A stretch of DNA of 64,000 nt from Candidatus Latescibacterota bacterium (GTDB lineage Bacteria > Latescibacterota > UBA2968): positions 768,001 through 832,000 of the forward strand of contig OZ241986.1 in assembly GCA_965204375.1 (NCBI GenBank), in the 5' to 3' direction. The position numbers and the translations under genes are program-made. The notes under the pieces are model-generated. The model was given only the letters and a program-made list of their open reading frames with translations. It did not search any database and was not told the DNA's origin. This document shows, one piece after another, positions 1-64,000 of the stretch (within the stretch, counting starts at the first letter, position 1; every line of letters begins with the position of its first letter).

Positions 1-269
1 AGGTTGAGCTTCTCTGCTTGCGCCTTGCATCGGGTGACGTACTCGTCGGCGAGGTCAATAGCCGTGATCTGGTAGCCTCGATTTGCCAGAGGAAAGGAGT
101 AAAATCCCGTGCCGAAACCAATTTCGAGGAGCCTGCCGCGAGGTGGGAGGTATAGGTTCAAATAGCGCCAGGTGATGTCTGCTTCGAGTTGGTGGCGTTC
201 CAACCTATTTGCCTCTGCGTCCCAGGCAGCATTGTAAAACTCGCGTATGTCGGTCAGGTCGTCCATCAT
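1..269 (-). CDS. Class I SAM-dependent methyltransferase (runs off window edge)
   Basis: Manual translation MMDDLTDIREFYNAAWDAEANRLERHQLE...RLLEIGFGTGFYS contains SAM motif I (LEIGxGxG). Confidence 0.8.
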   Translation of the reverse strand, partial: MMDDLTDIREFYNAAWDAEANRLERHQLEADITWRYLNLYLPPRGRLLEIGFGTGFYSFPLANRGYQITAIDLADEYVTRCKAQAEKLN

Positions 270-306
270 ATTAGAGAATTGGTCTATCTGCCTGTGGTAC
301 TTTTCT

Positions 307-1383
307 TTACCTCGGTTCGTTGGGATATAAATCCCCTACATATTTGTCATACCCGTTGAATAGCAGGGTCGGACGGATTTCGGGGTTCGAAGCATTGGTG
401 GTGATAAATCGTTCCTGAGCTTGAGACCACCGGGGATGGGCGACCTTGGGATTGACATTGGCAAAGAAGCCGTATTCTCTTGGAACGAGCGTATTCCAGA
501 AGGTTCTCGGCTGCTCGCGGACAAACTCAATGCTCACAAGAGATTTGATGCTCTTAAAACCATATTTCCATGGCGCGACCAGACGGATGGGTGCCCCGTG
601 CTGGTTGGGCATTTCGTGACCGTAAATCCCCGTGGCGATAAAAGCGAGTTCATTTACCGCTTCTTCCATCGTCAGCCCTTCAACATAGGGCCAGGGATAG
701 TGGGGGGCGTTGAGCTGACCAGGAGCCTGATTCGGGTCCAGGAAGGTGGTCATCTTGACGAATTTTGCCGTAGAAAGCGGTTGTACCAGGTCTATGAGGG
801 CTTTCATCGGAAAACCGGTCCACGGTATTGCCATAGACCACGCCTCTACACACCGCAAGCGGTAAAGCCGTTCCTCCAGCGGAATAGCGCGAACCAGATC
901 GCCAAAATCGTATGTCTTTTCCTGCGGGACCTCTCCCTTGATTACCACTGTCCAGGGATCTGTCATGAAGTTTTCCGATAGAGGCTTCACCTGAGTCTTA
1001 CCGGTGCTGAATTCATAAAAATTATTGTACGATCCGGCTATTGACTCCTCGGTTAAAGGTCGGTCCAGTTCCTTGAATTCCTCATTGAGGCTGGCAGGAT
1101 AAAGCGGTTGCGGCGGCTGTGGTGGTTGCGGCGGATCCGGCGGTTGCTGTGGCGGTTGCTGTGGATCCTGAGGTTGTTGTGGCTGTTGCGGTTGCTGTGG
1201 TTGTTGTGGCTCCTCAGTCGGCGTAGTGGGTGCTCTTTCAGCAGGGGTAAAAATCTTCTCATGTCCGCAGCCTGCTAACGCTCCCAGGGCACCTCCTGCG
1301 GCTACCATAAACTTTCGCCGGTTCATATAAACATCTTCTGGCGTTGCTTCTCTTTCGGGTATTTCCCAACCTCGTTTTGGCAT
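307..1383 (-). CDS. msrP: Protein-methionine-sulfoxide reductase catalytic subunit (molybdopterin, YedY family)
   Basis: YNNFYEF, RLRCVEAWS, GAPIRLVAPWKYGFKSIKS and HPRWSQA motifs; Tat RRKFM; AAGGAGG RBS before the ATG at 1383. Confidence 0.92.
   Translation of the reverse strand: MPKRGWEIPEREATPEDVYMNRRKFMVAAGGALGALAGCGHEKIFTPAERAPTTPTEEPQQPQQPQQPQQPQDPQQPPQQPPDPPQPPQPPQPLYPASLNEEFKELDRPLTEESIAGSYNNFYEFSTGKTQVKPLSENFMTDPWTVVIKGEVPQEKTYDFGDLVRAIPLEERLYRLRCVEAWSMAIPWTGFPMKALIDLVQPLSTAKFVKMTTFLDPNQAPGQLNAPHYPWPYVEGLTMEEAVNELAFIATGIYGHEMPNQHGAPIRLVAPWKYGFKSIKSLVSIEFVREQPRTFWNTLVPREYGFFANVNPKVAHPRWSQAQERFITTNASNPEIRPTLLFNGYDKYVGDLYPNEPR
1105..1212 (-). repeat. Degenerate 9-12 bp coding tandem repeat (PQQ/PPQ linker) inside msrP
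   Basis: Encodes EEPQQPQQPQQPQQPQDPQQPPQQPPDPPQPPQPPQP. Confidence 0.85.
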
Positions 1384-1409
1384 ATCAACCTCCTTGATGA
1401 GGTCCCGGC

Positions 1410-2261
1410 TCATCTCTTAAATGCTATTCCAAACAAAAACGTATTTCCCGCAGAGGTGTTGCAACCCGCTGCGATACGAATCATATCCACGCTCAGTTCC
1501 ATCCAGTCGGTTAAACGGTAAATCACTCCAGGAGAGATTTTTAAGACACTTTGGTCGCCAATTAATTCAACCTCTCCAACCGGGTTACAAGTTCCAAAGG
1601 TACGGATACCTGAAAGATACCCTTTGAACAGGAACCGGTCCACTGTAATTCCGACCTCCAGGGCATAAAACCATTCATTACTGATGTCTCCTCCGCGGAC
1701 CCGGTAGCCTACCTCCCCAGTTACATAAATCGGAGCGGGGTAAAGAGATTGGCCCAGTAGCAGCCGAATATCTGCATCCATCTTTTTAGAACTCAGGGGA
1801 ACCCGCGTGTTGGGGTCTTCTTCGTACCACAGCGGAATTTTACCCCCTATGGCAATTGATGCGACCACGGGCTGATTGGCCAAAAGCCATCGCAAACGCA
1901 TCTCCATATCGCCAAAACCCCATCGACGCTCCAAAGCTGTTCCCGTAACAACCAGATCGAGATCCCTCAGGGTGCGGGTATCCTGCAGCCGTTTGTAGGG
2001 GACAGAAGATACAAGTGTGAGCCGGTCCAGCAAGCCGTATTCCAGGTAGGTCGAATAATTGAGATCTCTCAGTTCCCCCATATTTGCCTTCTGAATCTGC
2101 TTGCCGTTGGCATCAATATCTATGGTCGAGTTCAAATAGCTGGCTCCGACCTTAAAATAATAGCCCCCCTTTTTCTGAGTCCACGCGCCAGCAAAGGCCG
2201 CAGATGTCAGGCCCAGATAGGTGGTGCATATAGCGAGAAAAAACAGACTTCGATATATCAT
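1410..2261 (-). CDS. Secreted/outer-membrane beta-barrel-like protein
   Basis: Signal peptide ending AFA-GAWTQKKG, alternating beta-strand pattern, C-terminal aromatic residue; start reassigned to the ATG at 2261. Confidence 0.6.
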   Translation of the reverse strand: MIYRSLFFLAICTTYLGLTSAAFAGAWTQKKGGYYFKVGASYLNSTIDIDANGKQIQKANMGELRDLNYSTYLEYGLLDRLTLVSSVPYKRLQDTRTLRDLDLVVTGTALERRWGFGDMEMRLRWLLANQPVVASIAIGGKIPLWYEEDPNTRVPLSSKKMDADIRLLLGQSLYPAPIYVTGEVGYRVRGGDISNEWFYALEVGITVDRFLFKGYLSGIRTFGTCNPVGEVELIGDQSVLKISPGVIYRLTDWMELSVDMIRIAAGCNTSAGNTFLFGIAFKR

Positions 2262-2344
2262 TGATTTACCCCATATTTCGAGAGGTTTTATTGATAGTGC
2301 GGTCAGTATTATAAAGCCTATAATAAATTTAAGTTCCCCTTCCC

Positions 2345-3838
2345 TCATTCCTCTTCGATCACAGCCGTGTGGGCAGTCATCGTCGCACTGGGCGAGAGTC
2401 GTGGCTTCAGGCCGCTGGCAGTCCTCAGGCCCCGAAGCCTTACTCGCTGGCAAGGGGTGTATGGGAAAGGACGTTCCTCAGACGCGGAGGCCTGTTCGAC
2501 GCCATCGTGGAAGTCGTCCGGTGCGGTGAAGAAGTACATGCCTTGGTAATTATCGGGCGTATTGGAATCATCTACGAATAGTCCGTCGATAACGACTTCT
2601 TCGGGCATAGAGCAGGGATATCCGAAATCGTGCATGCCGTCGTTGGCAACATTGATCATGTGAGGTTGACAGATGTCTCCACAGGCCGGAATCCATCGGC
2701 AGTTGCGGATCTCAAGCGCTCCTTCCCAGGTGCTGCCATAGTCGCGCCGAAAGGAGACCAGGCTACTGCCGTACAATGTAGAATCCTCGACTATTAGCCG
2801 GCCTCGGCCGATCGCGTTTAGCCCCATATGCCCCAGGGAGCAGCGACGGATGACGTAGGTGCCCGAAACGCCCATGTGCGTGTCCATCCTGGAGAGGTGG
2901 CAGTCCTCGAGGAGGATGTCCTTGCAGAAGTTGGATCCGATCACGCCCCAGCGCGTGCGGTCGGTGATGTGGTTCATACGACATCCAATCATTGTGAATC
3001 CCACGACATTGTTCGCATTGTAGTCGTAGGTGCCCATGCTGACCGGTTTACCCGCCGCGCCGATGGTCGAGTAGATTTTGTGCCCGGTGGCGAAGCAGTT
3101 GCGCAGCGTGATGTGGGCACACTGTTGCGCGCTAATGAATCCGGAATAGGGGCAGCCCACGGCTGTCTCGCCGACGACATAGTGGGTTAGACCCGCGACT
3201 TCCGTGTTCGAGCGAGAGATTACAATGTTCCGATTCCAGTAGTTGTAACCTTGCGGATGGTGCTCGCGGTTGGCAAACGTGGTAAAGACACCGCCGCGTA
3301 GGTAGAGCGTCTGCTCGTCGATCGGCCTCGCCTCTACTCGGGTGATCAGATCGTATTCCCAATCGATGTCCGCCTCCACCGAGCCGTCTCGACGCAGGAC
3401 GAAGCAGTCGTGCTGGGGAACGCCGTCGTTCTGGTTGAGTCCCCGCCGGATATACTGCCTCTTGTGCGCGTTTTCCACGAGGACGTGACAGTCGCGCTCT
3501 GGTCGCGCATCCACCTGTCTCTGGTCTCTCGTGAGCCGATCGATCTGCAGTTCCTCTGGCTCCAACAGCGAGCGTACTTCAAAGAGATGCGCCTTGTGGT
3601 CTTCAACCTGTGTGTCTTCAACCGTGAAACGGGAGGTGTTCCAGTCGGTATTGGTTGCGACCACGGCGGTCAGTGCCTGGCCGCCGAGATGGTACGTCGC
3701 GTCGGGCTTTGTCCTGACACTCAGGCCGTGCGCGTTGGCGTAGGCGTGTGCCTCGCAGATCGCTGGCATGTCATCCGTGACGCCGTCGCCCTTTGCACCG
3801 AAAGCCTCGTAGTCTATCAGGCCCTCTTTGAAATCCAT
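2345..3838 (-). CDS. Pectin-lyase-like right-handed beta-helix protein
   Basis: N-terminal FGAKGDGVTDD motif; AGGAG RBS. Confidence 0.7.
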   Translation of the reverse strand: MDFKEGLIDYEAFGAKGDGVTDDMPAICEAHAYANAHGLSVRTKPDATYHLGGQALTAVVATNTDWNTSRFTVEDTQVEDHKAHLFEVRSLLEPEELQIDRLTRDQRQVDARPERDCHVLVENAHKRQYIRRGLNQNDGVPQHDCFVLRRDGSVEADIDWEYDLITRVEARPIDEQTLYLRGGVFTTFANREHHPQGYNYWNRNIVISRSNTEVAGLTHYVVGETAVGCPYSGFISAQQCAHITLRNCFATGHKIYSTIGAAGKPVSMGTYDYNANNVVGFTMIGCRMNHITDRTRWGVIGSNFCKDILLEDCHLSRMDTHMGVSGTYVIRRCSLGHMGLNAIGRGRLIVEDSTLYGSSLVSFRRDYGSTWEGALEIRNCRWIPACGDICQPHMINVANDGMHDFGYPCSMPEEVVIDGLFVDDSNTPDNYQGMYFFTAPDDFHDGVEQASASEERPFPYTPCQRVRLRGLRTASGLKPRLSPSATMTAHTAVIEEE

Positions 3839-3850
3839 GGGTGTCTCCTT

Positions 3851-4291
3851 TTATCTATCTAACGCGATCTGCTCAATTATTTTGGGACCAAAGCCTTTCA
3901 CAGTAGATAAGTTACCGTTTTCTGCTGCCGACTTCAACCCCGCCAAATCAGCGACGCCAAGTTCGTCGAATACGCGTCTCGCCAATTTTGCGCCCAACCC
4001 GCGAATTTCCGTAAGTTCGAGAATCGTTATGGGAATGTGATCTGGCTGTAGCGCAGTGACTGTACGACCTTCTACGATCTCCTGGATCGTCTGGAGTACC
4101 TCAGTATCAGGTTCATCAAGCAATGTCTTAATGCCTGAATAATCCAGTTTTGGAAGCGCGTCAATTCGTTGGCCGCGCAGTGATTGGACCTCCATGGCTG
4201 TGCCCAGATACTGCCCCGGATTTCGATCACAGATTTCGCGATAATAAGCAACCTGCTTGAGGATTTTCGCGATCGTGTAATTTGATGGCAT
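3851..4291 (-). CDS. Helix-hairpin-helix protein resembling the PolX N-terminal domains
   Basis: NYTIAKILKQVA helix; two HhH motifs IRGLGAKLA and VKGFGPK. Confidence 0.7.
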   Translation of the reverse strand: MPSNYTIAKILKQVAYYREICDRNPGQYLGTAMEVQSLRGQRIDALPKLDYSGIKTLLDEPDTEVLQTIQEIVEGRTVTALQPDHIPITILELTEIRGLGAKLARRVFDELGVADLAGLKSAAENGNLSTVKGFGPKIIEQIALDR

Positions 4292-4304
4292 ACTCTAATG
4301 CTCC

Positions 4305-5273
4305 TTATCGTAGCCAGGTCCACGCAGTTCTGGTTGCTGGATAGGCTATCTCTTCTCCCAAACGCAATTTCTTCACTTCTGGAGATTTAATCGTGCTACG
4401 AACACCCTGAGCATATTGATATATTTCATTGTCCGGATAGGCCGTGCCTGCTCGGCCAGTTGGAGAAAAGCCAAGCCGCTGAAGCTTCTCCATATAAATC
4501 ATCTCTATGCGGCTAACCAGTTCTCGTTTACCATTCATCTTCTCGAATCCCTCCGCAAGTAAAGGAGAAACTTCATCGGCAATAGTGCCCAACTTTCTGA
4601 ATTCTGTCCACAACCATTTGTGGTAGGGTGCATGACGCCGACTCATCAGAAAGCCAACCTTCATTGCGTAATCAGCGAATCTGGCCCAATAGCAACACGC
4701 ACTCACATGGTCTCCCCGAGCCTCCGCCCTGAAGAGTTGCTTTCGTCCCCACTCATAACACCAGGAGAGACAAGCTCCCAGTCGCTGCTTCCATACATCA
4801 TCCGGATATTTGGAGAACGCTCGGAAGCGAGCACTGACGATGCCAGGTCCATCGTGATAAAGCCTGCTCGGGGTCAACTCAAACAGATACGGCTCTGGTA
4901 TTCGCAACCAGTCCACGAGTGATTGAGGCGGATCTGAGAATCCGACCATAGATTCTATATAGCTACTGATTTCCATTACAATACAGGTCCTGACCTCTGA
5001 TTTTTGCCATCGAAATCCGTCATATTCGCGGGGAAGGGTATCCAGTATCTCCTGAAGACGCTCGCCGTGATCATCGAAATCGTCTTTGACAAGCCACACC
5101 ATGAATCCCGGTCCCCAGCCATGGTCGCGAGACACATCATCGTCGTTTTTGTGCGCTTGAGACCCTAAACCAACGCCCACTGCCAGTCTCGGGACACATT
5201 CGGGCAATTGTTGCTCAATAGCAGGTAGCCCAATTTCCTGGAAGAACCGCTCTGATAGTTCAAATCCTTTCAT
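4305..5273 (-). CDS. DUF4037-type nucleotidyltransferase-like protein
   Basis: GLGS...DDDVSRDHGWGPGF and APYHKWL motifs; GGAGG RBS. Confidence 0.75.
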   Translation of the reverse strand: MKGFELSERFFQEIGLPAIEQQLPECVPRLAVGVGLGSQAHKNDDDVSRDHGWGPGFMVWLVKDDFDDHGERLQEILDTLPREYDGFRWQKSEVRTCIVMEISSYIESMVGFSDPPQSLVDWLRIPEPYLFELTPSRLYHDGPGIVSARFRAFSKYPDDVWKQRLGACLSWCYEWGRKQLFRAEARGDHVSACCYWARFADYAMKVGFLMSRRHAPYHKWLWTEFRKLGTIADEVSPLLAEGFEKMNGKRELVSRIEMIYMEKLQRLGFSPTGRAGTAYPDNEIYQYAQGVRSTIKSPEVKKLRLGEEIAYPATRTAWTWLR

Positions 5274-5297
5274 AGAGTCCTCCACTCTATTTGAATA

Positions 5298-5804
5298 CTA
5301 TCTTGGGCCTTTGTATTTGCGTCCACGGTCTGCCACACGGCGCTCTCTGGTTAGCGCCATGATTGGAACCCCATAGCCACAACTCGTTTGTGTTTTTTCA
5401 ATGTTCACTTCAATCACTTGTCGAGGTTTCTTCAATTCTTGAGCAGGCGTTTCGAGCATCTGGCGCACGAGAGGGGAGTCGTCAAGCTCAGCGATCCGCG
5501 CATGTCCATAGAGCCGGACAATGCCCGCGTCCCCTTCCTCGAAGGAGCACACCATGATCGTGATAGGACCTCCAGAGATCGCATGACGCGCTGTCTCGTT
5601 CCCGCTGCCGGGATAGTCGAGGTAAGCAACGCGATTTGGCGTAAGAATATGCAAGGGCGTTCCTCCCTTTGGCGATAAATTTAAAGCACCCGTCCCATCA
5701 GGTCCGTTTTCCAAATTTGGATCGGCTGTCGCGACAAAGAATAGGGGAGCGTTCCTAATGAGCGCAACTTGCTCATCTGTTATAGAAGTGTAGTGCGTTG
5801 CCAT
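5298..5804 (-). CDS. Pyridoxamine 5'-phosphate oxidase family protein
   Basis: FFVATA, NLSPKG, GSGNET and QTSCGYGVP motifs. Confidence 0.85.
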   Translation of the reverse strand: MATHYTSITDEQVALIRNAPLFFVATADPNLENGPDGTGALNLSPKGGTPLHILTPNRVAYLDYPGSGNETARHAISGGPITIMVCSFEEGDAGIVRLYGHARIAELDDSPLVRQMLETPAQELKKPRQVIEVNIEKTQTSCGYGVPIMALTRERRVADRGRKYKGPR

Positions 5805-5897
5805 TTCGTTTATGTCTCCTTTTAGCGGCGGTATTTGGCTAACTCAGTTTTGACCTTATGGAACCGGTTTAGTTCCTTTGTGTAAATGAACGCACGC

Positions 5898-6122
5898 TTA
5901 TAAGTCTTCTATATTGAGAGGTTTTGTCCGCCCTGCTCTATGTGCTGCAATGGCCTCATCGGCCAACCGCTCCAGTAAATCCTCGGACTCAGGGCGGCTA
6001 AACAACTCAGCCCATCGCTGATCCGACTCAAGTTCGGCCAGCAGGAAACGCGCAAATTGATCCTGCTTCTCCTGTGGGAGTTTGGTGGCTCTCTCAAAAG
6101 CCTTTTGAAGAAGTGGGGTCAT
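5898..6122 (-). CDS. Small antitoxin-like protein (orphan)
   Basis: MTPLLQKAFERATKLPQEKQDQFA...LADEAIAAHRAG pattern, typical of antitoxins preceding RelE/ParE-like toxins. Confidence 0.65.
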   Translation of the reverse strand: MTPLLQKAFERATKLPQEKQDQFARFLLAELESDQRWAELFSRPESEDLLERLADEAIAAHRAGRTKPLNIEDL

Positions 6123-6156
6123 TTGTTTTCTTCCTTTAAAATTTCAACTGAAATGC

Positions 6157-6891
6157 TCACACGTCATGTATAATCCACACATTGGGTTCTTCGTGATAGC
6201 CAACGTTGTTTTCGCGGTCGATTGAGACAAGTGCCAATGCTCTTGGAACGACGTATTCACCCGATGTTGGGAAAGACATGTCCGTCCATTTCTCCCAATC
6301 ATTGACTGTACCTCGGACAGACATCGATTTCGGTGCCGTCCGTGCAATCCGACCTCCAATTTTCCAATGTACCCGGATCCACGGATCAAAGGGCTGTCCA
6401 TCCTCTCGTTTCCACGCTATGTAATCGTCAATTGCTGTGAGCGGATATCTGTCCTTGAACGTCGGTCGTACCGGCGCGATGAGGAATAAGAATCCCTGGC
6501 AGTCGGCAATGTGCTTCATAGCCAGCAAAATTTCCCGGCTGTACCCTTGTCCCTGACAATCCGGCCTGATATCGACTCCCAATGCACAGAGAGTTGTAGG
6601 GTTCTGATTTCCTTCTCTCAAGCCCAATTCCAGCGCTGATGTCCAGCCTTCTGGTAAGTCTTCGTCATGGCCGGTCCACGGGATGGGGATTGCGATACTA
6701 TAGGCAGCCAGTTGATCCTCAGAATCGCAATAATATAGTTGAAACTGGGGAAACTGCGCGATCAATTGAGCTGTTATCTCCTTGGGCCCCTCGGCATGAA
6801 AGATGAACTCGGGCCAGTTCGTTCGGGAATCCCATGTTTGCTCTCGCAGATCGGGTCGCTCGGTATGCGAATACACGGTCAACTTTTTCAC
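6157..6891 (-). CDS. GNAT family N-acetyltransferase
   Basis: QGQGYS acetyl-CoA motif, APVRP, DPWIRVH. Confidence 0.8.
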   Translation of the reverse strand: MKKLTVYSHTERPDLREQTWDSRTNWPEFIFHAEGPKEITAQLIAQFPQFQLYYCDSEDQLAAYSIAIPIPWTGHDEDLPEGWTSALELGLREGNQNPTTLCALGVDIRPDCQGQGYSREILLAMKHIADCQGFLFLIAPVRPTFKDRYPLTAIDDYIAWKREDGQPFDPWIRVHWKIGGRIARTAPKSMSVRGTVNDWEKWTDMSFPTSGEYVVPRALALVSIDRENNVGYHEEPNVWIIHDV

Positions 6892-6910
6892 GGTATTTTT
6901 GTACTTCCTT

Positions 6911-7759
6911 CTAATTGATTCTATGCCGGGAGGTTCTATTGATAGCGTCAGCTAGCAATTGGAATCCCCCGTTACGTTTATAGGTGCTTAGCCAATCTCC
7001 GCTCACAAATTCAAAATTGCCGGTCTCCGTATCAAGCGCACCAATACATCCTTCGTTTATAACCTGCAATGTTGGATCTCTGGGGTTGCTCACCACACTG
7101 GCGACCTGAATGCACTCCGTCTCATACACTTTTCTCGGCTCGACTGGATGGTGAAAGTGCCCAAATACATGGTAGCGCGGTTTCGATGTTCTCAGATATT
7201 CGAGCAAGCCTTGAGGTCCTTCCGCCAGGTTATCCGCATCGGCACCGGCTCCAAATCCTCCTTCGTGTGAAACGAGAATATCTATATCCTTTGGGTGATT
7301 GTGTTGAAGAGCCTCTGGGTCTCCACCTTCACAAAAGCCGATTGTTTCCTCTCCTACCTCAAGTGTAAAACCGTCCGGTACGCACTTGAAGAGATCGTGT
7401 GGGTCAAGTGGAATGGGTACAGAAGATTTTGTCTCTACAGAATTTCGAATAGCAGAGAATTCGTCGTGATTGCCTGCTACCACAAGGATCGAAGATGTCA
7501 ATTGCGCCCGTGTATCGCGTGCTAATTGTGCATCTGTCCCTTCTGCCAGGATGAGGCTACACAAATCGTACACGGCCGGATCCCATTGTGAAAACCTGTC
7601 GTATGGGATCTCACCGCTCTGCGGCAGTGGCATAACCCCCAGATCGCCAACCTGAACGACAAGGTCGAATCTCTTTTTTCGTATTGACTGCCAGATCAGG
7701 AGAATGGCAAGGGCATGGCAGGCGCGTCCGTGTATATCACCTATGAACCCTATAATCAA
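6911..7759 (-). CDS. Metallophosphoesterase
   Basis: GDIHG, GDLG, GNHD, SHE and GHFH motifs. Confidence 0.88.
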   Translation of the reverse strand: MIIGFIGDIHGRACHALAILLIWQSIRKKRFDLVVQVGDLGVMPLPQSGEIPYDRFSQWDPAVYDLCSLILAEGTDAQLARDTRAQLTSSILVVAGNHDEFSAIRNSVETKSSVPIPLDPHDLFKCVPDGFTLEVGEETIGFCEGGDPEALQHNHPKDIDILVSHEGGFGAGADADNLAEGPQGLLEYLRTSKPRYHVFGHFHHPVEPRKVYETECIQVASVVSNPRDPTLQVINEGCIGALDTETGNFEFVSGDWLSTYKRNGGFQLLADAINRTSRHRIN

Positions 7760-7760
7760 T

Positions 7761-8369
7761 TTAAGTTCCTTCTACCAAATGGTCCCTTCTTCTGTCGTCT
7801 GGCGTTTCCGCTTTTCTCGAATCTTGAGCTTTGTTTATTCGAAATCCAAGTTGCGTGATTTTGCCATCACCAAAATCGTTGTCTTCAACGTTGTCGAGTT
7901 CGGGAGCTCGAAAGAAGCCGACTTTTGTAAAAAGATTGATGCTTGGCTGATTGTGTTCGTATATCCCGGCCACGATATATTCGAGGTCGAATTCTCTGAA
8001 GATAAAGTCCACTGAGAGTTGCACGGCTTCTGTTCCGTATCCCTTAAATCTAAAAGGCTTATAGATCCAGACGCCCAGATCTGGTTCAAGGTGTGCCGGA
8101 GCCAGACTGATACGACCAACGGGAATTAGATCCTTCAAACGAACAATGGTGGCATTGAACCGTTGTGGAGGTCTGTCCGGGTTGGTAAATAGTGCAAGAA
8201 AATCTTCGTAGGATTCCCAATAGTGCATCGTATTGAAGTTTCTTTGCGTTGAGATATCCTTCCACGTTTGGTAGAACGGCTTATAATCCTCCATCAGGAA
8301 CTCAGTGAGGCCAACGTCTCTTCCTTTGATATAGAAGTTCCGGCAGTCTTTGACGTTGTCAATAGTCAT
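7761..8369 (-). CDS. RimJ/RimL-type GNAT acetyltransferase
   Basis: KGYGTEA and NQPSINLFTKVGF motifs. Confidence 0.82.
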   Translation of the reverse strand: MTIDNVKDCRNFYIKGRDVGLTEFLMEDYKPFYQTWKDISTQRNFNTMHYWESYEDFLALFTNPDRPPQRFNATIVRLKDLIPVGRISLAPAHLEPDLGVWIYKPFRFKGYGTEAVQLSVDFIFREFDLEYIVAGIYEHNQPSINLFTKVGFFRAPELDNVEDNDFGDGKITQLGFRINKAQDSRKAETPDDRRRDHLVEGT

Positions 8370-8378
8370 CAGGATGCT

Positions 8379-9746
8379 TTATCCGAGTTTGTGTATAGCA
8401 ACCTCGTACATTTCGGCTGTGCAGGTCTGGAGGACTTTCAGGAGTTCGGGATATGGTTCGCCGTAGCCGGTGAGCAGTCCAGAATGCTGGCGGTCCTGTT
8501 TTTGGGCGATCAGGTTGGGTGCGTCGATCAGGCCACAATAGTGCCAGCCAATAAATTCTGGACGCGCAAAGGCGTTCCTGAAGAACTCGTCGGTCCATTC
8601 GGATCGCTGTTCGATGTTGTCGGCCACGGGACCGTAGGGACGCGGCATGGTGTCTGTAATCATCGTGAAAGCCGAATCGCCATTGATCAGCGGTTTGTCG
8701 GCGATTCTATACCAGCGATCTAATCCGGGTTTTTGCACCTCGTATCGCGCATACATTTGATAGAATACAATGTCGGTAAATTGGCTTGTAATGGGCAAGA
8801 GGGTATCCAGCGCATCTGTGTTGGCGTTGATTTTGTCGCCGACGAACAGATGGTTTGGATCGTATCGGCGGATTGCATCCCGCGTTGTCTGGTAGTATTT
8901 TTCGACGACTTTTTGGAGGAATTCAATATTGTCGCGGGTTTCGTTTCCATTGGAGAGATCGGTGTGTGGCCGCCAGTTCTCGGCTGTTTGGAGCGCGTCA
9001 AGCGAATCAAATTGCGTGCCATAAGTTGTGTTGAAATCGCTGATTTGCCCGCGATAGATATCGCGCATGATCTGAACATAAGCCTTTTTGCCCGGTGCAT
9101 CGGCACCCAAATTGCGCAACCGCCGCGGCCAGCCGATTCGAGCTTCCCGTCGAGCGCCGCCGATTACGTCGGGGCGTTCCCGGCAATCTTCTTCTGTAAA
9201 TAACGGACAGTCGGTCATGGCATAACCGAGCAGGAAGGGATCATCTTTTGCAGGCGCGGCAAACTCCTTTGCCATCTGATCGCAGTGTGAGGCAAATGTT
9301 TCTGAAAAGATATCCAAAAAATTGCTGTCGGGTATTTCTGCCTGCCAATGCGGGATATCGACAAAGTGAATCGACTGCATATAGGGGAGAGATGGCTGTG
9401 GGCGATTGACGGCTGAGAGCTCTGTGTGTACGCCTACGGTATTGAAGCCGTATTGACGACATGTTTGCAGGAACCAGGTTTTGAGGGCAGGTGTGAATTC
9501 TCGGCTGTCCAGATTGTCTATGCCCAATCGCTTTTTCCAGGCTTCGCGATTGTAGGGCTGTTTCCACAGATGGGGATGCAGGTGGTTTATTCCGAAGCTC
9601 AGAAACGCATTTCCCTCGGGCGTTACGAGCCACCATCTTTCGTCTTTCTCTACGCGGAAAAATCCCGTTGCCTCAAATTTTTTGCCCGTCCAGCCGCCGT
9701 ATTGATCGCGTTCGGCGGTGTCCCGGTGCGATTTATGTCTGTTCAT
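8379..9746 (-). CDS. Beta-agarase-like (GH50-related) glycoside hydrolase
   Basis: DQYGGW, ATGFFRVEK, WWLVTPEG, GFNTVG, IRRYDPNHL. Confidence 0.65.
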   Translation of the reverse strand: MNRHKSHRDTAERDQYGGWTGKKFEATGFFRVEKDERWWLVTPEGNAFLSFGINHLHPHLWKQPYNREAWKKRLGIDNLDSREFTPALKTWFLQTCRQYGFNTVGVHTELSAVNRPQPSLPYMQSIHFVDIPHWQAEIPDSNFLDIFSETFASHCDQMAKEFAAPAKDDPFLLGYAMTDCPLFTEEDCRERPDVIGGARREARIGWPRRLRNLGADAPGKKAYVQIMRDIYRGQISDFNTTYGTQFDSLDALQTAENWRPHTDLSNGNETRDNIEFLQKVVEKYYQTTRDAIRRYDPNHLFVGDKINANTDALDTLLPITSQFTDIVFYQMYARYEVQKPGLDRWYRIADKPLINGDSAFTMITDTMPRPYGPVADNIEQRSEWTDEFFRNAFARPEFIGWHYCGLIDAPNLIAQKQDRQHSGLLTGYGEPYPELLKVLQTCTAEMYEVAIHKLG

Positions 9747-9777
9747 TTGGTTACCTTTGAATAGTTATCAGAGTGTT

Positions 9778-10629
9778 TTACTCAGCGGGAACAACTTCTC
9801 GCGTGACTTCCTGCACTTTACCGGGGAAGGTTTGTCCTCTTATCCACATGATGGGCTGGCCTTTGCCAGCGTTTTCCGGATTTATCCATTCTGCTTGCGC
9901 GCTTAAGTAATGCGATACATAGCTGCGTCTAAATCGCTGGCTATGGTTATTTGTGCTTTTGTGCAGCAGGTGAGAGTGGAACCAGATGACCGCTCCGGGG
10001 GGTGCTTCCACGGGAATGCCGTCCTCATCGCGGGCATCGCGCGCGAGTTTGAATTCATTTTGCTGTGATCCCTCAATTTCGTCGTGTTCGGAGATTGCCT
10101 GTTTGTGACTGCCGGGGATTACGTAGAGGCAACCATTGTCGCGCTCGGCGGGGTCGATTGCCGTCCAGGTGCCGACGGTTGTCGCTGTTCTGAACCGCCT
10201 GCCAAAGTAAAATTTGTCCTGGTGCCAGGGGAATCCCAATCCGATTTTCGGGGCTTTCCAGATGAAGAGGTTGTTGATGCCCAGAATGTCTGGGCCGAGA
10301 ATGTCGGCAACTGGATCCGTCAGCCGAGGGTCGCGCACGCGGGCGAGGAATTCCGGGATGTAACAACTGGGATGGTGAATTTTGTGCATGGCGTAGATAC
10401 CCGATTGCTTGTGTTTGCCGTCTCGGACAAGGGCATTGCGGTCGATGTGAGCCATTGGCATTTTTCGCTTTCCCGCGACAATGTCTTCGGCGACCTGTCG
10501 CAGGTGGTCGTTTTCCTCATGTGTAAAGACGTTTTCGCGTACAAAATATCCATTGCATTCCCAGTGCTGAATTTCGTCGGGTGTCATGCGATTGGTATTT
10601 ATTTTTGATAGTGTTGATGGGTTTCCCAT
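9778..10629 (-). CDS. Phytanoyl-CoA dioxygenase (PhyH) family
   Basis: WHQD, NGCLYVIPGSH, distal His and Arg. Confidence 0.9.
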   Translation of the reverse strand: MGNPSTLSKINTNRMTPDEIQHWECNGYFVRENVFTHEENDHLRQVAEDIVAGKRKMPMAHIDRNALVRDGKHKQSGIYAMHKIHHPSCYIPEFLARVRDPRLTDPVADILGPDILGINNLFIWKAPKIGLGFPWHQDKFYFGRRFRTATTVGTWTAIDPAERDNGCLYVIPGSHKQAISEHDEIEGSQQNEFKLARDARDEDGIPVEAPPGAVIWFHSHLLHKSTNNHSQRFRRSYVSHYLSAQAEWINPENAGKGQPIMWIRGQTFPGKVQEVTREVVPAE

Positions 10630-10677
10630 ATACGATCTCCTGAAATCAATTGCTGTTTACTTACCGCAGTAGGGCAG

Positions 10678-10947
10678 TTAGGCTGCTTTGATCGGTTCCA
10701 ACTCTACGGGTTCTGGTCTGCTGAGCCCCAGACGATCAAAAACGCTCTGTATCTCATCTATACTCACGATTTCGGGTGAGACAATCTCAATCCCAAGAGG
10801 CGTGCCATCTTGAGCGTAGTCAATGAGGAGGTCTTCTGTTATGGCTTCGGTGCGTACACTTTTCTGTCCGCGCCGATGAGATAGATAAATATAGGCAGCA
10901 AATGGTTTGCCCTTTCGATATGTGATTTGTAGAGAAACTGTTTTCAT
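10678..10947 (-). CDS. DUF2283-type antitoxin
   Basis: AAYIYL...LLIDY...GTPLGIEI; 4-bp overlap with the upstream toxin. Confidence 0.8.
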   Translation of the reverse strand: MKTVSLQITYRKGKPFAAYIYLSHRRGQKSVRTEAITEDLLIDYAQDGTPLGIEIVSPEIVSIDEIQSVFDRLGLSRPEPVELEPIKAA

Positions 10948-11204
10948 GGACGCACCTCTTCAGGATATGCGGTTACAATCATAAGAATTTTGTCGTCCAG
11001 GTCTGGCTCAACGACCACCAACCAGGGATATCCCGAATGACGAGTATGAATAATCCAACGACCTAATCGGCGAGCAGGGACCAATTTTGAAGCATTATCA
11101 AGCATCGTCCGCAGTTCGATCTCAGAAAAACCCCGCTCCTCCATCCGGGCTTCCACATGTGCTGTAAAACCCAGGTCCCATTCCCACCAACTTGGCCAAT
11201 TCAT
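10944..11204 (-). CDS. DUF4258-type toxin
   Basis: FTAHVEARMEERG and IVTAY motifs. Confidence 0.8.
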   Translation of the reverse strand: MNWPSWWEWDLGFTAHVEARMEERGFSEIELRTMLDNASKLVPARRLGRWIIHTRHSGYPWLVVVEPDLDDKILMIVTAYPEEVRP

Positions 11205-11560
11205 GCGGATATCTCATGTGCGCCGATCCAGACCTGATTACCATCGGGATCGCGAACGCGAAATTCTGTCATGCCGTAGAAAGTTACCCGGATGGGATCG
11301 GGTTCGAAACCAGCGGCGATCACACGGTCTCTTAACGTTTCAATATCGGATGTATAGTAGTAAATGACGGTTGAGGCGTTCGATTCCGTGCGTATCGAAC
11401 GATCTATCATCACCTGGCAACCGTGTTCACCTTCCAGCAGGGCATGGCCCCACTCGTCTTTACGTTGGATGACCTGGAGACCCAGGCCTTGCGAGTAGAA
11501 GGTGAGAGCTTGATCCAAATCGGTTATTGGAACCATTGCGGTGATGCGATGTATGTTCAC
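11201..11560 (-). CDS. VOC/glyoxalase family protein
   Basis: DLDQALTFY...LGL; YGMTEFRVRDPDGN. Confidence 0.88.
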   Translation of the reverse strand: MNIHRITAMVPITDLDQALTFYSQGLGLQVIQRKDEWGHALLEGEHGCQVMIDRSIRTESNASTVIYYYTSDIETLRDRVIAAGFEPDPIRVTFYGMTEFRVRDPDGNQVWIGAHEISA

Positions 11561-11777
11561 GGTTTTGTCTCTCAGCTAATGGTCGAGAACTGCCTTGTAG
11601 TGTTTTGCTACCGAAATCTGGTATTTATGATATCTGAGATGCCTTTAGACTCGACTTTGCTCATTGTAAGAGGTATATTTGAAAGTTGCGGATGAGTAAA
11701 AGCGAGGAGCGTATCCTTTAATATCTGCAAAAAATAAATATTATGCAATGATCTGTGGGGAGATTGCGTTTTAGCAT

Positions 11778-12629
11778 GTGGAGCAGGAGATGGTAAATGC
11801 AGGTGTGAGATCGAAACGGGAGGTTTTGCTCGATTCCGGATATTTTGTAGAAAAGGGCGTCCTGAGCGATTCGGATATTGAGATTTGTAAGGATCGATTG
11901 CGAGAGATTGCGCGCCGTATTGATTTTTACCGCGATAAGATTCGGGCAATTATAGATGTGCAGGATGAGGCATACCAGAACCATCCCGATCCTCTGTTGC
12001 GATTTGATTGGATCAATGAGATTTCGTTTCGAGATCGGGTATTGTGGCAATATTCTGCTACACACCCCAGGCTTATCGCATTGGCTATGCAAGTGTTGGG
12101 TCCCGATATTTATCCACTTAATGGCGGCGGTTTCTTTATGAAGCCTCCCCGTTGTGGCGATGAGGTACCGTGGCACCAGGATGCGAGTCCTTTCGATGGT
12201 TCAGAGGATATACCCGTGCCTGTACTTTTTGATTTTTGGCTGGGGCTGGATGCGGCAGATGTTGAAAATGGGTGTATGGAACTGATTCCTGGATCGCATA
12301 CTCTGGGGCGTTTGGAGCACGAGCAGACGGGTAAGATTTTGAGGGAGATGGATCCATTTTCGCACGGATTTTCCGAGGATGATGTGGTGCGTATTGAGAC
12401 TGATCCCGGCGATGTGATTGTGTGGCATCAGGATTTGATCCACCGATCTTCTGCTAATTTCTCGGATCGTCCGCGGATTGGCAAAGCGAGTGTTTATATG
12501 TCCAAAGCGGATGAAGAGACGATACAGAAAATGTCTAATCCCTGGGGAATGAATCCAAATCGACCACCGATCTGTTTGGACGGTAAAATCTGTGAGCTAA
12601 CGCATTTTATTGAAGCACCGGATCTGTAA
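11778..12629 (+). CDS. Phytanoyl-CoA dioxygenase (PhyH) family
   Basis: WHQD, NGCMELIPGSH, IHRS...R. Confidence 0.88.
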   Translation: MEQEMVNAGVRSKREVLLDSGYFVEKGVLSDSDIEICKDRLREIARRIDFYRDKIRAIIDVQDEAYQNHPDPLLRFDWINEISFRDRVLWQYSATHPRLIALAMQVLGPDIYPLNGGGFFMKPPRCGDEVPWHQDASPFDGSEDIPVPVLFDFWLGLDAADVENGCMELIPGSHTLGRLEHEQTGKILREMDPFSHGFSEDDVVRIETDPGDVIVWHQDLIHRSSANFSDRPRIGKASVYMSKADEETIQKMSNPWGMNPNRPPICLDGKICELTHFIEAPDL

Positions 12630-13071
12630 GTGCTGGCAATTTCTTCATCTGAACATGTGTAGAATCTTCATCAACGATTGAAAACCCCAGCCTCTGGTAG
12701 AAGGCGATGCCACGGGTGTTAATCTTTAATACTTGAAGGTTCACAGCCTTTCCCGCAACGTGGGCATCATCGAGAATGCTTGTCAGGCACGCTGACCCAA
12801 TCCCTCTACCCTGATACTCGGGATGGATAAAGAACTGATAGACCTTGAGAGAATCGGAAGTACAGGATGTGGAGAAGAAACCCATATCGTTCCCTTGAAA
12901 TTGGATAATGCAAAAATCCTGTGAATCAAACCGCTTATTGTGTAATTCCCTCTGATGTGTATCGTCCCAACCCTCGACCTGCTCCACATATTCTCGGAAT
13001 GCGGCCTTTTTTACGGCAAAGACAAAGTCGCTGTCAATCGCATCCGCCTTCCGAATGCTCAACCCTTCCAC
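12607..13071 (-). CDS. GNAT acetyltransferase
   Basis: YQGRGIG and N...AFYQRLGF motifs. Confidence 0.88.
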   Translation of the reverse strand: MEGLSIRKADAIDSDFVFAVKKAAFREYVEQVEGWDDTHQRELHNKRFDSQDFCIIQFQGNDMGFFSTSCTSDSLKVYQFFIHPEYQGRGIGSACLTSILDDAHVAGKAVNLQVLKINTRGIAFYQRLGFSIVDEDSTHVQMKKLPALTDPVLQ

Positions 13072-13114
13072 GATAAGACCTCCATTGCCCTGCTGGTCGC
13101 TACAACGTGACCAG

Positions 13115-13927
13115 CTAACCGAACCGCTCCTCTAACCATGTAACGGCAAAATCGGTCAGATCCTTAGCGTCGAACAAATAGGAATCCGTGGCTCCAACCC
13201 GTCCCGTTGCATAGGTTGCCTGGGTCATATATTCCTCTACAATGCGAAGAAAATAGTCGCCATCGGGCCAATCGACGATGCCATCAGAAGTGTCAAATTG
13301 CTCGAATTCTATCCATTCGCACTTGCCATCGCGCAAGATGGGCCACCGATAACGTTCGGTTTTTTTGTTGGGCACGTCAGCAATATGCTCTGCGTGATGT
13401 AGAATTGTCAGGCTATCAAAGAGTGGTCCAAGCAGTAGTATTCGTCCCCTGATTTTGCACAACTTTGCGAGTGGGGAGCCTGCGCCATAACCAAATTGGA
13501 GGGGATGATCTGATGTGATCCACTTCGCTTTTGCGCCAACTGCCGCCATTCTTGCTTCGGGATGGTTGCTGCAATACGTGCCGGGCCATGTTCGCAGATA
13601 CTCGGTGAGGATACTCCATTTGCGGAAGGCGCGTGTCCGATTGGGATCAAATGGTGGGCATTCTGCCATGTATAATTTTTGCCAGTCCTCTGGCCAGTCC
13701 TCAATTTCGTTCAGAGGCTCCTCGCATTTTACGTACATCATCAAGGTGCCTGCAGGTCCAATCACGTCCAAAATTGCCTGAATCACCATATCAGGTCCGC
13801 CAACGATCCAGCCGACTGCCTTGACAGAAGCGTGCAGCATCAGGGTATCGCCCGGGACAAGCCCCAGTTTTGATAAGTCAGATACCAACCTACTTCGCGT
13901 AATTACCGGCAAATCTGTTTTCGCCAT
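13115..13927 (-). CDS. aac(3): Aminoglycoside 3-N-acetyltransferase (AAC(3), Antibiotic_NAT family)
   Basis: LMLHASVKAVGWIVGG, SNHP, YGAGSPLAKL, TILHHAE motifs. Confidence 0.9.
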   Translation of the reverse strand: MAKTDLPVITRSRLVSDLSKLGLVPGDTLMLHASVKAVGWIVGGPDMVIQAILDVIGPAGTLMMYVKCEEPLNEIEDWPEDWQKLYMAECPPFDPNRTRAFRKWSILTEYLRTWPGTYCSNHPEARMAAVGAKAKWITSDHPLQFGYGAGSPLAKLCKIRGRILLLGPLFDSLTILHHAEHIADVPNKKTERYRWPILRDGKCEWIEFEQFDTSDGIVDWPDGDYFLRIVEEYMTQATYATGRVGATDSYLFDAKDLTDFAVTWLEERFG

Positions 13928-13932
13928 GCTGA

Positions 13933-14547
13933 TTACTCCGATGCCAGGCTCTCTTTAGTTTCAGAGTCCTCAAGGGGATGAAGATCAATTGGTGTGAGTA
14001 TCCCGTAAAAACCGTATTTGATGCCTGACCGATCTCCTTTTCCGGGCGGGAAGTATTCTTCTATAAGTGCTAATAATCGACGACCAAATTCGGATGCCTG
14101 TTCTTCAGATAGTCGCGCGCGGTTGTGATTGACTGATGTCTGGAATGTCGAACCGTACAAGCCCTCGGCAGCTTCGCGAAATGCTTGATTGAACTGGCTG
14201 ACAACATCGGTTGGCATGGCCTCTGCAACCTGGTTGTTCGTCGAGAGGCCCTTTCGAACGCGAATTTTACTCGCTGCTGGCGAACATTGCCATTCATGGA
14301 GGCCAGTTTCATCTTTTTCCAATTGTACGACACCTGTTTCTGCCAGCTTTTTCATATGGTATAGTACCCGGGCATCGGTAATTTCCAATGTCCGCGAAAT
14401 TTCTGCAACCGACTTTCCGTCGCCAAGGGTTTCGAGGATGTGCCAACGAAGTGGATCGGCAAGTATGTTCGCACGATCATCCTCGATAACGATTGCCGTT
14501 TCCTTTAAGGCATTGGTCGGGAATGTCAATTCGCGCCATGTACTCAT
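13933..14547 (-). CDS. ArsR-like winged-helix transcriptional regulator
   Basis: LADPLRWHIL, SVAEIS, YHMKKLAETG. Confidence 0.8.
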   Translation of the reverse strand: MSTWRELTFPTNALKETAIVIEDDRANILADPLRWHILETLGDGKSVAEISRTLEITDARVLYHMKKLAETGVVQLEKDETGLHEWQCSPAASKIRVRKGLSTNNQVAEAMPTDVVSQFNQAFREAAEGLYGSTFQTSVNHNRARLSEEQASEFGRRLLALIEEYFPPGKGDRSGIKYGFYGILTPIDLHPLEDSETKESLASE

Positions 14548-14623
14548 TTAGACTCTCCAGTCGTATAATTGAAGGAGCTCTCTTTGAGGCGGGGAAGTAT
14601 GTCTTCTGCGTATTAAAGATTGT

Positions 14624-15394
14624 TCAACTTTTGATCAGAATCACGTAGGTTCTGCGGGAGGCCTCCCGAAAGCCAAGTTTCTCTGCAACTCGCAATGAGG
14701 CAAAGTTGTCCTCTCCCGTGCTCCAAACCGGAACTCGTCCTTGTTTCTGAAGCCGATTCGATACTATCGAGGCAGCGGCACTACACAGGCCTCTTTTTCG
14801 CCAGGGTTCAAGAGTGCCAACGCCAATCTCACCATGAAGACCAGTGACGCCGCTTGTGTGAGCTATGGATACCAATTGACCTGCATCAATAGCACCCGCC
14901 ACAATTCCCTCTGAGAGCATTGTTTCCATATTCTCGTAGCCTCCACCCTGTATTTCGATAGGTGCGGAGGCTATTAAGTTTCGGTCCTGCGTAGTCAATT
15001 CGCGGGCATGGTTATTGGCAAACAGTTGGACCGGCTTCATCAACGAATGATAAACGTCGCCATAGTAGCGTACTTTTACTCCGTTGGAATTTTCTATCAG
15101 ATCACCAAGCGGTTTGGCGCATTGTCGATGCACATTTATACAATCCCAACCCTCTACCAACTGAAGCAATTCCCACAGTGCTCGCGCCTCGGTCCCAAAT
15201 CCCATGGGTTCTTCTGAATCGAAGTGGCCCTGGACAATAGCTGCGCTGAAGGAGGAGGGACTGCCTGCTACAAAGGCCTTGCACAGTTTCTTTCTCAGAA
15301 GGTGTACTTCCACCACAGTCTCGGGGGTATCACCCAGAGTATTCGCGAGTTCGGCAAAATCCTCTGGATTCAGTTGTGCGATGTCGTATGCCAT
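14624..15394 (-). CDS. GNAT acetyltransferase (C-terminal GNAT domain)
   Basis: EIGVGT...WRKRGL; NFASLRVAEKLGF. Confidence 0.85.
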   Translation of the reverse strand: MAYDIAQLNPEDFAELANTLGDTPETVVEVHLLRKKLCKAFVAGSPSSFSAAIVQGHFDSEEPMGFGTEARALWELLQLVEGWDCINVHRQCAKPLGDLIENSNGVKVRYYGDVYHSLMKPVQLFANNHARELTTQDRNLIASAPIEIQGGGYENMETMLSEGIVAGAIDAGQLVSIAHTSGVTGLHGEIGVGTLEPWRKRGLCSAAASIVSNRLQKQGRVPVWSTGEDNFASLRVAEKLGFREASRRTYVILIKS

Positions 15395-15403
15395 TGATAT
15401 TAC

Positions 15404-16120
15404 TCAGGTCAGTTTTTCGACCAGATCATTGAAGTCAGATGCGCTTACATCGAAGGTCTCAAGGGGCAGGGTAGGCTCATCAGTCGGATAGCCCCTCCAC
15501 CAATCGTCTTCCCGATGTACGTATGCGGTTTTCAGGCCTGCATCTTTGGCTCCCTTGAGATCGTTCGCATGCGCTGCCACCATCATCACTTTATCCGGTG
15601 CGCAACCGAGGAGTTCAGCGGCCTGTTGGTAAGCACGCGTGTCTGTTTTATATCGCTCAAGGAATTCGCACGATAATATCCCGTCCCAACTGAGACTATT
15701 GTATTTAGAGCAATCTACGGCAATTGCGAAACTCAATACGGTCAATATGATGACTGAATAATGATCTCGCAGTCTGTGTATTGCGCTAACGGCATCTGGC
15801 CAGGTCTTCATCCTGTGCCACACCAGGCTCAGGTCGTCTCTTTCCTTCGCTGAAAGATGAATGGTGTTGTGATTCTCGAGAATATCGTCAAGTACGAGCC
15901 GATGAATCGCATCAGCGTTCATCCTTGGCAATTTACCTGTTTTTACTCGTGCCAGCATCTCAAACATACTACTGCGCCAGTCCGTGGCGAACTGGCGTAC
16001 GTCAAACTGTACACCTTTTTCTGCTGACAATACGCGGAGTTCAGCCTCTATCGTCCCTCTCCAATCAAAAACAGTACCTCCGACATCGAATGTAAGCGCT
16101 TTTACACCTGGATATTTCAT
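15404..16120 (-). CDS. Haloacid dehalogenase type II family hydrolase
   Basis: FDVGGTVFDW, YK, MMVAAH.NDL motifs. Confidence 0.85.
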   Translation of the reverse strand: MKYPGVKALTFDVGGTVFDWRGTIEAELRVLSAEKGVQFDVRQFATDWRSSMFEMLARVKTGKLPRMNADAIHRLVLDDILENHNTIHLSAKERDDLSLVWHRMKTWPDAVSAIHRLRDHYSVIILTVLSFAIAVDCSKYNSLSWDGILSCEFLERYKTDTRAYQQAAELLGCAPDKVMMVAAHANDLKGAKDAGLKTAYVHREDDWWRGYPTDEPTLPLETFDVSASDFNDLVEKLT

Positions 16121-17292
16121 TGTTGACTCCTTGTGTCTTCGACTCGAAGAGCGTCCGTTATTTGGCCCTCTCTCTCAGCTCGAAAGCTTATAGATTTACC
16201 ATCTTTAACTGTGAAAGTCACCGTGTAATACGGATCGGTAGAAAAAACAAAGGTGTGATTTCCTATGGCTCGAAGTGGACGACCACTTATTCTGAGTGTA
16301 CCTTCTGCAACTGATACCGGGAATGGTACGGGTGCCATGGTTGACCTCCACTTGTAAGTTCCCGTATAGATTTCGAGGTTATCTTCTGACATATGGATTT
16401 CATCAATTACGATTTCAGGGATCCCCAGCATCAGGCGGGAAATTTGACTTTCAAGTTGTGCCTGTGGAGCAGAGTTGTGGTTGCACAATACAGTGACAGT
16501 AAGACCATCATCGGGGTAAGCAGATAATTGGGCGCGAAATCCGTTTATGGTTCCGCCATGCTCAATTTTGCGATGTCCATTGAGGTTGCTCATGAAAAAA
16601 CCATATCCGTATGTCGTATGTTTTCCTCCTGTCAAAAGGCCAGGCTCAATCATCTTATTATAGCTTTGTCGTGATATGAGTTGATTCTCGTTTAGTGCAG
16701 TCTGCCATTTCAGCAGGTCTAATACACTGGAACCCAATGAGCCGCCAGAGAATGGGTTATCCATACCGAGTGGGCGCGCCAGAACAAATTCATTATCCTC
16801 TTGGTCATAACCTGTTGCAAGATTCTTGACGTTTTTGATTTTCCCCAAATAGTGTGTGTCAAACATTTTCAGAGGTTGCCATACGTTCGCTTTGAGAAAG
16901 TTAGCATAGCGCATACCAGATACATTTTCGATTATCATGCCCAGGAGGTAATACCCCGAGTTATTGTACTGGTAATTTTCACTTGGTGAAAATTCAACGG
17001 GTTCTGATGAGAATAGATCAACGATCTCCTCTCGGGAAAGATCGCGTTCAGATATTTCCCAAAATTTCTCGATGTCTGTATAGCTTTTGATGCCCGATGT
17101 ATGGTTGAGAAGCTGATCAATCGTGACTTTATGATCTTTTTGGGGATAATTGGGCAGATAGTCCAGCATAATATCATTCAAGTTCAACTTGCCCTGTTCA
17201 ACGAGAATCATGACGGCGAGGGCCGTAAATTGTTTCGTTATTGAGCCAATTCGGTAAACAGTATGTTCAGTAGCTTCTACTTTGTTATCTAA

Positions 17293-19023
17293 CCCGACTA
17301 ATTCATGAAAGTTTATGAATAGGCTATTTATGTCATCATTTCGATGTTGTAAGCCCTCTGTCCGTGATTTTCTGTTTTTGTCGCTCCCGATTGTATTTTT
17401 ACCGGGTCTGACAGGTCAATGTCATTGGTTGTGCGTGCCTGTGGTAGTCAAAAAGGCCACAGGTTCCCCCTTGCCCTTGCCTGCCGAGTCTTTGCCCAGC
17501 ACAAGGCGGTGTCTGTGTCTGTTGCGCCAGTGATGTTGTCTGCCTTCTGCTTGCCATCTCTGCCCTCCTGCGTTTTGGGTTAGGGAAACGCCTTTGCCAG
17601 ATTGTGCAGGATTTTATCATAGACGTGTTGCAAAGGAAAGGACACAGGCAGATGGAAGGTGATCCTTGTATTCAACTCACAGACGCGTCCTGCGACTTTG
17701 AGGAAGCGATTTTGAATGGTATTGACCTGCGCGTTTATCCACCTTGTGCCATTGAATCCTATTTGCGCCAATGTCTGTATCAAGACATAGGCGGCAGAAT
17801 GGAGAAAGAGGCGGAACTGATTGGCAGTAAAGCTGTGACAGGATGTGCGGTCAGAGTGGAGAAAGGTTTTGTGATTTTTAATGAAGTTTTCCATCTGTCC
17901 GCGCGCACAATAGACGCTTTGATAGATAAAGGACGCCATTGAACTTTTCAGGTTGGTCACGACAAAGCGTGTGTTTTGGCCTCGGTCACTGATTTCGACC
18001 TTGCATACGATGCGTTGTGCCTTGTTCCAACTCTTTGCCTGATAGGAAAACGAGGTAAAAAGACGCACGGCCTCCTTTGTATGTGCATAAAGCCTTTTGG
18101 CCTGCGCGATAAGGGGTTGTGCCGCCTCACAAAGCTTGGCATTGCTGGTCTGTCCTAAGATAAAATACAGGTCATCAGTCTCACAAAGGTGATGGACTTG
18201 CGGACAAGAAAAGTGGGCATCACCCCGCAAGATGATCGCCACATCAGGCCAAGCCTGACGCAGATAGGCCACCAAACGCTTGACTATGGCGACTATCTGT
18301 TGGCCGGTCGGACGGATACCGGGACGCAATATCGTAGTGATCAACTTACCGGTTTGTCCCTCATAAATATGCAAGGGCTGATAGGTGTAGGCATTGTAAT
18401 AGCCATTGAATAGGGACAACTGCTGGGTCCCATAAACCGTATCCTGTGTATCATCAATATCTAAGATGATCGCCTCGGGCGGCTTTTTATACGAAGCGAT
18501 AAAACAATCGAGGAAGGCACGGGCAATCCGATACAAGTCGCTTCGCCTGATCTGGTTCTCAAACCGGCTCATCGTGGGTTGACTGCCCAAGTCTTTACCT
18601 GAAAGCGGCAAGACACCACAGGCGGCCTTGATACCCGGATCGCTGCGTAAGGCATCACAATCATTGCCATCTTCATACCCACAGGCTATCTGGAACACCC
18701 GTTGCTTGACCAACTCTGCGACGGAGTGCCTCACATAACTCTTATGCCGACGATCCGTGATCGCAGCACTCATGCGTGTTAAAATGCCAGATTTTGCCTC
18801 TACTTCTCGAAGCAATAACGCGCCGCTATCGCTGGTGAGAATGCCCCCATCAAAGGCGAGGTCAAGCCGTTTGCCGAAAATGCTTGCCAAAGGAACCTTG
18901 CGATGTTTATCTTGTGACCCCATGGTAGTTTCCTCCAAGTCTATTGTACAATGGTTATGGTTCTAACCTATAATAATACAATGACTTGAATAAGGAAACT
19001 ACCTTTTTTATGAATTTTTCAGG
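17293..19023 (-). mobile_element. IS1380-family insertion sequence, 1731 bp
   Basis: Terminal inverted repeats CCTGAAAAATTCATAAAA / CCCGACTAATTCATGAAA (14/18 match); direct repeat CTAA at 17289-17292 and 19024-19027. Confidence 0.92.
17580..18938 (-). CDS. IS1380-family DDE transposase
   Basis: FDGGILTSDSG, GYEDGND, SQPTMSRFEN, LDIDDT, LRGDA, Y.ARGQMENFIK. Confidence 0.93.
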   Translation of the reverse strand: MEETTMGSQDKHRKVPLASIFGKRLDLAFDGGILTSDSGALLLREVEAKSGILTRMSAAITDRRHKSYVRHSVAELVKQRVFQIACGYEDGNDCDALRSDPGIKAACGVLPLSGKDLGSQPTMSRFENQIRRSDLYRIARAFLDCFIASYKKPPEAIILDIDDTQDTVYGTQQLSLFNGYYNAYTYQPLHIYEGQTGKLITTILRPGIRPTGQQIVAIVKRLVAYLRQAWPDVAIILRGDAHFSCPQVHHLCETDDLYFILGQTSNAKLCEAAQPLIAQAKRLYAHTKEAVRLFTSFSYQAKSWNKAQRIVCKVEISDRGQNTRFVVTNLKSSMASFIYQSVYCARGQMENFIKNHKTFLHSDRTSCHSFTANQFRLFLHSAAYVLIQTLAQIGFNGTRWINAQVNTIQNRFLKVAGRVCELNTRITFHLPVSFPLQHVYDKILHNLAKAFP

Positions 19024-19199
19024 CTAAATCTGCATAGCCATATCCCCGCGCAAAAATGACCTCATTGTGGCGCATAACACCCACTGATGCTCCCACCAAT
19101 TGGTTCTCATTTATCGCGTTTTCTATAATTGCATCAATCTGATCTTGAATGGTTGCGTCTGGCATGAATTCTCCATTTGGATACTGGACTGCTGTCATT

Positions 19200-20324
19200 C
19201 TATTCGCCATTCTTGGTCTCGCTGACCGCAGGCAATACGTGACCAATCGCGATCCGGAACGCCTGATTGGCCACAGACGAACCGTAGTTGCCACCTGTGA
19301 AGACGATGACCAGAGACAACTCTGGGATGGCGAAGATGTACTGACCGCCATTTCCTTCGGCCGCAAGAACATCAACTGATCGCCCGCGGTATGGAAAATG
19401 ATCGAGCCACCAGCCAAACCCGTATCGATTGTTGCCGTAATGCCCCTTTGCCGATTCGCTGATCCAGGTTGCCGATACAATCTGCCTGCCCTGAAAACGA
19501 CCGTTATCCACATAGAGTTGGCCGATCCTGGCCATATCGCGCGGCCTGAGTCGCAAGCCAGCATGCGTTTGGGGCAAGCCACTTTTGGTGTACCACCATT
19601 CAGAATGATCTATTCCGAGCGGAGCAAAGAGGTGGCTATCTGCGAATTTGTCCACATGCATACCCGATACCCGCTTGATTACGCCAGCGAGCAAGATGAA
19701 ACAGCCACTGTTGTAGTTGAATCGTGAACCAGGTTCGTCCGACAGTTCTCTGGAAAGCACATACGCTATGAAGTCGCTGGCGTTCTCCATTTGCGCTTCG
19801 GAATTGAGGGAACCCGGCTCGGAGTTATGTGCGCCAGATTGATCCCAGTTGAATCCGGCGGTCATCGTCAGTAGATGCTTCAGGGTGATTCGCCCTTTCT
19901 CTTCCGTCAGGTGGTGGGCATACTCCGGAAAAAAACGAGCCATAGGCACATCCACAGAGTCGATATACCCACGATCAATGGCGATGCCGATTAATATGGA
20001 CGTGATGCTCTTGGAAACGGACCGCGTATCGTGCAGGATTTGCTCGTCGAACTCGACCACGCCTTTCGCACCATCCGTGCCGGTGTAATACGCTTCGAAT
20101 ACCAGCTTGCCATTTCTGACGATCAGAAAGCTATGGATGTTCTTGTACGCCTGGCTGCGTATCTGATGCGCAACCTGGACAATCGGTTCTGGATCGATCC
20201 CCTCAGACTCAAGTGTTGATAAGGGCCAGCCAAGGGGCAGGGTAGATTCTCCGGTTTCTTGTGCCATTGCGACGCAGGGAAGGCAAACGAACCACAGGAA
20301 TAGGGCTATAGCTGGTTTCAACAT
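19200..20324 (-). CDS. Secreted serine hydrolase (AmpC/NylB-like)
   Basis: Signal peptide; SVSK, LLTMTAG, YNS, GNGGQ motifs. Confidence 0.88.
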   Translation of the reverse strand: MLKPAIALFLWFVCLPCVAMAQETGESTLPLGWPLSTLESEGIDPEPIVQVAHQIRSQAYKNIHSFLIVRNGKLVFEAYYTGTDGAKGVVEFDEQILHDTRSVSKSITSILIGIAIDRGYIDSVDVPMARFFPEYAHHLTEEKGRITLKHLLTMTAGFNWDQSGAHNSEPGSLNSEAQMENASDFIAYVLSRELSDEPGSRFNYNSGCFILLAGVIKRVSGMHVDKFADSHLFAPLGIDHSEWWYTKSGLPQTHAGLRLRPRDMARIGQLYVDNGRFQGRQIVSATWISESAKGHYGNNRYGFGWWLDHFPYRGRSVDVLAAEGNGGQYIFAIPELSLVIVFTGGNYGSSVANQAFRIAIGHVLPAVSETKNGE

Positions 20325-20336
20325 GTGGAATCTCTA

Positions 20337-20975
20337 CTATATATTTTCGACTCGAAAACCACTAACGAATTCGCGAATCACCCAAAGATGTTGATCTGGT
20401 TTATAAAGCGTTTGAATGTATCCTGTATCCCCAAATGAAAATTCAATCCCCTGGCCACTGACCGATGGCTGTGCACCGACTATGCATCGCAACGCGGCAT
20501 TTAAAATACCTCCGTGTGCGACCACCAGATAGCGCCCTTTTCCCAGTCTGATCACTTTCTCCAGCGCCTGTGCGGCTCGACTGTGAAAGGCCCAGGCACT
20601 TTCTCCTGCATCTGCACTTACAACATGGGGTTGAAAGGGATTGTGAAAAGCCGGTAACGGATACCTGGCTCTGGCGACCTGATGTGGTAAACCTGCAATC
20701 GGACCATTATCCTTTTCCATCCAGTCTTCATCGAACTCGACACCTATCCCCAGGATGTTACCTACAATTTGGGCTGTCTCGCGGGCACGCTTTAATGGGC
20801 TTGCAATAAGCCTGTCAAATTTAATCTCTCTCGCCTTCAGTTCCTTTGCTCGGACTTCAGCTTGTTCACGACCCACGTCTGTAAGAGGTGCATCATATCG
20901 GCCCTCAATGACATTCTCATCATCTGCGCGAGAGCGTCCGTGACGCATGAACATAATTTTGATATCACTATTCAT
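20337..20975 (-). CDS. Histidine phosphatase family protein
   Basis: RHG, SPLKRARETA and AHG motifs. Confidence 0.9.
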   Translation of the reverse strand: MNSDIKIMFMRHGRSRADDENVIEGRYDAPLTDVGREQAEVRAKELKAREIKFDRLIASPLKRARETAQIVGNILGIGVEFDEDWMEKDNGPIAGLPHQVARARYPLPAFHNPFQPHVVSADAGESAWAFHSRAAQALEKVIRLGKGRYLVVAHGGILNAALRCIVGAQPSVSGQGIEFSFGDTGYIQTLYKPDQHLWVIREFVSGFRVENI

Positions 20976-21054
20976 AAAATAACTCCATCATCAATCGTCA
21001 CATACTCGTACGTTTAGGCAGGCACTGCTTCCTCTTTCGTTCTTCAGAATAGTG

Positions 21055-21651
21055 CTACCGTGCAGTGAAAACTTGCACATCTTTTATCTGATCAAAATGC
21101 AACTTCCAGAACGTAGCTTGAATTTGCTTTTTAGCGTAGGGTTCTGAAATCTCTTCATCAACCCAATCAAGGTCAAATATGCGATTCCAACTATCTTCTA
21201 TGCGTTGATGATATGCACGAACTGGTATAGGCTTCATCTTGAAAAAAGACAGATTGTGCTCAGATAACTCGGCCTCAAAGGCATCCCCTTCGGCTATGGT
21301 TCGAGGCAGATACCAGTAATTGAGGACATAATGCCATAGGTCAAAATCGGATAACAAAACTCCTGTGGCTGATTGTTCGAATTCGATCCTTACACCGCGT
21401 TGGCCTTTGGGTAAATGACCACTGCTGCGTAAATCGGGTTTACGTCTTTTAACACCATCCCATTGATACCAGGCCCATAGAGGTAAAGATATAGTCTCAG
21501 ATTCAGATACTATGCGGCGCTGCATTTGCTTTGCCATCCATCTGTAAGCGTCGAGAAATAGGTCCTCTGAATATCTCTGATCGGCGAAGAGCACTTGTTC
21601 CCGCTGCAAGATCTTCCAGGCAGCTATAGATTGAATCGTCCAAAGCGTCAT
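21055..21651 (-). CDS. DUF3841-type protein
   Basis: LWTIQ, PLWAW, VLLSDFDLWHYVLN, IQATFW. Confidence 0.78.
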   Translation of the reverse strand: MTLWTIQSIAAWKILQREQVLFADQRYSEDLFLDAYRWMAKQMQRRIVSESETISLPLWAWYQWDGVKRRKPDLRSSGHLPKGQRGVRIEFEQSATGVLLSDFDLWHYVLNYWYLPRTIAEGDAFEAELSEHNLSFFKMKPIPVRAYHQRIEDSWNRIFDLDWVDEEISEPYAKKQIQATFWKLHFDQIKDVQVFTAR

Positions 21652-21812
21652 AATTTTTGGAATGGTAGATGGGTTTTTAGAGGTTCGTTCTTGCTATAGA
21701 GTTTATCTTTTCTCTAAAGATACCATTAATATACCGTTGGGATTAACTCTGCGAGTGATGTTGATCGTTTTGACGTATCATGAAGTGCAACGACTGCGTA
21801 GTTACGGCCCAT

Positions 21813-22475
21813 CTACGAGCTATCTCTTTTGACGGCGAAGAAAAAGGGGTGAACTTCCTCCGGTGCATTAACATTTTTGGATCCTCCTCCTACGATACCT
21901 TCCTGTTCGATATGAAACCCATTCTCAGCAAGAAACTTTTTGTAGGTCGAGGGACCAAAGTTGCTCCAGTACATGGTCCCGCCGAAAAAGTCATCTTCTG
22001 TATATCCAGGTCCATCGTCGTACCTTGCAACCGTAAACAGAAGGAGGCCGCCGGGCCGAAGCCACTGTGCAAATCTACGAAAGAGTTCCTGATGCTCTTG
22101 TCTCGGGATATGGAAAATGGCGTAAAAGCTGACGATTGCATCGAATCTGCCTGCGGGGAATTCAGTCTCCATTACGTCGGCGATGACGAATTTGGCTTTG
22201 GGAACGTTTTTCTTAGCTAAAGCTATCATATTGGAGGAGATGTCGATTCCAGTGAGGCTGAACATCCCTGCAAGGTGTCGTGCGACCGGAATACCAGCAC
22301 CGCATCCAACGTCAAGGACCTTTGAGTCAGGTGCCAGATGTTCAGTTATCAAGTTGAGTTCTGGTTCAGGCGTGGTACGTCTTTGCCCCGCGTAATCCCT
22401 CGCACACCGGTTATAGGCGGTTCTTACCAGTTCCCGATAATCGGTCTCCGGATCGTCAGCAATCTTGAATGGCAT
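21813..22475 (-). CDS. Class I SAM-dependent methyltransferase
   Basis: VLDVGCGAG, LRPGG; AAGGAG RBS before the ATG at 22475. Confidence 0.88.
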   Translation of the reverse strand: MPFKIADDPETDYRELVRTAYNRCARDYAGQRRTTPEPELNLITEHLAPDSKVLDVGCGAGIPVARHLAGMFSLTGIDISSNMIALAKKNVPKAKFVIADVMETEFPAGRFDAIVSFYAIFHIPRQEHQELFRRFAQWLRPGGLLLFTVARYDDGPGYTEDDFFGGTMYWSNFGPSTYKKFLAENGFHIEQEGIVGGGSKNVNAPEEVHPFFFAVKRDSS

Positions 22476-22491
22476 GGGTCTCCTTTCTAAT

Positions 22492-23427
22492 CTAATCATA
22501 GCCCACGAGTTGAGTAAGTTTTTTTCTATTTGCTTCAAAATTCTTTTTATTAACATTCACGTATGTTGCCCCAAATAATCCACACACTTCAAACCATAGC
22601 AACTCCGCAACATCCCTTCCAAACGCCTGACAAAACATGGTCTTAAGTTCCGGTTTTTGGTGTAACCAACCTACGCACAGAATGTCACCGAGTGGGTCAT
22701 TTTTCAAACAGGCAAATTCCCAATCTATGGCAGCATATATAACACCATTTTCATGAAGAAAATTCTGTGGATTCGGATCCCCGTGACAAAAAGTTAGAGG
22801 ACGAGCATTTGGACGCCGCTCACTCAGCCAGGAGAGCGAATATTGCACCAATGGATCATTTCTAAATGTGCGAGAGTTCTCATCTAACCAGGCAAGATCG
22901 CTACACATTGTGCGGACAGGGAGAATAGATTCGAGACTACCGGCTTCCCTGTAGTCGATAGTAGAAATATATGCAATCAACTCTGCCAGTTGCGAAACCA
23001 ATTGATCGCTATAGGAAGGATCGAAGGTCCACCTTAGATGCTTGCCGGGTAGGCACTCCATCAGAAAACTGGGGACACCAAAAGTTTCTCCGTGATCAAA
23101 TCCCCAAACTTGAGGCGTGCGAAGCTTTAGATTTAGTTTATGTAGTTCCTGCAAAATCAGGTATTCACGGTAAAGATCATACAGATCATAGCTTTTTCGC
23201 CATTGAGGGATATGTTCGGGTTCACATCGTAGAACGAAATCAACATTTCCCTCATCAGTTTTTGCATAGATATAGTAATTGTGATTCTCTATGCCTCCTA
23301 CCGTAGGTTGGGGCGGCCATCTGAGGCCTATGATTTCTTTGCCAAGTGCAATAGACAAATATTCAATGAGGTTTGATTGGTTTTCCTCAAATGTTGGATT
23401 CAGAAATTTCAAATGATTATTCCTCAA
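22492..23427 (-). CDS. Aminoglycoside phosphotransferase-like (APH/choline kinase) family protein
   Basis: CHGDPNPQN and IDWE motifs. Confidence 0.82.
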   Translation of the reverse strand: MRNNHLKFLNPTFEENQSNLIEYLSIALGKEIIGLRWPPQPTVGGIENHNYYIYAKTDEGNVDFVLRCEPEHIPQWRKSYDLYDLYREYLILQELHKLNLKLRTPQVWGFDHGETFGVPSFLMECLPGKHLRWTFDPSYSDQLVSQLAELIAYISTIDYREAGSLESILPVRTMCSDLAWLDENSRTFRNDPLVQYSLSWLSERRPNARPLTFCHGDPNPQNFLHENGVIYAAIDWEFACLKNDPLGDILCVGWLHQKPELKTMFCQAFGRDVAELLWFEVCGLFGATYVNVNKKNFEANRKKLTQLVGYD

Positions 23428-23523
23428 ATTTATTCATATGGAGAGGGCAATGGCTGGATTTACTTTGCATATGGTAGGAGGAGAAGCATTTCGGTTTTGC
23501 GATGACAAGCGTGAGTAATATCA

Positions 23524-24432
23524 CTATCCGGTTCCGACGAGAACAAGTCCTGTGAAGATGACGGCGACTCCAAGGTATTTGGGTGTGTAGCCGGGTTCTT
23601 TGAGAAGGAGGATACCGAAAACAGTGCCCAGGGGAATGCTGATCTGGCGAAAAGTAACGACATAGCTGACGTTTGAGACAAAAGCCAGGCTGATCAGGAC
23701 CAGAGTATAAGCAGCGGCCATGCCAGCACCTGCCAGCAGGGCGCGGGGTGCTCGCGTTTTCAGGATTTCCCGCATCAGGATGCGACCCCGTTTTTGAAAT
23801 AGAACCCAAACGCCCAGCCAGACAGAAGTAATGAGGCCTTCGAAAAAGGCGTAGAGAATCGTAGCCTGCCAGCCTGCAATGGGGAGGGCGGGAGAATCTC
23901 TGAGGAGACGCAAAGCCTCGTCGTCGATGATCGAATAACCGGCTGTGGCAAAGGTAGCCATCAAGGCAAACAATACCGATGAATTCAGGTAGTTGTCAAT
24001 ATGGAAATCACTCAGATGCTTCATGGGCAGGATAAACATTCCAACGGCAACCAAGGCAATGCCCCAAATGCACTGTGCGCTGACCTGGTCGGCACGGTCA
24101 AAAAAGAGCGTCACGATAATGACCACGATGACCGGGGATGACCTCGCGATGGGGTAGAGGATGGACAGGTCGCCTCTCTGGTAGGCGTTGGCCAATCCGA
24201 GGATGTAGATGGTCTGAAAAATACCTGTTGTGACAAGCAAGAGCCATACGGAGGTGGGGAATGTTGGAATTGCCGAACCGAACAGGATGAGTGCGGGAAC
24301 CAGGCACAGAGTTCCCAGTGTGTTGACCAGGAGGAAGAAGGCAGAGGACGGATGTTCTCGTTTACACAACAGGTTCCAGCCCACGTGCGTGAAGGCGGAG
24401 ATGAGGATGAGGATGACAGCGGTAAGGGTCAA
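23524..24432 (-). CDS. EamA/DMT transporter
   Basis: About 10 hydrophobic segments, GDLSILYPIAR, LLKE. Confidence 0.85.
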   Translation of the reverse strand: MTLTAVILILISAFTHVGWNLLCKREHPSSAFFLLVNTLGTLCLVPALILFGSAIPTFPTSVWLLLVTTGIFQTIYILGLANAYQRGDLSILYPIARSSPVIVVIIVTLFFDRADQVSAQCIWGIALVAVGMFILPMKHLSDFHIDNYLNSSVLFALMATFATAGYSIIDDEALRLLRDSPALPIAGWQATILYAFFEGLITSVWLGVWVLFQKRGRILMREILKTRAPRALLAGAGMAAAYTLVLISLAFVSNVSYVVTFRQISIPLGTVFGILLLKEPGYTPKYLGVAVIFTGLVLVGTG

Positions 24433-24509
24433 GGGGACGTTTTTCGAATTATGGAATCAGGGGGTATCTTACTACTAAAAAAACGGGTCGAGTCCATATG
24501 ATAGCCGTA

Positions 24510-24812
24510 CTACACTTTATTACGCGCTGCTAACCATCGCTTTAGCGAACGTTGGCTCTCTCCCGAAGGTCGGCCAGCCCACACATTTTCGACGCTAATA
24601 TCCTCATCTAAGTCAGGCCAATGGATGCCTTCACCTCGACCTATGAGTCGCCAATTATTGCGCTCTTGAGGAGTGCCATGCAATAGGCGAGGATACCATT
24701 CCAAAGGGACGCTTATGCTTCGCCCATCAACTAAGTCTATCATTAGTGACTCTTCGTCGATAGAGATACGCTCCGCAAGCGTAGGCTGAATTTCAATCGT
24801 TGAAATACTCAT
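24510..24812 (-). CDS. DUF2442-type antitoxin
   Basis: DGRSISVPLEWYPRL, GIHWPDLDEDISV; overlaps the toxin. Confidence 0.88.
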   Translation of the reverse strand: MSISTIEIQPTLAERISIDEESLMIDLVDGRSISVPLEWYPRLLHGTPQERNNWRLIGRGEGIHWPDLDEDISVENVWAGRPSGESQRSLKRWLAARNKV

Positions 24813-25029
24813 TCCAGAACTCCACGATATCGTCTTGTTTTTCCTCAATAATTTTTCTGATACGCCTCAAATCTGTGCTGCGAAAACCACTACTTCTCTG
24901 TAATCGGATAGGTTCTATCCAAAATTTTGCGATAGAATCATCTCTTTCCACATGAACATGAATCGGTTCATCCCGGTCACCTGCATAAAAGAAAAATCGG
25001 TAGGGACCATTTGAAAAAACAGTTGGCAT
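24793..25029 (-). CDS. DUF4160-type toxin
   Basis: YRFFFY...EPIHVHV...AKFW motif. Confidence 0.88.
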   Translation of the reverse strand: MPTVFSNGPYRFFFYAGDRDEPIHVHVERDDSIAKFWIEPIRLQRSSGFRSTDLRRIRKIIEEKQDDIVEFWNEYFND

Positions 25030-25038
25030 GTACGTATA

Positions 25039-25100
25039 TCATTGTTTTACAATGAAATGGAATCAAATAACAATTTTCACTGAAATATGAAAATTGTCAA
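25039..25100 (-). promoter_or_regulatory. TA promoter with palindromic operator candidates
   Basis: Minus-strand TTGACA (25095-25100) overlapped by the inverted repeat ACAATTTTCA-n8-TGAAAATTGT (25070-25097); second repeat TCATTGT-n3-ACAATGA (25039-25055). Confidence 0.6.
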
Positions 25101-25148
25101 GGGAAATGTATTCAAAGGGCTGAACGACCAAAGGAAGTAAAGGATTAT

Positions 25149-26414
25149 TCAGACCTCCGCCAACTCGAATTCACTCTCAAACGCAGTCAGGGATGCCTGC
25201 ATTTCACTTGTCAGTGCCCTTGAGTCGGACGATTCCGCCAGGTTCCTGGTTTCCCATGGATCCGCTTCCATATCAAAGAGCTGGATTACTGGATCACCCT
25301 CATAGGTAATGAGCTTATGTGTGTTGGTGCGGAGCATTTTACCGCCTCCGGTGGCGTGTGCAACCACAAAATCCCGCCAAGCTGGATTTTTACCCTCAGC
25401 AATCGCACGCAGGCTGTATCCGCGCATCATAGGGGGCGGCGAGATCCCGGCATAGTCACAAACTGTCGGAAAAACATCCACGCCCGATACGAGATGCTCC
25501 TGGTCAATTACCTGTTCCGCGATGTGACCGGGCCAACTCATGATAAAGGGCACTCGTGCGGCTTCATCGTATAGAAAGCTCTTAAATACCATTTTGTGCC
25601 GAAGATGCCCGTCCCCATGGTCGGACGTAAGGATCACGACCGTATTGTCCTTAAATACTGAGTTCTCGAGCGCGTCCAGGATCAAGCCGATCTGTCCATC
25701 CACCTTTTCAATGTACCGGTAGTAGGTCCAGATATAGTATCGGAAGAGTTCCTCTTCCCACTTTTCCATACCAGATTCTTCGCCTCGGTCTGCCAGTTTC
25801 TGATTCCGGGAGTTCCTGACTTTTTCCGGTTCCGCCATGTCTATCTCAAAATTGGGCGGCAGTGGAGGAAGGTCGTCAATTTCGGGGAACGGCATCTCCC
25901 CGTCGTGCATCGTATGCGTCAGTACGAAGGAGCAGATATCGTGTGGATTCAAGAGTCCGACTGACAGGAAGAAGGGTTCTTTATTCTGGTAGTTCTGGAG
26001 AAAACCGATCGCACTGCGGGTCGAAGCAATGTCTCCGGTCTCAGCCGTATTCCGCGGATCGGGGCAGATATGGTGAAAACTCTGCGCGACATCTCTGCCG
26101 GGAATATGCCATTTCCCGCTGTAGTAGGCGTTGTAACCATTTTTGTTCAGCCATTGTCCCAAGTCTGGCATGGACGGAACCATGTTGGCACCATTGGCCA
26201 CGACTCCGTTTTCGGGTGTATGGCGCCCAGTAAACCAGCTCGCACGCGCCGGACAGCAGACTGGATTGGCACTATAGGATTTTGTAAAGCTGATTCCCTT
26301 TGCTGCAAGTCGGTCCATACCGGGTGTCTTCACGTCACTGCACCCCAGATGCCCAAGGGCTTCCGCGCTATGCTGGTCGGTCGTAATCAGAAGAATATTC
26401 GGTCTCTGTTCCAT
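25149..26414 (-). CDS. Sulfatase (Cys-type)
   Basis: CCPAR, GKWH, SDHG. Confidence 0.92.
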   Translation of the reverse strand: MEQRPNILLITTDQHSAEALGHLGCSDVKTPGMDRLAAKGISFTKSYSANPVCCPARASWFTGRHTPENGVVANGANMVPSMPDLGQWLNKNGYNAYYSGKWHIPGRDVAQSFHHICPDPRNTAETGDIASTRSAIGFLQNYQNKEPFFLSVGLLNPHDICSFVLTHTMHDGEMPFPEIDDLPPLPPNFEIDMAEPEKVRNSRNQKLADRGEESGMEKWEEELFRYYIWTYYRYIEKVDGQIGLILDALENSVFKDNTVVILTSDHGDGHLRHKMVFKSFLYDEAARVPFIMSWPGHIAEQVIDQEHLVSGVDVFPTVCDYAGISPPPMMRGYSLRAIAEGKNPAWRDFVVAHATGGGKMLRTNTHKLITYEGDPVIQLFDMEADPWETRNLAESSDSRALTSEMQASLTAFESEFELAEV

Positions 26415-26417
26415 CGC

Positions 26418-27149
26418 TTATGACGCCTCCCTTTTGAGAATCACTGTCCGACGCGTACTTACCACGAGAAATAATCTTCCATTCGCATCTACATAATAAC
26501 AGGTGGGAATAACGGATTCTCCGTAATGGCAATACACATCGGCAGTTACAGCACTTTGATCTGTTGTGATCTCCGATGTCCCGCGATAAATTAGAAACTG
26601 GTTTTCCCGGATCATCGAGAACTCTTCTATCAGGTCAAATGCGTGCTTTGTAGTGTCCTTTCTGGCACTTAGTCGCTGAACTGCGTCAAAAAGACACCAG
26701 TCGGCGGTATAGGTCCCAAGCGTCTTTGAGCGCGCAGGCTCTTTGCCATCCATCAAAAGTCGGCTATTTTGAATTTTCCCTTTCTGGGTGTATTCAACCA
26801 GTCCTTTTCCCGCCTGGCTCCCGTTGGAATACTTTAGCGTCCAGGTCTTTGGAGATGTGAGTGCGTTGTTCCCGCATTGTGCATCGATCTCTGTCGTGTT
26901 GTCGAACTTCAGGTCCGAGCAGGTGATTCCCAAATGACGGTCTTCACCTTCATTTCTGGCGGAAATCCTGAGTGTAGCCTCAGGTTCGTGAGACCTGCTG
27001 GGAGTCCCTCGCGTCGTCCGAATGTTCATCCAGTAGATGTCGTATGTCTGCTCTTCCGGTGCCTCCGGATCAAAGGCTCCGGCGGGCAAACCGTATTTGT
27101 TCAATACCCTCTTTGTGTGGATATATTCCCATGGCTCAGCCATTTTCAC
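26418..27149 (-). CDS. Hypothetical protein
   Basis: 243-aa ORF with AAGGAG RBS, 3 bp from the sulfatase start. Confidence 0.6.
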   Translation of the reverse strand: MKMAEPWEYIHTKRVLNKYGLPAGAFDPEAPEEQTYDIYWMNIRTTRGTPSRSHEPEATLRISARNEGEDRHLGITCSDLKFDNTTEIDAQCGNNALTSPKTWTLKYSNGSQAGKGLVEYTQKGKIQNSRLLMDGKEPARSKTLGTYTADWCLFDAVQRLSARKDTTKHAFDLIEEFSMIRENQFLIYRGTSEITTDQSAVTADVYCHYGESVIPTCYYVDANGRLFLVVSTRRTVILKREAS

Positions 27150-27173
27150 GCTCCTTTCAGAGGAAGTCTCTCT

Positions 27174-27275
27174 ATGAACGACCTTCAGAGTCTAAAACAT
27201 ACCGAAGGGAAGTGCAAGTATCATCTGGTATGGATTCCGAAAGGGTGTTGGAAAATGTTCTATGACTCACTTTGA
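27174..27275 (+). pseudogene. tnpA: IS200-type TnpA transposase 5' remnant
   Basis: MNDLQSLKHTEGKCKYHLVWIPKG matches the IS200 TnpA N-terminus (SHTxWxCKYHxVWIPK); stops after 33 codons. Confidence 0.8.
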
Positions 27276-27281
27276 CCGGGC

Positions 27282-27310
27282 TTGACCCGCAAAGGCTAAG
27301 TTGCTATTGT
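27282..27310 (+). promoter_or_regulatory. Sigma70-like promoter
   Basis: TTGACC-17bp-TATTGT with an extended TG, upstream of the sulfatase. Confidence 0.5.
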
Positions 27311-27357
27311 ATCGGGTCATGAATTGTACTGTAGGAGCAACTGATGGAGGACCGACG

Positions 27358-28677
27358 ATGTGGAATGAAAAGCCGAATGTGCTGGTGATTCAGCCCGACC
27401 AGCACCGCGGAACGGTGATGGGTTGTGCGGGTGACTCGCAGGTGAAAACGCCGAATCTGGACCGCCTTGCGTCGGAGGGGATCCGGTTTTCGCGTTGCGC
27501 CTCGTCCAGCCCTGTGTGCTCCCCATTTCGGGGGACGATGCAGACCGGATTGTATTGCCATACCCACGGTGTGGATGTGAACAATATTCTGCTGGATCCC
27601 GAACTGATCACATTCGCCGACCTGTTTGCGGACGCTGGATACGCCACAGGCTATATCGGGAAGTGGCATCTGGATGGAGGTAAGCCCAGGGGATGGGGCG
27701 GATTTATTGAGCCAGGTCCCAGGCGAGCGGGATGGCAGGAATGGCATGGGTACCAGAAAGGGCACGAGTTTTTCGATGTCTGGGACTACAACGAGAATCG
27801 CGAGAGGGTGCGGATCGAAGGTTACGACTGGGAGCCAGCGTGGCATACGGATATGGCTCTGGACTTTGCAAAACGAAATCGCGACGCCGGTCATCCCTGG
27901 CTCTACTATTTGGGATATGGCCCTCCGCACAAGCCCGAACAGTGCCCGCAGAAGTATCTGGATATGTACGATCCTGATACCTTTGAGTTGCCAGACGACG
28001 TGAAGGGGCGGTTCGGAGATAGGGAACGCGAGCTTCGGTGGCTTTATCAGATGTATTACGGTCAGGTAACGGCGGTGGATGTGGAGATTGGACGTGTGAT
28101 GGCTGGCCTGGCGGAACTGGGAATTGCAGACAATACGATTGTGGTCTATGTAAGTGATCACGGCGACAAGCTGGGCAGTCACTGCGAACCCGATGAGCGC
28201 AACTTTCGCGGCAAGGGAAGTCCCTTTGCGACTGCGTTTCGCATTCCGTTCATCGTGCGATGGCCCAATCGCATTAAGCCAAATCAGGTGTGTGACGCAC
28301 TGGTGAGTAGCGTGGATCTTACGCCCACGATTCTGGACCTGGCGGAACTGGAGATTCCCGATGTGATGCAGGGTGACAGTATGGCGGGCTGGTGTCTGGA
28401 GGGAAAAGGCGTGGAGAACGACTGTGTATATATGGGACTCCGCGGCGTGACCCAGCCCGGTGGATGGCGTGCCGTATGGGATGGTCGCTACGTGTTTTCA
28501 CCAGGGATTCACAATGTCCTGTATGACCACGAATCCGATCCGCTGGAGATGGAAAATCTCATCGACGCGCCACAGATTTCGAGTGAGAAGAAGCGGTTAG
28601 CGGGGCTACTCGTACAGATGGCCGAGAATACGGAAGATCCGATGCTGCAGGAGGTGAAGGGACTTTGCGGTGTGTGA
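27358..28677 (+). CDS. Sulfatase (Cys-type)
   Basis: CSPFR, GKWHL, SDHG; GGAGG RBS before the ATG at 27358. Confidence 0.92.
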   Translation: MWNEKPNVLVIQPDQHRGTVMGCAGDSQVKTPNLDRLASEGIRFSRCASSSPVCSPFRGTMQTGLYCHTHGVDVNNILLDPELITFADLFADAGYATGYIGKWHLDGGKPRGWGGFIEPGPRRAGWQEWHGYQKGHEFFDVWDYNENRERVRIEGYDWEPAWHTDMALDFAKRNRDAGHPWLYYLGYGPPHKPEQCPQKYLDMYDPDTFELPDDVKGRFGDRERELRWLYQMYYGQVTAVDVEIGRVMAGLAELGIADNTIVVYVSDHGDKLGSHCEPDERNFRGKGSPFATAFRIPFIVRWPNRIKPNQVCDALVSSVDLTPTILDLAELEIPDVMQGDSMAGWCLEGKGVENDCVYMGLRGVTQPGGWRAVWDGRYVFSPGIHNVLYDHESDPLEMENLIDAPQISSEKKRLAGLLVQMAENTEDPMLQEVKGLCGV

Positions 28678-28687
28678 TTTCTCCTCC

Positions 28688-29983
28688 TTAACCGTCATCA
28701 CGACCATACGCACGCTCCCAAGCTTTCACCCGTTCAAACAACACGCCTATGCGTTCTTGATATCTTTTATCCCTAATCCGATTATAAAACTCCTTTGGAT
28801 CCTCCGATAGATCAAAATACTCTCCTGCCTTACTCTGATATACATTCAACTTTTCCGTTTCCGTCCGAATCATCTGGGTATCACCAATCTGACTGAATAC
28901 CGCGTCCCGCCAATCATCAGGGGCTGTCTCTCCATCCAGCAATGGTTTCAACGACCGTCCGTGTACAGAGTCGGGAACATCAGCTCCAATCAAATCACAA
29001 ATCGTCGGAAATAAATCAATATGTTCTACCAGTTCATCCCGCACCCCTGATTGACTTCTTGGATCAGAAATCAACAGCGGCACATGCGCCGAAGCCTCCC
29101 GCATATTAAACTTCAAAAACATCTCGTGTTCCCACATCTGGTCGCCGTGATCTGCTGTCCAGATCACAATCGTTTCGTCTCTGATACCCAACCGATCCAA
29201 CGCATCTAAAACCATCCCACAATACCCATCCACAAGCTCTATCATACCATAATACCCTGCGATTACCTGTCGCAGTTCCACAGGTGTCAAATGCGCCCAC
29301 TCTTTCCGTTTTCTCAAAATATCACTGTGGGGCAAGGGTGCATCAGCAGGTGCTTGCTCTGGTAATTCGATCTTTGACTGGTCGATCTTTTCATAAATCT
29401 CTTTGGGAGGATAAAACGGGGGATGAGGCTCTGTAAAACTCGTCCAGGATAGAAATTTCTCTCCTTTACTGACAGCCTCTTCAATCTGCCGAATTGACTC
29501 TGTCGCAACATGATATCCCCAATGCTGCTCCCGACTTCGCGGACTTGGTCCGCCAGATGACCGCCGCAACACGCCCTCATTTTCCCAATCGTATCGGGCC
29601 AGCATATCCTCAGGCATTGTCTCGCGCCACATCTGTTGTGTAATCTCTGGCTCATAGCCATTGTCCATATTGGGATCTTTCCAGTGCATATGGCCCAAGT
29701 GGAACCGACGATAATTCAAGGGTTGTACAGCGTGGGCAATTGTGTACATCCCCGAATAAGGCATTGCGTTATTGGTAAAGACGCCATGTGCATGGACATA
29801 TTTGCCAGTTGCCAAACTGTGCCGCGCTGGCGAACACACAGGCGACTGTGTATAACACTGGTCAAATCGCACACTCTTTTCAGCCAGGCGATCCAGATTG
29901 GGCGTATGAGCCAGTGGATTTCCCAGACATCCCAACGCATCAAATCTGTGATGATCACTCATCAAGACAAGTACATTCATCAA
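28688..29983 (-). CDS. Sulfatase (Cys-type, choline-sulfatase-like)
   Basis: CSPAR, PHPP, ADHG. Confidence 0.9.
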   Translation of the reverse strand: MMNVLVLMSDHHRFDALGCLGNPLAHTPNLDRLAEKSVRFDQCYTQSPVCSPARHSLATGKYVHAHGVFTNNAMPYSGMYTIAHAVQPLNYRRFHLGHMHWKDPNMDNGYEPEITQQMWRETMPEDMLARYDWENEGVLRRSSGGPSPRSREQHWGYHVATESIRQIEEAVSKGEKFLSWTSFTEPHPPFYPPKEIYEKIDQSKIELPEQAPADAPLPHSDILRKRKEWAHLTPVELRQVIAGYYGMIELVDGYCGMVLDALDRLGIRDETIVIWTADHGDQMWEHEMFLKFNMREASAHVPLLISDPRSQSGVRDELVEHIDLFPTICDLIGADVPDSVHGRSLKPLLDGETAPDDWRDAVFSQIGDTQMIRTETEKLNVYQSKAGEYFDLSEDPKEFYNRIRDKRYQERIGVLFERVKAWERAYGRDDG

Positions 29984-29998
29984 TAAATCTCCTTTTAA

Positions 29999-31246
29999 TC
30001 AACTCCTCGTTCGATTTCTCCATTGGTTCAGAGCGATGAGCATGCTGTCTCTGGTTTTGTCGTCCAGACTCTGAGCCAGGTTGTTGAGTTCATACGGGTC
30101 GTCCGCCAGATCAAAGCAATGCGTAATGTCATTCTCGTTCCGCTTTGTAATTAGCTTTACGTCGCCCCTGATAATGCAATCATCTTTGTGCTCGATGAAG
30201 ACATCGGTTGAGATATCTGGCTCTCCAGTCATGCAGGGTAGCAGAGAGCGGCCTTCAGTTTCTCCTGAATTTTCAGCATCGGCCAGATGGAGAATTGTGG
30301 CGAATAGATCTACTGTGGATACTGGTTTCTCAATAACGCGTTTTGTTGTTCCGGGTACTCGGATGAGCAGAGGTACGCGAATGGACTCATCGAACATGAC
30401 GCCTTTTCCGAACAGGCCATGACAACCGGCCATATCGCCATGGTCAGATGTGAAGATGACTACAGTATCATCTGCCAGTCCAGTCTTTTCCAGTGTTTTC
30501 AATACGCGGCCAAACGCGGTGTCCAACTGAGAGATTTCCCCGAAGTACCGCTTCCTGAATTCTTCAACACCGTAGTCCGCATTCCAGCCTGTGTTCTTGA
30601 ACCAGGCGTCGCGGTCTGTATTGGGAGGACTATCCAGTACGGACTTATCATATCGCTGCATGTCGGTCATCGGGGGGGAACATGGAGGGTGGGGTGCTTG
30701 ATACGATACTGCCATGAAGAATGGGGATTTCGGGGATGATAGCGCTTCCAGTTCTTCGCAGACAATATCTGTCAAGCCATCGGTTTCGTGCCCACGGAGC
30801 TTTACGGGGGTGTCGGGATCATCGTACCAGATTAGTCCGGCATTGTGATCTACATGATGGCTTTCCCACCCAATGAAGTGTTGAAAGCCTCCGCGCAGTT
30901 CTGGCGGGACCCATCTGTTCTGTGATTCACCGCTCAAATGCCATTTCCCGATATAGTGCGTGTCATAACCTGCCTGGTTCAGATGATGAGCAATGGTCGG
31001 CTGATTCACAGGGAGGCGCATACCATTCCCCGTAACGCTGGTCTGGCTCGGGTATTGACCGGTGAGCAGGCAAGCCCTGTATGGAGTGCATAGCGGTACA
31101 TTTGTATAGGCGCGATTGAATTGCGCGTTTTGTGTGGCAAATTGTGATAGGTTGGGGGCGTGAACTATATGGTTCCCGTAGAACGGCAACCATCTGGCGC
31201 TTAGCTGGTCGGGAAATATGAATAAGATGTTTGGTCTGTGGATCAT
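29999..31246 (-). CDS. Sulfatase (Cys-type)
   Basis: CTPYR, GKWHL, SDHG. Confidence 0.9.
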   Translation of the reverse strand: MIHRPNILFIFPDQLSARWLPFYGNHIVHAPNLSQFATQNAQFNRAYTNVPLCTPYRACLLTGQYPSQTSVTGNGMRLPVNQPTIAHHLNQAGYDTHYIGKWHLSGESQNRWVPPELRGGFQHFIGWESHHVDHNAGLIWYDDPDTPVKLRGHETDGLTDIVCEELEALSSPKSPFFMAVSYQAPHPPCSPPMTDMQRYDKSVLDSPPNTDRDAWFKNTGWNADYGVEEFRKRYFGEISQLDTAFGRVLKTLEKTGLADDTVVIFTSDHGDMAGCHGLFGKGVMFDESIRVPLLIRVPGTTKRVIEKPVSTVDLFATILHLADAENSGETEGRSLLPCMTGEPDISTDVFIEHKDDCIIRGDVKLITKRNENDITHCFDLADDPYELNNLAQSLDDKTRDSMLIALNQWRNRTRS

Positions 31247-31279
31247 GTGTTTGAGGTAGGGGAGAGGTCGATCCTTTTT

Positions 31280-33742
31280 TTAGTTGCTTTTGAAAGGGTC
31301 GCTCAAGACAACGAGGGTGATGAGGTCACGCAGGCCCTTATTTGTTTCCTGTACATCCTGGACTATTGCATCAATCGCTGGCCGATCAGAAATGCCCAAC
31401 TCTCGACCAATTGCATAAGTCAGCAATTTTTCTGTCAGACAACGCGTGAATTCTGCGTGACGCTTTGTCATGAGCTTGCGAAATTCGACGAAGGATTGAA
31501 AGGTTTCGCCACTCGGCAATTGTCCCGAAGGATCAATCGCTGCGCTTCTGGTATAGTGAGTTCGCCAACCGCCGATCGCATCAAAGTTTTCCAGCGCAAA
31601 ACCAGGCGGATCGATTTTGCTATGACATTGGGCGCAGGTCGGCATCTCGCGGTGCTTGACCAGTTGATCTCTGATGGTCGTTGCGCCGCGCGTGTCGGGT
31701 TCAATCTCGGGCACATCGTCCGGTGGTGGCGGCGGTGTGTATCCCAGCAAATTTTCCAGCACATAAATTCCACGCACCACAGGCGAAGTATCTACGCCAT
31801 TGGCCGAAGCCATGAGAAAACTGCCCTGGCCCAGCAGACCGCCGCGTGGTGTCCCGGTGAGCGGAACCCGGCGAAAATGATCTCCCTCAATATCTTCTAT
31901 CCCATAATGCCGAGCGAGTTCCCGATTGAGAAAGGAATAATCAGCAGAAAGAAATTCGCTGAGCGAGAGATTGTTGTCGAGTACGTGCCGAAAAAACGTC
32001 TCTGTTTCAGTCACCATAGCAGGACCGAGATTGTCGCGGAAATAGACTCTAAAATCGGGGGAGGGTGGCATCTCACCAATGTTGTCATAGTTGAGCCACA
32101 CACGAATGAAATTTTTGACAAAGCGTTGTGACTTTGTGTCTTTGAGCATACGATGGATCTGATTATTGAGTGTAGCAGGATCGCTGAGTTTCTTTTGTTG
32201 AGCAAGTGATAGCAGTTCATCATCTGGCGCAGAAGACCACAAAAAATAGGATAGCCGGGCAGATAGAGAATAATCATCCAGAGCGCCTTCGCCTTCGTGC
32301 AAAAATAGAAAGGCAGGCGAACTGAGAATGGCCTGGAAGCCCAGTTGTAATGCGTTCAACGGCTCCATGCCATTGCGGAGTTTTTCATGTGCAAGCGACT
32401 CAAATGGTGCCAGTTCGCCCGGGCGCAAGGGCCTGCGAAAAGCGGCTGTGGCAAATGCACGCAAACGCTCCGATATGCGCTTTTGATCCAGATCCTCGGG
32501 TTTTAGGTCGCCATACATCAACTGATGTCCGCGTGGAGGCCAGTCTTTTTCTTGAGGACCGCTAACCTGAATTTCCCAAACCCTTAGCTTCGGCCCGAGG
32601 TAAACCTTGAGCAGCGCGTGATTTCTTTTATTTCCCGCTTTCTGATCCACAAAGGGTAGGATTTCGGGTTTTGGATCTTTTGCCTTAGTAAGTTTGCGAA
32701 CCAGGGCTTTGGTTGCCAGCGTTCCATTGCGAAAACGAACCTCTGGCTCAAATCCTTTTTCCAGATAAACATCCCATTCAAACCACTGAGGCTCTTCACG
32801 GGTCAGTTCAACAGTTGCAAGCGTGTATTCGCGAGAAATATTGCCCGTGCTCTGCACACTGCCTTTGCGGTCTACAGCCGCCAGTTCCAGCACAAGCGGG
32901 TCGCCTTTGGGAAAATCGTTGAGTTCTCTGTCATAATGGTGATTGCGATCAATTGCTGCCGCCTGCACCCTTATGGTGTAGGTACCACTGACAGGGGCGC
33001 CACCATTCGCCAGCGGATAAAAGCCAATATGACCACCGCGATAGTGCCGTCCAGTGAGATCATCGTATCCCGTATCGGACACATACCGAAAGCGGTCCTC
33101 TCTAAAAACCTTGGGCAAGGACAAGGAATTGGCCTGTTTGTTTGTAAAATAGAAAGGTGATTTTTGCACGTAATTTTTGGCTTCGGGTCTGGCTTCAAAA
33201 TGCGTGGCACGCGTGACTGCTTCTTCGGCAACACGCAAATAGTGATCGAGCAACAGACCCGATGTGACAAGCCCGGCGGCATTGTTATCAAAGCCCTTGA
33301 CCTTCACTTCGGGCGGAAAATCCTCCGTTGGATCCCAGGCTTCCATATTCAGACCGAGTAAATCACCGAGTGTCTGGCGATATTCCCAGGCATTGAGCCG
33401 CCTCAAAGGTGTGTGATGTCTTTTGCCCGACAATCGCATACGCGCTTCAGCAATTGATGCTGTAATTACCTGAACCGTGGCGAGTACCTCATCTTTACCC
33501 GGCTGCATCTGACGCTTTGGTGGCATCGCCTGCAGGTTGAGTTGATCGACAATATCCTGCCAGAGTTCTAATTCTTTGAAGTTGGCAATTGTCTCAGAAA
33601 ACTGATCAAAGCGTCGATCGGCTTTTTGCACGCTTGAACCATGGCACTTTACGCAATATTGTGTGAGAAATGCCCTGGGCAGTTCTGCCCAGACAGAATG
33701 CGCGCATAGCGTGAAGATAATAATCAGCAAGATCCGTTTCAT
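31280..33742 (-). CDS. DUF1592/DUF1588-type planctomycete cytochrome c-like protein
   Basis: Two CxxCH motifs (CVKCH, CAQCH), LRRLN..EY, RLSYFLWSS.PD, TSPVVRG, GFALENFD. Confidence 0.88.
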   Translation of the reverse strand: MKRILLIIIFTLCAHSVWAELPRAFLTQYCVKCHGSSVQKADRRFDQFSETIANFKELELWQDIVDQLNLQAMPPKRQMQPGKDEVLATVQVITASIAEARMRLSGKRHHTPLRRLNAWEYRQTLGDLLGLNMEAWDPTEDFPPEVKVKGFDNNAAGLVTSGLLLDHYLRVAEEAVTRATHFEARPEAKNYVQKSPFYFTNKQANSLSLPKVFREDRFRYVSDTGYDDLTGRHYRGGHIGFYPLANGGAPVSGTYTIRVQAAAIDRNHHYDRELNDFPKGDPLVLELAAVDRKGSVQSTGNISREYTLATVELTREEPQWFEWDVYLEKGFEPEVRFRNGTLATKALVRKLTKAKDPKPEILPFVDQKAGNKRNHALLKVYLGPKLRVWEIQVSGPQEKDWPPRGHQLMYGDLKPEDLDQKRISERLRAFATAAFRRPLRPGELAPFESLAHEKLRNGMEPLNALQLGFQAILSSPAFLFLHEGEGALDDYSLSARLSYFLWSSAPDDELLSLAQQKKLSDPATLNNQIHRMLKDTKSQRFVKNFIRVWLNYDNIGEMPPSPDFRVYFRDNLGPAMVTETETFFRHVLDNNLSLSEFLSADYSFLNRELARHYGIEDIEGDHFRRVPLTGTPRGGLLGQGSFLMASANGVDTSPVVRGIYVLENLLGYTPPPPPDDVPEIEPDTRGATTIRDQLVKHREMPTCAQCHSKIDPPGFALENFDAIGGWRTHYTRSAAIDPSGQLPSGETFQSFVEFRKLMTKRHAEFTRCLTEKLLTYAIGRELGISDRPAIDAIVQDVQETNKGLRDLITLVVLSDPFKSN

Positions 33743-34992
33743 GAAATCTCCATCGCAGAAAAGGTCCCTGTACTTTTGCCAAAGCTATCTCGCTCTACAC
33801 CAAACCACTGCAAGACGGAAAGCCAGAGATTTGACAACGGAATCCGCTTGTGTGTCTCAGCAGGACACATGAGATGCCCTTGATGTTTCAAACCGCCCCC
33901 CGCGAGAATTACTGGCAAATTCCTATTGGAATGCCTTGAGCCATCGCCCATGCCACTTCCCAGAACGACCAATGTGTCGTCAAACACCTTGGCTTCTTTG
34001 AGACGATCCAGAAACCGAGCAAACTGGGTCAATAAATATTTTTCCACAATCTGCAGGTCTTTCAATCGTCCCTCCTCCTGGCCGTGATGCGAAAGGCCGT
34101 GATATCCACCAAGGTTGAGTTCGGACGTCTTAAAGCCCATGGGGATTTCAAAGGTCACAACCCGTGTCGAGTCTGTCTGTAATGCCAGTGTTAGCAGATC
34201 GTAAAAAAGCGGCATTTCCTCAATTTGCATCCGTTCGAGGTCTTCCACAGGTTCAATTGGAGATTCTGGCTTGGGTTTGTCGAGCCATTCACGTGACATT
34301 TGCAGGCGACGCTCAACATCGCGCACCGAAGTCAGGTATTGATCGAGCTTACCGCGATCCGCCGCATTCAACTGCCCGTCGAGTGTCTTTGCCGACGCGA
34401 GTAAGGCGTCAAGCACACTGCCCCGATTTGATAACGTGCGACGCTCTGCGCTTCGCATAGCCTCATCATTTTGTACAAACAAAGCCTGAAAAATGCGGGC
34501 GGGATTGTTAACCGGTGCCACATTGACGCCTGACCGCGTCCATACCATGTCTGTGCCTCCGCCCAGCCCTGCAGTAATCGAGGGAAAGCGCGTTGTACTG
34601 CCCACATGCTCAGCCGCCACCTGGTCCAGCGTCATATTCTTTTCGGGGAAACCTGCGGCTTCTTCCTTGCGTATGCTGCTCAGAAATACATGTACGCCGG
34701 AGTGCCCTCCGCCCGTACCGTGATCGAGATTTGAAAAGATAGTAAAATCATCCCGATGTGAATCGATATATTTCAAGCTCAGGCTCGTCTCATAGTCCTT
34801 TCCAGACTGCCCGGGGAAAAATCCGCCTGGCCAAAATCCCAGATGATTGCCCACGCAGACCAGACGCCTCGGATTTGCCGCACCGTACACCATGCTGCTT
34901 TCTAAGAAGGGCAGAGATAGTGCCACGCCTGCGCCCTGTAAGAAATGCCGACGATTAACCCTCGCTTGTAAAAGTTCAGAAATGACGTTCAT
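33739..34992 (-). CDS. DUF1552-type Tat-exported protein
   Basis: RRHFLQGAGVALSLPFLES, YLTSVRDVERR, YHGLSHH. Confidence 0.88.
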   Translation of the reverse strand: MNVISELLQARVNRRHFLQGAGVALSLPFLESSMVYGAANPRRLVCVGNHLGFWPGGFFPGQSGKDYETSLSLKYIDSHRDDFTIFSNLDHGTGGGHSGVHVFLSSIRKEEAAGFPEKNMTLDQVAAEHVGSTTRFPSITAGLGGGTDMVWTRSGVNVAPVNNPARIFQALFVQNDEAMRSAERRTLSNRGSVLDALLASAKTLDGQLNAADRGKLDQYLTSVRDVERRLQMSREWLDKPKPESPIEPVEDLERMQIEEMPLFYDLLTLALQTDSTRVVTFEIPMGFKTSELNLGGYHGLSHHGQEEGRLKDLQIVEKYLLTQFARFLDRLKEAKVFDDTLVVLGSGMGDGSRHSNRNLPVILAGGGLKHQGHLMCPAETHKRIPLSNLWLSVLQWFGVERDSFGKSTGTFSAMEIS

Positions 34993-35042
34993 GCCTTATC
35001 CTTTTCTATATAAGTTGGAATCTCGATGATAAAACCCGTTCT

Positions 35043-35072
35043 AATATAGCAGACACCAAAGTCTTTTGTCAA
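35043..35072 (-). promoter_or_regulatory. Sigma70-like promoter of the DUF1552/DUF1592 pair
   Basis: TTGACA-18bp-TATATT with an extended TG. Confidence 0.5.
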
Positions 35073-35074
35073 GG

Positions 35075-35689
35075 TCAGCCTCTTTGAAGAAGACCCAGAT
35101 GATTCAGCTTCTGCCGAAGACCGTCGGCTCCAGCATAAGTGTGTCCGGCTATACCCAATCGCATTGCCGCTGCCACATGCCCGGCGTTGTCGTCTATGAA
35201 CAGAGCCTGACCCGGAACTGCGCCTACGGTATTTAGGGTTGCGAAGTAGATGCTGGGATCGGGTTTTGCGAATCCCACTTCTGAGGAGTTGATGATGTAG
35301 TCGAAATTTTCGGCGATGCCGAGTCGCCGAAGATCTGAGGATAGTCTCGATGTCGCATTGCTGATGAGGACTAACCTCGCCCTTTTTCGACAAGTCTGCA
35401 AGATCTCCAGGACCTCCAAATTGACCTCTCCTGGCGATGCGGACCAGAGTTCAACCGCACGCTCCGCGTTGGCTTCTGGAAAGTCTTGGCTGAGCTGGTC
35501 CGCAATTCTCCTACGCCACTCATCGTCAGAGATTTTTCCAGTGATCACCAGGGGGAGTAAGTCATCTGAGAATGCAGCCCTGGGGATGGCTTCCTCGGGA
35601 AGCCCGGTTGCTCGCTCCGCCTTCCGATGTATTTCAGGGGACCAGATCCGAATTACCCCATCAAGGTCTGTCAAGATTGCGTTTGTCAT
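35075..35689 (-). CDS. HAD-superfamily hydrolase
   Basis: DLDGV, SN, KPD, FIDD motifs. Confidence 0.88.
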   Translation of the reverse strand: MTNAILTDLDGVIRIWSPEIHRKAERATGLPEEAIPRAAFSDDLLPLVITGKISDDEWRRRIADQLSQDFPEANAERAVELWSASPGEVNLEVLEILQTCRKRARLVLISNATSRLSSDLRRLGIAENFDYIINSSEVGFAKPDPSIYFATLNTVGAVPGQALFIDDNAGHVAAAMRLGIAGHTYAGADGLRQKLNHLGLLQRG

Positions 35690-35747
35690 TTGAATTTTAC
35701 GTTTCTTTGAGTGTTTTTCTGCGTTTTTTTACACACTATGCGTGCTG

Positions 35748-36554
35748 TCACTTATCCTCATTTTTGGTAGCAACGAAGATCATCTCTTTTTCGTGTTCAG
35801 AATTCAGGCCCTCGTCTGTCCAATCGCCTTTGACATCGACATCTTGAAAGCCTGCCAATTCCAGCATCCAAATCAGTTCATTTCGATGGTACCAGTGCGT
35901 CTGCCCGGTGTGAATCTCCTCCTTTATGAGACGATCGCCTTCGTATAGTTCATATCGCCGTTCTCGGACAGCATATTGCTCCACCGTATCTTCAAAAATC
36001 TTGTGGTGGTAAACCAGCAGACGCTTTCCGTTCTCAAGCTCCTTGTTGGCGATCTGTTTCCACTCGCCAGGCCACGCGTGAATCTCTTTGGGCCCCCAAT
36101 AATAAAAACTATGGGCTGGGGCAACATTAAAGGCGAGAATCCCACCAGGCTCCAAATGAGCGTGGCATCGGCGGAGCGTTTCCAATGCAGACCGCCGCCC
36201 CATTACACACTGGAAACCACCGCACGGGATATAGATGGCATTAAATCGATCTGGGAGATCCAACTGCTGCATCTGCTGCTCGTAGAGCACGGGGTCCAAC
36301 CCCATCGTGTTCGCATGCTGGCGACACACAGATAGCATATCGCCCGAAATGTCCACCCCCTGTACATCAAATCCTTCTTGCAAAAAGTCCAGTAGTAACC
36401 TCCCCGCTCCGCATCCCAGTTCCAGGGCCTTACTTCCAGCTTTCTCAAGGATGCCTTTGTAGAATGACTTGTCTATGCGGGGGTCTGACGTCGATATCGT
36501 AGCCCAATGAAGTGCGGAGAGTCCAGTATATAGATCTCGTTCATCGAATTTCAT
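35748..36554 (-). CDS. Class I SAM-dependent methyltransferase
   Basis: LELGCGAGR, LEPGG. Confidence 0.88.
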   Translation of the reverse strand: MKFDERDLYTGLSALHWATISTSDPRIDKSFYKGILEKAGSKALELGCGAGRLLLDFLQEGFDVQGVDISGDMLSVCRQHANTMGLDPVLYEQQMQQLDLPDRFNAIYIPCGGFQCVMGRRSALETLRRCHAHLEPGGILAFNVAPAHSFYYWGPKEIHAWPGEWKQIANKELENGKRLLVYHHKIFEDTVEQYAVRERRYELYEGDRLIKEEIHTGQTHWYHRNELIWMLELAGFQDVDVKGDWTDEGLNSEHEKEMIFVATKNEDK

Positions 36555-36666
36555 GAAAATATTCTCCAAAATGTTTAAAGGTTTACCAATGATTTAGCCT
36601 ATAAAACACTTTAAGGGATGCATTTTGGAGGAGGCAAGAGGTGTCAGCTTTTGCCGAACTTCCATT

Positions 36667-37365
36667 TCACAAAAGATTCCCTTGCGCGCGGGAGTTGTGA
36701 CCTATCACCGTGATCGGCTCGGTCATTCCTATACAGACATTGCCACTCACGAGGTTCCAGTCACTGTGGCCACTTTCGACGATGCCTCGCGTCTGGCACG
36801 GTGTGTCCCCTCCAACCGTCGGAGATTTGTCAACATCATCGGCGCAACGGTTACCCTGGACAAGAAACCTGTTGGCATTGTGCAGGCGCAGGGCGGGATA
36901 AGCTCCTGGCTTCTTCCAGGAATTGCTACGGAGGATGTTCCCGACGGTCTGGGCTCCCTCTTTCACCCTCAGTCCTCTGTTCAGTGGCTCGCTCAAGCGA
37001 ACGAGGTTGCCCTTCACCGATCTCACCAGCGCGTGGGTGCCATCCCACCATTGGCGAGGTCGGTCGTTCAGCCCGACGCCATCGTCTGCTATGAAGGGCA
37101 CTTGCCCACGCAAGTAGATGCTGCGGGATCCCTTGCGTGCATCTCGAATCAGGAACAGCGCCCTGGGTGCAGCGATCGTCAGTTCAGTAGCTGATCCATC
37201 GCCAATGAGGGTCACGCCACTTCGGAGGATAATCGACTGACGTAGCCGCCATTTGCCTACCGGAATTCGTACGCTCCCACCTTGCTCGCCAAGGGCGTCA
37301 ATCGCCTCCTGAATCCCCGAAGTAGCCGAATCCCGATCGAGAGATGCCGTGATTATTTCGCTCAT
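36667..37365 (-). CDS. Right-handed beta-helix protein, probably internally deleted
   Basis: GIQEAIDAL..GGSVRIP.G.W.L N-terminus abruptly followed by C-terminal VxGN repeats. Confidence 0.55.
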   Translation of the reverse strand: MSEIITASLDRDSATSGIQEAIDALGEQGGSVRIPVGKWRLRQSIILRSGVTLIGDGSATELTIAAPRALFLIRDARKGSRSIYLRGQVPFIADDGVGLNDRPRQWWDGTHALVRSVKGNLVRLSEPLNRGLRVKEGAQTVGNILRSNSWKKPGAYPALRLHNANRFLVQGNRCADDVDKSPTVGGDTPCQTRGIVESGHSDWNLVSGNVCIGMTEPITVIGHNSRAQGNLL

Positions 37366-37390
37366 AGTAAGATCGAAAGGACTGACTTGC

Positions 37391-38653
37391 CTATTCTGTC
37401 ACAACCGCTTCGGGTGAGACACGAACTGATGACAATATCAAGTAGGTAAAGGCCATCATCATTACGGTAGCTGAAATCAATAGTGTTGCCTCCCAGCCAA
37501 AAGTTTCACCAAGGTAGCCACCTGCCAATGCTGCAATCGGAATTATTCCGAATACGACAAGACGCCTGGTGGCATTGATTCTACCTAACAGTCTATCTGG
37601 AGTCACTGCTTGCCTCAGGCTAATCTGGCTTATGCTGAAGAGGGTCAAGGCCAGGCTAAAGACTGCCTGGATAGCAATGACGGCTGGGAGCTTCATCCAA
37701 CCGAAGGAGCCTGCGAAAGGAAGCACGCCCATCGCAATGCCCTCAAGTAGCAACGCAATAATCATCAACCAGCCTGCACCCATCCGCTTTGCAAGTGGAA
37801 CAGCGGATAGGGCCCCGATAATCGAGGCACCTCCTGCAACAGATCCGATGATTCCCAGCCAGATCGGAGTAATGCCCAGGGTGCGAACAAGAAAAAGTGT
37901 CCAAACTGTATGTTGTACAGCACCTGCTGCACTTGCGAGAGCGGTCCCGACAGTCATGGCTCTCAGAATAGGGTGACTAAATAGAGTCGATATTCCCTCC
38001 TTAATGGCAGCTATCACCCTTTGGTCCATCCTGGTCCTGATATTATCAGATTCATCAAATTGGATCCTCAATAGGAATAGACCAGATAAGAAGTACGAAA
38101 TTGAGTCCACAAGTATTGCCAACGGCGCACCGAGAATATCGACAAGGTATCCAGCTGCTCCGGGGCCTGCTACATTCGTTGTTGAAGTGCTTAGCTGAAG
38201 TCGAGCATTCCCCTCGACAAGATCTTCCCGTTTCACGATGGAAGGCAAAAACGATGTTGAGGCAAGGACGTACATCATCGCGAGTGTACCACCTGTAAAA
38301 GCCACAATATATAGCAACTCTATGGATAGCCAGCCAACCAAAGCTGCTGCGGGGACCAGACCTATGACCAATCCTTGTCCAAACGCACTCGCGACCAGTA
38401 TGGGCTTTCGTTTGGCCCGATCAATCCAGACGCCAGCCAAGAGTGCGAAGAGCAGCACTGGAAGATGCGTTGCCGCGTTGAGGAATCCCATTTCCTTCGC
38501 GCCAACCTGAAGCGTTATCACCGCAACAAGGGGGAGAGCGAGATTGGTGACAGATGAGCCGAGATCTGAAATCGTGACGCCGCCCCAGAGCTTTGCAAAG
38601 TCAGAATTGGAGCGTGCCAGCCGAAAGAGGCCGCCCTCAGATGCTCTAAGCAT
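37391..38653 (-). CDS. MFS transporter (EntS/MefA-like)
   Basis: About 12 TM segments, GVWIDRAKRK, RQAVTPDRLLGR. Confidence 0.88.
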   Translation of the reverse strand: MLRASEGGLFRLARSNSDFAKLWGGVTISDLGSSVTNLALPLVAVITLQVGAKEMGFLNAATHLPVLLFALLAGVWIDRAKRKPILVASAFGQGLVIGLVPAAALVGWLSIELLYIVAFTGGTLAMMYVLASTSFLPSIVKREDLVEGNARLQLSTSTTNVAGPGAAGYLVDILGAPLAILVDSISYFLSGLFLLRIQFDESDNIRTRMDQRVIAAIKEGISTLFSHPILRAMTVGTALASAAGAVQHTVWTLFLVRTLGITPIWLGIIGSVAGGASIIGALSAVPLAKRMGAGWLMIIALLLEGIAMGVLPFAGSFGWMKLPAVIAIQAVFSLALTLFSISQISLRQAVTPDRLLGRINATRRLVVFGIIPIAALAGGYLGETFGWEATLLISATVMMMAFTYLILSSVRVSPEAVVTE

Positions 38654-38809
38654 TCAAGATCTCCTCGGGGAATCTCAGTAGTTCAGGAGTGACAGCAAGC
38701 CGCTCGCGAAATTCCCACATGTCAAGCTTCTGTACTGAAGCAGATTGCACTCATAGCGTTTTCTTTTTTCATGAATCCATATTGTCGCGACAGGTTGATC
38801 TCTTCAATT

Positions 38810-39928
38810 CTATGTCGTATCGACCCACCAGTGAATGAGGTTGGTCAGGCTCAGTTCATACGCGTGCGATGACTGTATCAGCAGGCGGTTCTTCCTGTTG
38901 GGATTGTGTGAACCAACCACGATGCTGTTCGAATATGCGCCTGTCCCCGCCTCGCGCATCCTTAAAATGGTGCCATCATCCCAGTTAAGACCATCTTTTG
39001 AAGAGTACAGAACAAAGTGACCTTTGTCCTTCTTCTCGCCCTGCAAATGTCCACTGCGTCCGGACATGAAATAACTGCCGTTTAGCACGGCCATCTGAGG
39101 ATTTCGGATCTTCTTTTTAAAGTGTGCGATCTTTGGTTCGGACCAGGTGTGACCGTCGTCGTCGCTTATCACATAGTCCATCGTGTCCTCAGCGTTCCTG
39201 TTGTATATATAGACAATGATGCTTCCCGAAGCGAGCTTCCCCATAGTTCCATACGATTTCCCGGTGGTGTCGAAGGGAAGTTCGCTACGCTTCACGAAGG
39301 TCCGGCCGCCGTCGCGGCTCACATACAACTCGTACACATGCTCGGGCTTATTGCCCAGGAAGTTGATCTCATTGTTATTCTTGAAGTGAAGCGCGAGTAT
39401 CTCTCCGTTGTAATACCGCGCATCGTAGAGCCTGCCCCGGTTGTCGCACAGTTTATACGGGTCACTCCAGGTGTGTCCGCCATCTTCACTGATGATATAG
39501 GTCGGAATCTGAAAACGCCTCCAAATGGCATCGTTCGTGATGTTACACACGAGGAAGAAGACAACGATATTACCGTTGGCTGTCAGAACTGCTTTCTCGC
39601 CGAAGGCAGAAAATTTCTCGGTGTTGGGCCCTCCTTCTTGCCCTTCGTCGAACAGGCTTTTTGTATAGTCAAGCACGATTGGCTCGCTCCAGGTTTCGCC
39701 GTAGTCTTCAGAACGCTTGTATTCCATCCATCCCACGGCCGAGTGGCCTTTGTTGTCCTCGTTGCAGTTGGGATAAAAGGCGAGAATTTTCCCGTCCTCA
39801 TACTCCACCAGTGCGTGCCCGAGATTTCCACCTCTTTTTGCCGGGGAGTGATCGACAAAGAGAATGCCATCGTTCGGTGGGTTTTTTGGGGTGATCTCAT
39901 AATCTGCTTTGTTTGGGTTCGCGTCCAT
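38810..39928 (-). CDS. Sialidase-like BNR/Asp-box propeller protein
   Basis: Asp-boxes SEDYGETW, SEDGGHTW, SRDGGRTF, SDDDGHTW, SKDGLNW. Confidence 0.8.
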   Translation of the reverse strand: MDANPNKADYEITPKNPPNDGILFVDHSPAKRGGNLGHALVEYEDGKILAFYPNCNEDNKGHSAVGWMEYKRSEDYGETWSEPIVLDYTKSLFDEGQEGGPNTEKFSAFGEKAVLTANGNIVVFFLVCNITNDAIWRRFQIPTYIISEDGGHTWSDPYKLCDNRGRLYDARYYNGEILALHFKNNNEINFLGNKPEHVYELYVSRDGGRTFVKRSELPFDTTGKSYGTMGKLASGSIIVYIYNRNAEDTMDYVISDDDGHTWSEPKIAHFKKKIRNPQMAVLNGSYFMSGRSGHLQGEKKDKGHFVLYSSKDGLNWDDGTILRMREAGTGAYSNSIVVGSHNPNRKNRLLIQSSHAYELSLTNLIHWWVDTT

Positions 39929-39948
39929 AAGTGCTTCCTTGGATGAAT

Positions 39949-41397
39949 TTAAATGCCTTTGTAGATATTGGAGGAGTACATTTCAAAGCCTTCGGGGCCG
40001 GGGTAGCCGTCGAAGAGGTTGCATTCGGGCACATTGCCGGGCGCGCCATTTTTGAGCCAGTCTATGAAGATGGGGTCGGCATTGCGGTGTTCGAGTTCGG
40101 CGATGCCTGAGGCGTGAAGGTGTTGAACGCGACCGGGATTTTCAGAAGCGATATTGTCCAGAGAACCGTAGAGGGTAAGGATGCTGTCTTCAGGGTTGGG
40201 GTGCCATTCGAGATAGCCTTCCTGGTCGAAGACGGTAAAGTAGCCGCGTTGAAGATGTCGCATAGCTTTGCCGCGCGCCACGCCTGCGAGGGCGATTTCG
40301 CGGTTGCCCATGCTGTTTTCACGCGCCGCGTTGAGGATGTCATAACTTTCGATATTGTCGGGAACAGGCGCGCCTGATAGGTTGGCGATGGTGGCGAAGA
40401 AATCTTGTGGTTGAAAGATGGCAGAACTGCGACCTGTGTCACCTTCGGGCGTTTTGATGAAAAGTGGGATGTGGATTTCTTGTTCGCGGACGGGTGCGCC
40501 TTTGCCGAATCTGCCGCGTTCACCGACGTTGGTGCCGTGGTCGCCTGCGACGAGTATGGCGGTGTTTTTGGAGAGACCCGTGGCTTCAAGGGCTTCGAGG
40601 AAGCGGCCAAAGCAGTGGTCCATCCAGGTGACTTTGGCTGCATAACTGGCTTTGATGCGTGCTTTGGCTTCGTCGGGCAGGTTGGGATTGCTGCGGGCTT
40701 GCGTTCCTCCTTTAAATATGCGAGGATCGAGGCGACCATCATAACCAGGCGTTTTGTCGTATTTGACCATGAATTCGGGGGGTACGTCCCAGGGTTCGTG
40801 GGGGTCGAAACAGTCGATCCAGAGAAAGAAATTTTCCCGATTTTTATTGTCTCGGAGAAACTCGGCAGCGGTGTTGAAGAGTCTGGCACAGTTCCAGTTG
40901 TCTAAGTTGTCGCGGCCTCTGTTGGTGCGGGCATATTGAATGGTTGGTGTTGGGAGTTCGTCTTCGAGGATGTCAAAGAGCGGGTCTTTTGCCCAGTTGC
41001 TGGGCCATTTGGCTTCGTCATTCATCCAGGCGCGGTCAACTTCGGCACCGCGAATGAAGGTCCAGGTGTGAAAGGGATAATCGAAGGCGTGGCCCCCGTT
41101 GACGAGGTGGGGGGTGTCGTGCAGGAGTTGCGTCGCGTAGCCTGCTTCGCCGAGGACATACGGCAGTGCATTGGTGTTGAAGGGCAGTGGTTTCCATGCG
41201 TGAAAGGGGCTGCCGTATTTGCCGGTCATGACGTCGGTGCGATAGGGGATGGTGGGAAAGCTCGCTGCGAAGGCACGGTCGAAACACCAGGATTGTGAGG
41301 CCAGGCGGTCGAGGTTGGGTGTTTCGATCCAATCATTGCCGTTGGCGCCGATATAGTCGTAGCGCATGGTGTCGATGATTAAGAGAATGATGTTCAT
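39949..41397 (-). CDS. Sulfatase-like hydrolase with Thr at the nucleophile position
   Basis: IIDT.R, TIPYR instead of CxPxR, DPHEPW, GDHG. Confidence 0.8.
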   Translation of the reverse strand: MNIILLIIDTMRYDYIGANGNDWIETPNLDRLASQSWCFDRAFAASFPTIPYRTDVMTGKYGSPFHAWKPLPFNTNALPYVLGEAGYATQLLHDTPHLVNGGHAFDYPFHTWTFIRGAEVDRAWMNDEAKWPSNWAKDPLFDILEDELPTPTIQYARTNRGRDNLDNWNCARLFNTAAEFLRDNKNRENFFLWIDCFDPHEPWDVPPEFMVKYDKTPGYDGRLDPRIFKGGTQARSNPNLPDEAKARIKASYAAKVTWMDHCFGRFLEALEATGLSKNTAILVAGDHGTNVGERGRFGKGAPVREQEIHIPLFIKTPEGDTGRSSAIFQPQDFFATIANLSGAPVPDNIESYDILNAARENSMGNREIALAGVARGKAMRHLQRGYFTVFDQEGYLEWHPNPEDSILTLYGSLDNIASENPGRVQHLHASGIAELEHRNADPIFIDWLKNGAPGNVPECNLFDGYPGPEGFEMYSSNIYKGI

Positions 41398-41987
41398 TTT
41401 ATACCTCTCTCCTTTTTATTTAAATCGGCAAGAAAGAACGTTTTCCTCTTTTTGAACCGAAAATTTTCATCGGGTACGATGAACTCCAGTTTGTCACATA
41501 AAAAAGAGCCAGACGGAGCTGAATTTTGGAGCCGTGCACAAAGCGCAAGGCTCTCGTCTATGGATATGAACTCAGCAATGGTCATGTGCGGAGCTATGTT
41601 GCGCCTGTGATACGCTTCGCCGGAAAATGCCGATGTCCTGTGGAGGATTTGCTTTAAATTATCGATAGGCTCTCGTGGCCTTATCGGATACGAGACGCCA
41701 GGGTGCCTGATTGAGGCATGCGGCTTGTCGTAATAAAGCGTGAATGGCTGGATATCAGTAATGACGTTGTTGATTTCATCGATAAGATCAGGCGTCATTT
41801 CCCTGCTCAAGGGATCTGACAAAGAGATGTGCGTCGAACAGGAGTCAGCAGAGCAGGGATCGTACTTTGCTCGCAAGAGATCGATCTCCTGAGATACTTC
41901 TGGAGGGGGCATGATAAGGATGAGGCCAAAACGATAGTCGCGTTGCCAATCTTCCCACTTTGATGTGTCTTTTACGTATGGAATCAT
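41394..41987 (-). CDS. 2H phosphoesterase (2'-5' RNA ligase family)
   Basis: Two HxS/T motifs: HISL and HMTI. Confidence 0.82.
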   Translation of the reverse strand: MIPYVKDTSKWEDWQRDYRFGLILIMPPPEVSQEIDLLRAKYDPCSADSCSTHISLSDPLSREMTPDLIDEINNVITDIQPFTLYYDKPHASIRHPGVSYPIRPREPIDNLKQILHRTSAFSGEAYHRRNIAPHMTIAEFISIDESLALCARLQNSAPSGSFLCDKLEFIVPDENFRFKKRKTFFLADLNKKERGIK

Positions 41988-42042
41988 GAGGAACTCTCAC
42001 AGGGTGATAGCATCGACGTGTTAGCCGTTCGTGACGCTTCTT

Positions 42043-42162
42043 CTATTTGCGCCGCTGATCAACAATATACTCACGTACTAACCAATGCGGAATAGAATGA
42101 GTTGTCAATGCCTCATGAATCTCTCTGATCAGCCCAAGCTGGACGGAATTCGGATCTTCCAT
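42043..42162 (-). pseudogene. 5' stub resembling an AadB/LinA-type nucleotidyltransferase
   Basis: MEDPNSVQLGLIREIHEALTTHSIPHWL diverges exactly where GGWAVD is expected. Confidence 0.45.
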
Positions 42163-42221
42163 GCATCCGCGAATTACAATTTTAGGCATGGCATCAAACT
42201 CATAGGAAATACAAATGAGTG

Positions 42222-42406
42222 TATAAGATTGAAAATAAATACCTTACAAGAAACATTGCTTGATGCTAAATTGAAAACCAGCTATATTCTCTTACGTTTC
42301 ATTAGAAATAAACTACTGGTGTTTTGTTTCATGCATTGGCTTAAGATCCCTTAGCTATTTTAAACCGCCCAAACCGAGGAGAAATCATGTTGCGAGTCAG
42401 CGACCC
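42222..42406 (+). repeat. Duplicated promoter+RBS+start module, copy 1
   Basis: About 16 differences in 185 nt versus 49650-49833 (hand alignment); TTGATG-17-TATATT at 42260-42288, GAGGAG RBS, ATG...MLRVSDP. Confidence 0.92.
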
Positions 42407-44000
42407 CGACCTGATCGCCCACTGGCCGTTCCGGGAAAACCTGAAAGACCATTCTGAAAGCGGCCTGTCCATCCAAAATCACGGTGTTGAAATCGGGGAA
42501 TCAGGCGGACAAAGAAGCGCCCAATTCAACGGGGCGGAAACCTTTCTGGAAGTTCCCTGCGATCTGTCTATAGGGACAGGCGATTTTTCATGCGCCGGAT
42601 GGATCTACACGGAAGAAACCGAAGTGGTCGGCGATATTCTCAGCCAATTCGATCCGAAAACCCGCCATGGATGGCAGATATCGGTCCTCACCAATACCGG
42701 AATGACTTCCACCGCTCAATCGAATTACCGCAACCTCCACTTCGGCATCGACAACGGGCATCTCGGGGCATGGACGGATTGCGGGCGTCCCGGTCAGGCG
42801 GTCAAAATATCTGCACTTTCGACAATAGGTGGACACCTGTATGCCGGCACCTTCGAGAATGGCAAAGAAGAGGTCGGTCACCTGTGGCGCTACGAGGGGG
42901 AAGAACGCTGGACCGACCTGGGCAATCCAGTCGGATGCAACTCCGTCAACGCCGTTGTCGAATTTCAAGGTGCGCTCTATTGCGCCCTCGGTCGGTATAA
43001 TTCCAGCGGCTCCGCCATGGGCGATCCCCTGAACACCACACCCGGCGGCCAGGTCTATCGGGTCGATGCCAACGGCCAATGGACCTTCTGCGGGCATCCA
43101 GGCATCGAAGACGCCACGCCCGAAGAAACACCCACCACGGGACATAACACGGGCAAAGCCGATAACGCCACCGCCCTCACGGTCTATCAGGGTCGGCTCT
43201 ACGCTACCAGCCTCTATCGCGAGGGCGCCTTTGTCTATGATGGCGGCACCACCTGGACGCCCATAGGTCCAGACGTGCGGCTGATGAGTTTCACCGTCTA
43301 TCGGGGCCGGCTCTACACCCTCGTCAACGGCGGCCCGGTTCTTCGCTACGAAGGCAACGCCGAATGGACCGACTGCGGTTGTCCCGAAACTTCCACCCAG
43401 ACCTACTCGGCGGTCACTTTCAAGGGCCAGCTCTATGTCGGCACCTGGCCTCAGGGAGAAGTCTATCGATATGACGGCAACACGACCTGGACCTGTCTGG
43501 GTAGGGCAGGGTACGAACGTGAAATCATGGCCATGGGACTTTACAACGGCAAAGTCTATATCGGCTCGCTCCCAATGGCCAATGTCTGGCGGATGGACGG
43601 CAATCGGTTCACATTCTTAGAGTCTCTGGACCGCACGTCCGCGCCCCTGCGGCGGGTCTGGTCCATGGCCGTTTATCAGGGCCGCCTCTATGCCGGCACC
43701 TTGCCGTCTGGACATGTCTATTCGGTCGAAGCCGGAAAAGTTGCCACTTGGGACCACACATTTCCCGAAGGATGGCGACACGTAGCCGCCGTCAAGCAAG
43801 GCGGCATTCTGACCCTGTACGTCGATGGAACCCCCGTCGCTACAACAGACAGCTTCAATCCAAAACGCTACGATCTCAACCCCAACTGTCCTCTCTTAAT
43901 CGGCTTTGGTGCCCACGACTATTTCAAAGGCGCCCTGCGAGACATCCGTATCTATCGTCGGGGTCTCACACAACTGGAAATCCAGAACCTCGCCAGATGA
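42387..44000 (+). CDS. LamG-like jelly-roll protein with inserted beta-propeller repeats
   Basis: LIAHWPF / GDFSCAGWI N-half; WRHVAAV..LYVDG..FKGALRDIRIY C-half; internal repeats (YQGRLYAGT, WTDCG). Confidence 0.78.
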   Translation: MLRVSDPDLIAHWPFRENLKDHSESGLSIQNHGVEIGESGGQRSAQFNGAETFLEVPCDLSIGTGDFSCAGWIYTEETEVVGDILSQFDPKTRHGWQISVLTNTGMTSTAQSNYRNLHFGIDNGHLGAWTDCGRPGQAVKISALSTIGGHLYAGTFENGKEEVGHLWRYEGEERWTDLGNPVGCNSVNAVVEFQGALYCALGRYNSSGSAMGDPLNTTPGGQVYRVDANGQWTFCGHPGIEDATPEETPTTGHNTGKADNATALTVYQGRLYATSLYREGAFVYDGGTTWTPIGPDVRLMSFTVYRGRLYTLVNGGPVLRYEGNAEWTDCGCPETSTQTYSAVTFKGQLYVGTWPQGEVYRYDGNTTWTCLGRAGYEREIMAMGLYNGKVYIGSLPMANVWRMDGNRFTFLESLDRTSAPLRRVWSMAVYQGRLYAGTLPSGHVYSVEAGKVATWDHTFPEGWRHVAAVKQGGILTLYVDGTPVATTDSFNPKRYDLNPNCPLLIGFGAHDYFKGALRDIRIYRRGLTQLEIQNLAR

Positions 44001-44012
44001 CCGCCGAGGGAA

Positions 44013-44423
44013 TCAGCGAAGGCAGGCGATTTGGCTTTGCTGAGTCGGCAGCATCATGAAGGAGCTGGCAGGTATGAGAACCGCTGTAAATTGGCGGTCA
44101 TAGACAAAATTGGCAAGATTCTGTTGTGAGATTCGAGTATCTATATCTGAAATTCCCGAATCTATTGCCTTGTGTCTGAGCACTTCCAACATGGGAAGCG
44201 AAACATCAAATCCAAAGATATCAAGCCCATCCAGCAGCAGAGGCAGCATTTTACAACCCGTTCCACAGGCAGCCTCCAATATCGCACCACGCGTGTTCTG
44301 CAATTGATTTCGGTAAAAATGTAACTCCCGTTCATTTAGTTCAGACCGACCGCCAGTCTCGTTCCATTGGTCATAGATTAACGCCCACCAATGGGTATCA
44401 TAGTTTTTTCCAGTCTCTTGCAT
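44013..44423 (-). pseudogene. C-terminally truncated SAM methyltransferase
   Basis: LEAACGTG; ends at QIACLR, before the LxPGG motif that follows in the paralog at 35748. Confidence 0.75.
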
Positions 44424-44487
44424 GATTACCCCTATGCAAAGATAGGTTTGGTTTTTCTGCGAACCCGCATAGAAAGGCCATTTTGAA

Positions 44488-45012
44488 TTACGTTTGAAGC
44501 CTTTGAAAGGCTTTAAGAGTTGACGGATCAGTGACTATTTTCCTTGCGGCTTCAATCGTCAACCATTTGGCGGCATAGAATTCCTGCAGGTCAATATTGA
44601 AATTACTTCCATCTGTAAGAAGCAAATACCAGATGTCATAATGAGAGTGACAGGGTTCCACAGGATTTTCTATTGGTGTAATGGTAAGCAAAAACGGTTG
44701 TGGTTCGGATTTGAAAAAGTTCCATATTCCCAATTCTTCACCTATCTCACGGTTCAAAGCTGCCCAAAGCGTCTCATCTTTATCTATATGACCACCGGGA
44801 GAAAGCCAAAGGCCAGACTTTTTATGGTGGATAATAAATACCTTTTTACTCTGGGAATCATAGGGCAGAAAATAGACACAAAAATGGGTCTCCGGATTTT
44901 CATCTCGCGTTGGTTTTCCTTCTTTAACTCTTTGTTTATAGCGATCATAGGTTTCCCCCTTGTCACATATATCGCGATCGATAACTTTTGCAATTGATTC
45001 TTGTGTTTTCAT
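44488..45012 (-). CDS. NUDIX hydrolase
   Basis: GGHIDKDETLWAALNREIGEELG Nudix box. Confidence 0.9.
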   Translation of the reverse strand: MKTQESIAKVIDRDICDKGETYDRYKQRVKEGKPTRDENPETHFCVYFLPYDSQSKKVFIIHHKKSGLWLSPGGHIDKDETLWAALNREIGEELGIWNFFKSEPQPFLLTITPIENPVEPCHSHYDIWYLLLTDGSNFNIDLQEFYAAKWLTIEAARKIVTDPSTLKAFQRLQT

Positions 45013-45065
45013 ATTCGCTTCTTCACCTTACCGGCTGGCGGGGGAGGGACTCTGATTCTCAGACT

Positions 45066-47048
45066 TTAACGTTGCTCCGACGACTTTATTCGCTTCACGA
45101 CGGGAGCTCTCTTCCTTGGAGGATAATCTGGGTGTAACCCGGCCATTCGCGGCGTCTGGGGACGGATCGGTCCCCAGTTGATCGCATAGGGGTGATTCTT
45201 ACAGAGTTGCTCGATCTTTTCCCAGGCGGCGAGTACGTTCGCCTGTTCGCTTTTGTCTCCGTTCCAATACCGGGTCATGCCTGCGCGAATGTCGATCATG
45301 TGGCGGGTGTGATCCAGGCCTATGCGGACGAAATCGATCCGCGCCCCGAATCGCTCCGGTTCGTCCGCAACCTTGCGTGACGCCTGGTCGAGGAGCGCGT
45401 AAGCGCGGTCGAAGAACGCCTTGTCATAGACATCCGGGTATGCTCGTTCACTTGCCCACCAAAAGATGTTGCGCGTCTCCTCCATCAGATTCCAATAGGT
45501 CTCGAGTTCCGTGGCTGCTGGGCCGAATGCACGTTGATAGTAATTCTGTAGAATCGCTTGCCCATCCTGCGACGGATTCCACAAGAGATGCGCCATGAGA
45601 TAGTATTGTGGTCCGTGCGTTGCCCAGTGTTCCCATACCATATCGACAAAGATGCCCATCGCTTTTTCGCCGATCAGTTTGAAGTCCTCGGTTGTTTGTA
45701 TGAAAGACACATCCGGCTGTCCCTGAGGCCAGCCCGCAGGGTCACCGACATTGGGTCGCCACATCATGTGCTTCGCGACCTTCGACCACGCGATGTATTG
45801 CTCTTTGTGTGTGGAACCCCTGGTCGAACCACGGTCGATCAGGCCGTCCCGATTGAGGAAATTCGCCACGCTTGCCACAATGACATTCTCTGCCGGAATT
45901 TCGCGAATCGGAGCAGGCCGGGAATGCCCGTAGGCCAGCATCATGACATAGTAGTCTCGATCCGGATAGCGCTGCTTGAGTAGCCGCGCACATGTGTTGG
46001 CAAACCGGACGTGCCGGTCGGATAGTGCGGGCAGTTTCTGCGTGGTCCCTTTCCAGTGAAACGAACGGAGCTCGCCATCCGGATGGTCCCAGGCGCGACA
46101 GGGCTCACAAACACAATGTCCGCTAGCCCAGCCGTCGTTAGGCGATGCATTGAAGACGCGTTGATTTGGGTTCTGTTTTAGTGCTTCCTCGACATCCGCG
46201 AGCCATTGCTGCGGCACCTCCGGATTCGATTGGCAGAGCTTGGCGTTTTTGGGTTGTGGAAATCCGCTCCGCGTTCCGTCAGGCTGAAGGGCGAAGTATT
46301 CGGGGTTTGTTTCGTGAAATCGGTCCCACCAGTCGCGGAATCCATGCCCCCCTTCCATTTCGAGGGAACCCAACTGCAGCCGTTGACGACGTGTCCACGT
46401 CTGGGATCGACCGTATGATCCCCCGGGCGCCAGTCTGGAGTAACTGAACAGTCCGGCCCGGAAACGAAGACTGGGATGGTAGCGATACCTGAAGGTCGCG
46501 AAGCGGATGGATTCCTGCGGGACGATATCCTCGCCGAGATCACCAGGCCAGAGCCAACGCACGCCGAGTCGATCGTGCAGAAACGTATAGATCGCATTTA
46601 CAGTCCCATACTCTTGCTGGATTCCCTCGATCCGGTTCCTTTTGAACTGTACAATCATCTGGGTGGGATCCCAACGGTCTCGCCCCGCGATTACGAGGTG
46701 CTTTTCGCTCGCCGCGATGACGATTTCCTCGGGGTGTTGGAAGTCGAAGTCGATATCTGGAAACAGCGCATCAAGCGCCGGTTGGTAACCCACCCAGATG
46801 GCCCGATCTGGGAGTTGGCGGGGTGGACCGTCGATCCATTCGGGTCGCGTGCCACAGGTTTTCTCGATGTAATCGGCAAGATCAATCGCGGCTTCGCGCG
46901 TGAATGGTGGTGCATCTGGAAAGAGGATCAGCGGTGCCGGTTTGATCCCGGCTTTTTTATCGACGAGGGTAAACTCGGCGGTATCGGCTGCTGAAATCGA
47001 GGTTAGCACGATGGAAACGGTGCGGAGCAGCTTGATTTTTTTTAACAT
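45066..47048 (-). CDS. DUF4838-type secreted protein (glycoside hydrolase-like)
   Basis: Signal peptide, GTVNAIYTFL..LGVRWLWPG, PEYFAL, LCQSNP, SPNDG. Confidence 0.75.
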   Translation of the reverse strand: MLKKIKLLRTVSIVLTSISAADTAEFTLVDKKAGIKPAPLILFPDAPPFTREAAIDLADYIEKTCGTRPEWIDGPPRQLPDRAIWVGYQPALDALFPDIDFDFQHPEEIVIAASEKHLVIAGRDRWDPTQMIVQFKRNRIEGIQQEYGTVNAIYTFLHDRLGVRWLWPGDLGEDIVPQESIRFATFRYRYHPSLRFRAGLFSYSRLAPGGSYGRSQTWTRRQRLQLGSLEMEGGHGFRDWWDRFHETNPEYFALQPDGTRSGFPQPKNAKLCQSNPEVPQQWLADVEEALKQNPNQRVFNASPNDGWASGHCVCEPCRAWDHPDGELRSFHWKGTTQKLPALSDRHVRFANTCARLLKQRYPDRDYYVMMLAYGHSRPAPIREIPAENVIVASVANFLNRDGLIDRGSTRGSTHKEQYIAWSKVAKHMMWRPNVGDPAGWPQGQPDVSFIQTTEDFKLIGEKAMGIFVDMVWEHWATHGPQYYLMAHLLWNPSQDGQAILQNYYQRAFGPAATELETYWNLMEETRNIFWWASERAYPDVYDKAFFDRAYALLDQASRKVADEPERFGARIDFVRIGLDHTRHMIDIRAGMTRYWNGDKSEQANVLAAWEKIEQLCKNHPYAINWGPIRPQTPRMAGLHPDYPPRKRAPVVKRIKSSEQR

Positions 47049-47210
47049 GTTTCATTCCTTGATAGGGGTGACAGATACCTGTCAAGCTATTGTAATAAAC
47101 TTCCTCAGTTTCCTTAGACCCATTTGTCCCGACGCAAGAGGAATACATACCGTTCAGGCAACATGCGGTTGGCAAATTCGCCTCTGCTCGGTCCGGGTGG
47201 TACTCGCTCT

Positions 47211-47759
47211 TCAGTCCGTATTTTGCCTGGACTCAAATTCTGCGCGCAAAATCCCGAATAAGAGCCTGTCCCAACGTCGGTTGGACCAGTATATTGCCTC
47301 GCGCTCGCACCCTTCCTGAGTAAACCCGAGCTTTTCAAGGACTCGGATGGCACCCGTATTATTGGAGGCTGTCACAGCCGAAATCCTGTACAGGTCCAAA
47401 TGCTCAAATCCGAATCGAAGGATTACCAGTGCGGCATCTGTGCAGTACCCTTTACCTCTGTCCCTCCTGCGGGCAATACCAGCACCGAGGCTGGCGGTGC
47501 GATTTCTCAAGTCGATTTCCGACAACTGAATATCGCCGAGGAGATTTCCATCTGGACTGAAGATGCCCAGATAAATTTGACTCTTGCCTTGTTGCTCCTG
47601 GATTTCCTCGAACCATTTGTCCGAACCCTCGATTGAATGACCAGGTCTGACTGGTTCAGTCGGAATTGGCTCCTCGAGTTCATAATGTTCCCAAAGGGTG
47701 CGGCAATGCTCGCGTTCCATAGTTCTTAAAACCACTTTTTCACCACGTAATTCGATCAT
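47211..47759 (-). CDS. RimJ/RimL-type GNAT acetyltransferase
   Basis: RGKGY.TDA, N.GAIRVLEKLGF.QEG; start reassigned to the ATG at 47759. Confidence 0.85.
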   Translation of the reverse strand: MIELRGEKVVLRTMEREHCRTLWEHYELEEPIPTEPVRPGHSIEGSDKWFEEIQEQQGKSQIYLGIFSPDGNLLGDIQLSEIDLRNRTASLGAGIARRRDRGKGYCTDAALVILRFGFEHLDLYRISAVTASNNTGAIRVLEKLGFTQEGCEREAIYWSNRRWDRLLFGILRAEFESRQNTD

Positions 47760-48003
47760 GAGAGGGACTTTCGATAATGAAATATGATTCAGCCTCACAG
47801 GTCCTTTGAAAAAGCGCCCAACTGGCATGGATTAACCCTACGCGAAATTCCTTATCTTCCCAGCCAAGGGTATCGAAGAGGACTTCCTTAATGCCATCTT
47901 TGCTAAGAAAGGGGAGACGAAGTTGCTTAGCCAGTTTTCTTCCTAATGTTGTTTTGCCAGTACACGGAGCACCGTTAATAATAATAAGCAAAGATTTTGT
48001 CAT
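47740..48003 (-). pseudogene. Truncated P-loop kinase (AAA_33-like)
   Basis: GAPCTGKTT Walker A and SKDGIKE, after which similarity breaks down at about 50 aa. Confidence 0.7.
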
Positions 48004-48135
48004 TAGTGTTCACTCAACTTGAGAGAAATTGCCTGATGATATTGGAATGATTTTTATTGGCATTTAGAAATCCTCGTCCAGGTCTTGCTTATCAGCAGGC
48101 GGTGTCAGTTTATCGAATTTCGCATTTCTCTTTTT

Positions 48136-48681
48136 CTATGAGATAGTCTGTGCAATTCGAATAGAGCCTTCCAAAAGAATCTCTCTGTGTTCGTCTTTTC
48201 TCTCGGTTCTCCAGTATTCTCGTGCCCTCTCAAACATTGATCCGAGGGTTTCAGACTCTTCAAAATAGCTTATGAGATCCATATTCGCAGCAAACACACG
48301 AGAGCACTCAACAATCTCAACTTCGTAGAGTTCAGCATCTGCTCTTTTCGAATTGAACCGTCTGGCAACACGCTCGTCTGTCCAGAGGAAGAGGCAGTCA
48401 AATCGACTTGATCTATATGGAAACTCTCTGAGGCGAACCGTCTCCCAGGCGACTTCCAACAGGACACTTCCCGTTGCGGCCGCATCTGGAACCGTCACGG
48501 TGAGGGGATTGGTTTGCACTTCGATTAGGGTTTGGCGTATCAGATGGTCTTGAAAGTTCCCCGGCTTCACAAGGGTCCCAGGGGAAAGCCCGGACTTTGC
48601 TGACCAAAACAGTAGAGATCCCCGACCAATATCAAGATCCCTTGTGTGGGATGCCTCCCTATAGTGGTTTGGATTTGCCAC
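48136..48681 (-). CDS. DUF2441-like protein (putative ADP-ribosyltransferase-like fold)
   Basis: E.VRLREFP..SSRFDCLF, LYEV, AREYW, EILL pattern. Confidence 0.55.
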   Translation of the reverse strand: MANPNHYREASHTRDLDIGRGSLLFWSAKSGLSPGTLVKPGNFQDHLIRQTLIEVQTNPLTVTVPDAAATGSVLLEVAWETVRLREFPYRSSRFDCLFLWTDERVARRFNSKRADAELYEVEIVECSRVFAANMDLISYFEESETLGSMFERAREYWRTERKDEHREILLEGSIRIAQTIS

Positions 48682-48794
48682 AGTTCTGCCTCGCTTTAGG
48701 TGGAAAAGACGGTTTACGTGTAACTACGGGATTAACGAACCGTTACGGTAACACATACCAGATCTATGTATCTCCGACCTTTTTGTGATCAGTT

Positions 48795-48823
48795 AAAAAG
48801 AGAGGGACATCATCTCTTTTTTT
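48795..48823. terminator. Possible intrinsic terminator hairpin
   Basis: AAAAAGAGA-n9-TCTCTTTTT just downstream of the 48830 stop. Confidence 0.35.
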
Positions 48824-48829
48824 CTTTGT

Positions 48830-49615
48830 TCACTTCTTTCGAGCGAGCCAAATCTGTTCACCTCCATAAAGATAAGGACTCCGATGAAAGTTTCCATACA
48901 ATTCCTGAATCTGATATCCACACAATTCTAGAAGATGCTGCATTTCGTTCTTATAGATGTGTCGTGTCTTACCGACATTATGAATCCTTGAAATTGTCTC
49001 GCCAGATTTGCTGATTTCTTCATAAGTATAATGCCATTCTGAAATTTGGGTCTCAAGGTCACATTTCCGACTTCCCCAAAGAATAACACGATTTCCCGTC
49101 TCTGGATGATTTAACTCTTGTAGTTTTTTTACTGCTGTACCTCCACCAGATGCGGAGACAAGCTCATCCAAACTGGGATCACCATTATGTATTATCAGAA
49201 GTCCATTATCTAAAAGATGTTCATTGATGCACAAAAGGGCCTTTCTTTGGTCTTCTGGTGTTAAGATGTGATGGAAAGCTCTGTAGGGAATCAAGATGGC
49301 GTTGAATCGGTTATTTAGCGAAAAATCACGCATGTCGCCTGCAACGAGGTTTATACGCTCCTGAACTTCATTCCTCAGCTTTGAGACATTTTCTTTCGCT
49401 AACTCAAGCATCTCAGAAGATGGCTCAAGTCCAAAAACATCTAAACCGGATTCAGCTATTGGGATCAGCACTCGCCCTGTTCCACATCCGAGTTCCAAAA
49501 CGGGGCTTCCCGCATTCTGGACTTCTCGAATATAAAATTCTATATCATCTTTTGTTTTCAATGCGTCTTCTCGAGCATCATAGAGTTTAGCTCTGATACC
49601 TTGGTAACCTTCCAT
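48830..49615 (-). CDS. Class I SAM-dependent methyltransferase
   Basis: VLELGCGTGR, GDMRDF; GGAGG RBS. Confidence 0.9.
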   Translation of the reverse strand: MEGYQGIRAKLYDAREDALKTKDDIEFYIREVQNAGSPVLELGCGTGRVLIPIAESGLDVFGLEPSSEMLELAKENVSKLRNEVQERINLVAGDMRDFSLNNRFNAILIPYRAFHHILTPEDQRKALLCINEHLLDNGLLIIHNGDPSLDELVSASGGGTAVKKLQELNHPETGNRVILWGSRKCDLETQISEWHYTYEEISKSGETISRIHNVGKTRHIYKNEMQHLLELCGYQIQELYGNFHRSPYLYGGEQIWLARKK

Positions 49616-49649
49616 AAATCCTCCACAAAATCACACATCAAGCAAGTTA

Positions 49650-49833
49650 TATAAGATTGAAAATAAATACCTTACAAGAAACATCGCTTGATGCTAAATT
49701 GAAAACCAGCTATATTCCCTTATATCTCATTAGAGATAGACTACTATCGTTTTGTTTCATGATTGGCTTAAGAGTCCTCAGCTATTTTTAACCGCTCAAA
49801 CCGAGGAGAAATCATGTTGCGAGTCAGCGACCC
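49650..49833 (+). repeat. Duplicated promoter+RBS+start module, copy 2
   Basis: Direct repeat of 42222-42406, ending after codon 7 (MLRVSDP). Confidence 0.92.
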
Positions 49834-50287
49834 TATGGTTCAGAAGTACATCGACTCCGAGTTCGGGCAGCGATGTCTCTACGAGGGCACGCATTGTACG
49901 GAGTGTGTGAGAGAAGAAGACAGGGAGATATGGGGGGTCGGTGATGAACCTTCTTCCTCTGCTTATCCGGGCTTAGCGGCTCGAAAGTTCATCAGAGCGC
50001 ACGAGATCTACGAGAAACTTGGCCTTGCAAGCCCGGCCGAGATCACTGGCGCAGGCATTCTGAAGGAGTTATCTGCTCACACTTCAGCCGAGACCCGGGA
50101 TGCTCTCTGGTACGAAGCTCACGGAAGCGAAGGTGGTATCCCCGTCTGCATCAGGCCGTGTATGTGGCAGGCTGGGCAATATGTACTTGACATCGCGATC
50201 CTTGAATTCCTGCTCCAACGGAAGGAATTGGGAATCGCCCCCGAAATGCTGTCTCGTTTCCAGGCCAGGATTGCGAAGCACAGGTAA
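49814..50287 (+). CDS. Hypothetical, probably chimeric protein
   Basis: First 7 aa identical to the ORF at 42387, remainder unrelated. Confidence 0.55.
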   Translation: MLRVSDPMVQKYIDSEFGQRCLYEGTHCTECVREEDREIWGVGDEPSSSAYPGLAARKFIRAHEIYEKLGLASPAEITGAGILKELSAHTSAETRDALWYEAHGSEGGIPVCIRPCMWQAGQYVLDIAILEFLLQRKELGIAPEMLSRFQARIAKHR

Positions 50288-50358
50288 TGTTGCTTTCTCT
50301 CGCGGATTTGTTCATATAAGCAAGCCGTTGTTATCTTTTTAAAACAGGAGGTTACCGG

Positions 50359-51339
50359 ATGTCCAAACCGCTTTATCAACTGGATTGGCAGCGTCAGGAG
50401 CAGCCGATCCTGTCGGGGATGACCACAAACCAGGACTGGTGCCGGGTGACGGTGTACAGCCCGGCGGTTCTCCGTATGGGCGATACGTATAAAATGTGGT
50501 ACCTGGGCAACCGAACGGCCACGCGTACGAGCGATATGGATCTGGGGTATGCCGAGTCCCAGGATGGACTGACCTGGACGCCACATCCGGACAATCCGAT
50601 CCTCAGCGGCGCGTTGCCGTGGGGCCGTGCGTGGCAGACGCCGCATGTGATCTTCGACAGCGATGAAAATCTTTACAAGATGTGGTTCGTGATGGCCGAC
50701 AGCCGTCCGGGTGAGGGGGGCAGGGCGATCGTTCTGGGGCAGAAGCTGGGGTATGCGACCAGCTCCGACGGTCTGACATGGGAGGTTTATCCCGAGCCGA
50801 TCTATCCGAGCGGGCGGGGGCCGTGCGTGTTGAAGGAGGGGCCGACCGCCTACCGGATGTGGATGTGTTCATCCCCCAGTCCGGACGGAGAATTTGGAGA
50901 TCTGGTCGGGAATATCTACCACTTTGAATCGGCTGACGGCATCGCCTGGACGCGGGACCCCGAACCGATGATCCGGGCCACTGAAACGCGCCAGAGCGTG
51001 GTCTATCCGAGCGTTTTGAGGGCCGAGCGAGGATATACGATGTGGTACGGGTGCCATGTAGAGGGAGGAATCTTCGAGCTTTTCTGTTCGACGTCGGAGG
51101 ATGGGCTGCATTGGACGCACCACCTGAAGGCGTCTTCGTTTCCCGCAACACGCGATCCGAACGATTTTGACGGACGGTACACGTCCACGCCATGCGTGCT
51201 GGACGACGGTGACCGCTATCTGCTGTACTACTCCGCCCGAGACTGGGGAAACCTCTACCGGGCCGGGGACGGGACGATCAAGACCGACGGCGCGGGCATT
51301 TACCGCCACATCGGGGTGGCCGTATGTCCGAAGGAATAA
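50359..51339 (+). CDS. Five-bladed beta-propeller glycosidase-like protein (GH43/GH32/GH130-like)
   Basis: Repeats YKMWY, GYAES.DGLTW, NPIL, P.V; AGGAGG RBS. Confidence 0.72.
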   Translation: MSKPLYQLDWQRQEQPILSGMTTNQDWCRVTVYSPAVLRMGDTYKMWYLGNRTATRTSDMDLGYAESQDGLTWTPHPDNPILSGALPWGRAWQTPHVIFDSDENLYKMWFVMADSRPGEGGRAIVLGQKLGYATSSDGLTWEVYPEPIYPSGRGPCVLKEGPTAYRMWMCSSPSPDGEFGDLVGNIYHFESADGIAWTRDPEPMIRATETRQSVVYPSVLRAERGYTMWYGCHVEGGIFELFCSTSEDGLHWTHHLKASSFPATRDPNDFDGRYTSTPCVLDDGDRYLLYYSARDWGNLYRAGDGTIKTDGAGIYRHIGVAVCPKE

Positions 51340-51377
51340 ACCGCGACAGCCGGAATTGCCATCGCCATCGTTGCGTT

Positions 51378-52580
51378 TCAGGCTTTTGATGTTTGTTGGG
51401 CTTCACACGCTTGTTTCCAGACATGGTGTTTTGCCATCATCCTTTCAACTTTTTCAGGGGCGGTGGCGCGCAGGTCGCGTTGTTCGTCAGGATCGGTGCT
51501 CAGATCGAACAGGCCGTCTGGTTTGCCGTTTGTGGCGTGGAGTTTTAGATTGCCCTCGCGGACTGCGTCCTCTGTTCTGTACGTCCAGTGCAGCGTGCGG
51601 TCCAGGGGCTGCTCTTTGCCTTCGAAGAGAGGCCAAGCGTTTTGGGCATCGATGACGCGATCGTCGGGCACAGGTGCACCGGCGAGAGCGGCGAATGTCG
51701 CGTAGAGGTCATAGTGTACCCAGGGGGTATTGATTTTCGTATTTGGAGCGATTTTTCCGGGCCAGACCGCGTTGCAGATGACCTTGAGCGAACGCTCCCA
51801 AAGGGTTCGGCCATAACCATTGGTCCGGCTGCCTCCCTGATCGCTCAGGAATACGATGAGCGTATTTTCCGCAATACCGGCATGGTGTACCGCATCCAGC
51901 ACGCGTCCCACGCACAGGTCCAGGTATTCGACCATATACTGGTAGTTTACCAGTGGATCATCGCTGTGATAGTATCCGGGTGGGGCCTGGTAGGGACCGT
52001 GTGGGGCATAAAAGGCGAGATTCAGGTAGAAGGGGTCTGGCTCTTGGGATTGGCGATTGATAAATTTGATTGCTTTATCCGTAAACAAGGTGTCGAAGTA
52101 ACCCTCATCCGCTATGGGTTCCAGACCGCGAAAAAAGTGGCTTTTCATGTCGCGGTTGTAAAGGTGGGTGTAGTAGTCGGCATGGCCGGCGTTGCTGCCG
52201 TAAAATTCATGAAAGCCATGGTGTAAGGGGTTGAATGTCGCAGCATATCCCAGATTCCATTTTCCAAACAGCCCTGTTGTGTATCCGGCATTGCGCAAAA
52301 GTCTGGCTATAGAGACTTCCTGAAGCGAGAGTCCGGATTCCGGATCATCTGGGCGTGTCTGTGAGTTGATGCCAACCCGATACGGATGTCTGCCCGTGTT
52401 CCAGGCGCAACGCGCTGGTGAACACAGCGGGGTTGCGATCAGGCAATTGTCGAAGACGACCCCCTCGCTCGCCATTGTGTTCAATCTGGGCGTTTCGAAT
52501 ATCCCTTCGCCATAATAATCGACTGCTTCGCGACCGAGGTTGTCGGCTACTATGAAGATGATATTGGGATGATTTTTCAT
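51378..52580 (-). CDS. Arylsulfatase-like sulfatase (Cys-type)
   Basis: CSPAR, GKWNLG, HGF, APH. Confidence 0.9.
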   Translation of the reverse strand: MKNHPNIIFIVADNLGREAVDYYGEGIFETPRLNTMASEGVVFDNCLIATPLCSPARCAWNTGRHPYRVGINSQTRPDDPESGLSLQEVSIARLLRNAGYTTGLFGKWNLGYAATFNPLHHGFHEFYGSNAGHADYYTHLYNRDMKSHFFRGLEPIADEGYFDTLFTDKAIKFINRQSQEPDPFYLNLAFYAPHGPYQAPPGYYHSDDPLVNYQYMVEYLDLCVGRVLDAVHHAGIAENTLIVFLSDQGGSRTNGYGRTLWERSLKVICNAVWPGKIAPNTKINTPWVHYDLYATFAALAGAPVPDDRVIDAQNAWPLFEGKEQPLDRTLHWTYRTEDAVREGNLKLHATNGKPDGLFDLSTDPDEQRDLRATAPEKVERMMAKHHVWKQACEAQQTSKA

Positions 52581-52643
52581 TGGTGTTTCCTTAATAGATT
52601 GAAAAGTATAAACTTATGGTTGGATAAGAATCCAGGGGCAATA

Positions 52644-54065
52644 TCAGTTCTGAGAATCGGGATGGCTCGCATGGGCCAGTTCGCGTAGTACATCGACCGC
52701 GAAGAGGACGTCCTCTCTCCGACAGTCGAACTGACCGACCTGGAAGCGAATGACGAACTGTCCATCATGGATCGTCTGCGTCAGGTAGATTCGGCCGTCA
52801 TCGTTGACCGCGCGGAGCAGGCGTTCGGTGGTGTCGTTGGCGTTCTCACCGTCGGGAGCGTACTGGAACGTGAAGAGCGAAAGGTGGCAGTCCGTTGTCA
52901 GGCGAAAGCCGTCCAGCGATGCGATTGCAGTGGCGGCCTCCTCAGCCCAGGCAATATGGTTCCGGATGCGCTGTCGGAGGTCTTCGAGACCGTGGGCACG
53001 GAGCAGGAACCAGAGCTTGAGGGCGCGGAATCGGCGCCCCAGGGGGATCGTCCATTCGCTGTAATTGGTGATTTCGGTTTGGCCGAGGGTCTGGAGGTAA
53101 TCCGGACGGATACCGAGGGTGCGAACCTGTGGTTCCGGGTCCGCGAGAAACTGGATCGAACAGTCGAATTGTGCGCCGAGCCACTTGTGGGGATTGAAGA
53201 CGATGCTGTCGGCTCCCTCGACCCCCGCCCACAACTCGCGTAGCTCGGGACAGATCATCGCGGAACCGGCCCACGCGGCGTCGATGTGGACGTAGAGATC
53301 GTGCTCGCGTGCCACTTCGATGGTCTGGTGTACATGGTCGGATGCGCCAATCGACGTGCCTCCAACACAGAGGACGACACCGGCCGGGAGAAAACCCGCG
53401 GCATGATCTGCGTTGATTGCCCGGCGGAGCGCTTCCGGGTCGAGCGCCCAGGAATCATCGGTCGGGACTTTGACCAGATTTTGTTGGCCGATACCGGCGA
53501 TGTGAATCGCCTTGTCAACCGACGAGTGGGTCTCCGGCGATGCGTAGATCCGGATTTGTTTCTCTCCCGCTATTCCAGAATCGATTCCTCGCCAGCCAAG
53601 TGCGCGCTCGCGCATCGTTAGTACAGCGCAGATATTTGCCGATGTTGCCGTATCCTGGATAACCCCCTGGAATCCTTCTGGTAGCCCGAGTGCCTGGCGC
53701 ATCCAATCGACCATCCGGGTCTCGATTTCCGTAGCTGCGGGTGAGGTCTGCCAGAGCATGCACTGGGCTGCCATGACCGCCGTCAAATTCTCGGCGATCA
53801 TCGAAACCGGCGCAGCGTTGGCGCTGAAGTACGCAAAAAAGTGCCGGTGTTGCCAATGCGTCATGCCGTCGGGCACGATGCGCTCGAAGTCGGCGAAGAT
53901 CGTCTCCATGCTTACCGGCCCTTCCGGTGGCGATAGAGGCAGCATCGCTGCGATCTTGCCCGGTGCGGTCTGCGCCCGAACAGGCCGCTCTTCGAGCGTG
54001 GCCAGGTATTCGGCGCCCCACCGTGCGGCTCGTTCAGCCCATTGAAAGTAGTCTTCTCGTTTCAA
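52644..54065 (-). CDS. PLP-dependent aromatic L-amino acid decarboxylase (group II)
   Basis: THWQH, SPAATEIE, HSSVDKA, HIDAAWAG, NPHKW, LGRRFRALKLW. Confidence 0.9.
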   Translation of the reverse strand: MKREDYFQWAERAARWGAEYLATLEERPVRAQTAPGKIAAMLPLSPPEGPVSMETIFADFERIVPDGMTHWQHRHFFAYFSANAAPVSMIAENLTAVMAAQCMLWQTSPAATEIETRMVDWMRQALGLPEGFQGVIQDTATSANICAVLTMRERALGWRGIDSGIAGEKQIRIYASPETHSSVDKAIHIAGIGQQNLVKVPTDDSWALDPEALRRAINADHAAGFLPAGVVLCVGGTSIGASDHVHQTIEVAREHDLYVHIDAAWAGSAMICPELRELWAGVEGADSIVFNPHKWLGAQFDCSIQFLADPEPQVRTLGIRPDYLQTLGQTEITNYSEWTIPLGRRFRALKLWFLLRAHGLEDLRQRIRNHIAWAEEAATAIASLDGFRLTTDCHLSLFTFQYAPDGENANDTTERLLRAVNDDGRIYLTQTIHDGQFVIRFQVGQFDCRREDVLFAVDVLRELAHASHPDSQN

Positions 54066-54099
54066 TGCATTGTGTCCAGGTTTTTAGAGATTTAGTTCT

Positions 54100-55080
54100 T
54101 CAAAGGTAGTCGCTGACGTCCATTTCCGGATACGCATTCTTGATCAGTTCAACCGAGGTGGGCGTGTACATTGCGTCACCGGGTTTCGGCCAGCCGAAGA
54201 GACTGCGAACCCTCGATGTCGTTTTTCCCAAAAAGGGTTTCAAGCGTCGAATCGCCTCACCTTCCCTTTTGCCGGTTGATGTCCATGGCATGGTGTCTCT
54301 GCGTCCTATTGAGAAGAAAATGACCGCACGCTGTTTGTCCTTGTCTGCAAAAGGTTGTGCTGCGTGTGGCGTGTGTCCACTGTAGAAGAGAACGCTGCCA
54401 GCTTTTCCAGTGATTGAGACGGGTTCCTGTGCGTGAAGAATTTTGCGGATATCGGCAAAGCGGTAAGCGTGAGGCACCTTGCGGATGTCGCCAAAGCCCA
54501 GGCCGTCGTCCTCAATCACACGCAAGATATCGCCCATTTTGTCGTGTACTCCTGGGACCAACCGAACAGGCGCGCAATCTTCGTCAATATCGTCCAGAAA
54601 GACCCAGGCTTGAATATGGCCATACCGCTGCCAATCTGGGTGGGGGGGAATAAAGGGTTTGGCCCAATCCAGGTGAAATTCGATTTCTGGCTTCGTTGGG
54701 GCCTTTCTATCTATTCTGCCGTTTCGGACATAGACGTAACCGTGATGGTAGTGTATATCAGGCGTATCCAGAAGCTGTTCCAGAGCATCCAGAAAAGGAT
54801 CGTGTTCCAGGACCCGGTCAATGACCTCTACCCCTGTTGGAATGTCACAGAACTCCGCTCTGGGGCCGGCCATCCCGAGACCTGCTCCGGGCAGGCGTAG
54901 CTTATTTTCAAGGTCAGGATTGGCTTTCAATTCGGCAATGAACTCGGAAAAAGACTTTCCACCATAAGCATTTTGTTCCGCAGCCTCAAGTACCGCTGAC
55001 AATTGGCTGGTCGAGAACAGGTCCGGGACCGTGACGTAACCCTCTTGTAAGTAAAATTCATACTGCTCTTGTGTCAGCAT
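54100..55080 (-). CDS. Phytanoyl-CoA dioxygenase (PhyH) family
   Basis: HLD, LDD...RLVPG.H, PHAA...R. Confidence 0.8.
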   Translation of the reverse strand: MLTQEQYEFYLQEGYVTVPDLFSTSQLSAVLEAAEQNAYGGKSFSEFIAELKANPDLENKLRLPGAGLGMAGPRAEFCDIPTGVEVIDRVLEHDPFLDALEQLLDTPDIHYHHGYVYVRNGRIDRKAPTKPEIEFHLDWAKPFIPPHPDWQRYGHIQAWVFLDDIDEDCAPVRLVPGVHDKMGDILRVIEDDGLGFGDIRKVPHAYRFADIRKILHAQEPVSITGKAGSVLFYSGHTPHAAQPFADKDKQRAVIFFSIGRRDTMPWTSTGKREGEAIRRLKPFLGKTTSRVRSLFGWPKPGDAMYTPTSVELIKNAYPEMDVSDYL

Positions 55081-55104
55081 TTTCGATCTCCTTTAATAAA
55101 TCGC

Positions 55105-56712
55105 CTAAATTTCATCGTCATCCAGAGCGCGCTGTCCTTCAAACGGTCCCCATTGAATACGCCCTCTGGTTCTTCTATCGCTCTTGTAAATCTCCGGGTC
55201 ATAATTCGGGTTTTCCTTGGGGAATCGCGCTCCGACCAGTTCGAGATAGCGCATCATTTCGTCGTAGAGTTTCCGATGTATTTCCGGATTTTGCTTTGCA
55301 ATATTGGTAACCTCGCCAATGTCGCCAGAAAGGTCGAACAACATCGGAATATCCGGTCGTTCGTAAAAATGGATCACCTTGGACGAACCAGAAATAATGA
55401 CCGAATGCGGCACAGAGTTCCGATAATGAGGATAATGGAAATAGAGATAGCGATTCAGAAAGGCTTCGTCAGGCTCTTCTCCAGCCATGTAATCCGCGAG
55501 GCTGACACCGTCGATATTCTGCAATTTTTCCGAGTCGCCACCAGCCCAATCAACGAAGGTGGGTAAGAAATCATAGTTGATCACATTGCCGGTAAAAGCT
55601 GAGTTAGGTTTGATCCCGGGCCCCTTGACAATCATAGGCACCCGGATGCCTCCATCCCACAACCACCACTTTGTTGCGTGTAACGGTTGCTTGTAGTCGG
55701 GTATGATTTCGACTTCTTCGTGTCGGTAGCCGTTGTCACCCACTACGATGACATAGGTGTTATCCGCAATTCCCAGTTCTTCTAATTTGTCGAGCACCGC
55801 GCCGATCCGACCATCCAGATCCTCACCCATGCCCAACCAAATTGCGGGATCATCTCCCCGATTGACTGTGTCGGGATGTTTATTGTTTTTCTTATACCAC
55901 TCCTGCACCAGTGGGTGATTCACATATTTTTCACGCGTTTTATCCAGGCATTCATAACCCGCATGCATGGCGTAATGAGAGATCTGAAGGTAAAAGGGAT
56001 TGCTTTTTTCTACCTGTTCTTCCATGAAGCCAATTGCCTTTTCGGTAATGCTGAACATCAACTTGGGATCGGCCATATCTTTGGGTAGTCGTCTGGGCGT
56101 CCGCTCGCCTCTCTCCAGGCCGTACTTCAGGGTATTGCCGGGATTATTATCGGTAGCACCATCGTGTAATATGTAGCCTGCCTTTGCAGGATCGCCCCTC
56201 ATGTGCCATTTGCCAATGTGGGCGCTGACATAACCCAGTGGCTTGAGCGCTCTGGGAATGGTAACTGCGTCTTCGTCGAGTTCTCGGTCGGACACGTTCG
56301 GGACCAGTGGGAAACTCTGATATTCCCTTTTCGTGTCGTAGTAAGGCTCTCTTGCCCCCAGATATACCGTGAAACCACTGTGTGGAGCAGACTGCCCCGT
56401 CTGTACGCACACACGAGCAGGTGCACATTGGGGTGCTCCATAGGCATTGCGAAATTTCATGCCCTCATTTGCCAGCTTTTGGATGTTCGGCATTTGCAAG
56501 ACCGGCATCAGGGAGTTCTCCATGGTGTCATCCATGGCAACCGGTGATCCGTTCCAGGCCCAGTCGTCTATATAAAACATGACAATGTTGGGCCTGGATT
56601 GTGCGTTAGACCCCGCTTGTGTGTTGGATTTGGCCTGTGCAGCCTGACTGCGAACGGCGAAGGTCCCAATCACAATCGCAACCCATAGGATGAGTTTGAT
56701 AAAAAGGATCAT
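55105..56712 (-). CDS. Secreted sulfatase (Cys-type)
   Basis: Signal peptide; CAPAR, GKWH, DNG, GGIRVP. Confidence 0.9.
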
Positions 56713-56731
56713 ATATTCCTCCTGTTGGACA

Positions 56732-59545
56732 TCAGTTGTTGCTTCTCCAGATAATTTTTCTTTTTTTCCCTTCGACCTCGCAAAATACGGCCAGTCTTCT
56801 GGATACAGTGATTCCGAGTTTATAAGTACCGGGGTCGGACACCTTTCTGGATTTCCAAAGTTCCACTTCCGGATGGTCGGGCGTACCGCGATAGGTCACC
56901 AACTGTCCCTTTTCGAAAGCGGCATAATGAAGACCGCCGTCGGGGTCCTTCGACCGGGATCGCCAAATCGCGTCTCCACTCCTGCCAGGAGCACCTCGAC
57001 GTAGCACCAGCTTTCCATTATCATGCATCTTCAAATAGCATTCCAGGCGGGGGAATACGCGGACATCTCCGATCATCAACCGCTCGCCTTCGTTCAGTAT
57101 TACTTGATGAATCTCATCCCGCCAGCCTGTCGCACTATTTTTCGACACATCACCCACGGCAATCTGAATTTCACTCCGATTGAATATACCGGTTTTGTCT
57201 TCTGCCACAGCTTCCAAATGATATATCCCAGGCTTCAGTGCTTTCAGAAGTTCATCGCTTGAATCGCTCCAAACCTGCGGTTGGGTTGCAGTGAGAATCA
57301 GGCCGTTAAGATAAAGCTTCACTTCCCGAATGCCATCTCCATCGGTCGCATCTACTTCTACCTGGAGATCAGTTTCCGCCGGAAAACGCGCACCATCCTT
57401 CAGGTTTGTAAAACGCACTTTTGGAAAGTCCCCTTCCCGCTGTACGGTGATGACCTCTTTTTCCACTTCCGCCAGAGTGCGGTTCCAGTCCATAAAGTGG
57501 GTCCGGGCCATCAATTGCGTTTTGTATTGGGGTGTAAGAATCGAGGCATACGTCTTCCACTCATCCACTGCGTCCTTAAAATGGGCCACGGCTTCATCAT
57601 TAAACTGTTTCCGCTGGCGATCCTCGCGAAATATCGCCAGTTTGGCTGCACCGCGCATTTTGTCGGCATAATAACGGCCGAGATAGGCCATGCTTTCAAT
57701 ATCGTTCAGCGTTTCCTGCAACTCCACATTATCGCCCATCTGTGCCCGCAATGCTGGAAGCGCTTTTAGTGCAGTCGCCGCATATTCATCCAGGTGATTC
57801 GCCACCTGCAACGGTGTGATGCCCTTCAGTTTTTTTCCGGCAAGAAAAGCCTTTGCCCACTCTGTTACGGAGTGAATACCCGATCCACGCATCGGGTCCC
57901 GATCAAAATGGTAATCATCCACGGTCAGAAAACCCTGGCGCTGCATACACCCTTCCGGCGCGAAGTTTCCATCGGTGCCAGACCAGACGGATCTGTTGAG
58001 TTGCGGAATAATCTCGGAAGTTGACTCCCATGCATCGTAAAGGAGCCTGGCATCTACATCGGGAAAACGATGCTTCAGGACCGCTTCCCAATAGTCTCGA
58101 TTGAGTGACGGATTATAAGATAGCTGTCCCCATAGCCGAAATCGATACCAGTGCTTATCAATCTCCAACCGCCTGGACATCTCTGGATTCCTGGCGATAA
58201 ACTCGCGGCCCCACACATAGCCGTCAGAGCCCATATAAAAGCCGGGCGAATGGTCGTGTGGCATTTCTTTAATAAACTCGCGCACATAATCTGGGCTGCC
58301 CCAACGATGCATGAAAATATCGTCATTGCGCAAGTTGAGCCAGACTTTGAAATTATCCAGCCAGCCATCATTTACAATGCGTCTTTCCCATTCCTGCGGC
58401 CTTCTCATCGAATAGATGTGAGCGACCGCATACTTGACACTGGTTTCCAATATGCCCGTATAATTTTTAAAGGCATCTGTAACGTAGTGATGGTCTGTTA
58501 CGTGTCTGCGAAAAATAAAACGAATTTTGCGATCGGGCTGTTGTTCTTGCACGTCCATAATGCCTCGACCGTAGGTGTTGAAGATAAAGTTTTCTATCGA
58601 ATGCACGCCTTTAATTTCATTATCCGCGTTTTCGCCAGCCGTGACGCCAATCCCCGCAATCTGCGGGTAGGTCAGCAATGCCTGGCGCACACTCTTTCGC
58701 ATATAATCGACAGTGACGGGGTTGGTCTGGTCCTGCGTAATACCGTGTTTTCCGGTTGCGCCAAAAGTGAAGACGTTCCAGTGAAACAGATAAATTTCAA
58801 TCCCGCGATCCTCCGCGTATTGGAACACCCGTTGCCAATGCGCGATTTTCTCTTCGATAGTGATCTTTTTGACCAGCTTCAGGGTGCCCGGTTTGTCAAA
58901 ATCCACATCCTGCCACTTGTTTTTATTGTTCGGATAAATATCGACGCCGATGCGATAGATATCGTCCAGCGCGACTTCGGGATACTCTTCCAGCTTAATA
59001 ATGGAAGGAAAGGGATGGGTCGTCCACAGGCTCAGCACATTGTAGCGATAGCGCGCAAGGTCATCGAGATAGGCTTTCCAGAATTCAAAGTCCCAGACTG
59101 TTTCGATATTGTTCTGTGCCGAATCTCCCGTGTCGTCGTAGGATGGGGTGCGCGCATCCAGGGGGATATTAAATTTAATCCCACGCTTTTTCACAAAGGG
59201 TGCGCGTTCCTGATTCTCAATCGGAAGACCGAGGCGCAAAAGGTCGGCTACTTCGAGACCGCCATACATTGCGCCCGTTGCATCTGTACCAGTAATCCGT
59301 ATCCGGGATCCAACAGTCCGAATTTGAAATGCTTCGGGTAATGTCTCATCCGGCTTAATGGTCAACGAAACCTGAAGGTCCTCCCGTCCCACCTCTTTTA
59401 ATACATCGTTTAGTTCCTGCGCCGCAAATACCAACTGCGGGATCTTTGTATCATATTCGACCGAAGCCGCGAGGCGACCCGGCAGAAGAATGCTCAAAAC
59501 GAATAACAAATAGAGAAATGAACGAGGTCTCTTTTTCATTGTCAC
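56732..59545 (-). CDS. Large secreted glycoside-hydrolase-like protein with Ig-like and possible lectin C-terminal domains
   Basis: Signal peptide; [20 protein letters not shown]; Ig-like [15 protein letters not shown]. Confidence 0.6.
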
Positions 59546-59551
59546 AATCCT

Positions 59552-60838
59552 CTAATCTTCGAAATAGCCATCATTCAATTCATCAATATTATTCCGCAAT
59601 TTTTGGAACGCTTCGAGAATGAGGTCCATGTTTTCGCGCGGTCCGAGAAGAATGCGGTGCGTGAGATCAAGGGCTTCGGTTTCGTGAATGCGCTCGGCTT
59701 CGGGACAATAGACTCTGGTATAGTCGATGGGATCAGCCTGGTACAACGGGCAGCGGATTGGACAGCCTGTTTCGCCCCATTTGCCGCTGGCAAACATGCT
59801 AAATTGATAGAGGGGCTTTGTCGGGCCAATACCACAGGGCACGCCTTCGGCCTGGAGCGCTTTGCGGAATCGTTCGCGGTGGATGCCTTCAAATTCTTCG
59901 GAGATGAATTTGAAGTGCCAGCGATAGGGGTTCCAGCGGGTGACGCGCTCGTCAATGTCGAGGCCAGTGAGTCCGGGAATAGATTCCATTCCTTTGTGGA
60001 GATACTTGAGATTTTTCCACCGGATTTCTGCCTGTTCTTCGAGGCGGGTGAGTGCGATCAGGCCGATGGCCGCTTCAAATTCGCCCAGTCTTAGAGTTGT
60101 GGCAGGCCAGGTGAAGTTCAGGCTTTCTTCGCCTCTGTCTCGGCCTGCGTGATGATACCGAAAGGCTTTTTCGTACAGGCTTTCGTCTTTGGTCATCACC
60201 ACGCCGCCTTCGCCTATGGCGAGTACTTTGCCGGGCATGCAGGAGAAACCAGCGATGTCGGCGTGAGAACCCACGCCTTTGCCTCTCCATTGCCCGCCGT
60301 GCGCATGAGAACAGTCGCTGACCAGGCCGATATTGTGTTTGTGGCAGATGTCACTTAAAGCATCTGTATCGCAGGGCATGCCCCCCATATCTACGGCAAC
60401 CACTGCCCGGGTGCGCGGCGTGATGAGGGCTTCTACGCTTTTGGGGTCGATGGTGTAGTTGCGCGGGTCGATGTCGGCAAAGATGGGAATGCCATTGCAA
60501 ATCATGACGCAGGAAGCAGACGCAATATAAGTTGATGCAGGGACAATGACTTCACAGCCAGCTTCGACGCCGAGGGATCGCAAGCAGGTTTCGAGTGCTG
60601 TGGTGCCTGTGGAGACAGCAAGGGCGTATTTGCTGTCGTGAAATTCTGCAAAAGCCTGTTCGAATGCGTAGAGTTTGCTGTCGCCATGGTTGTAATAGTC
60701 AAAGCCACTGCGCCCCCATTTGTGACTGCGAAGGACGCCGACAACAGCTTTTTCTTCGCGTTCATCGTGAACCGGCCAGGGTTGGCGCAGGTCTTTGGTA
60801 ACCGTTTTTGAACCACCGTTGATTGCGAGTTCAGGCAT
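59552..60838 (-). CDS. DegT/DnrJ/EryC1/StrS aminotransferase
   Basis: LAINGG, GTTAL, DCSHAHG, FS...K....GEGG; start reassigned to the ATG at 60838. Confidence 0.9.
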   Translation of the reverse strand: MPELAINGGSKTVTKDLRQPWPVHDEREEKAVVGVLRSHKWGRSGFDYYNHGDSKLYAFEQAFAEFHDSKYALAVSTGTTALETCLRSLGVEAGCEVIVPASTYIASASCVMICNGIPIFADIDPRNYTIDPKSVEALITPRTRAVVAVDMGGMPCDTDALSDICHKHNIGLVSDCSHAHGGQWRGKGVGSHADIAGFSCMPGKVLAIGEGGVVMTKDESLYEKAFRYHHAGRDRGEESLNFTWPATTLRLGEFEAAIGLIALTRLEEQAEIRWKNLKYLHKGMESIPGLTGLDIDERVTRWNPYRWHFKFISEEFEGIHRERFRKALQAEGVPCGIGPTKPLYQFSMFASGKWGETGCPIRCPLYQADPIDYTRVYCPEAERIHETEALDLTHRILLGPRENMDLILEAFQKLRNNIDELNDGYFED

Positions 60839-62075
60839 TGAAGTGCTCCTGATGGGATGAATTATCGTGCAGTTTTGTGAGTAAGGTTTGTGTTTCGTCA
60901 ATCCAGCGTTCACCTGTGCCGGGAACAACGCAAGCGCGGTTGTATTCGAGTGGGTCACTTGGATAGGGGGTAACGCCGTAGCCACCGAAATTATACGCGC
61001 GGCGATTTGGTACATAGCCACATGAACCCTGGGAATAGCCCATGACAATCGTGCGTGCAAAGGGGGATGACGATTGGGTGGATAGGGATAGCTCGATGAA
61101 GGGTTCACCCTGCCAGAAGACGAGTGCCAGGTCGTCGCTTATGCGGATGGCGGGGATTTCGATTCGGATGTTTTTTTCGTTTGTGTATCGGTTGGGAAGC
61201 GTATCTTGCCAGCGCTCTACTTTAAGTGAAAGATTTTTTTCTGGCGTTGCTTGTGTCCAGGCAACGATGGCTTCTCTGGCGAGCGCTTTGCCCATTTCTT
61301 CGACCGTATCATAATTGTCTCTGGGTTCCTGAATCGGAAGTATGTTGCCACATGCCCCTTGTAGAAATATTGAGAAGGGTACAGATGTGCCTGCTTCAAA
61401 GTGGCGACGGGTTGCGCCGGGATATTCGGCGGTGAAGAGACGATTGGCGGTCATCATGATGACGGGATGAGCGGCAAAGTGGATTGCGGTCGCGATGGGT
61501 TGGCCATTGGGTGTGTCGAATCGCAGGACAGTGACTGCGGGGTCAACAGGGCCGTTGGGCAGTTTTTCGGGATTGAGGTTAAACGATTTAAAGCTTCCGT
61601 CGGGCAATATCTGGCGTCTGTTGTAGGCGAGGTCGGTGTTGACAGAGCCCGTTGAGAGTGTGGCGGGTTTAAAATTGGTTATAGACTCGACAGCAGCATC
61701 GACAACCTGCTTTCTTATGTGAACAATCGCATCATCTTCGGGGCTTCCGCCAAAGTAATAGATGCATTCTGGGCCACTGTGATTGTGGGTGCTACACAGG
61801 ATCAGGTTTTCGAGCGGAAGATCGGATTGTGCGGCAAAAGCATCGCGCATGGCATCGACGTCGATCCACTGAAAGCTCAGGAGATCTGCCGAGCAAATGA
61901 CGATAGTGGTCGTATCGTCAGATAGTGCCAGCGCTTTGACGTATAATGGGTCATGGATACCTTCTGCAATGCGAGGTTGCATGGGCGAGCGGTTTACGGG
62001 AAAAGCACCCATAGCCGATCCTGTAGATGGCGTGATGTCTCGTTGTGCAGTACCAATTTTTATTATATCTGCCAA
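60831..62075 (-). CDS. Neutral/alkaline ceramidase-like N-terminal domain protein
   Basis: DITP, HDPLYVKALAL, THNHSGP, NRR, FAAHP, QGACGN, GEPF. Confidence 0.78.
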   Translation of the reverse strand: MADIIKIGTAQRDITPSTGSAMGAFPVNRSPMQPRIAEGIHDPLYVKALALSDDTTTIVICSADLLSFQWIDVDAMRDAFAAQSDLPLENLILCSTHNHSGPECIYYFGGSPEDDAIVHIRKQVVDAAVESITNFKPATLSTGSVNTDLAYNRRQILPDGSFKSFNLNPEKLPNGPVDPAVTVLRFDTPNGQPIATAIHFAAHPVIMMTANRLFTAEYPGATRRHFEAGTSVPFSIFLQGACGNILPIQEPRDNYDTVEEMGKALAREAIVAWTQATPEKNLSLKVERWQDTLPNRYTNEKNIRIEIPAIRISDDLALVFWQGEPFIELSLSTQSSSPFARTIVMGYSQGSCGYVPNRRAYNFGGYGVTPYPSDPLEYNRACVVPGTGERWIDETQTLLTKLHDNSSHQEHFNA

Positions 62076-62156
62076 AGCTCAGATCTCCTATTTTGAATGT
62101 TCAAGAAATCCACACTGTTTTGTATTCGAACCATCTTCCTTCTGTTGAAACGCTAC

Positions 62157-63566
62157 TTAAAGCGTCATCGCATTCCACGGTTGTGTCGGATAATCCACCC
62201 ACTGTTTTGATCCGCGCTCAAACGCCCACCGATACTCAGCGATTGCGCCTGCTTGTAGTTCTGCAATTCGCGGTGAATGTGCCGGGTCATTTGCCAAATT
62301 CACAAACTCATACGGGTCTTCAGCAATGTGATAAAGCTCTGGTCCATAAGGTCCATGAATATATTTCCACTCCTGCGTGCGAATGCTCAGGCTCAAATCT
62401 CGCGGATACTGTAACTCCGTAATCGCCACCTTCCGTTCACGTTCACGACCTTCAACCAGCGCCTTCAAACTCATGCCGGGTAAATGCACGGGAATATCCA
62501 TTCCCGCAAAATCGAATGCTGTAGGTAGTACGTCCAATAGATTCACAAGTGAATCGCTCACAAAACCCGTTTGAAATCTCTTTGGCGGTTTCACAATGAA
62601 TGGGATGCGAATGGCCTGTTCGTAGAGATTGTATTTCGAAAATGCGGTCACGCCTCGCGATCCCAACAGTTCACCGTGGTCAGAAAGAAAAATGATCAGC
62701 GTGTCATCGTACAATCCATTGCGATCCAGGGCGTTTATCACTTGCTGATGGCATCGGTCGCAGGCCGTGACAAAAGCCATGTAATTTGCAATCGCATCTC
62801 GTAGTTCTTCTCGCTCTAATCCGACAAAATTGGGATAGGCATTCCGATCGGGTAAATTATCCGGCGGTTCAGGTGGTAATACAACGTCAGCAGGGTCGTA
62901 TAAATCTGCCAAATTAGCTGGTGTTACATGAGGTGCATGAGGCCCTGACAAACTGCAAATCATGAAAAACGGATTGTCCTTGTTTTCTTCCACAAAGGCA
63001 GCAGCCCGTTCTCCAACCCACCAGTCGCGCGTTTGCTCTAACCTCAAGCTGGTCGTAAATCCCTTAAATGCCGCCGCACAATTGTCTCCGCCCTGACCAA
63101 TCCCACGCGTTTCCCGCTCGCCCATCCCCATCTCTACCCAATCCCGATGTTCCGCCACAAAATGGCTGTCCATACGCTCGCCCGTCTCGTGAAACGGTCC
63201 TGCCCGATGATCAAATCCGTAATAGTTGTCGCGTTTAATAGCCGCCTGATACGGTATTGTATGCATCTTGCCAAAGGCACCCGTTACAAAACCCGCCTGC
63301 CCAAACGCCTTTCCCATTGTCCACTCGGGGATTTGTGCAGGATCCAGTAAATGCCGATTGGAATAAATCCCTGACTGAAATGCATATCGCCCGTGCAACA
63401 TCGAATGGCGACTCGGCAAACACGGGGATACGGCACACGTTGCCTGCGTAAACCGAATGCCCTCCTGAGCCAAACGATCATACGCTGGCGTCTGCAACTC
63501 CGGATAACCCGCACATCCGAGAAAGGCATGCGCGTGTTGATCGTTCATTAAAACCACAACATTCAT
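62157..63566 (-). CDS. Sulfatase (Cys-type)
   Basis: CLPSR, GKMH, PHAP, SDHG; AGGAGG RBS. Confidence 0.9.
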   Translation of the reverse strand: MNVVVLMNDQHAHAFLGCAGYPELQTPAYDRLAQEGIRFTQATCAVSPCLPSRHSMLHGRYAFQSGIYSNRHLLDPAQIPEWTMGKAFGQAGFVTGAFGKMHTIPYQAAIKRDNYYGFDHRAGPFHETGERMDSHFVAEHRDWVEMGMGERETRGIGQGGDNCAAAFKGFTTSLRLEQTRDWWVGERAAAFVEENKDNPFFMICSLSGPHAPHVTPANLADLYDPADVVLPPEPPDNLPDRNAYPNFVGLEREELRDAIANYMAFVTACDRCHQQVINALDRNGLYDDTLIIFLSDHGELLGSRGVTAFSKYNLYEQAIRIPFIVKPPKRFQTGFVSDSLVNLLDVLPTAFDFAGMDIPVHLPGMSLKALVEGRERERKVAITELQYPRDLSLSIRTQEWKYIHGPYGPELYHIAEDPYEFVNLANDPAHSPRIAELQAGAIAEYRWAFERGSKQWVDYPTQPWNAMTL

Positions 63567-63591
63567 AACCATCCTCCTGAAAGTCGAGCGA

Positions 63592-64000
63592 TCAGTAAAT
63601 ATATCGTACCCGCCTGAACTCACCGAGCATCGGGTCCTTTACGCGTTCCATGTGATCTTGCATATATTGCATCAGCGATTCCTGCAACGCCTTGTGTGTC
63701 TCGAGACCGAAGAGGTTGTGCAGTTCGTGCGGATCGTTTTTGAGATCATAGAGTTCTCCGATATCCGATTGATTAAACACAAACTTGTGTGTCCTGGTGC
63801 GCACCATACGAGACTTGTGCTCCTGAATCTGACCGTTGAACTGACAATACACGCTGTCACGTCCCGTCGGTTCATCCTCTCCCATCAACAGCGAAAGAAT
63901 GCTCTGCGTGTCGGGTACAATATCGGGTTGCAGACCTGCGACTTCCAAAAAACTCGGAAACAGATCCTGTAGATAGACAAATTCGTCGTTCTCCCGGCCC
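63592..64000 (-). CDS. Sulfatase C-terminal part (starts outside window)
   Basis: DLFPSFLEVAG, RMVRT, ELYDLKNDPHELHNL. Confidence 0.82.
   Translation of the reverse strand, partial: GRENDEFVYLQDLFPSFLEVAGLQPDIVPDTQSILSLLMGEDEPTGRDSVYCQFNGQIQEHKSRMVRTRTHKFVFNQSDIGELYDLKNDPHELHNLFGLETHKALQESLMQYMQDHMERVKDPMLGEFRRVRYIY

Follow-up and report, generated by a model that had tools for sequence, protein, structure and literature searches.

The window analyzed here is a 64,000-nt stretch of the genome (G000) of a sponge-/coral-associated uncultured Latescibacterota. It sits within a co-oriented stretch of ~95 kb (748.6–843.4 kb of G000), the position of which is identical in every same-genus genome examined. 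Ordinary genes occupy the upstream end of this run, where the earlier note had proposed to look for a recombinase. Crude ORF calling gave 66 genes in the window, of which 60 are minus-strand and 6 plus-strand genes. Among the 55 minus–minus junctions, 11 overlapped or abutted, 22 measured 1–40 nt, 14 measured 41–100 nt, and 8 exceeded 100 nt, with a median spacer of 25 nt. The claimed co-oriented tight packing was thus confirmed, with 33 of the 55 same-strand junctions at or below 40 nt. The strand bias of the window lies at the 99th percentile among same-sized gene windows of G000, and co-oriented runs of 20–29 ORFs are common elsewhere in this genome. The array is apparently located on the lagging strand.

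Pfam analysis identified GNATs, AAC(3), APH, several methyltransferases, VOC, NUDIX, HAD, PhyH, and beta-lactamase-fold genes, together with DUF4258/DUF2283 and DUF4160/DUF2442 pairs resembling toxin–antitoxin (TA) systems, ~11 sulfatases, and one PSD/DUF1552 pair (Table 1). The description of this cargo as functionally unrelated was upheld by these unrelated small enzymes and the two TA-like pairs. The region 11778–12629 was also considered as a set of small minus-strand ORFs; this was rejected, as it is a real plus-strand PhyH gene with a conserved ORF. The GC contrast between genes is real (GC3 of 0.72 at 2345–3838 and 0.71 at 52644–54065 vs. 0.38 at 22492–23427 and 0.35 at 48830–49615), but the array is not singled out by composition, because genome-wide the window ranks only at the 72nd percentile for GC3 spread and at the 94th for neighbor-to-neighbor differences.

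Table 1. Features of the 64,000-nt window, with positions counted from its first nucleotide.
Feature	Position	Strand	Evidence
Hypervariable sub-array A, ~33 small unrelated genes	1..25029	-	Pfam; 9–17 blast blocks per relative
Stub, last 13 codons of 142-aa NUDIX gene	5825..5863	-	blastx, 13/13 identical, residues 130–142 of G010 and G016 ORFs
DUF4258/DUF2283 pair, TA-like	10678..11204	-	Pfam
PhyH dioxygenase gene within sub-array A	11778..12629	+	Pfam E 6e-29; ORF in 4 relatives, omega 0.25
Deletion junction	14601..14609	-	8–9-nt repeat (CAGAAGAC) flanks extra DNA: 2.3 kb in G010, 1.2 kb in G016
Beta-lactamase-fold gene split by IS	16117..19190	-	C-terminal part 16117–17288; N-terminal part 19027 to ~19190
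IS element with DDE_Tnp_1_4 transposase (17580–18938)	17289..19027	-	Pfam E 1e-150
Both ends (~13 + ~15 codons) of one gene, body deleted	23432..23515	+	Comparison with intact gene in relatives
DUF4160/DUF2442 pair, TA-like	24510..25029	-	Pfam
Stable block, sulfatase-rich	25146..35073	-	Pfam; block continuity in relatives
Promoter-like site TTGACA, 18 nt, TG, TATATT	35043..35072	-	Consensus match only; best of scanned parts
Hypervariable sub-array B	35075..51377	-	6–17 blast blocks per relative
Pectate-lyase-like gene with 513-nt in-frame internal deletion	36667..37365	-	232 aa vs. 404–415 aa in relatives
Composite spacer of three stubs	38655..38808	-	Matches to genes of G016 and G008
185-nt direct duplication, copy one	42222..42406	+	Self-blast; copy two at 49650–49833, 91% identical
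Methyltransferase gene, 3' end clipped, 136 aa	44013..44423	-	266 aa in G002, G008, G010, G016; Pfam profile positions 1–81 of 97
Composite spacer	47056..47209	-	Matches to genes in relatives
P-loop kinase gene, 5' fragment	47740..48003	-	Pfam AAA_33 positions 1–42 of 143
Stub, first 16 codons of G010 309-aa (double-)GNAT gene	48016..48063	-	Match to gene of G010
60-nt dispersed repeat	48721..48781	.	Further copies at G000 1,022,079 and 1,039,479
Stable block	51378..64000	-	Single 12.6-kb block in G010

The full window was compared with five same-genus genomes (G002, G004, G008, G010, and G016). Gene order is roughly kept at 88–97% identity, for the first 20 kb in 18 same-genus genomes and for the full window in these five, against which two hypervariable sub-arrays (1–25 kb and 35–51 kb) are interleaved with two stable blocks rich in sulfatases. 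The conserved synteny that the earlier note had suggested testing therefore exists for the co-oriented stretch across the genus, but structure varies gene by gene in the two sub-arrays. Sub-array A contains GNATs, AAC(3), APH, methyltransferases, VOC, HAD, PhyH, beta-lactamase-fold genes, and both TA-like pairs. Sub-array B contains HAD, methyltransferases, MFS, BNR, a sulfatase, a 2H phosphoesterase, NUDIX, DUF4838, GNAT, and DUF2441, with plus-strand genes at 42085–44000 and 49814–51339. The first stable block holds four sulfatases (that at 27301–28677 on the plus strand), a hypothetical gene, a PSD/PSCyt protein, and DUF1552. In G008 and G010 the whole of it aligns as one 9.9-kb block (92% identity), and in G016 it falls within an 11.5-kb block; an extra segment interrupts it in G002, and it is partially reordered in G004. 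The second block encodes sulfatases, a PLP decarboxylase, PhyH, a DegT aminotransferase, and a protein of 937 aa, and also has a ceramidase-like gene; the only places with whole-gene indels in it are 54125–55073 (absent from G008) and ~56.6/56.7–59.5 kb (absent from G002, G008, and G016). Compared with the break density of the sub-arrays at 1–25 kb and 35.1–51.4 kb (Table 1), two control regions gave 2–5 blocks per 20 kb, 3–5 times less fragmented than the array, and the left flank gave 3–6. The two sub-arrays appear to change structure much faster than the rest of the genome.

ORF-sized modules of the sub-arrays, 88–97% identical, differ between species in presence, copy number, or order, and one 500-nt module occupies different array positions in different genomes. 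Orientation was kept in all 170 of 170 blast blocks from the five relatives. Blocks outside the colinear chain numbered 0 in G002, 7 in G004, 4 in G008, 5 in G010, and 10 in G016; sub-array B has 4–10 such blocks per relative in the last four, and indels alone separate G000 from its sister genome G002. Direct-orientation duplicates were found in G016 (702 nt, 96.6% identical, and 543 nt, 95.4% identical), G008 (859 nt at 92.3%), and G000 (185 nt at 91.4%).

Of the 101 unique block ends, 73 were no more than 25 nt away from the nearest gene end (8% expected at random) and 51 no more than 10 nt away (3.7% expected). Faster divergence of spacers may partly explain blast blocks ending at gene ends. 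At the 5' side (n = 80 ends), 42 preceded a start codon by 0–30 nt and just 3 fell inside the first 30 nt of the ORF, and at the 3' side (n = 76 ends), 14 cut into the last 4–30 nt of the ORF. This asymmetry is the pattern expected from selection. The module junctions had neither a common motif nor a shared GTT core, and module ends were scattered over ~30 nt.

Remnants of genes were found in several spacers that the earlier note had read as gene fragments. Spacer 5822–5895 contains the 3' end of a NUDIX gene (Pfam) that is intact in G010 and G016, where the remaining 408 nt are present. Spacer 23430–23466 belongs to the two ends of a plus-strand gene of 272–277 aa in G002 and G004 and 188 aa in G010, the halves of which lie 490–750 nt apart in relatives. 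The reading was borne out only in part for 48010–48135, through the GNAT stub at 48016–48063. No coding match was found for 42043–42162 or for 14544–14612, the latter being a deletion junction with an 8–9-nt repeat instead. Two composite spacers beyond those listed in the earlier note contain further stubs. That at 38655 combines three of them: from G016, the 3' end of an APH-like gene (319 aa) and an internal part of another gene (283 aa), the two source genes being 8 kb apart there, and from G008, part of an 87-aa ORF. That at 47056 joins an internal piece (residues 234–253) of the 309-aa double-GNAT gene to residues 151–181, the 3' end, of a GNAT gene of 187 aa. In G008, the APH gene survives as a stub of 108 nt.

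The three genes suspected to be clipped (44013, 47740, and 36667) are all truncated relative to intact orthologues in relatives. Of the kinase gene, which is intact (190–196 aa) in G010 and G016, nothing but the 5' 200 nt survives, and a 9-nt direct repeat (GATCGTCGG) at the junction of the pectate-lyase-like gene (36941–36949) flanks the missing segment in relatives. The 14 junctions examined have direct repeats of 2–15 nt bordering the extra DNA, 5 in a Shine–Dalgarno or start-codon region, and a 1.8-kb extra segment of G010 has 10–11 nt of spacer plus ATG repeated on both sides. At most junctions, what is called a deletion here could equally be an insertion, and vice versa.

All but 2,625 of the 64,000 bases could be matched in the five relatives, and 1,732 of the unmatched ones belong to an IS element. 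The relatives carry 14–38 kb of extra array DNA, 88 of the 92 segments of which are missing from the entire G000 genome; a 12.9-kb stretch of the G016 extras is common piecewise to 14 other genomes of the genus. Module identity was 91.7–93.4% vs. 92.1–94.4% for conserved blocks, dS was 0.09–0.44 for both alike, and omega was 0.02–0.33 for all real genes. No near-identical, recent module copies between species were found in the module identities or the duplicate search. These results do not support the gene-capture platform for foreign fragments that the earlier note had offered; its other proposal, microhomology deletion pruning, gained support from the stubs and clipped genes intact in sister genomes, the short repeats, and the extras absent from G000. 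Because nearly all of the window is present in a relative at core-like divergence, the G000 array appears to be a pruned subset of an old, larger gene pool common to the genus, and the sequence comparison does not support active gene capture in G000. The presence/absence patterns conflicted with the core tree in 22 of 43 informative cases, and therefore parallel losses or between-species recombination are needed.

We consider it probable, at roughly 60%, that these are hypervariable sub-arrays of small promoter-poor accessory genes, a pruned subset of the genus pool, restructured by deletion, duplication–loss, and IS insertion under selection. Short direct repeats, some of them in the similar Shine–Dalgarno/start-codon regions of co-oriented genes, would be the sites of illegitimate deletions that take out entire genes or leave stubs. 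Genes could be reordered without inversion if segments are duplicated directly and different copies are then lost, with occasional IS insertion, one of which is seen in the window. Purifying selection would retain only junctions sparing neighboring ORFs and translation start regions, which may be why modules look ORF-bounded. In our reading of the gene orders, one duplication-and-loss round cannot convert the sub-array B order of G016 into that of G000.

The array had been called integron-like, and its look agrees with this in co-orientation, typical cargo, and TA pairs, but the window lacks the components that define an integron. Clusters of attC sites lacking an integrase are known as CALINs, and attC sites are 55–140 nt long. 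A sedentary chromosomal integron or CALIN likewise consists of co-oriented, unrelated, apparently promoterless small genes, carries TA pairs, and has cargo of this type; in contrast, the window has no attC, the genome no IntI, and the junctions no common core, and the median spacer is too short for attC. As the earlier note had claimed, intact attC sites and integrase are missing: covariance model R1 gave 0 matches in the window at E values up to 1, nhmmer gave only chance matches inside a conserved gene, and the best TIGR02249 score in G000 was 88.6 bits against a cut-off of 265. In our reading, no integron recombination is at work in the G000 array, which would not be an active capture device.

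An integron origin is nevertheless the strongest alternative, although we regard it as unlikely. It would concern origin only and is compatible with present-day pruning: the array would have begun as a sedentary chromosomal cassette array, its integrase was lost or moved, and the same deletion bias removed the non-coding attC sites, leaving packed promoterless cassettes. Besides the cargo, the TA-like pairs, and the co-orientation, this is consistent with promoter- and terminator-like sites at chance level only and with an attC-like hairpin repeat family in the genus. Three copies adjoin an IntI-like gene of G010 (197 bits on TIGR02249, below the cut-off), and others lie inside the arrays of G016 (two), G010 (one), G008 (one), and G004 (right half only); a segment with one such site is deleted in G000 at junction 37361–37365. 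However, relatives have only 1–2 attC-like sites per 85–95 kb and ~90–107 crude ORFs, and integrase scores exceeded the cut-off in 0 of 21 genomes of the genus. The actual integron-like locus of the genus lies ~190 kb from the array in G010, and its remnants in G000 lie ~170–210 kb away (1.00–1.04 Mb).

It is improbable that an integrase-independent mechanism actively excises, copies, and re-inserts ORF-sized units in one orientation, possibly by template switching guided by translation-start regions in an array transcribed against the replication fork. The ORF-bounded modules, order changes with strict orientation, the mobile 500-nt module, the lagging-strand position, and the repeat around the 1.8-kb G010 segment would fit. 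With spacers of 5–30 nt, random deletion should seldom excise a whole gene cleanly, so that a mechanism that finds ORF ends may be at work. Against this stand the scattered, motif-free module ends, the frequency of imprecise products such as stubs and clipped genes, the lack of recent near-identical copies, and the asymmetry between 5' and 3' ends, which fits selection. Searches for recombinases, reverse transcriptases, and genes at the array end found no candidate enzyme near the array; G000 has two tyrosine recombinases (3.37 and 4.26 Mb), one serine recombinase (673 kb), and two reverse transcriptases (1.65 and 3.94 Mb).

Ordinary operons or a mixed-strain assembly artifact are very improbable: G000 is a MAG with 5.5% estimated contamination, the same metagenomes contain related strains with other junctions, and long co-oriented runs are common in this genome, but independent short-read contigs from two samples reproduced 42377–49679 and 35001–38845 (7.3 and 3.8 kb) with 0 differences, other genomes contain these modules and share many of the junctions, the controls are less fragmented, and the array genes are functionally unrelated.

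Pruning and duplication–loss under selection have parallels elsewhere. In mosaic phage genomes and their "morons," module borders fall at gene borders, which is explained by illegitimate recombination at random sites and subsequent selection on function. The array shares this coincidence of borders, but it is chromosomal rather than viral, and its modules have no promoter or terminator signals of their own. Tandem duplication–random loss in mitochondrial genomes is a related duplication-and-loss source of gene order. Duplication followed by loss has been proposed as a source of new gene order (PMC7055797), and the SNAP hypothesis shares reordering without inversion, direct duplicates of intermediate divergence, and lost-copy remnants. 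SNAP concerns 10–1000-kb regions locked in by essential genes, whereas in the array it would act on 0.5–5-kb non-essential pieces within one island. The additive flexible genomic islands of Alteromonas are hotspots holding varying sets of gene cassettes (PMC4898812). They share with the array a constant locus across the taxon, variable cassette number and identity, accessory "niche" genes, and the invoking of illegitimate recombination. They differ in that no tRNA, integron, or integrase marks the array site, and its cassettes are single ORFs with 0–30-nt flanks in strict orientation rather than multi-gene blocks. Array cassettes are also as diverged as the core, whereas Alteromonas cassettes are nearly identical across species (PMC4898812), and loss probably dominates in G000.

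The IS element has eight more copies in G000 at 97–100% identity, and its site is empty in five of five relatives; the beta-lactamase-fold gene that it splits is intact (431–446 aa) in G004, G008, G010, and G016. In G016, a single copy of the 185-nt duplicated segment joins the methyltransferase and LamG modules. The 60-nt repeat gave no hairpin signal (z ~0), and its other copies adjoin DUF2442 genes and the IntI-like gene of G010. The promoter-like site at 35043–35072 lies upstream of the stable PSD/DUF1552 block.

The window (G000:C1:768001-832000) lies on the single contig of the source genome (G000; 6.34 Mb, 50.8% GC), and the stretch is also present in public sponge and coral metagenome runs. 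Based on the ORF list and Pfam, 66 genes were counted, 60 of them on the minus strand. At 33 of the 55 minus-minus junctions the spacing was 40 nt or less (median, 25 nt), in agreement with the earlier note, which had placed about 60 of some 65 genes on the minus strand, mostly less than 40 bp apart. The strand bias is at the 99th percentile and is the strongest of the genome. A crude ORF list puts the limits of the co-oriented run at 748.6 and 843.4 kb of G000, and ordinary genes occupy its upstream end (~843 kb). Pfam analysis also bore out the functional unrelatedness of the genes, with unrelated small enzymes filling the first 25 kb. The visible GC differences between genes are genuine, and their use as a mark of foreign origin was rejected: the GC3 spread of the window is only at the 72nd percentile of the genome, so composition is no distinguishing mark. 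With dnaA at 4.67 Mb and a cumulative GC skew minimum and maximum at ~5.15 and ~1.65 Mb, respectively, the plus strand should be leading at the window, where the genes are on the minus strand; the local GC skew is ~0. Transcription and replication seem to meet head-on along the ~95-kb run.

Gene content of the window, and remnant, clipped or interrupted genes (window coordinates)
Position	Feature	Detail
first 25 kb	small unrelated enzymes	three GNATs, AAC(3), APH, methyltransferases, VOC, HAD, PNPOx
first 25 kb	further small enzymes	metallophosphoesterase, histidine phosphatase, PhyH, two beta-lactamase-fold genes
first 25 kb	DUF4258/DUF2283 pair, DUF4160/DUF2442 pair, one IS	
25-35 kb and 51-64 kb	sulfatases, PSD/DUF1552 pair, other larger genes	
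35-51 kb	small-gene mix again	
5825-5863	NUDIX gene stub	last 13 codons
11778-12629	PhyH gene, genuine	plus strand
16117	beta-lactamase-fold gene split by IS	empty site in all five relatives
23432-23515	both ends of a plus-strand gene	
36667	513-nt in-frame deletion in gene	9-nt repeat flanks the segment in relatives
38655-38808	pieces of three genes joined	source genes 8 kb apart in relative G016
44013	methyltransferase without its 3' half	
47056-47209 and 48016-48063	pieces of two GNAT genes	
47740	P-loop gene	only 5' 200 nt left
25149-26414, 28688-29983, 29999-31246, 39949-41397, 51378-52580	five complete sulfatase genes	Pfam sulfatase profile entered at residue 2-5

A DNA search with the first 20 kb recovered the same genes at 88-96% identity, in gene-sized blocks, in 18 same-genus genomes. 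The whole window was compared with the syntenic regions of five relatives: the sister species (G002), G004, G008, G010, and G016. Stable and mosaic parts could be distinguished by the number of alignment blocks. Positions 25146-35073 form a single block in three relatives and 51378-63999 one to three blocks, whereas sub-array A (1-25 kb) is broken into 9-17 and sub-array B (35.1-51.4 kb) into 6-17 per relative. Two control regions elsewhere gave 2-5 blocks per 20 kb, and the left flank 3-6. The relatives' regions measure 53-95 kb compared with 64 kb in G000, and they include 14-38 kb without a counterpart in the window; of the 92 segments concerned, 88 occur nowhere in the G000 genome. The extra DNA of G016 is common, piecewise, to 14 other genomes of the genus. 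Crude ORF clustering of the six genomes yielded 174 clusters, of which 28 occurred in all six.

Rearrangement proceeded without inversion. Orientation was kept in 170 of 170 blocks, and the blocks outside the colinear chain numbered 7 in G004, 4 in G008, 5 in G010, 10 in G016, and none in the sister species, which differs from G000 by indels only. The unique block ends fell within 25 nt of a gene end in 73 of 101 cases (8% expected), a figure to be read with the caveat that spacers diverge faster than genes, which also draws alignment ends to gene ends. At the 5' side, 42 of 80 block ends lay 0-30 nt upstream of a start codon and three cut into the ORF; at the 3' side, the last few codons were replaced in 14 of 76. 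No shared core was found by eye at the 16 module ends inspected. Taken together, the 5'/3' asymmetry, a spread of 30 nt, and the missing common core point to selection acting on random events, not to a site-specific cut.

The remnants between and within genes point to deletion. The suggestion that the longer spacers are fragments of genes held in part, namely at 5825-5863, 23432-23515, and 48016-48063, where the intact genes of relatives confirmed it, in the third case in part. The genes at 44013, 47740, and 36667, described beforehand as clipped, have indeed lost sequence in the ways listed in the table. Similarly, G008 has lost all but 108 nt of the APH gene; a protein search with APH, which reaches close relatives only and is silent on distant donors, returned four genus relatives and this stub. 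Direct repeats of 2-15 nt flank the extra DNA at the 14 junctions examined, five of them in the Shine-Dalgarno or start-codon region. Judged from these alignments, the stubs and clipped genes are deletion remnants. The earlier proposal of pruning by microhomology deletion is therefore supported by the short repeats at the junctions and by stubs that match relatives' genes.

Deletion would be accompanied by duplication. Direct duplicates of 185-859 nt at 91-97% identity were found in G016, G008, and G000, and PMC7055797 describes duplication followed by loss of different copies as a route to new gene order. We propose that duplication and differential loss (SNAP/TDRL) lie behind the reorderings of the array, since this route preserves orientation. 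Its hallmarks are present, namely direct duplicates, stubs of lost copies, and reordering without inversion; in our reading, a single round would be insufficient for the order of sub-array B. When the informative presence/absence patterns were set against the core tree, 21 were compatible and 22 of 43 were in conflict, which requires parallel losses or interspecies recombination as well, two processes that this test does not tell apart. We favor a reading in which microhomology deletion and duplication-loss, under selection, shaped the array.

The array could alternatively be the pruned remnant of an integron, an explanation that we consider unlikely. An IntI-like gene is carried by two genomes of the genus, G010 and G005, with a TIGR02249 score of 197 bits in G010, below the cut-off of 265. 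In G010, an integron-like locus lies ~190 kb from the array (L059, G010:C1:4352001-4372000, positions 9700-16960). It contains the IntI-like tyrosine recombinase and, after it, three attC-like repeats spaced 1-2 kb apart, each of 90-100 nt with paired TAAC...GTTA ends, and two of the three fold as hairpins (z -2.5 and -1.7). In favor of a fossil integron, members of the same attC-like family occur inside relatives' arrays (two in G016, one in G010, one in G008, and a right half of such a site in G004); however, at a density of one or two per ~90-107 crude ORFs, these sites do not qualify the arrays as integrons. The G000 members (1,004,521-1,004,624 and 1,038,807-1,038,916) are isolated and lie outside the window, 170-210 kb from it, with no recombinase at that 1.00-1.04 Mb region.

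The search for integron machinery agreed with the earlier observation that neither an intact attC nor an integrase is present. The best TIGR02249 score in G000 was 88.6 bits, and no IntI above the cut-off was found in any of the 21 genus genomes. The only two tyrosine recombinases (PF00589) of the whole G000 genome are at 3.37 and 4.26 Mb; one serine recombinase is at 673 kb, and two reverse transcriptases are far off. No tRNA or tmRNA and no Rfam family was detected in the window. A crude attC hairpin scan of the window, using generic R''/R' core sequences, gave one candidate compared with 0-6 in shuffled sequences, which is chance level; this candidate, inside the conserved PSD gene, was rejected. 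A covariance model (R1) built from the attC-like repeat family of this genus had no match in the window at E values up to 1, and nhmmer with the same family gave chance matches only. A cluster of attC sites without an integrase (CALIN) needs two or more attC sites close together, and these three scans yielded no attC-like site in the window. The array looks like an integron in the co-orientation of its genes but differs in having no IntI nearby and, by the window scans, no attC at the 3' ends of its cassettes, where 33 of 55 junctions measure 40 nt or less. Integron cassettes are mostly promoterless; in the two sub-arrays, a scan built on the sigma-70 type, possibly a poor fit for this phylum, gave 23 promoter-like sites (21.9 expected) and 15 (12.8 expected), and terminator-like sites were at chance level in both, scans that are uninformative on transcription units.

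Still less probable, in our estimation, is a cassette library maintained without an integrase, in which forks stalling in the head-on array switch template at start regions. Under such a mechanism, transcription of the co-oriented genes would run in long units toward the oncoming replication fork. Because the translation-start regions of neighboring genes are similar, a stalled fork could jump from one to another as template, and ORF-sized units would then undergo frequent deletion, copying, and relocation, always in a single orientation. Were this mechanism real, uncultured sponge and coral symbionts would vary their set of small-molecule-modifying enzymes in an integron-like manner. Either a start-region-guided mechanism or a fossil integron, if demonstrated, would be relevant to the origin and decay of cassette arrays.

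Active gene capture, the other possibility raised by the earlier note, was not supported, as only 2,625 bases of the window, 1,732 of them IS, are unmatched in all five relatives and the modules are core-like in divergence. Length-weighted identity with the five relatives was 91.7-93.4% for modules and 92.1-94.4% for stable blocks, and dS was 0.09-0.44 in both alike. Omega was 0.02-0.33 for all real genes and 0.9-1.7 for three spurious antisense ORFs. These values indicate that the cassettes are functional genes that diverged along with their genomes. No near-identical cassette copies were found between G000 and the five relatives (highest module identity, 97.1%), and no recent transfer between the compared species was seen.

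The junctions are not chimeras of the long-read assembly, as judged from independent short-read contigs. In one study, such contigs from two samples matched 42377-49679 and 35001-38845 with 0 differences, and a coral metagenome contained a 95-99% relative with other junctions (37365->45028, 44440->47116, and 48202->48827), in both its DNA and RNA libraries. This relative also demonstrates that array variants exist beyond the 21 reference genomes. Contigs of the RNA library (X7) covered 29 of 30 bins of 35-52 kb, a coverage that DNA carry-over could produce and that is no proof of transcription; three of their junctions also appear in the DNA run from that sample. Where runs X3, X5, or X7 list no contig for a part of 35-52 kb, this is not evidence of absence.

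Among known systems, the array is closest to the additive flexible genomic island as described in PMC4898812. Both occupy the same chromosomal place in relatives with differing cassette sets. Unlike that island, the array has no site-specific hallmark (tRNA/tmRNA, integron, or integrase), is made of single-ORF modules in strict orientation, and holds old, vertically inherited cassettes with no near-identical copies across species among the five relatives. A literature search found no published account of such arrays in Latescibacterota or PAUC34f. On the reading that we favor, deletion, duplication, and selection suffice to produce gene-by-gene turnover, strict co-orientation, and stubs, giving the look of an integron without an integron, which calls for caution with integron-like calls from sequence. 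The genus (21 species, ~92-95% identity, many closed chromosomes) forms a well-resolved natural series from which to estimate how fast microhomology deletion and duplication-loss proceed, and what signatures they leave, in a lineage that cannot be cultured. The cargo under purifying selection (acetyl-, phospho-, and methyl-transferases, NUDIX, PhyH, and hydrolases) suggests a variable toolkit for small-molecule modification in the host holobiont.

Several additional features were observed. A dispersed repeat of 60-86 nt occurs at 48721-48781 of the window, at 1,022,079 and 1,039,479 of G000, and at 4602-4687 and 15961-16046 of L059, 3' of differing genes: a methyltransferase in the window, DUF2442 in G008 and G010, and the IntI-like gene in G010. 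The window copy was rejected as an attC, since neither strand gave a hairpin signal (z -0.14 and 0.18); at both ends of this repeat, short-read contigs of the source samples break off. Of the eight complete sulfatase genes, five begin at residue 2-5 of the Pfam profile, and their upstream spacers are too short for a signal peptide; these five look cytoplasmic, which would be unusual for sulfatases. The second most co-oriented region of G000 (L058, 3.80-3.86 Mb) is intermediate, with ~8-12 blocks per relative, and the behavior of the window may recur there in milder form. In G016, a 940-nt insertion (L018, 9371-10310; window-equivalent 45998/46000) splits a DUF4838 gene into ORFs of 291 and 351 aa. 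In the sister species (L026, 5135-7216), between window-equivalent positions 27307 and 27318, a 3.3-kb extra segment holds tandem repeats (period ~360 nt, 81-91% identity), probably a repetitive protein gene. A MITE-like repeat of ~85-140 nt (L037, G000:C1:3000001-3020000, 1303-1454) recurs many times in G004, G016, and G002 (80-98% identity).
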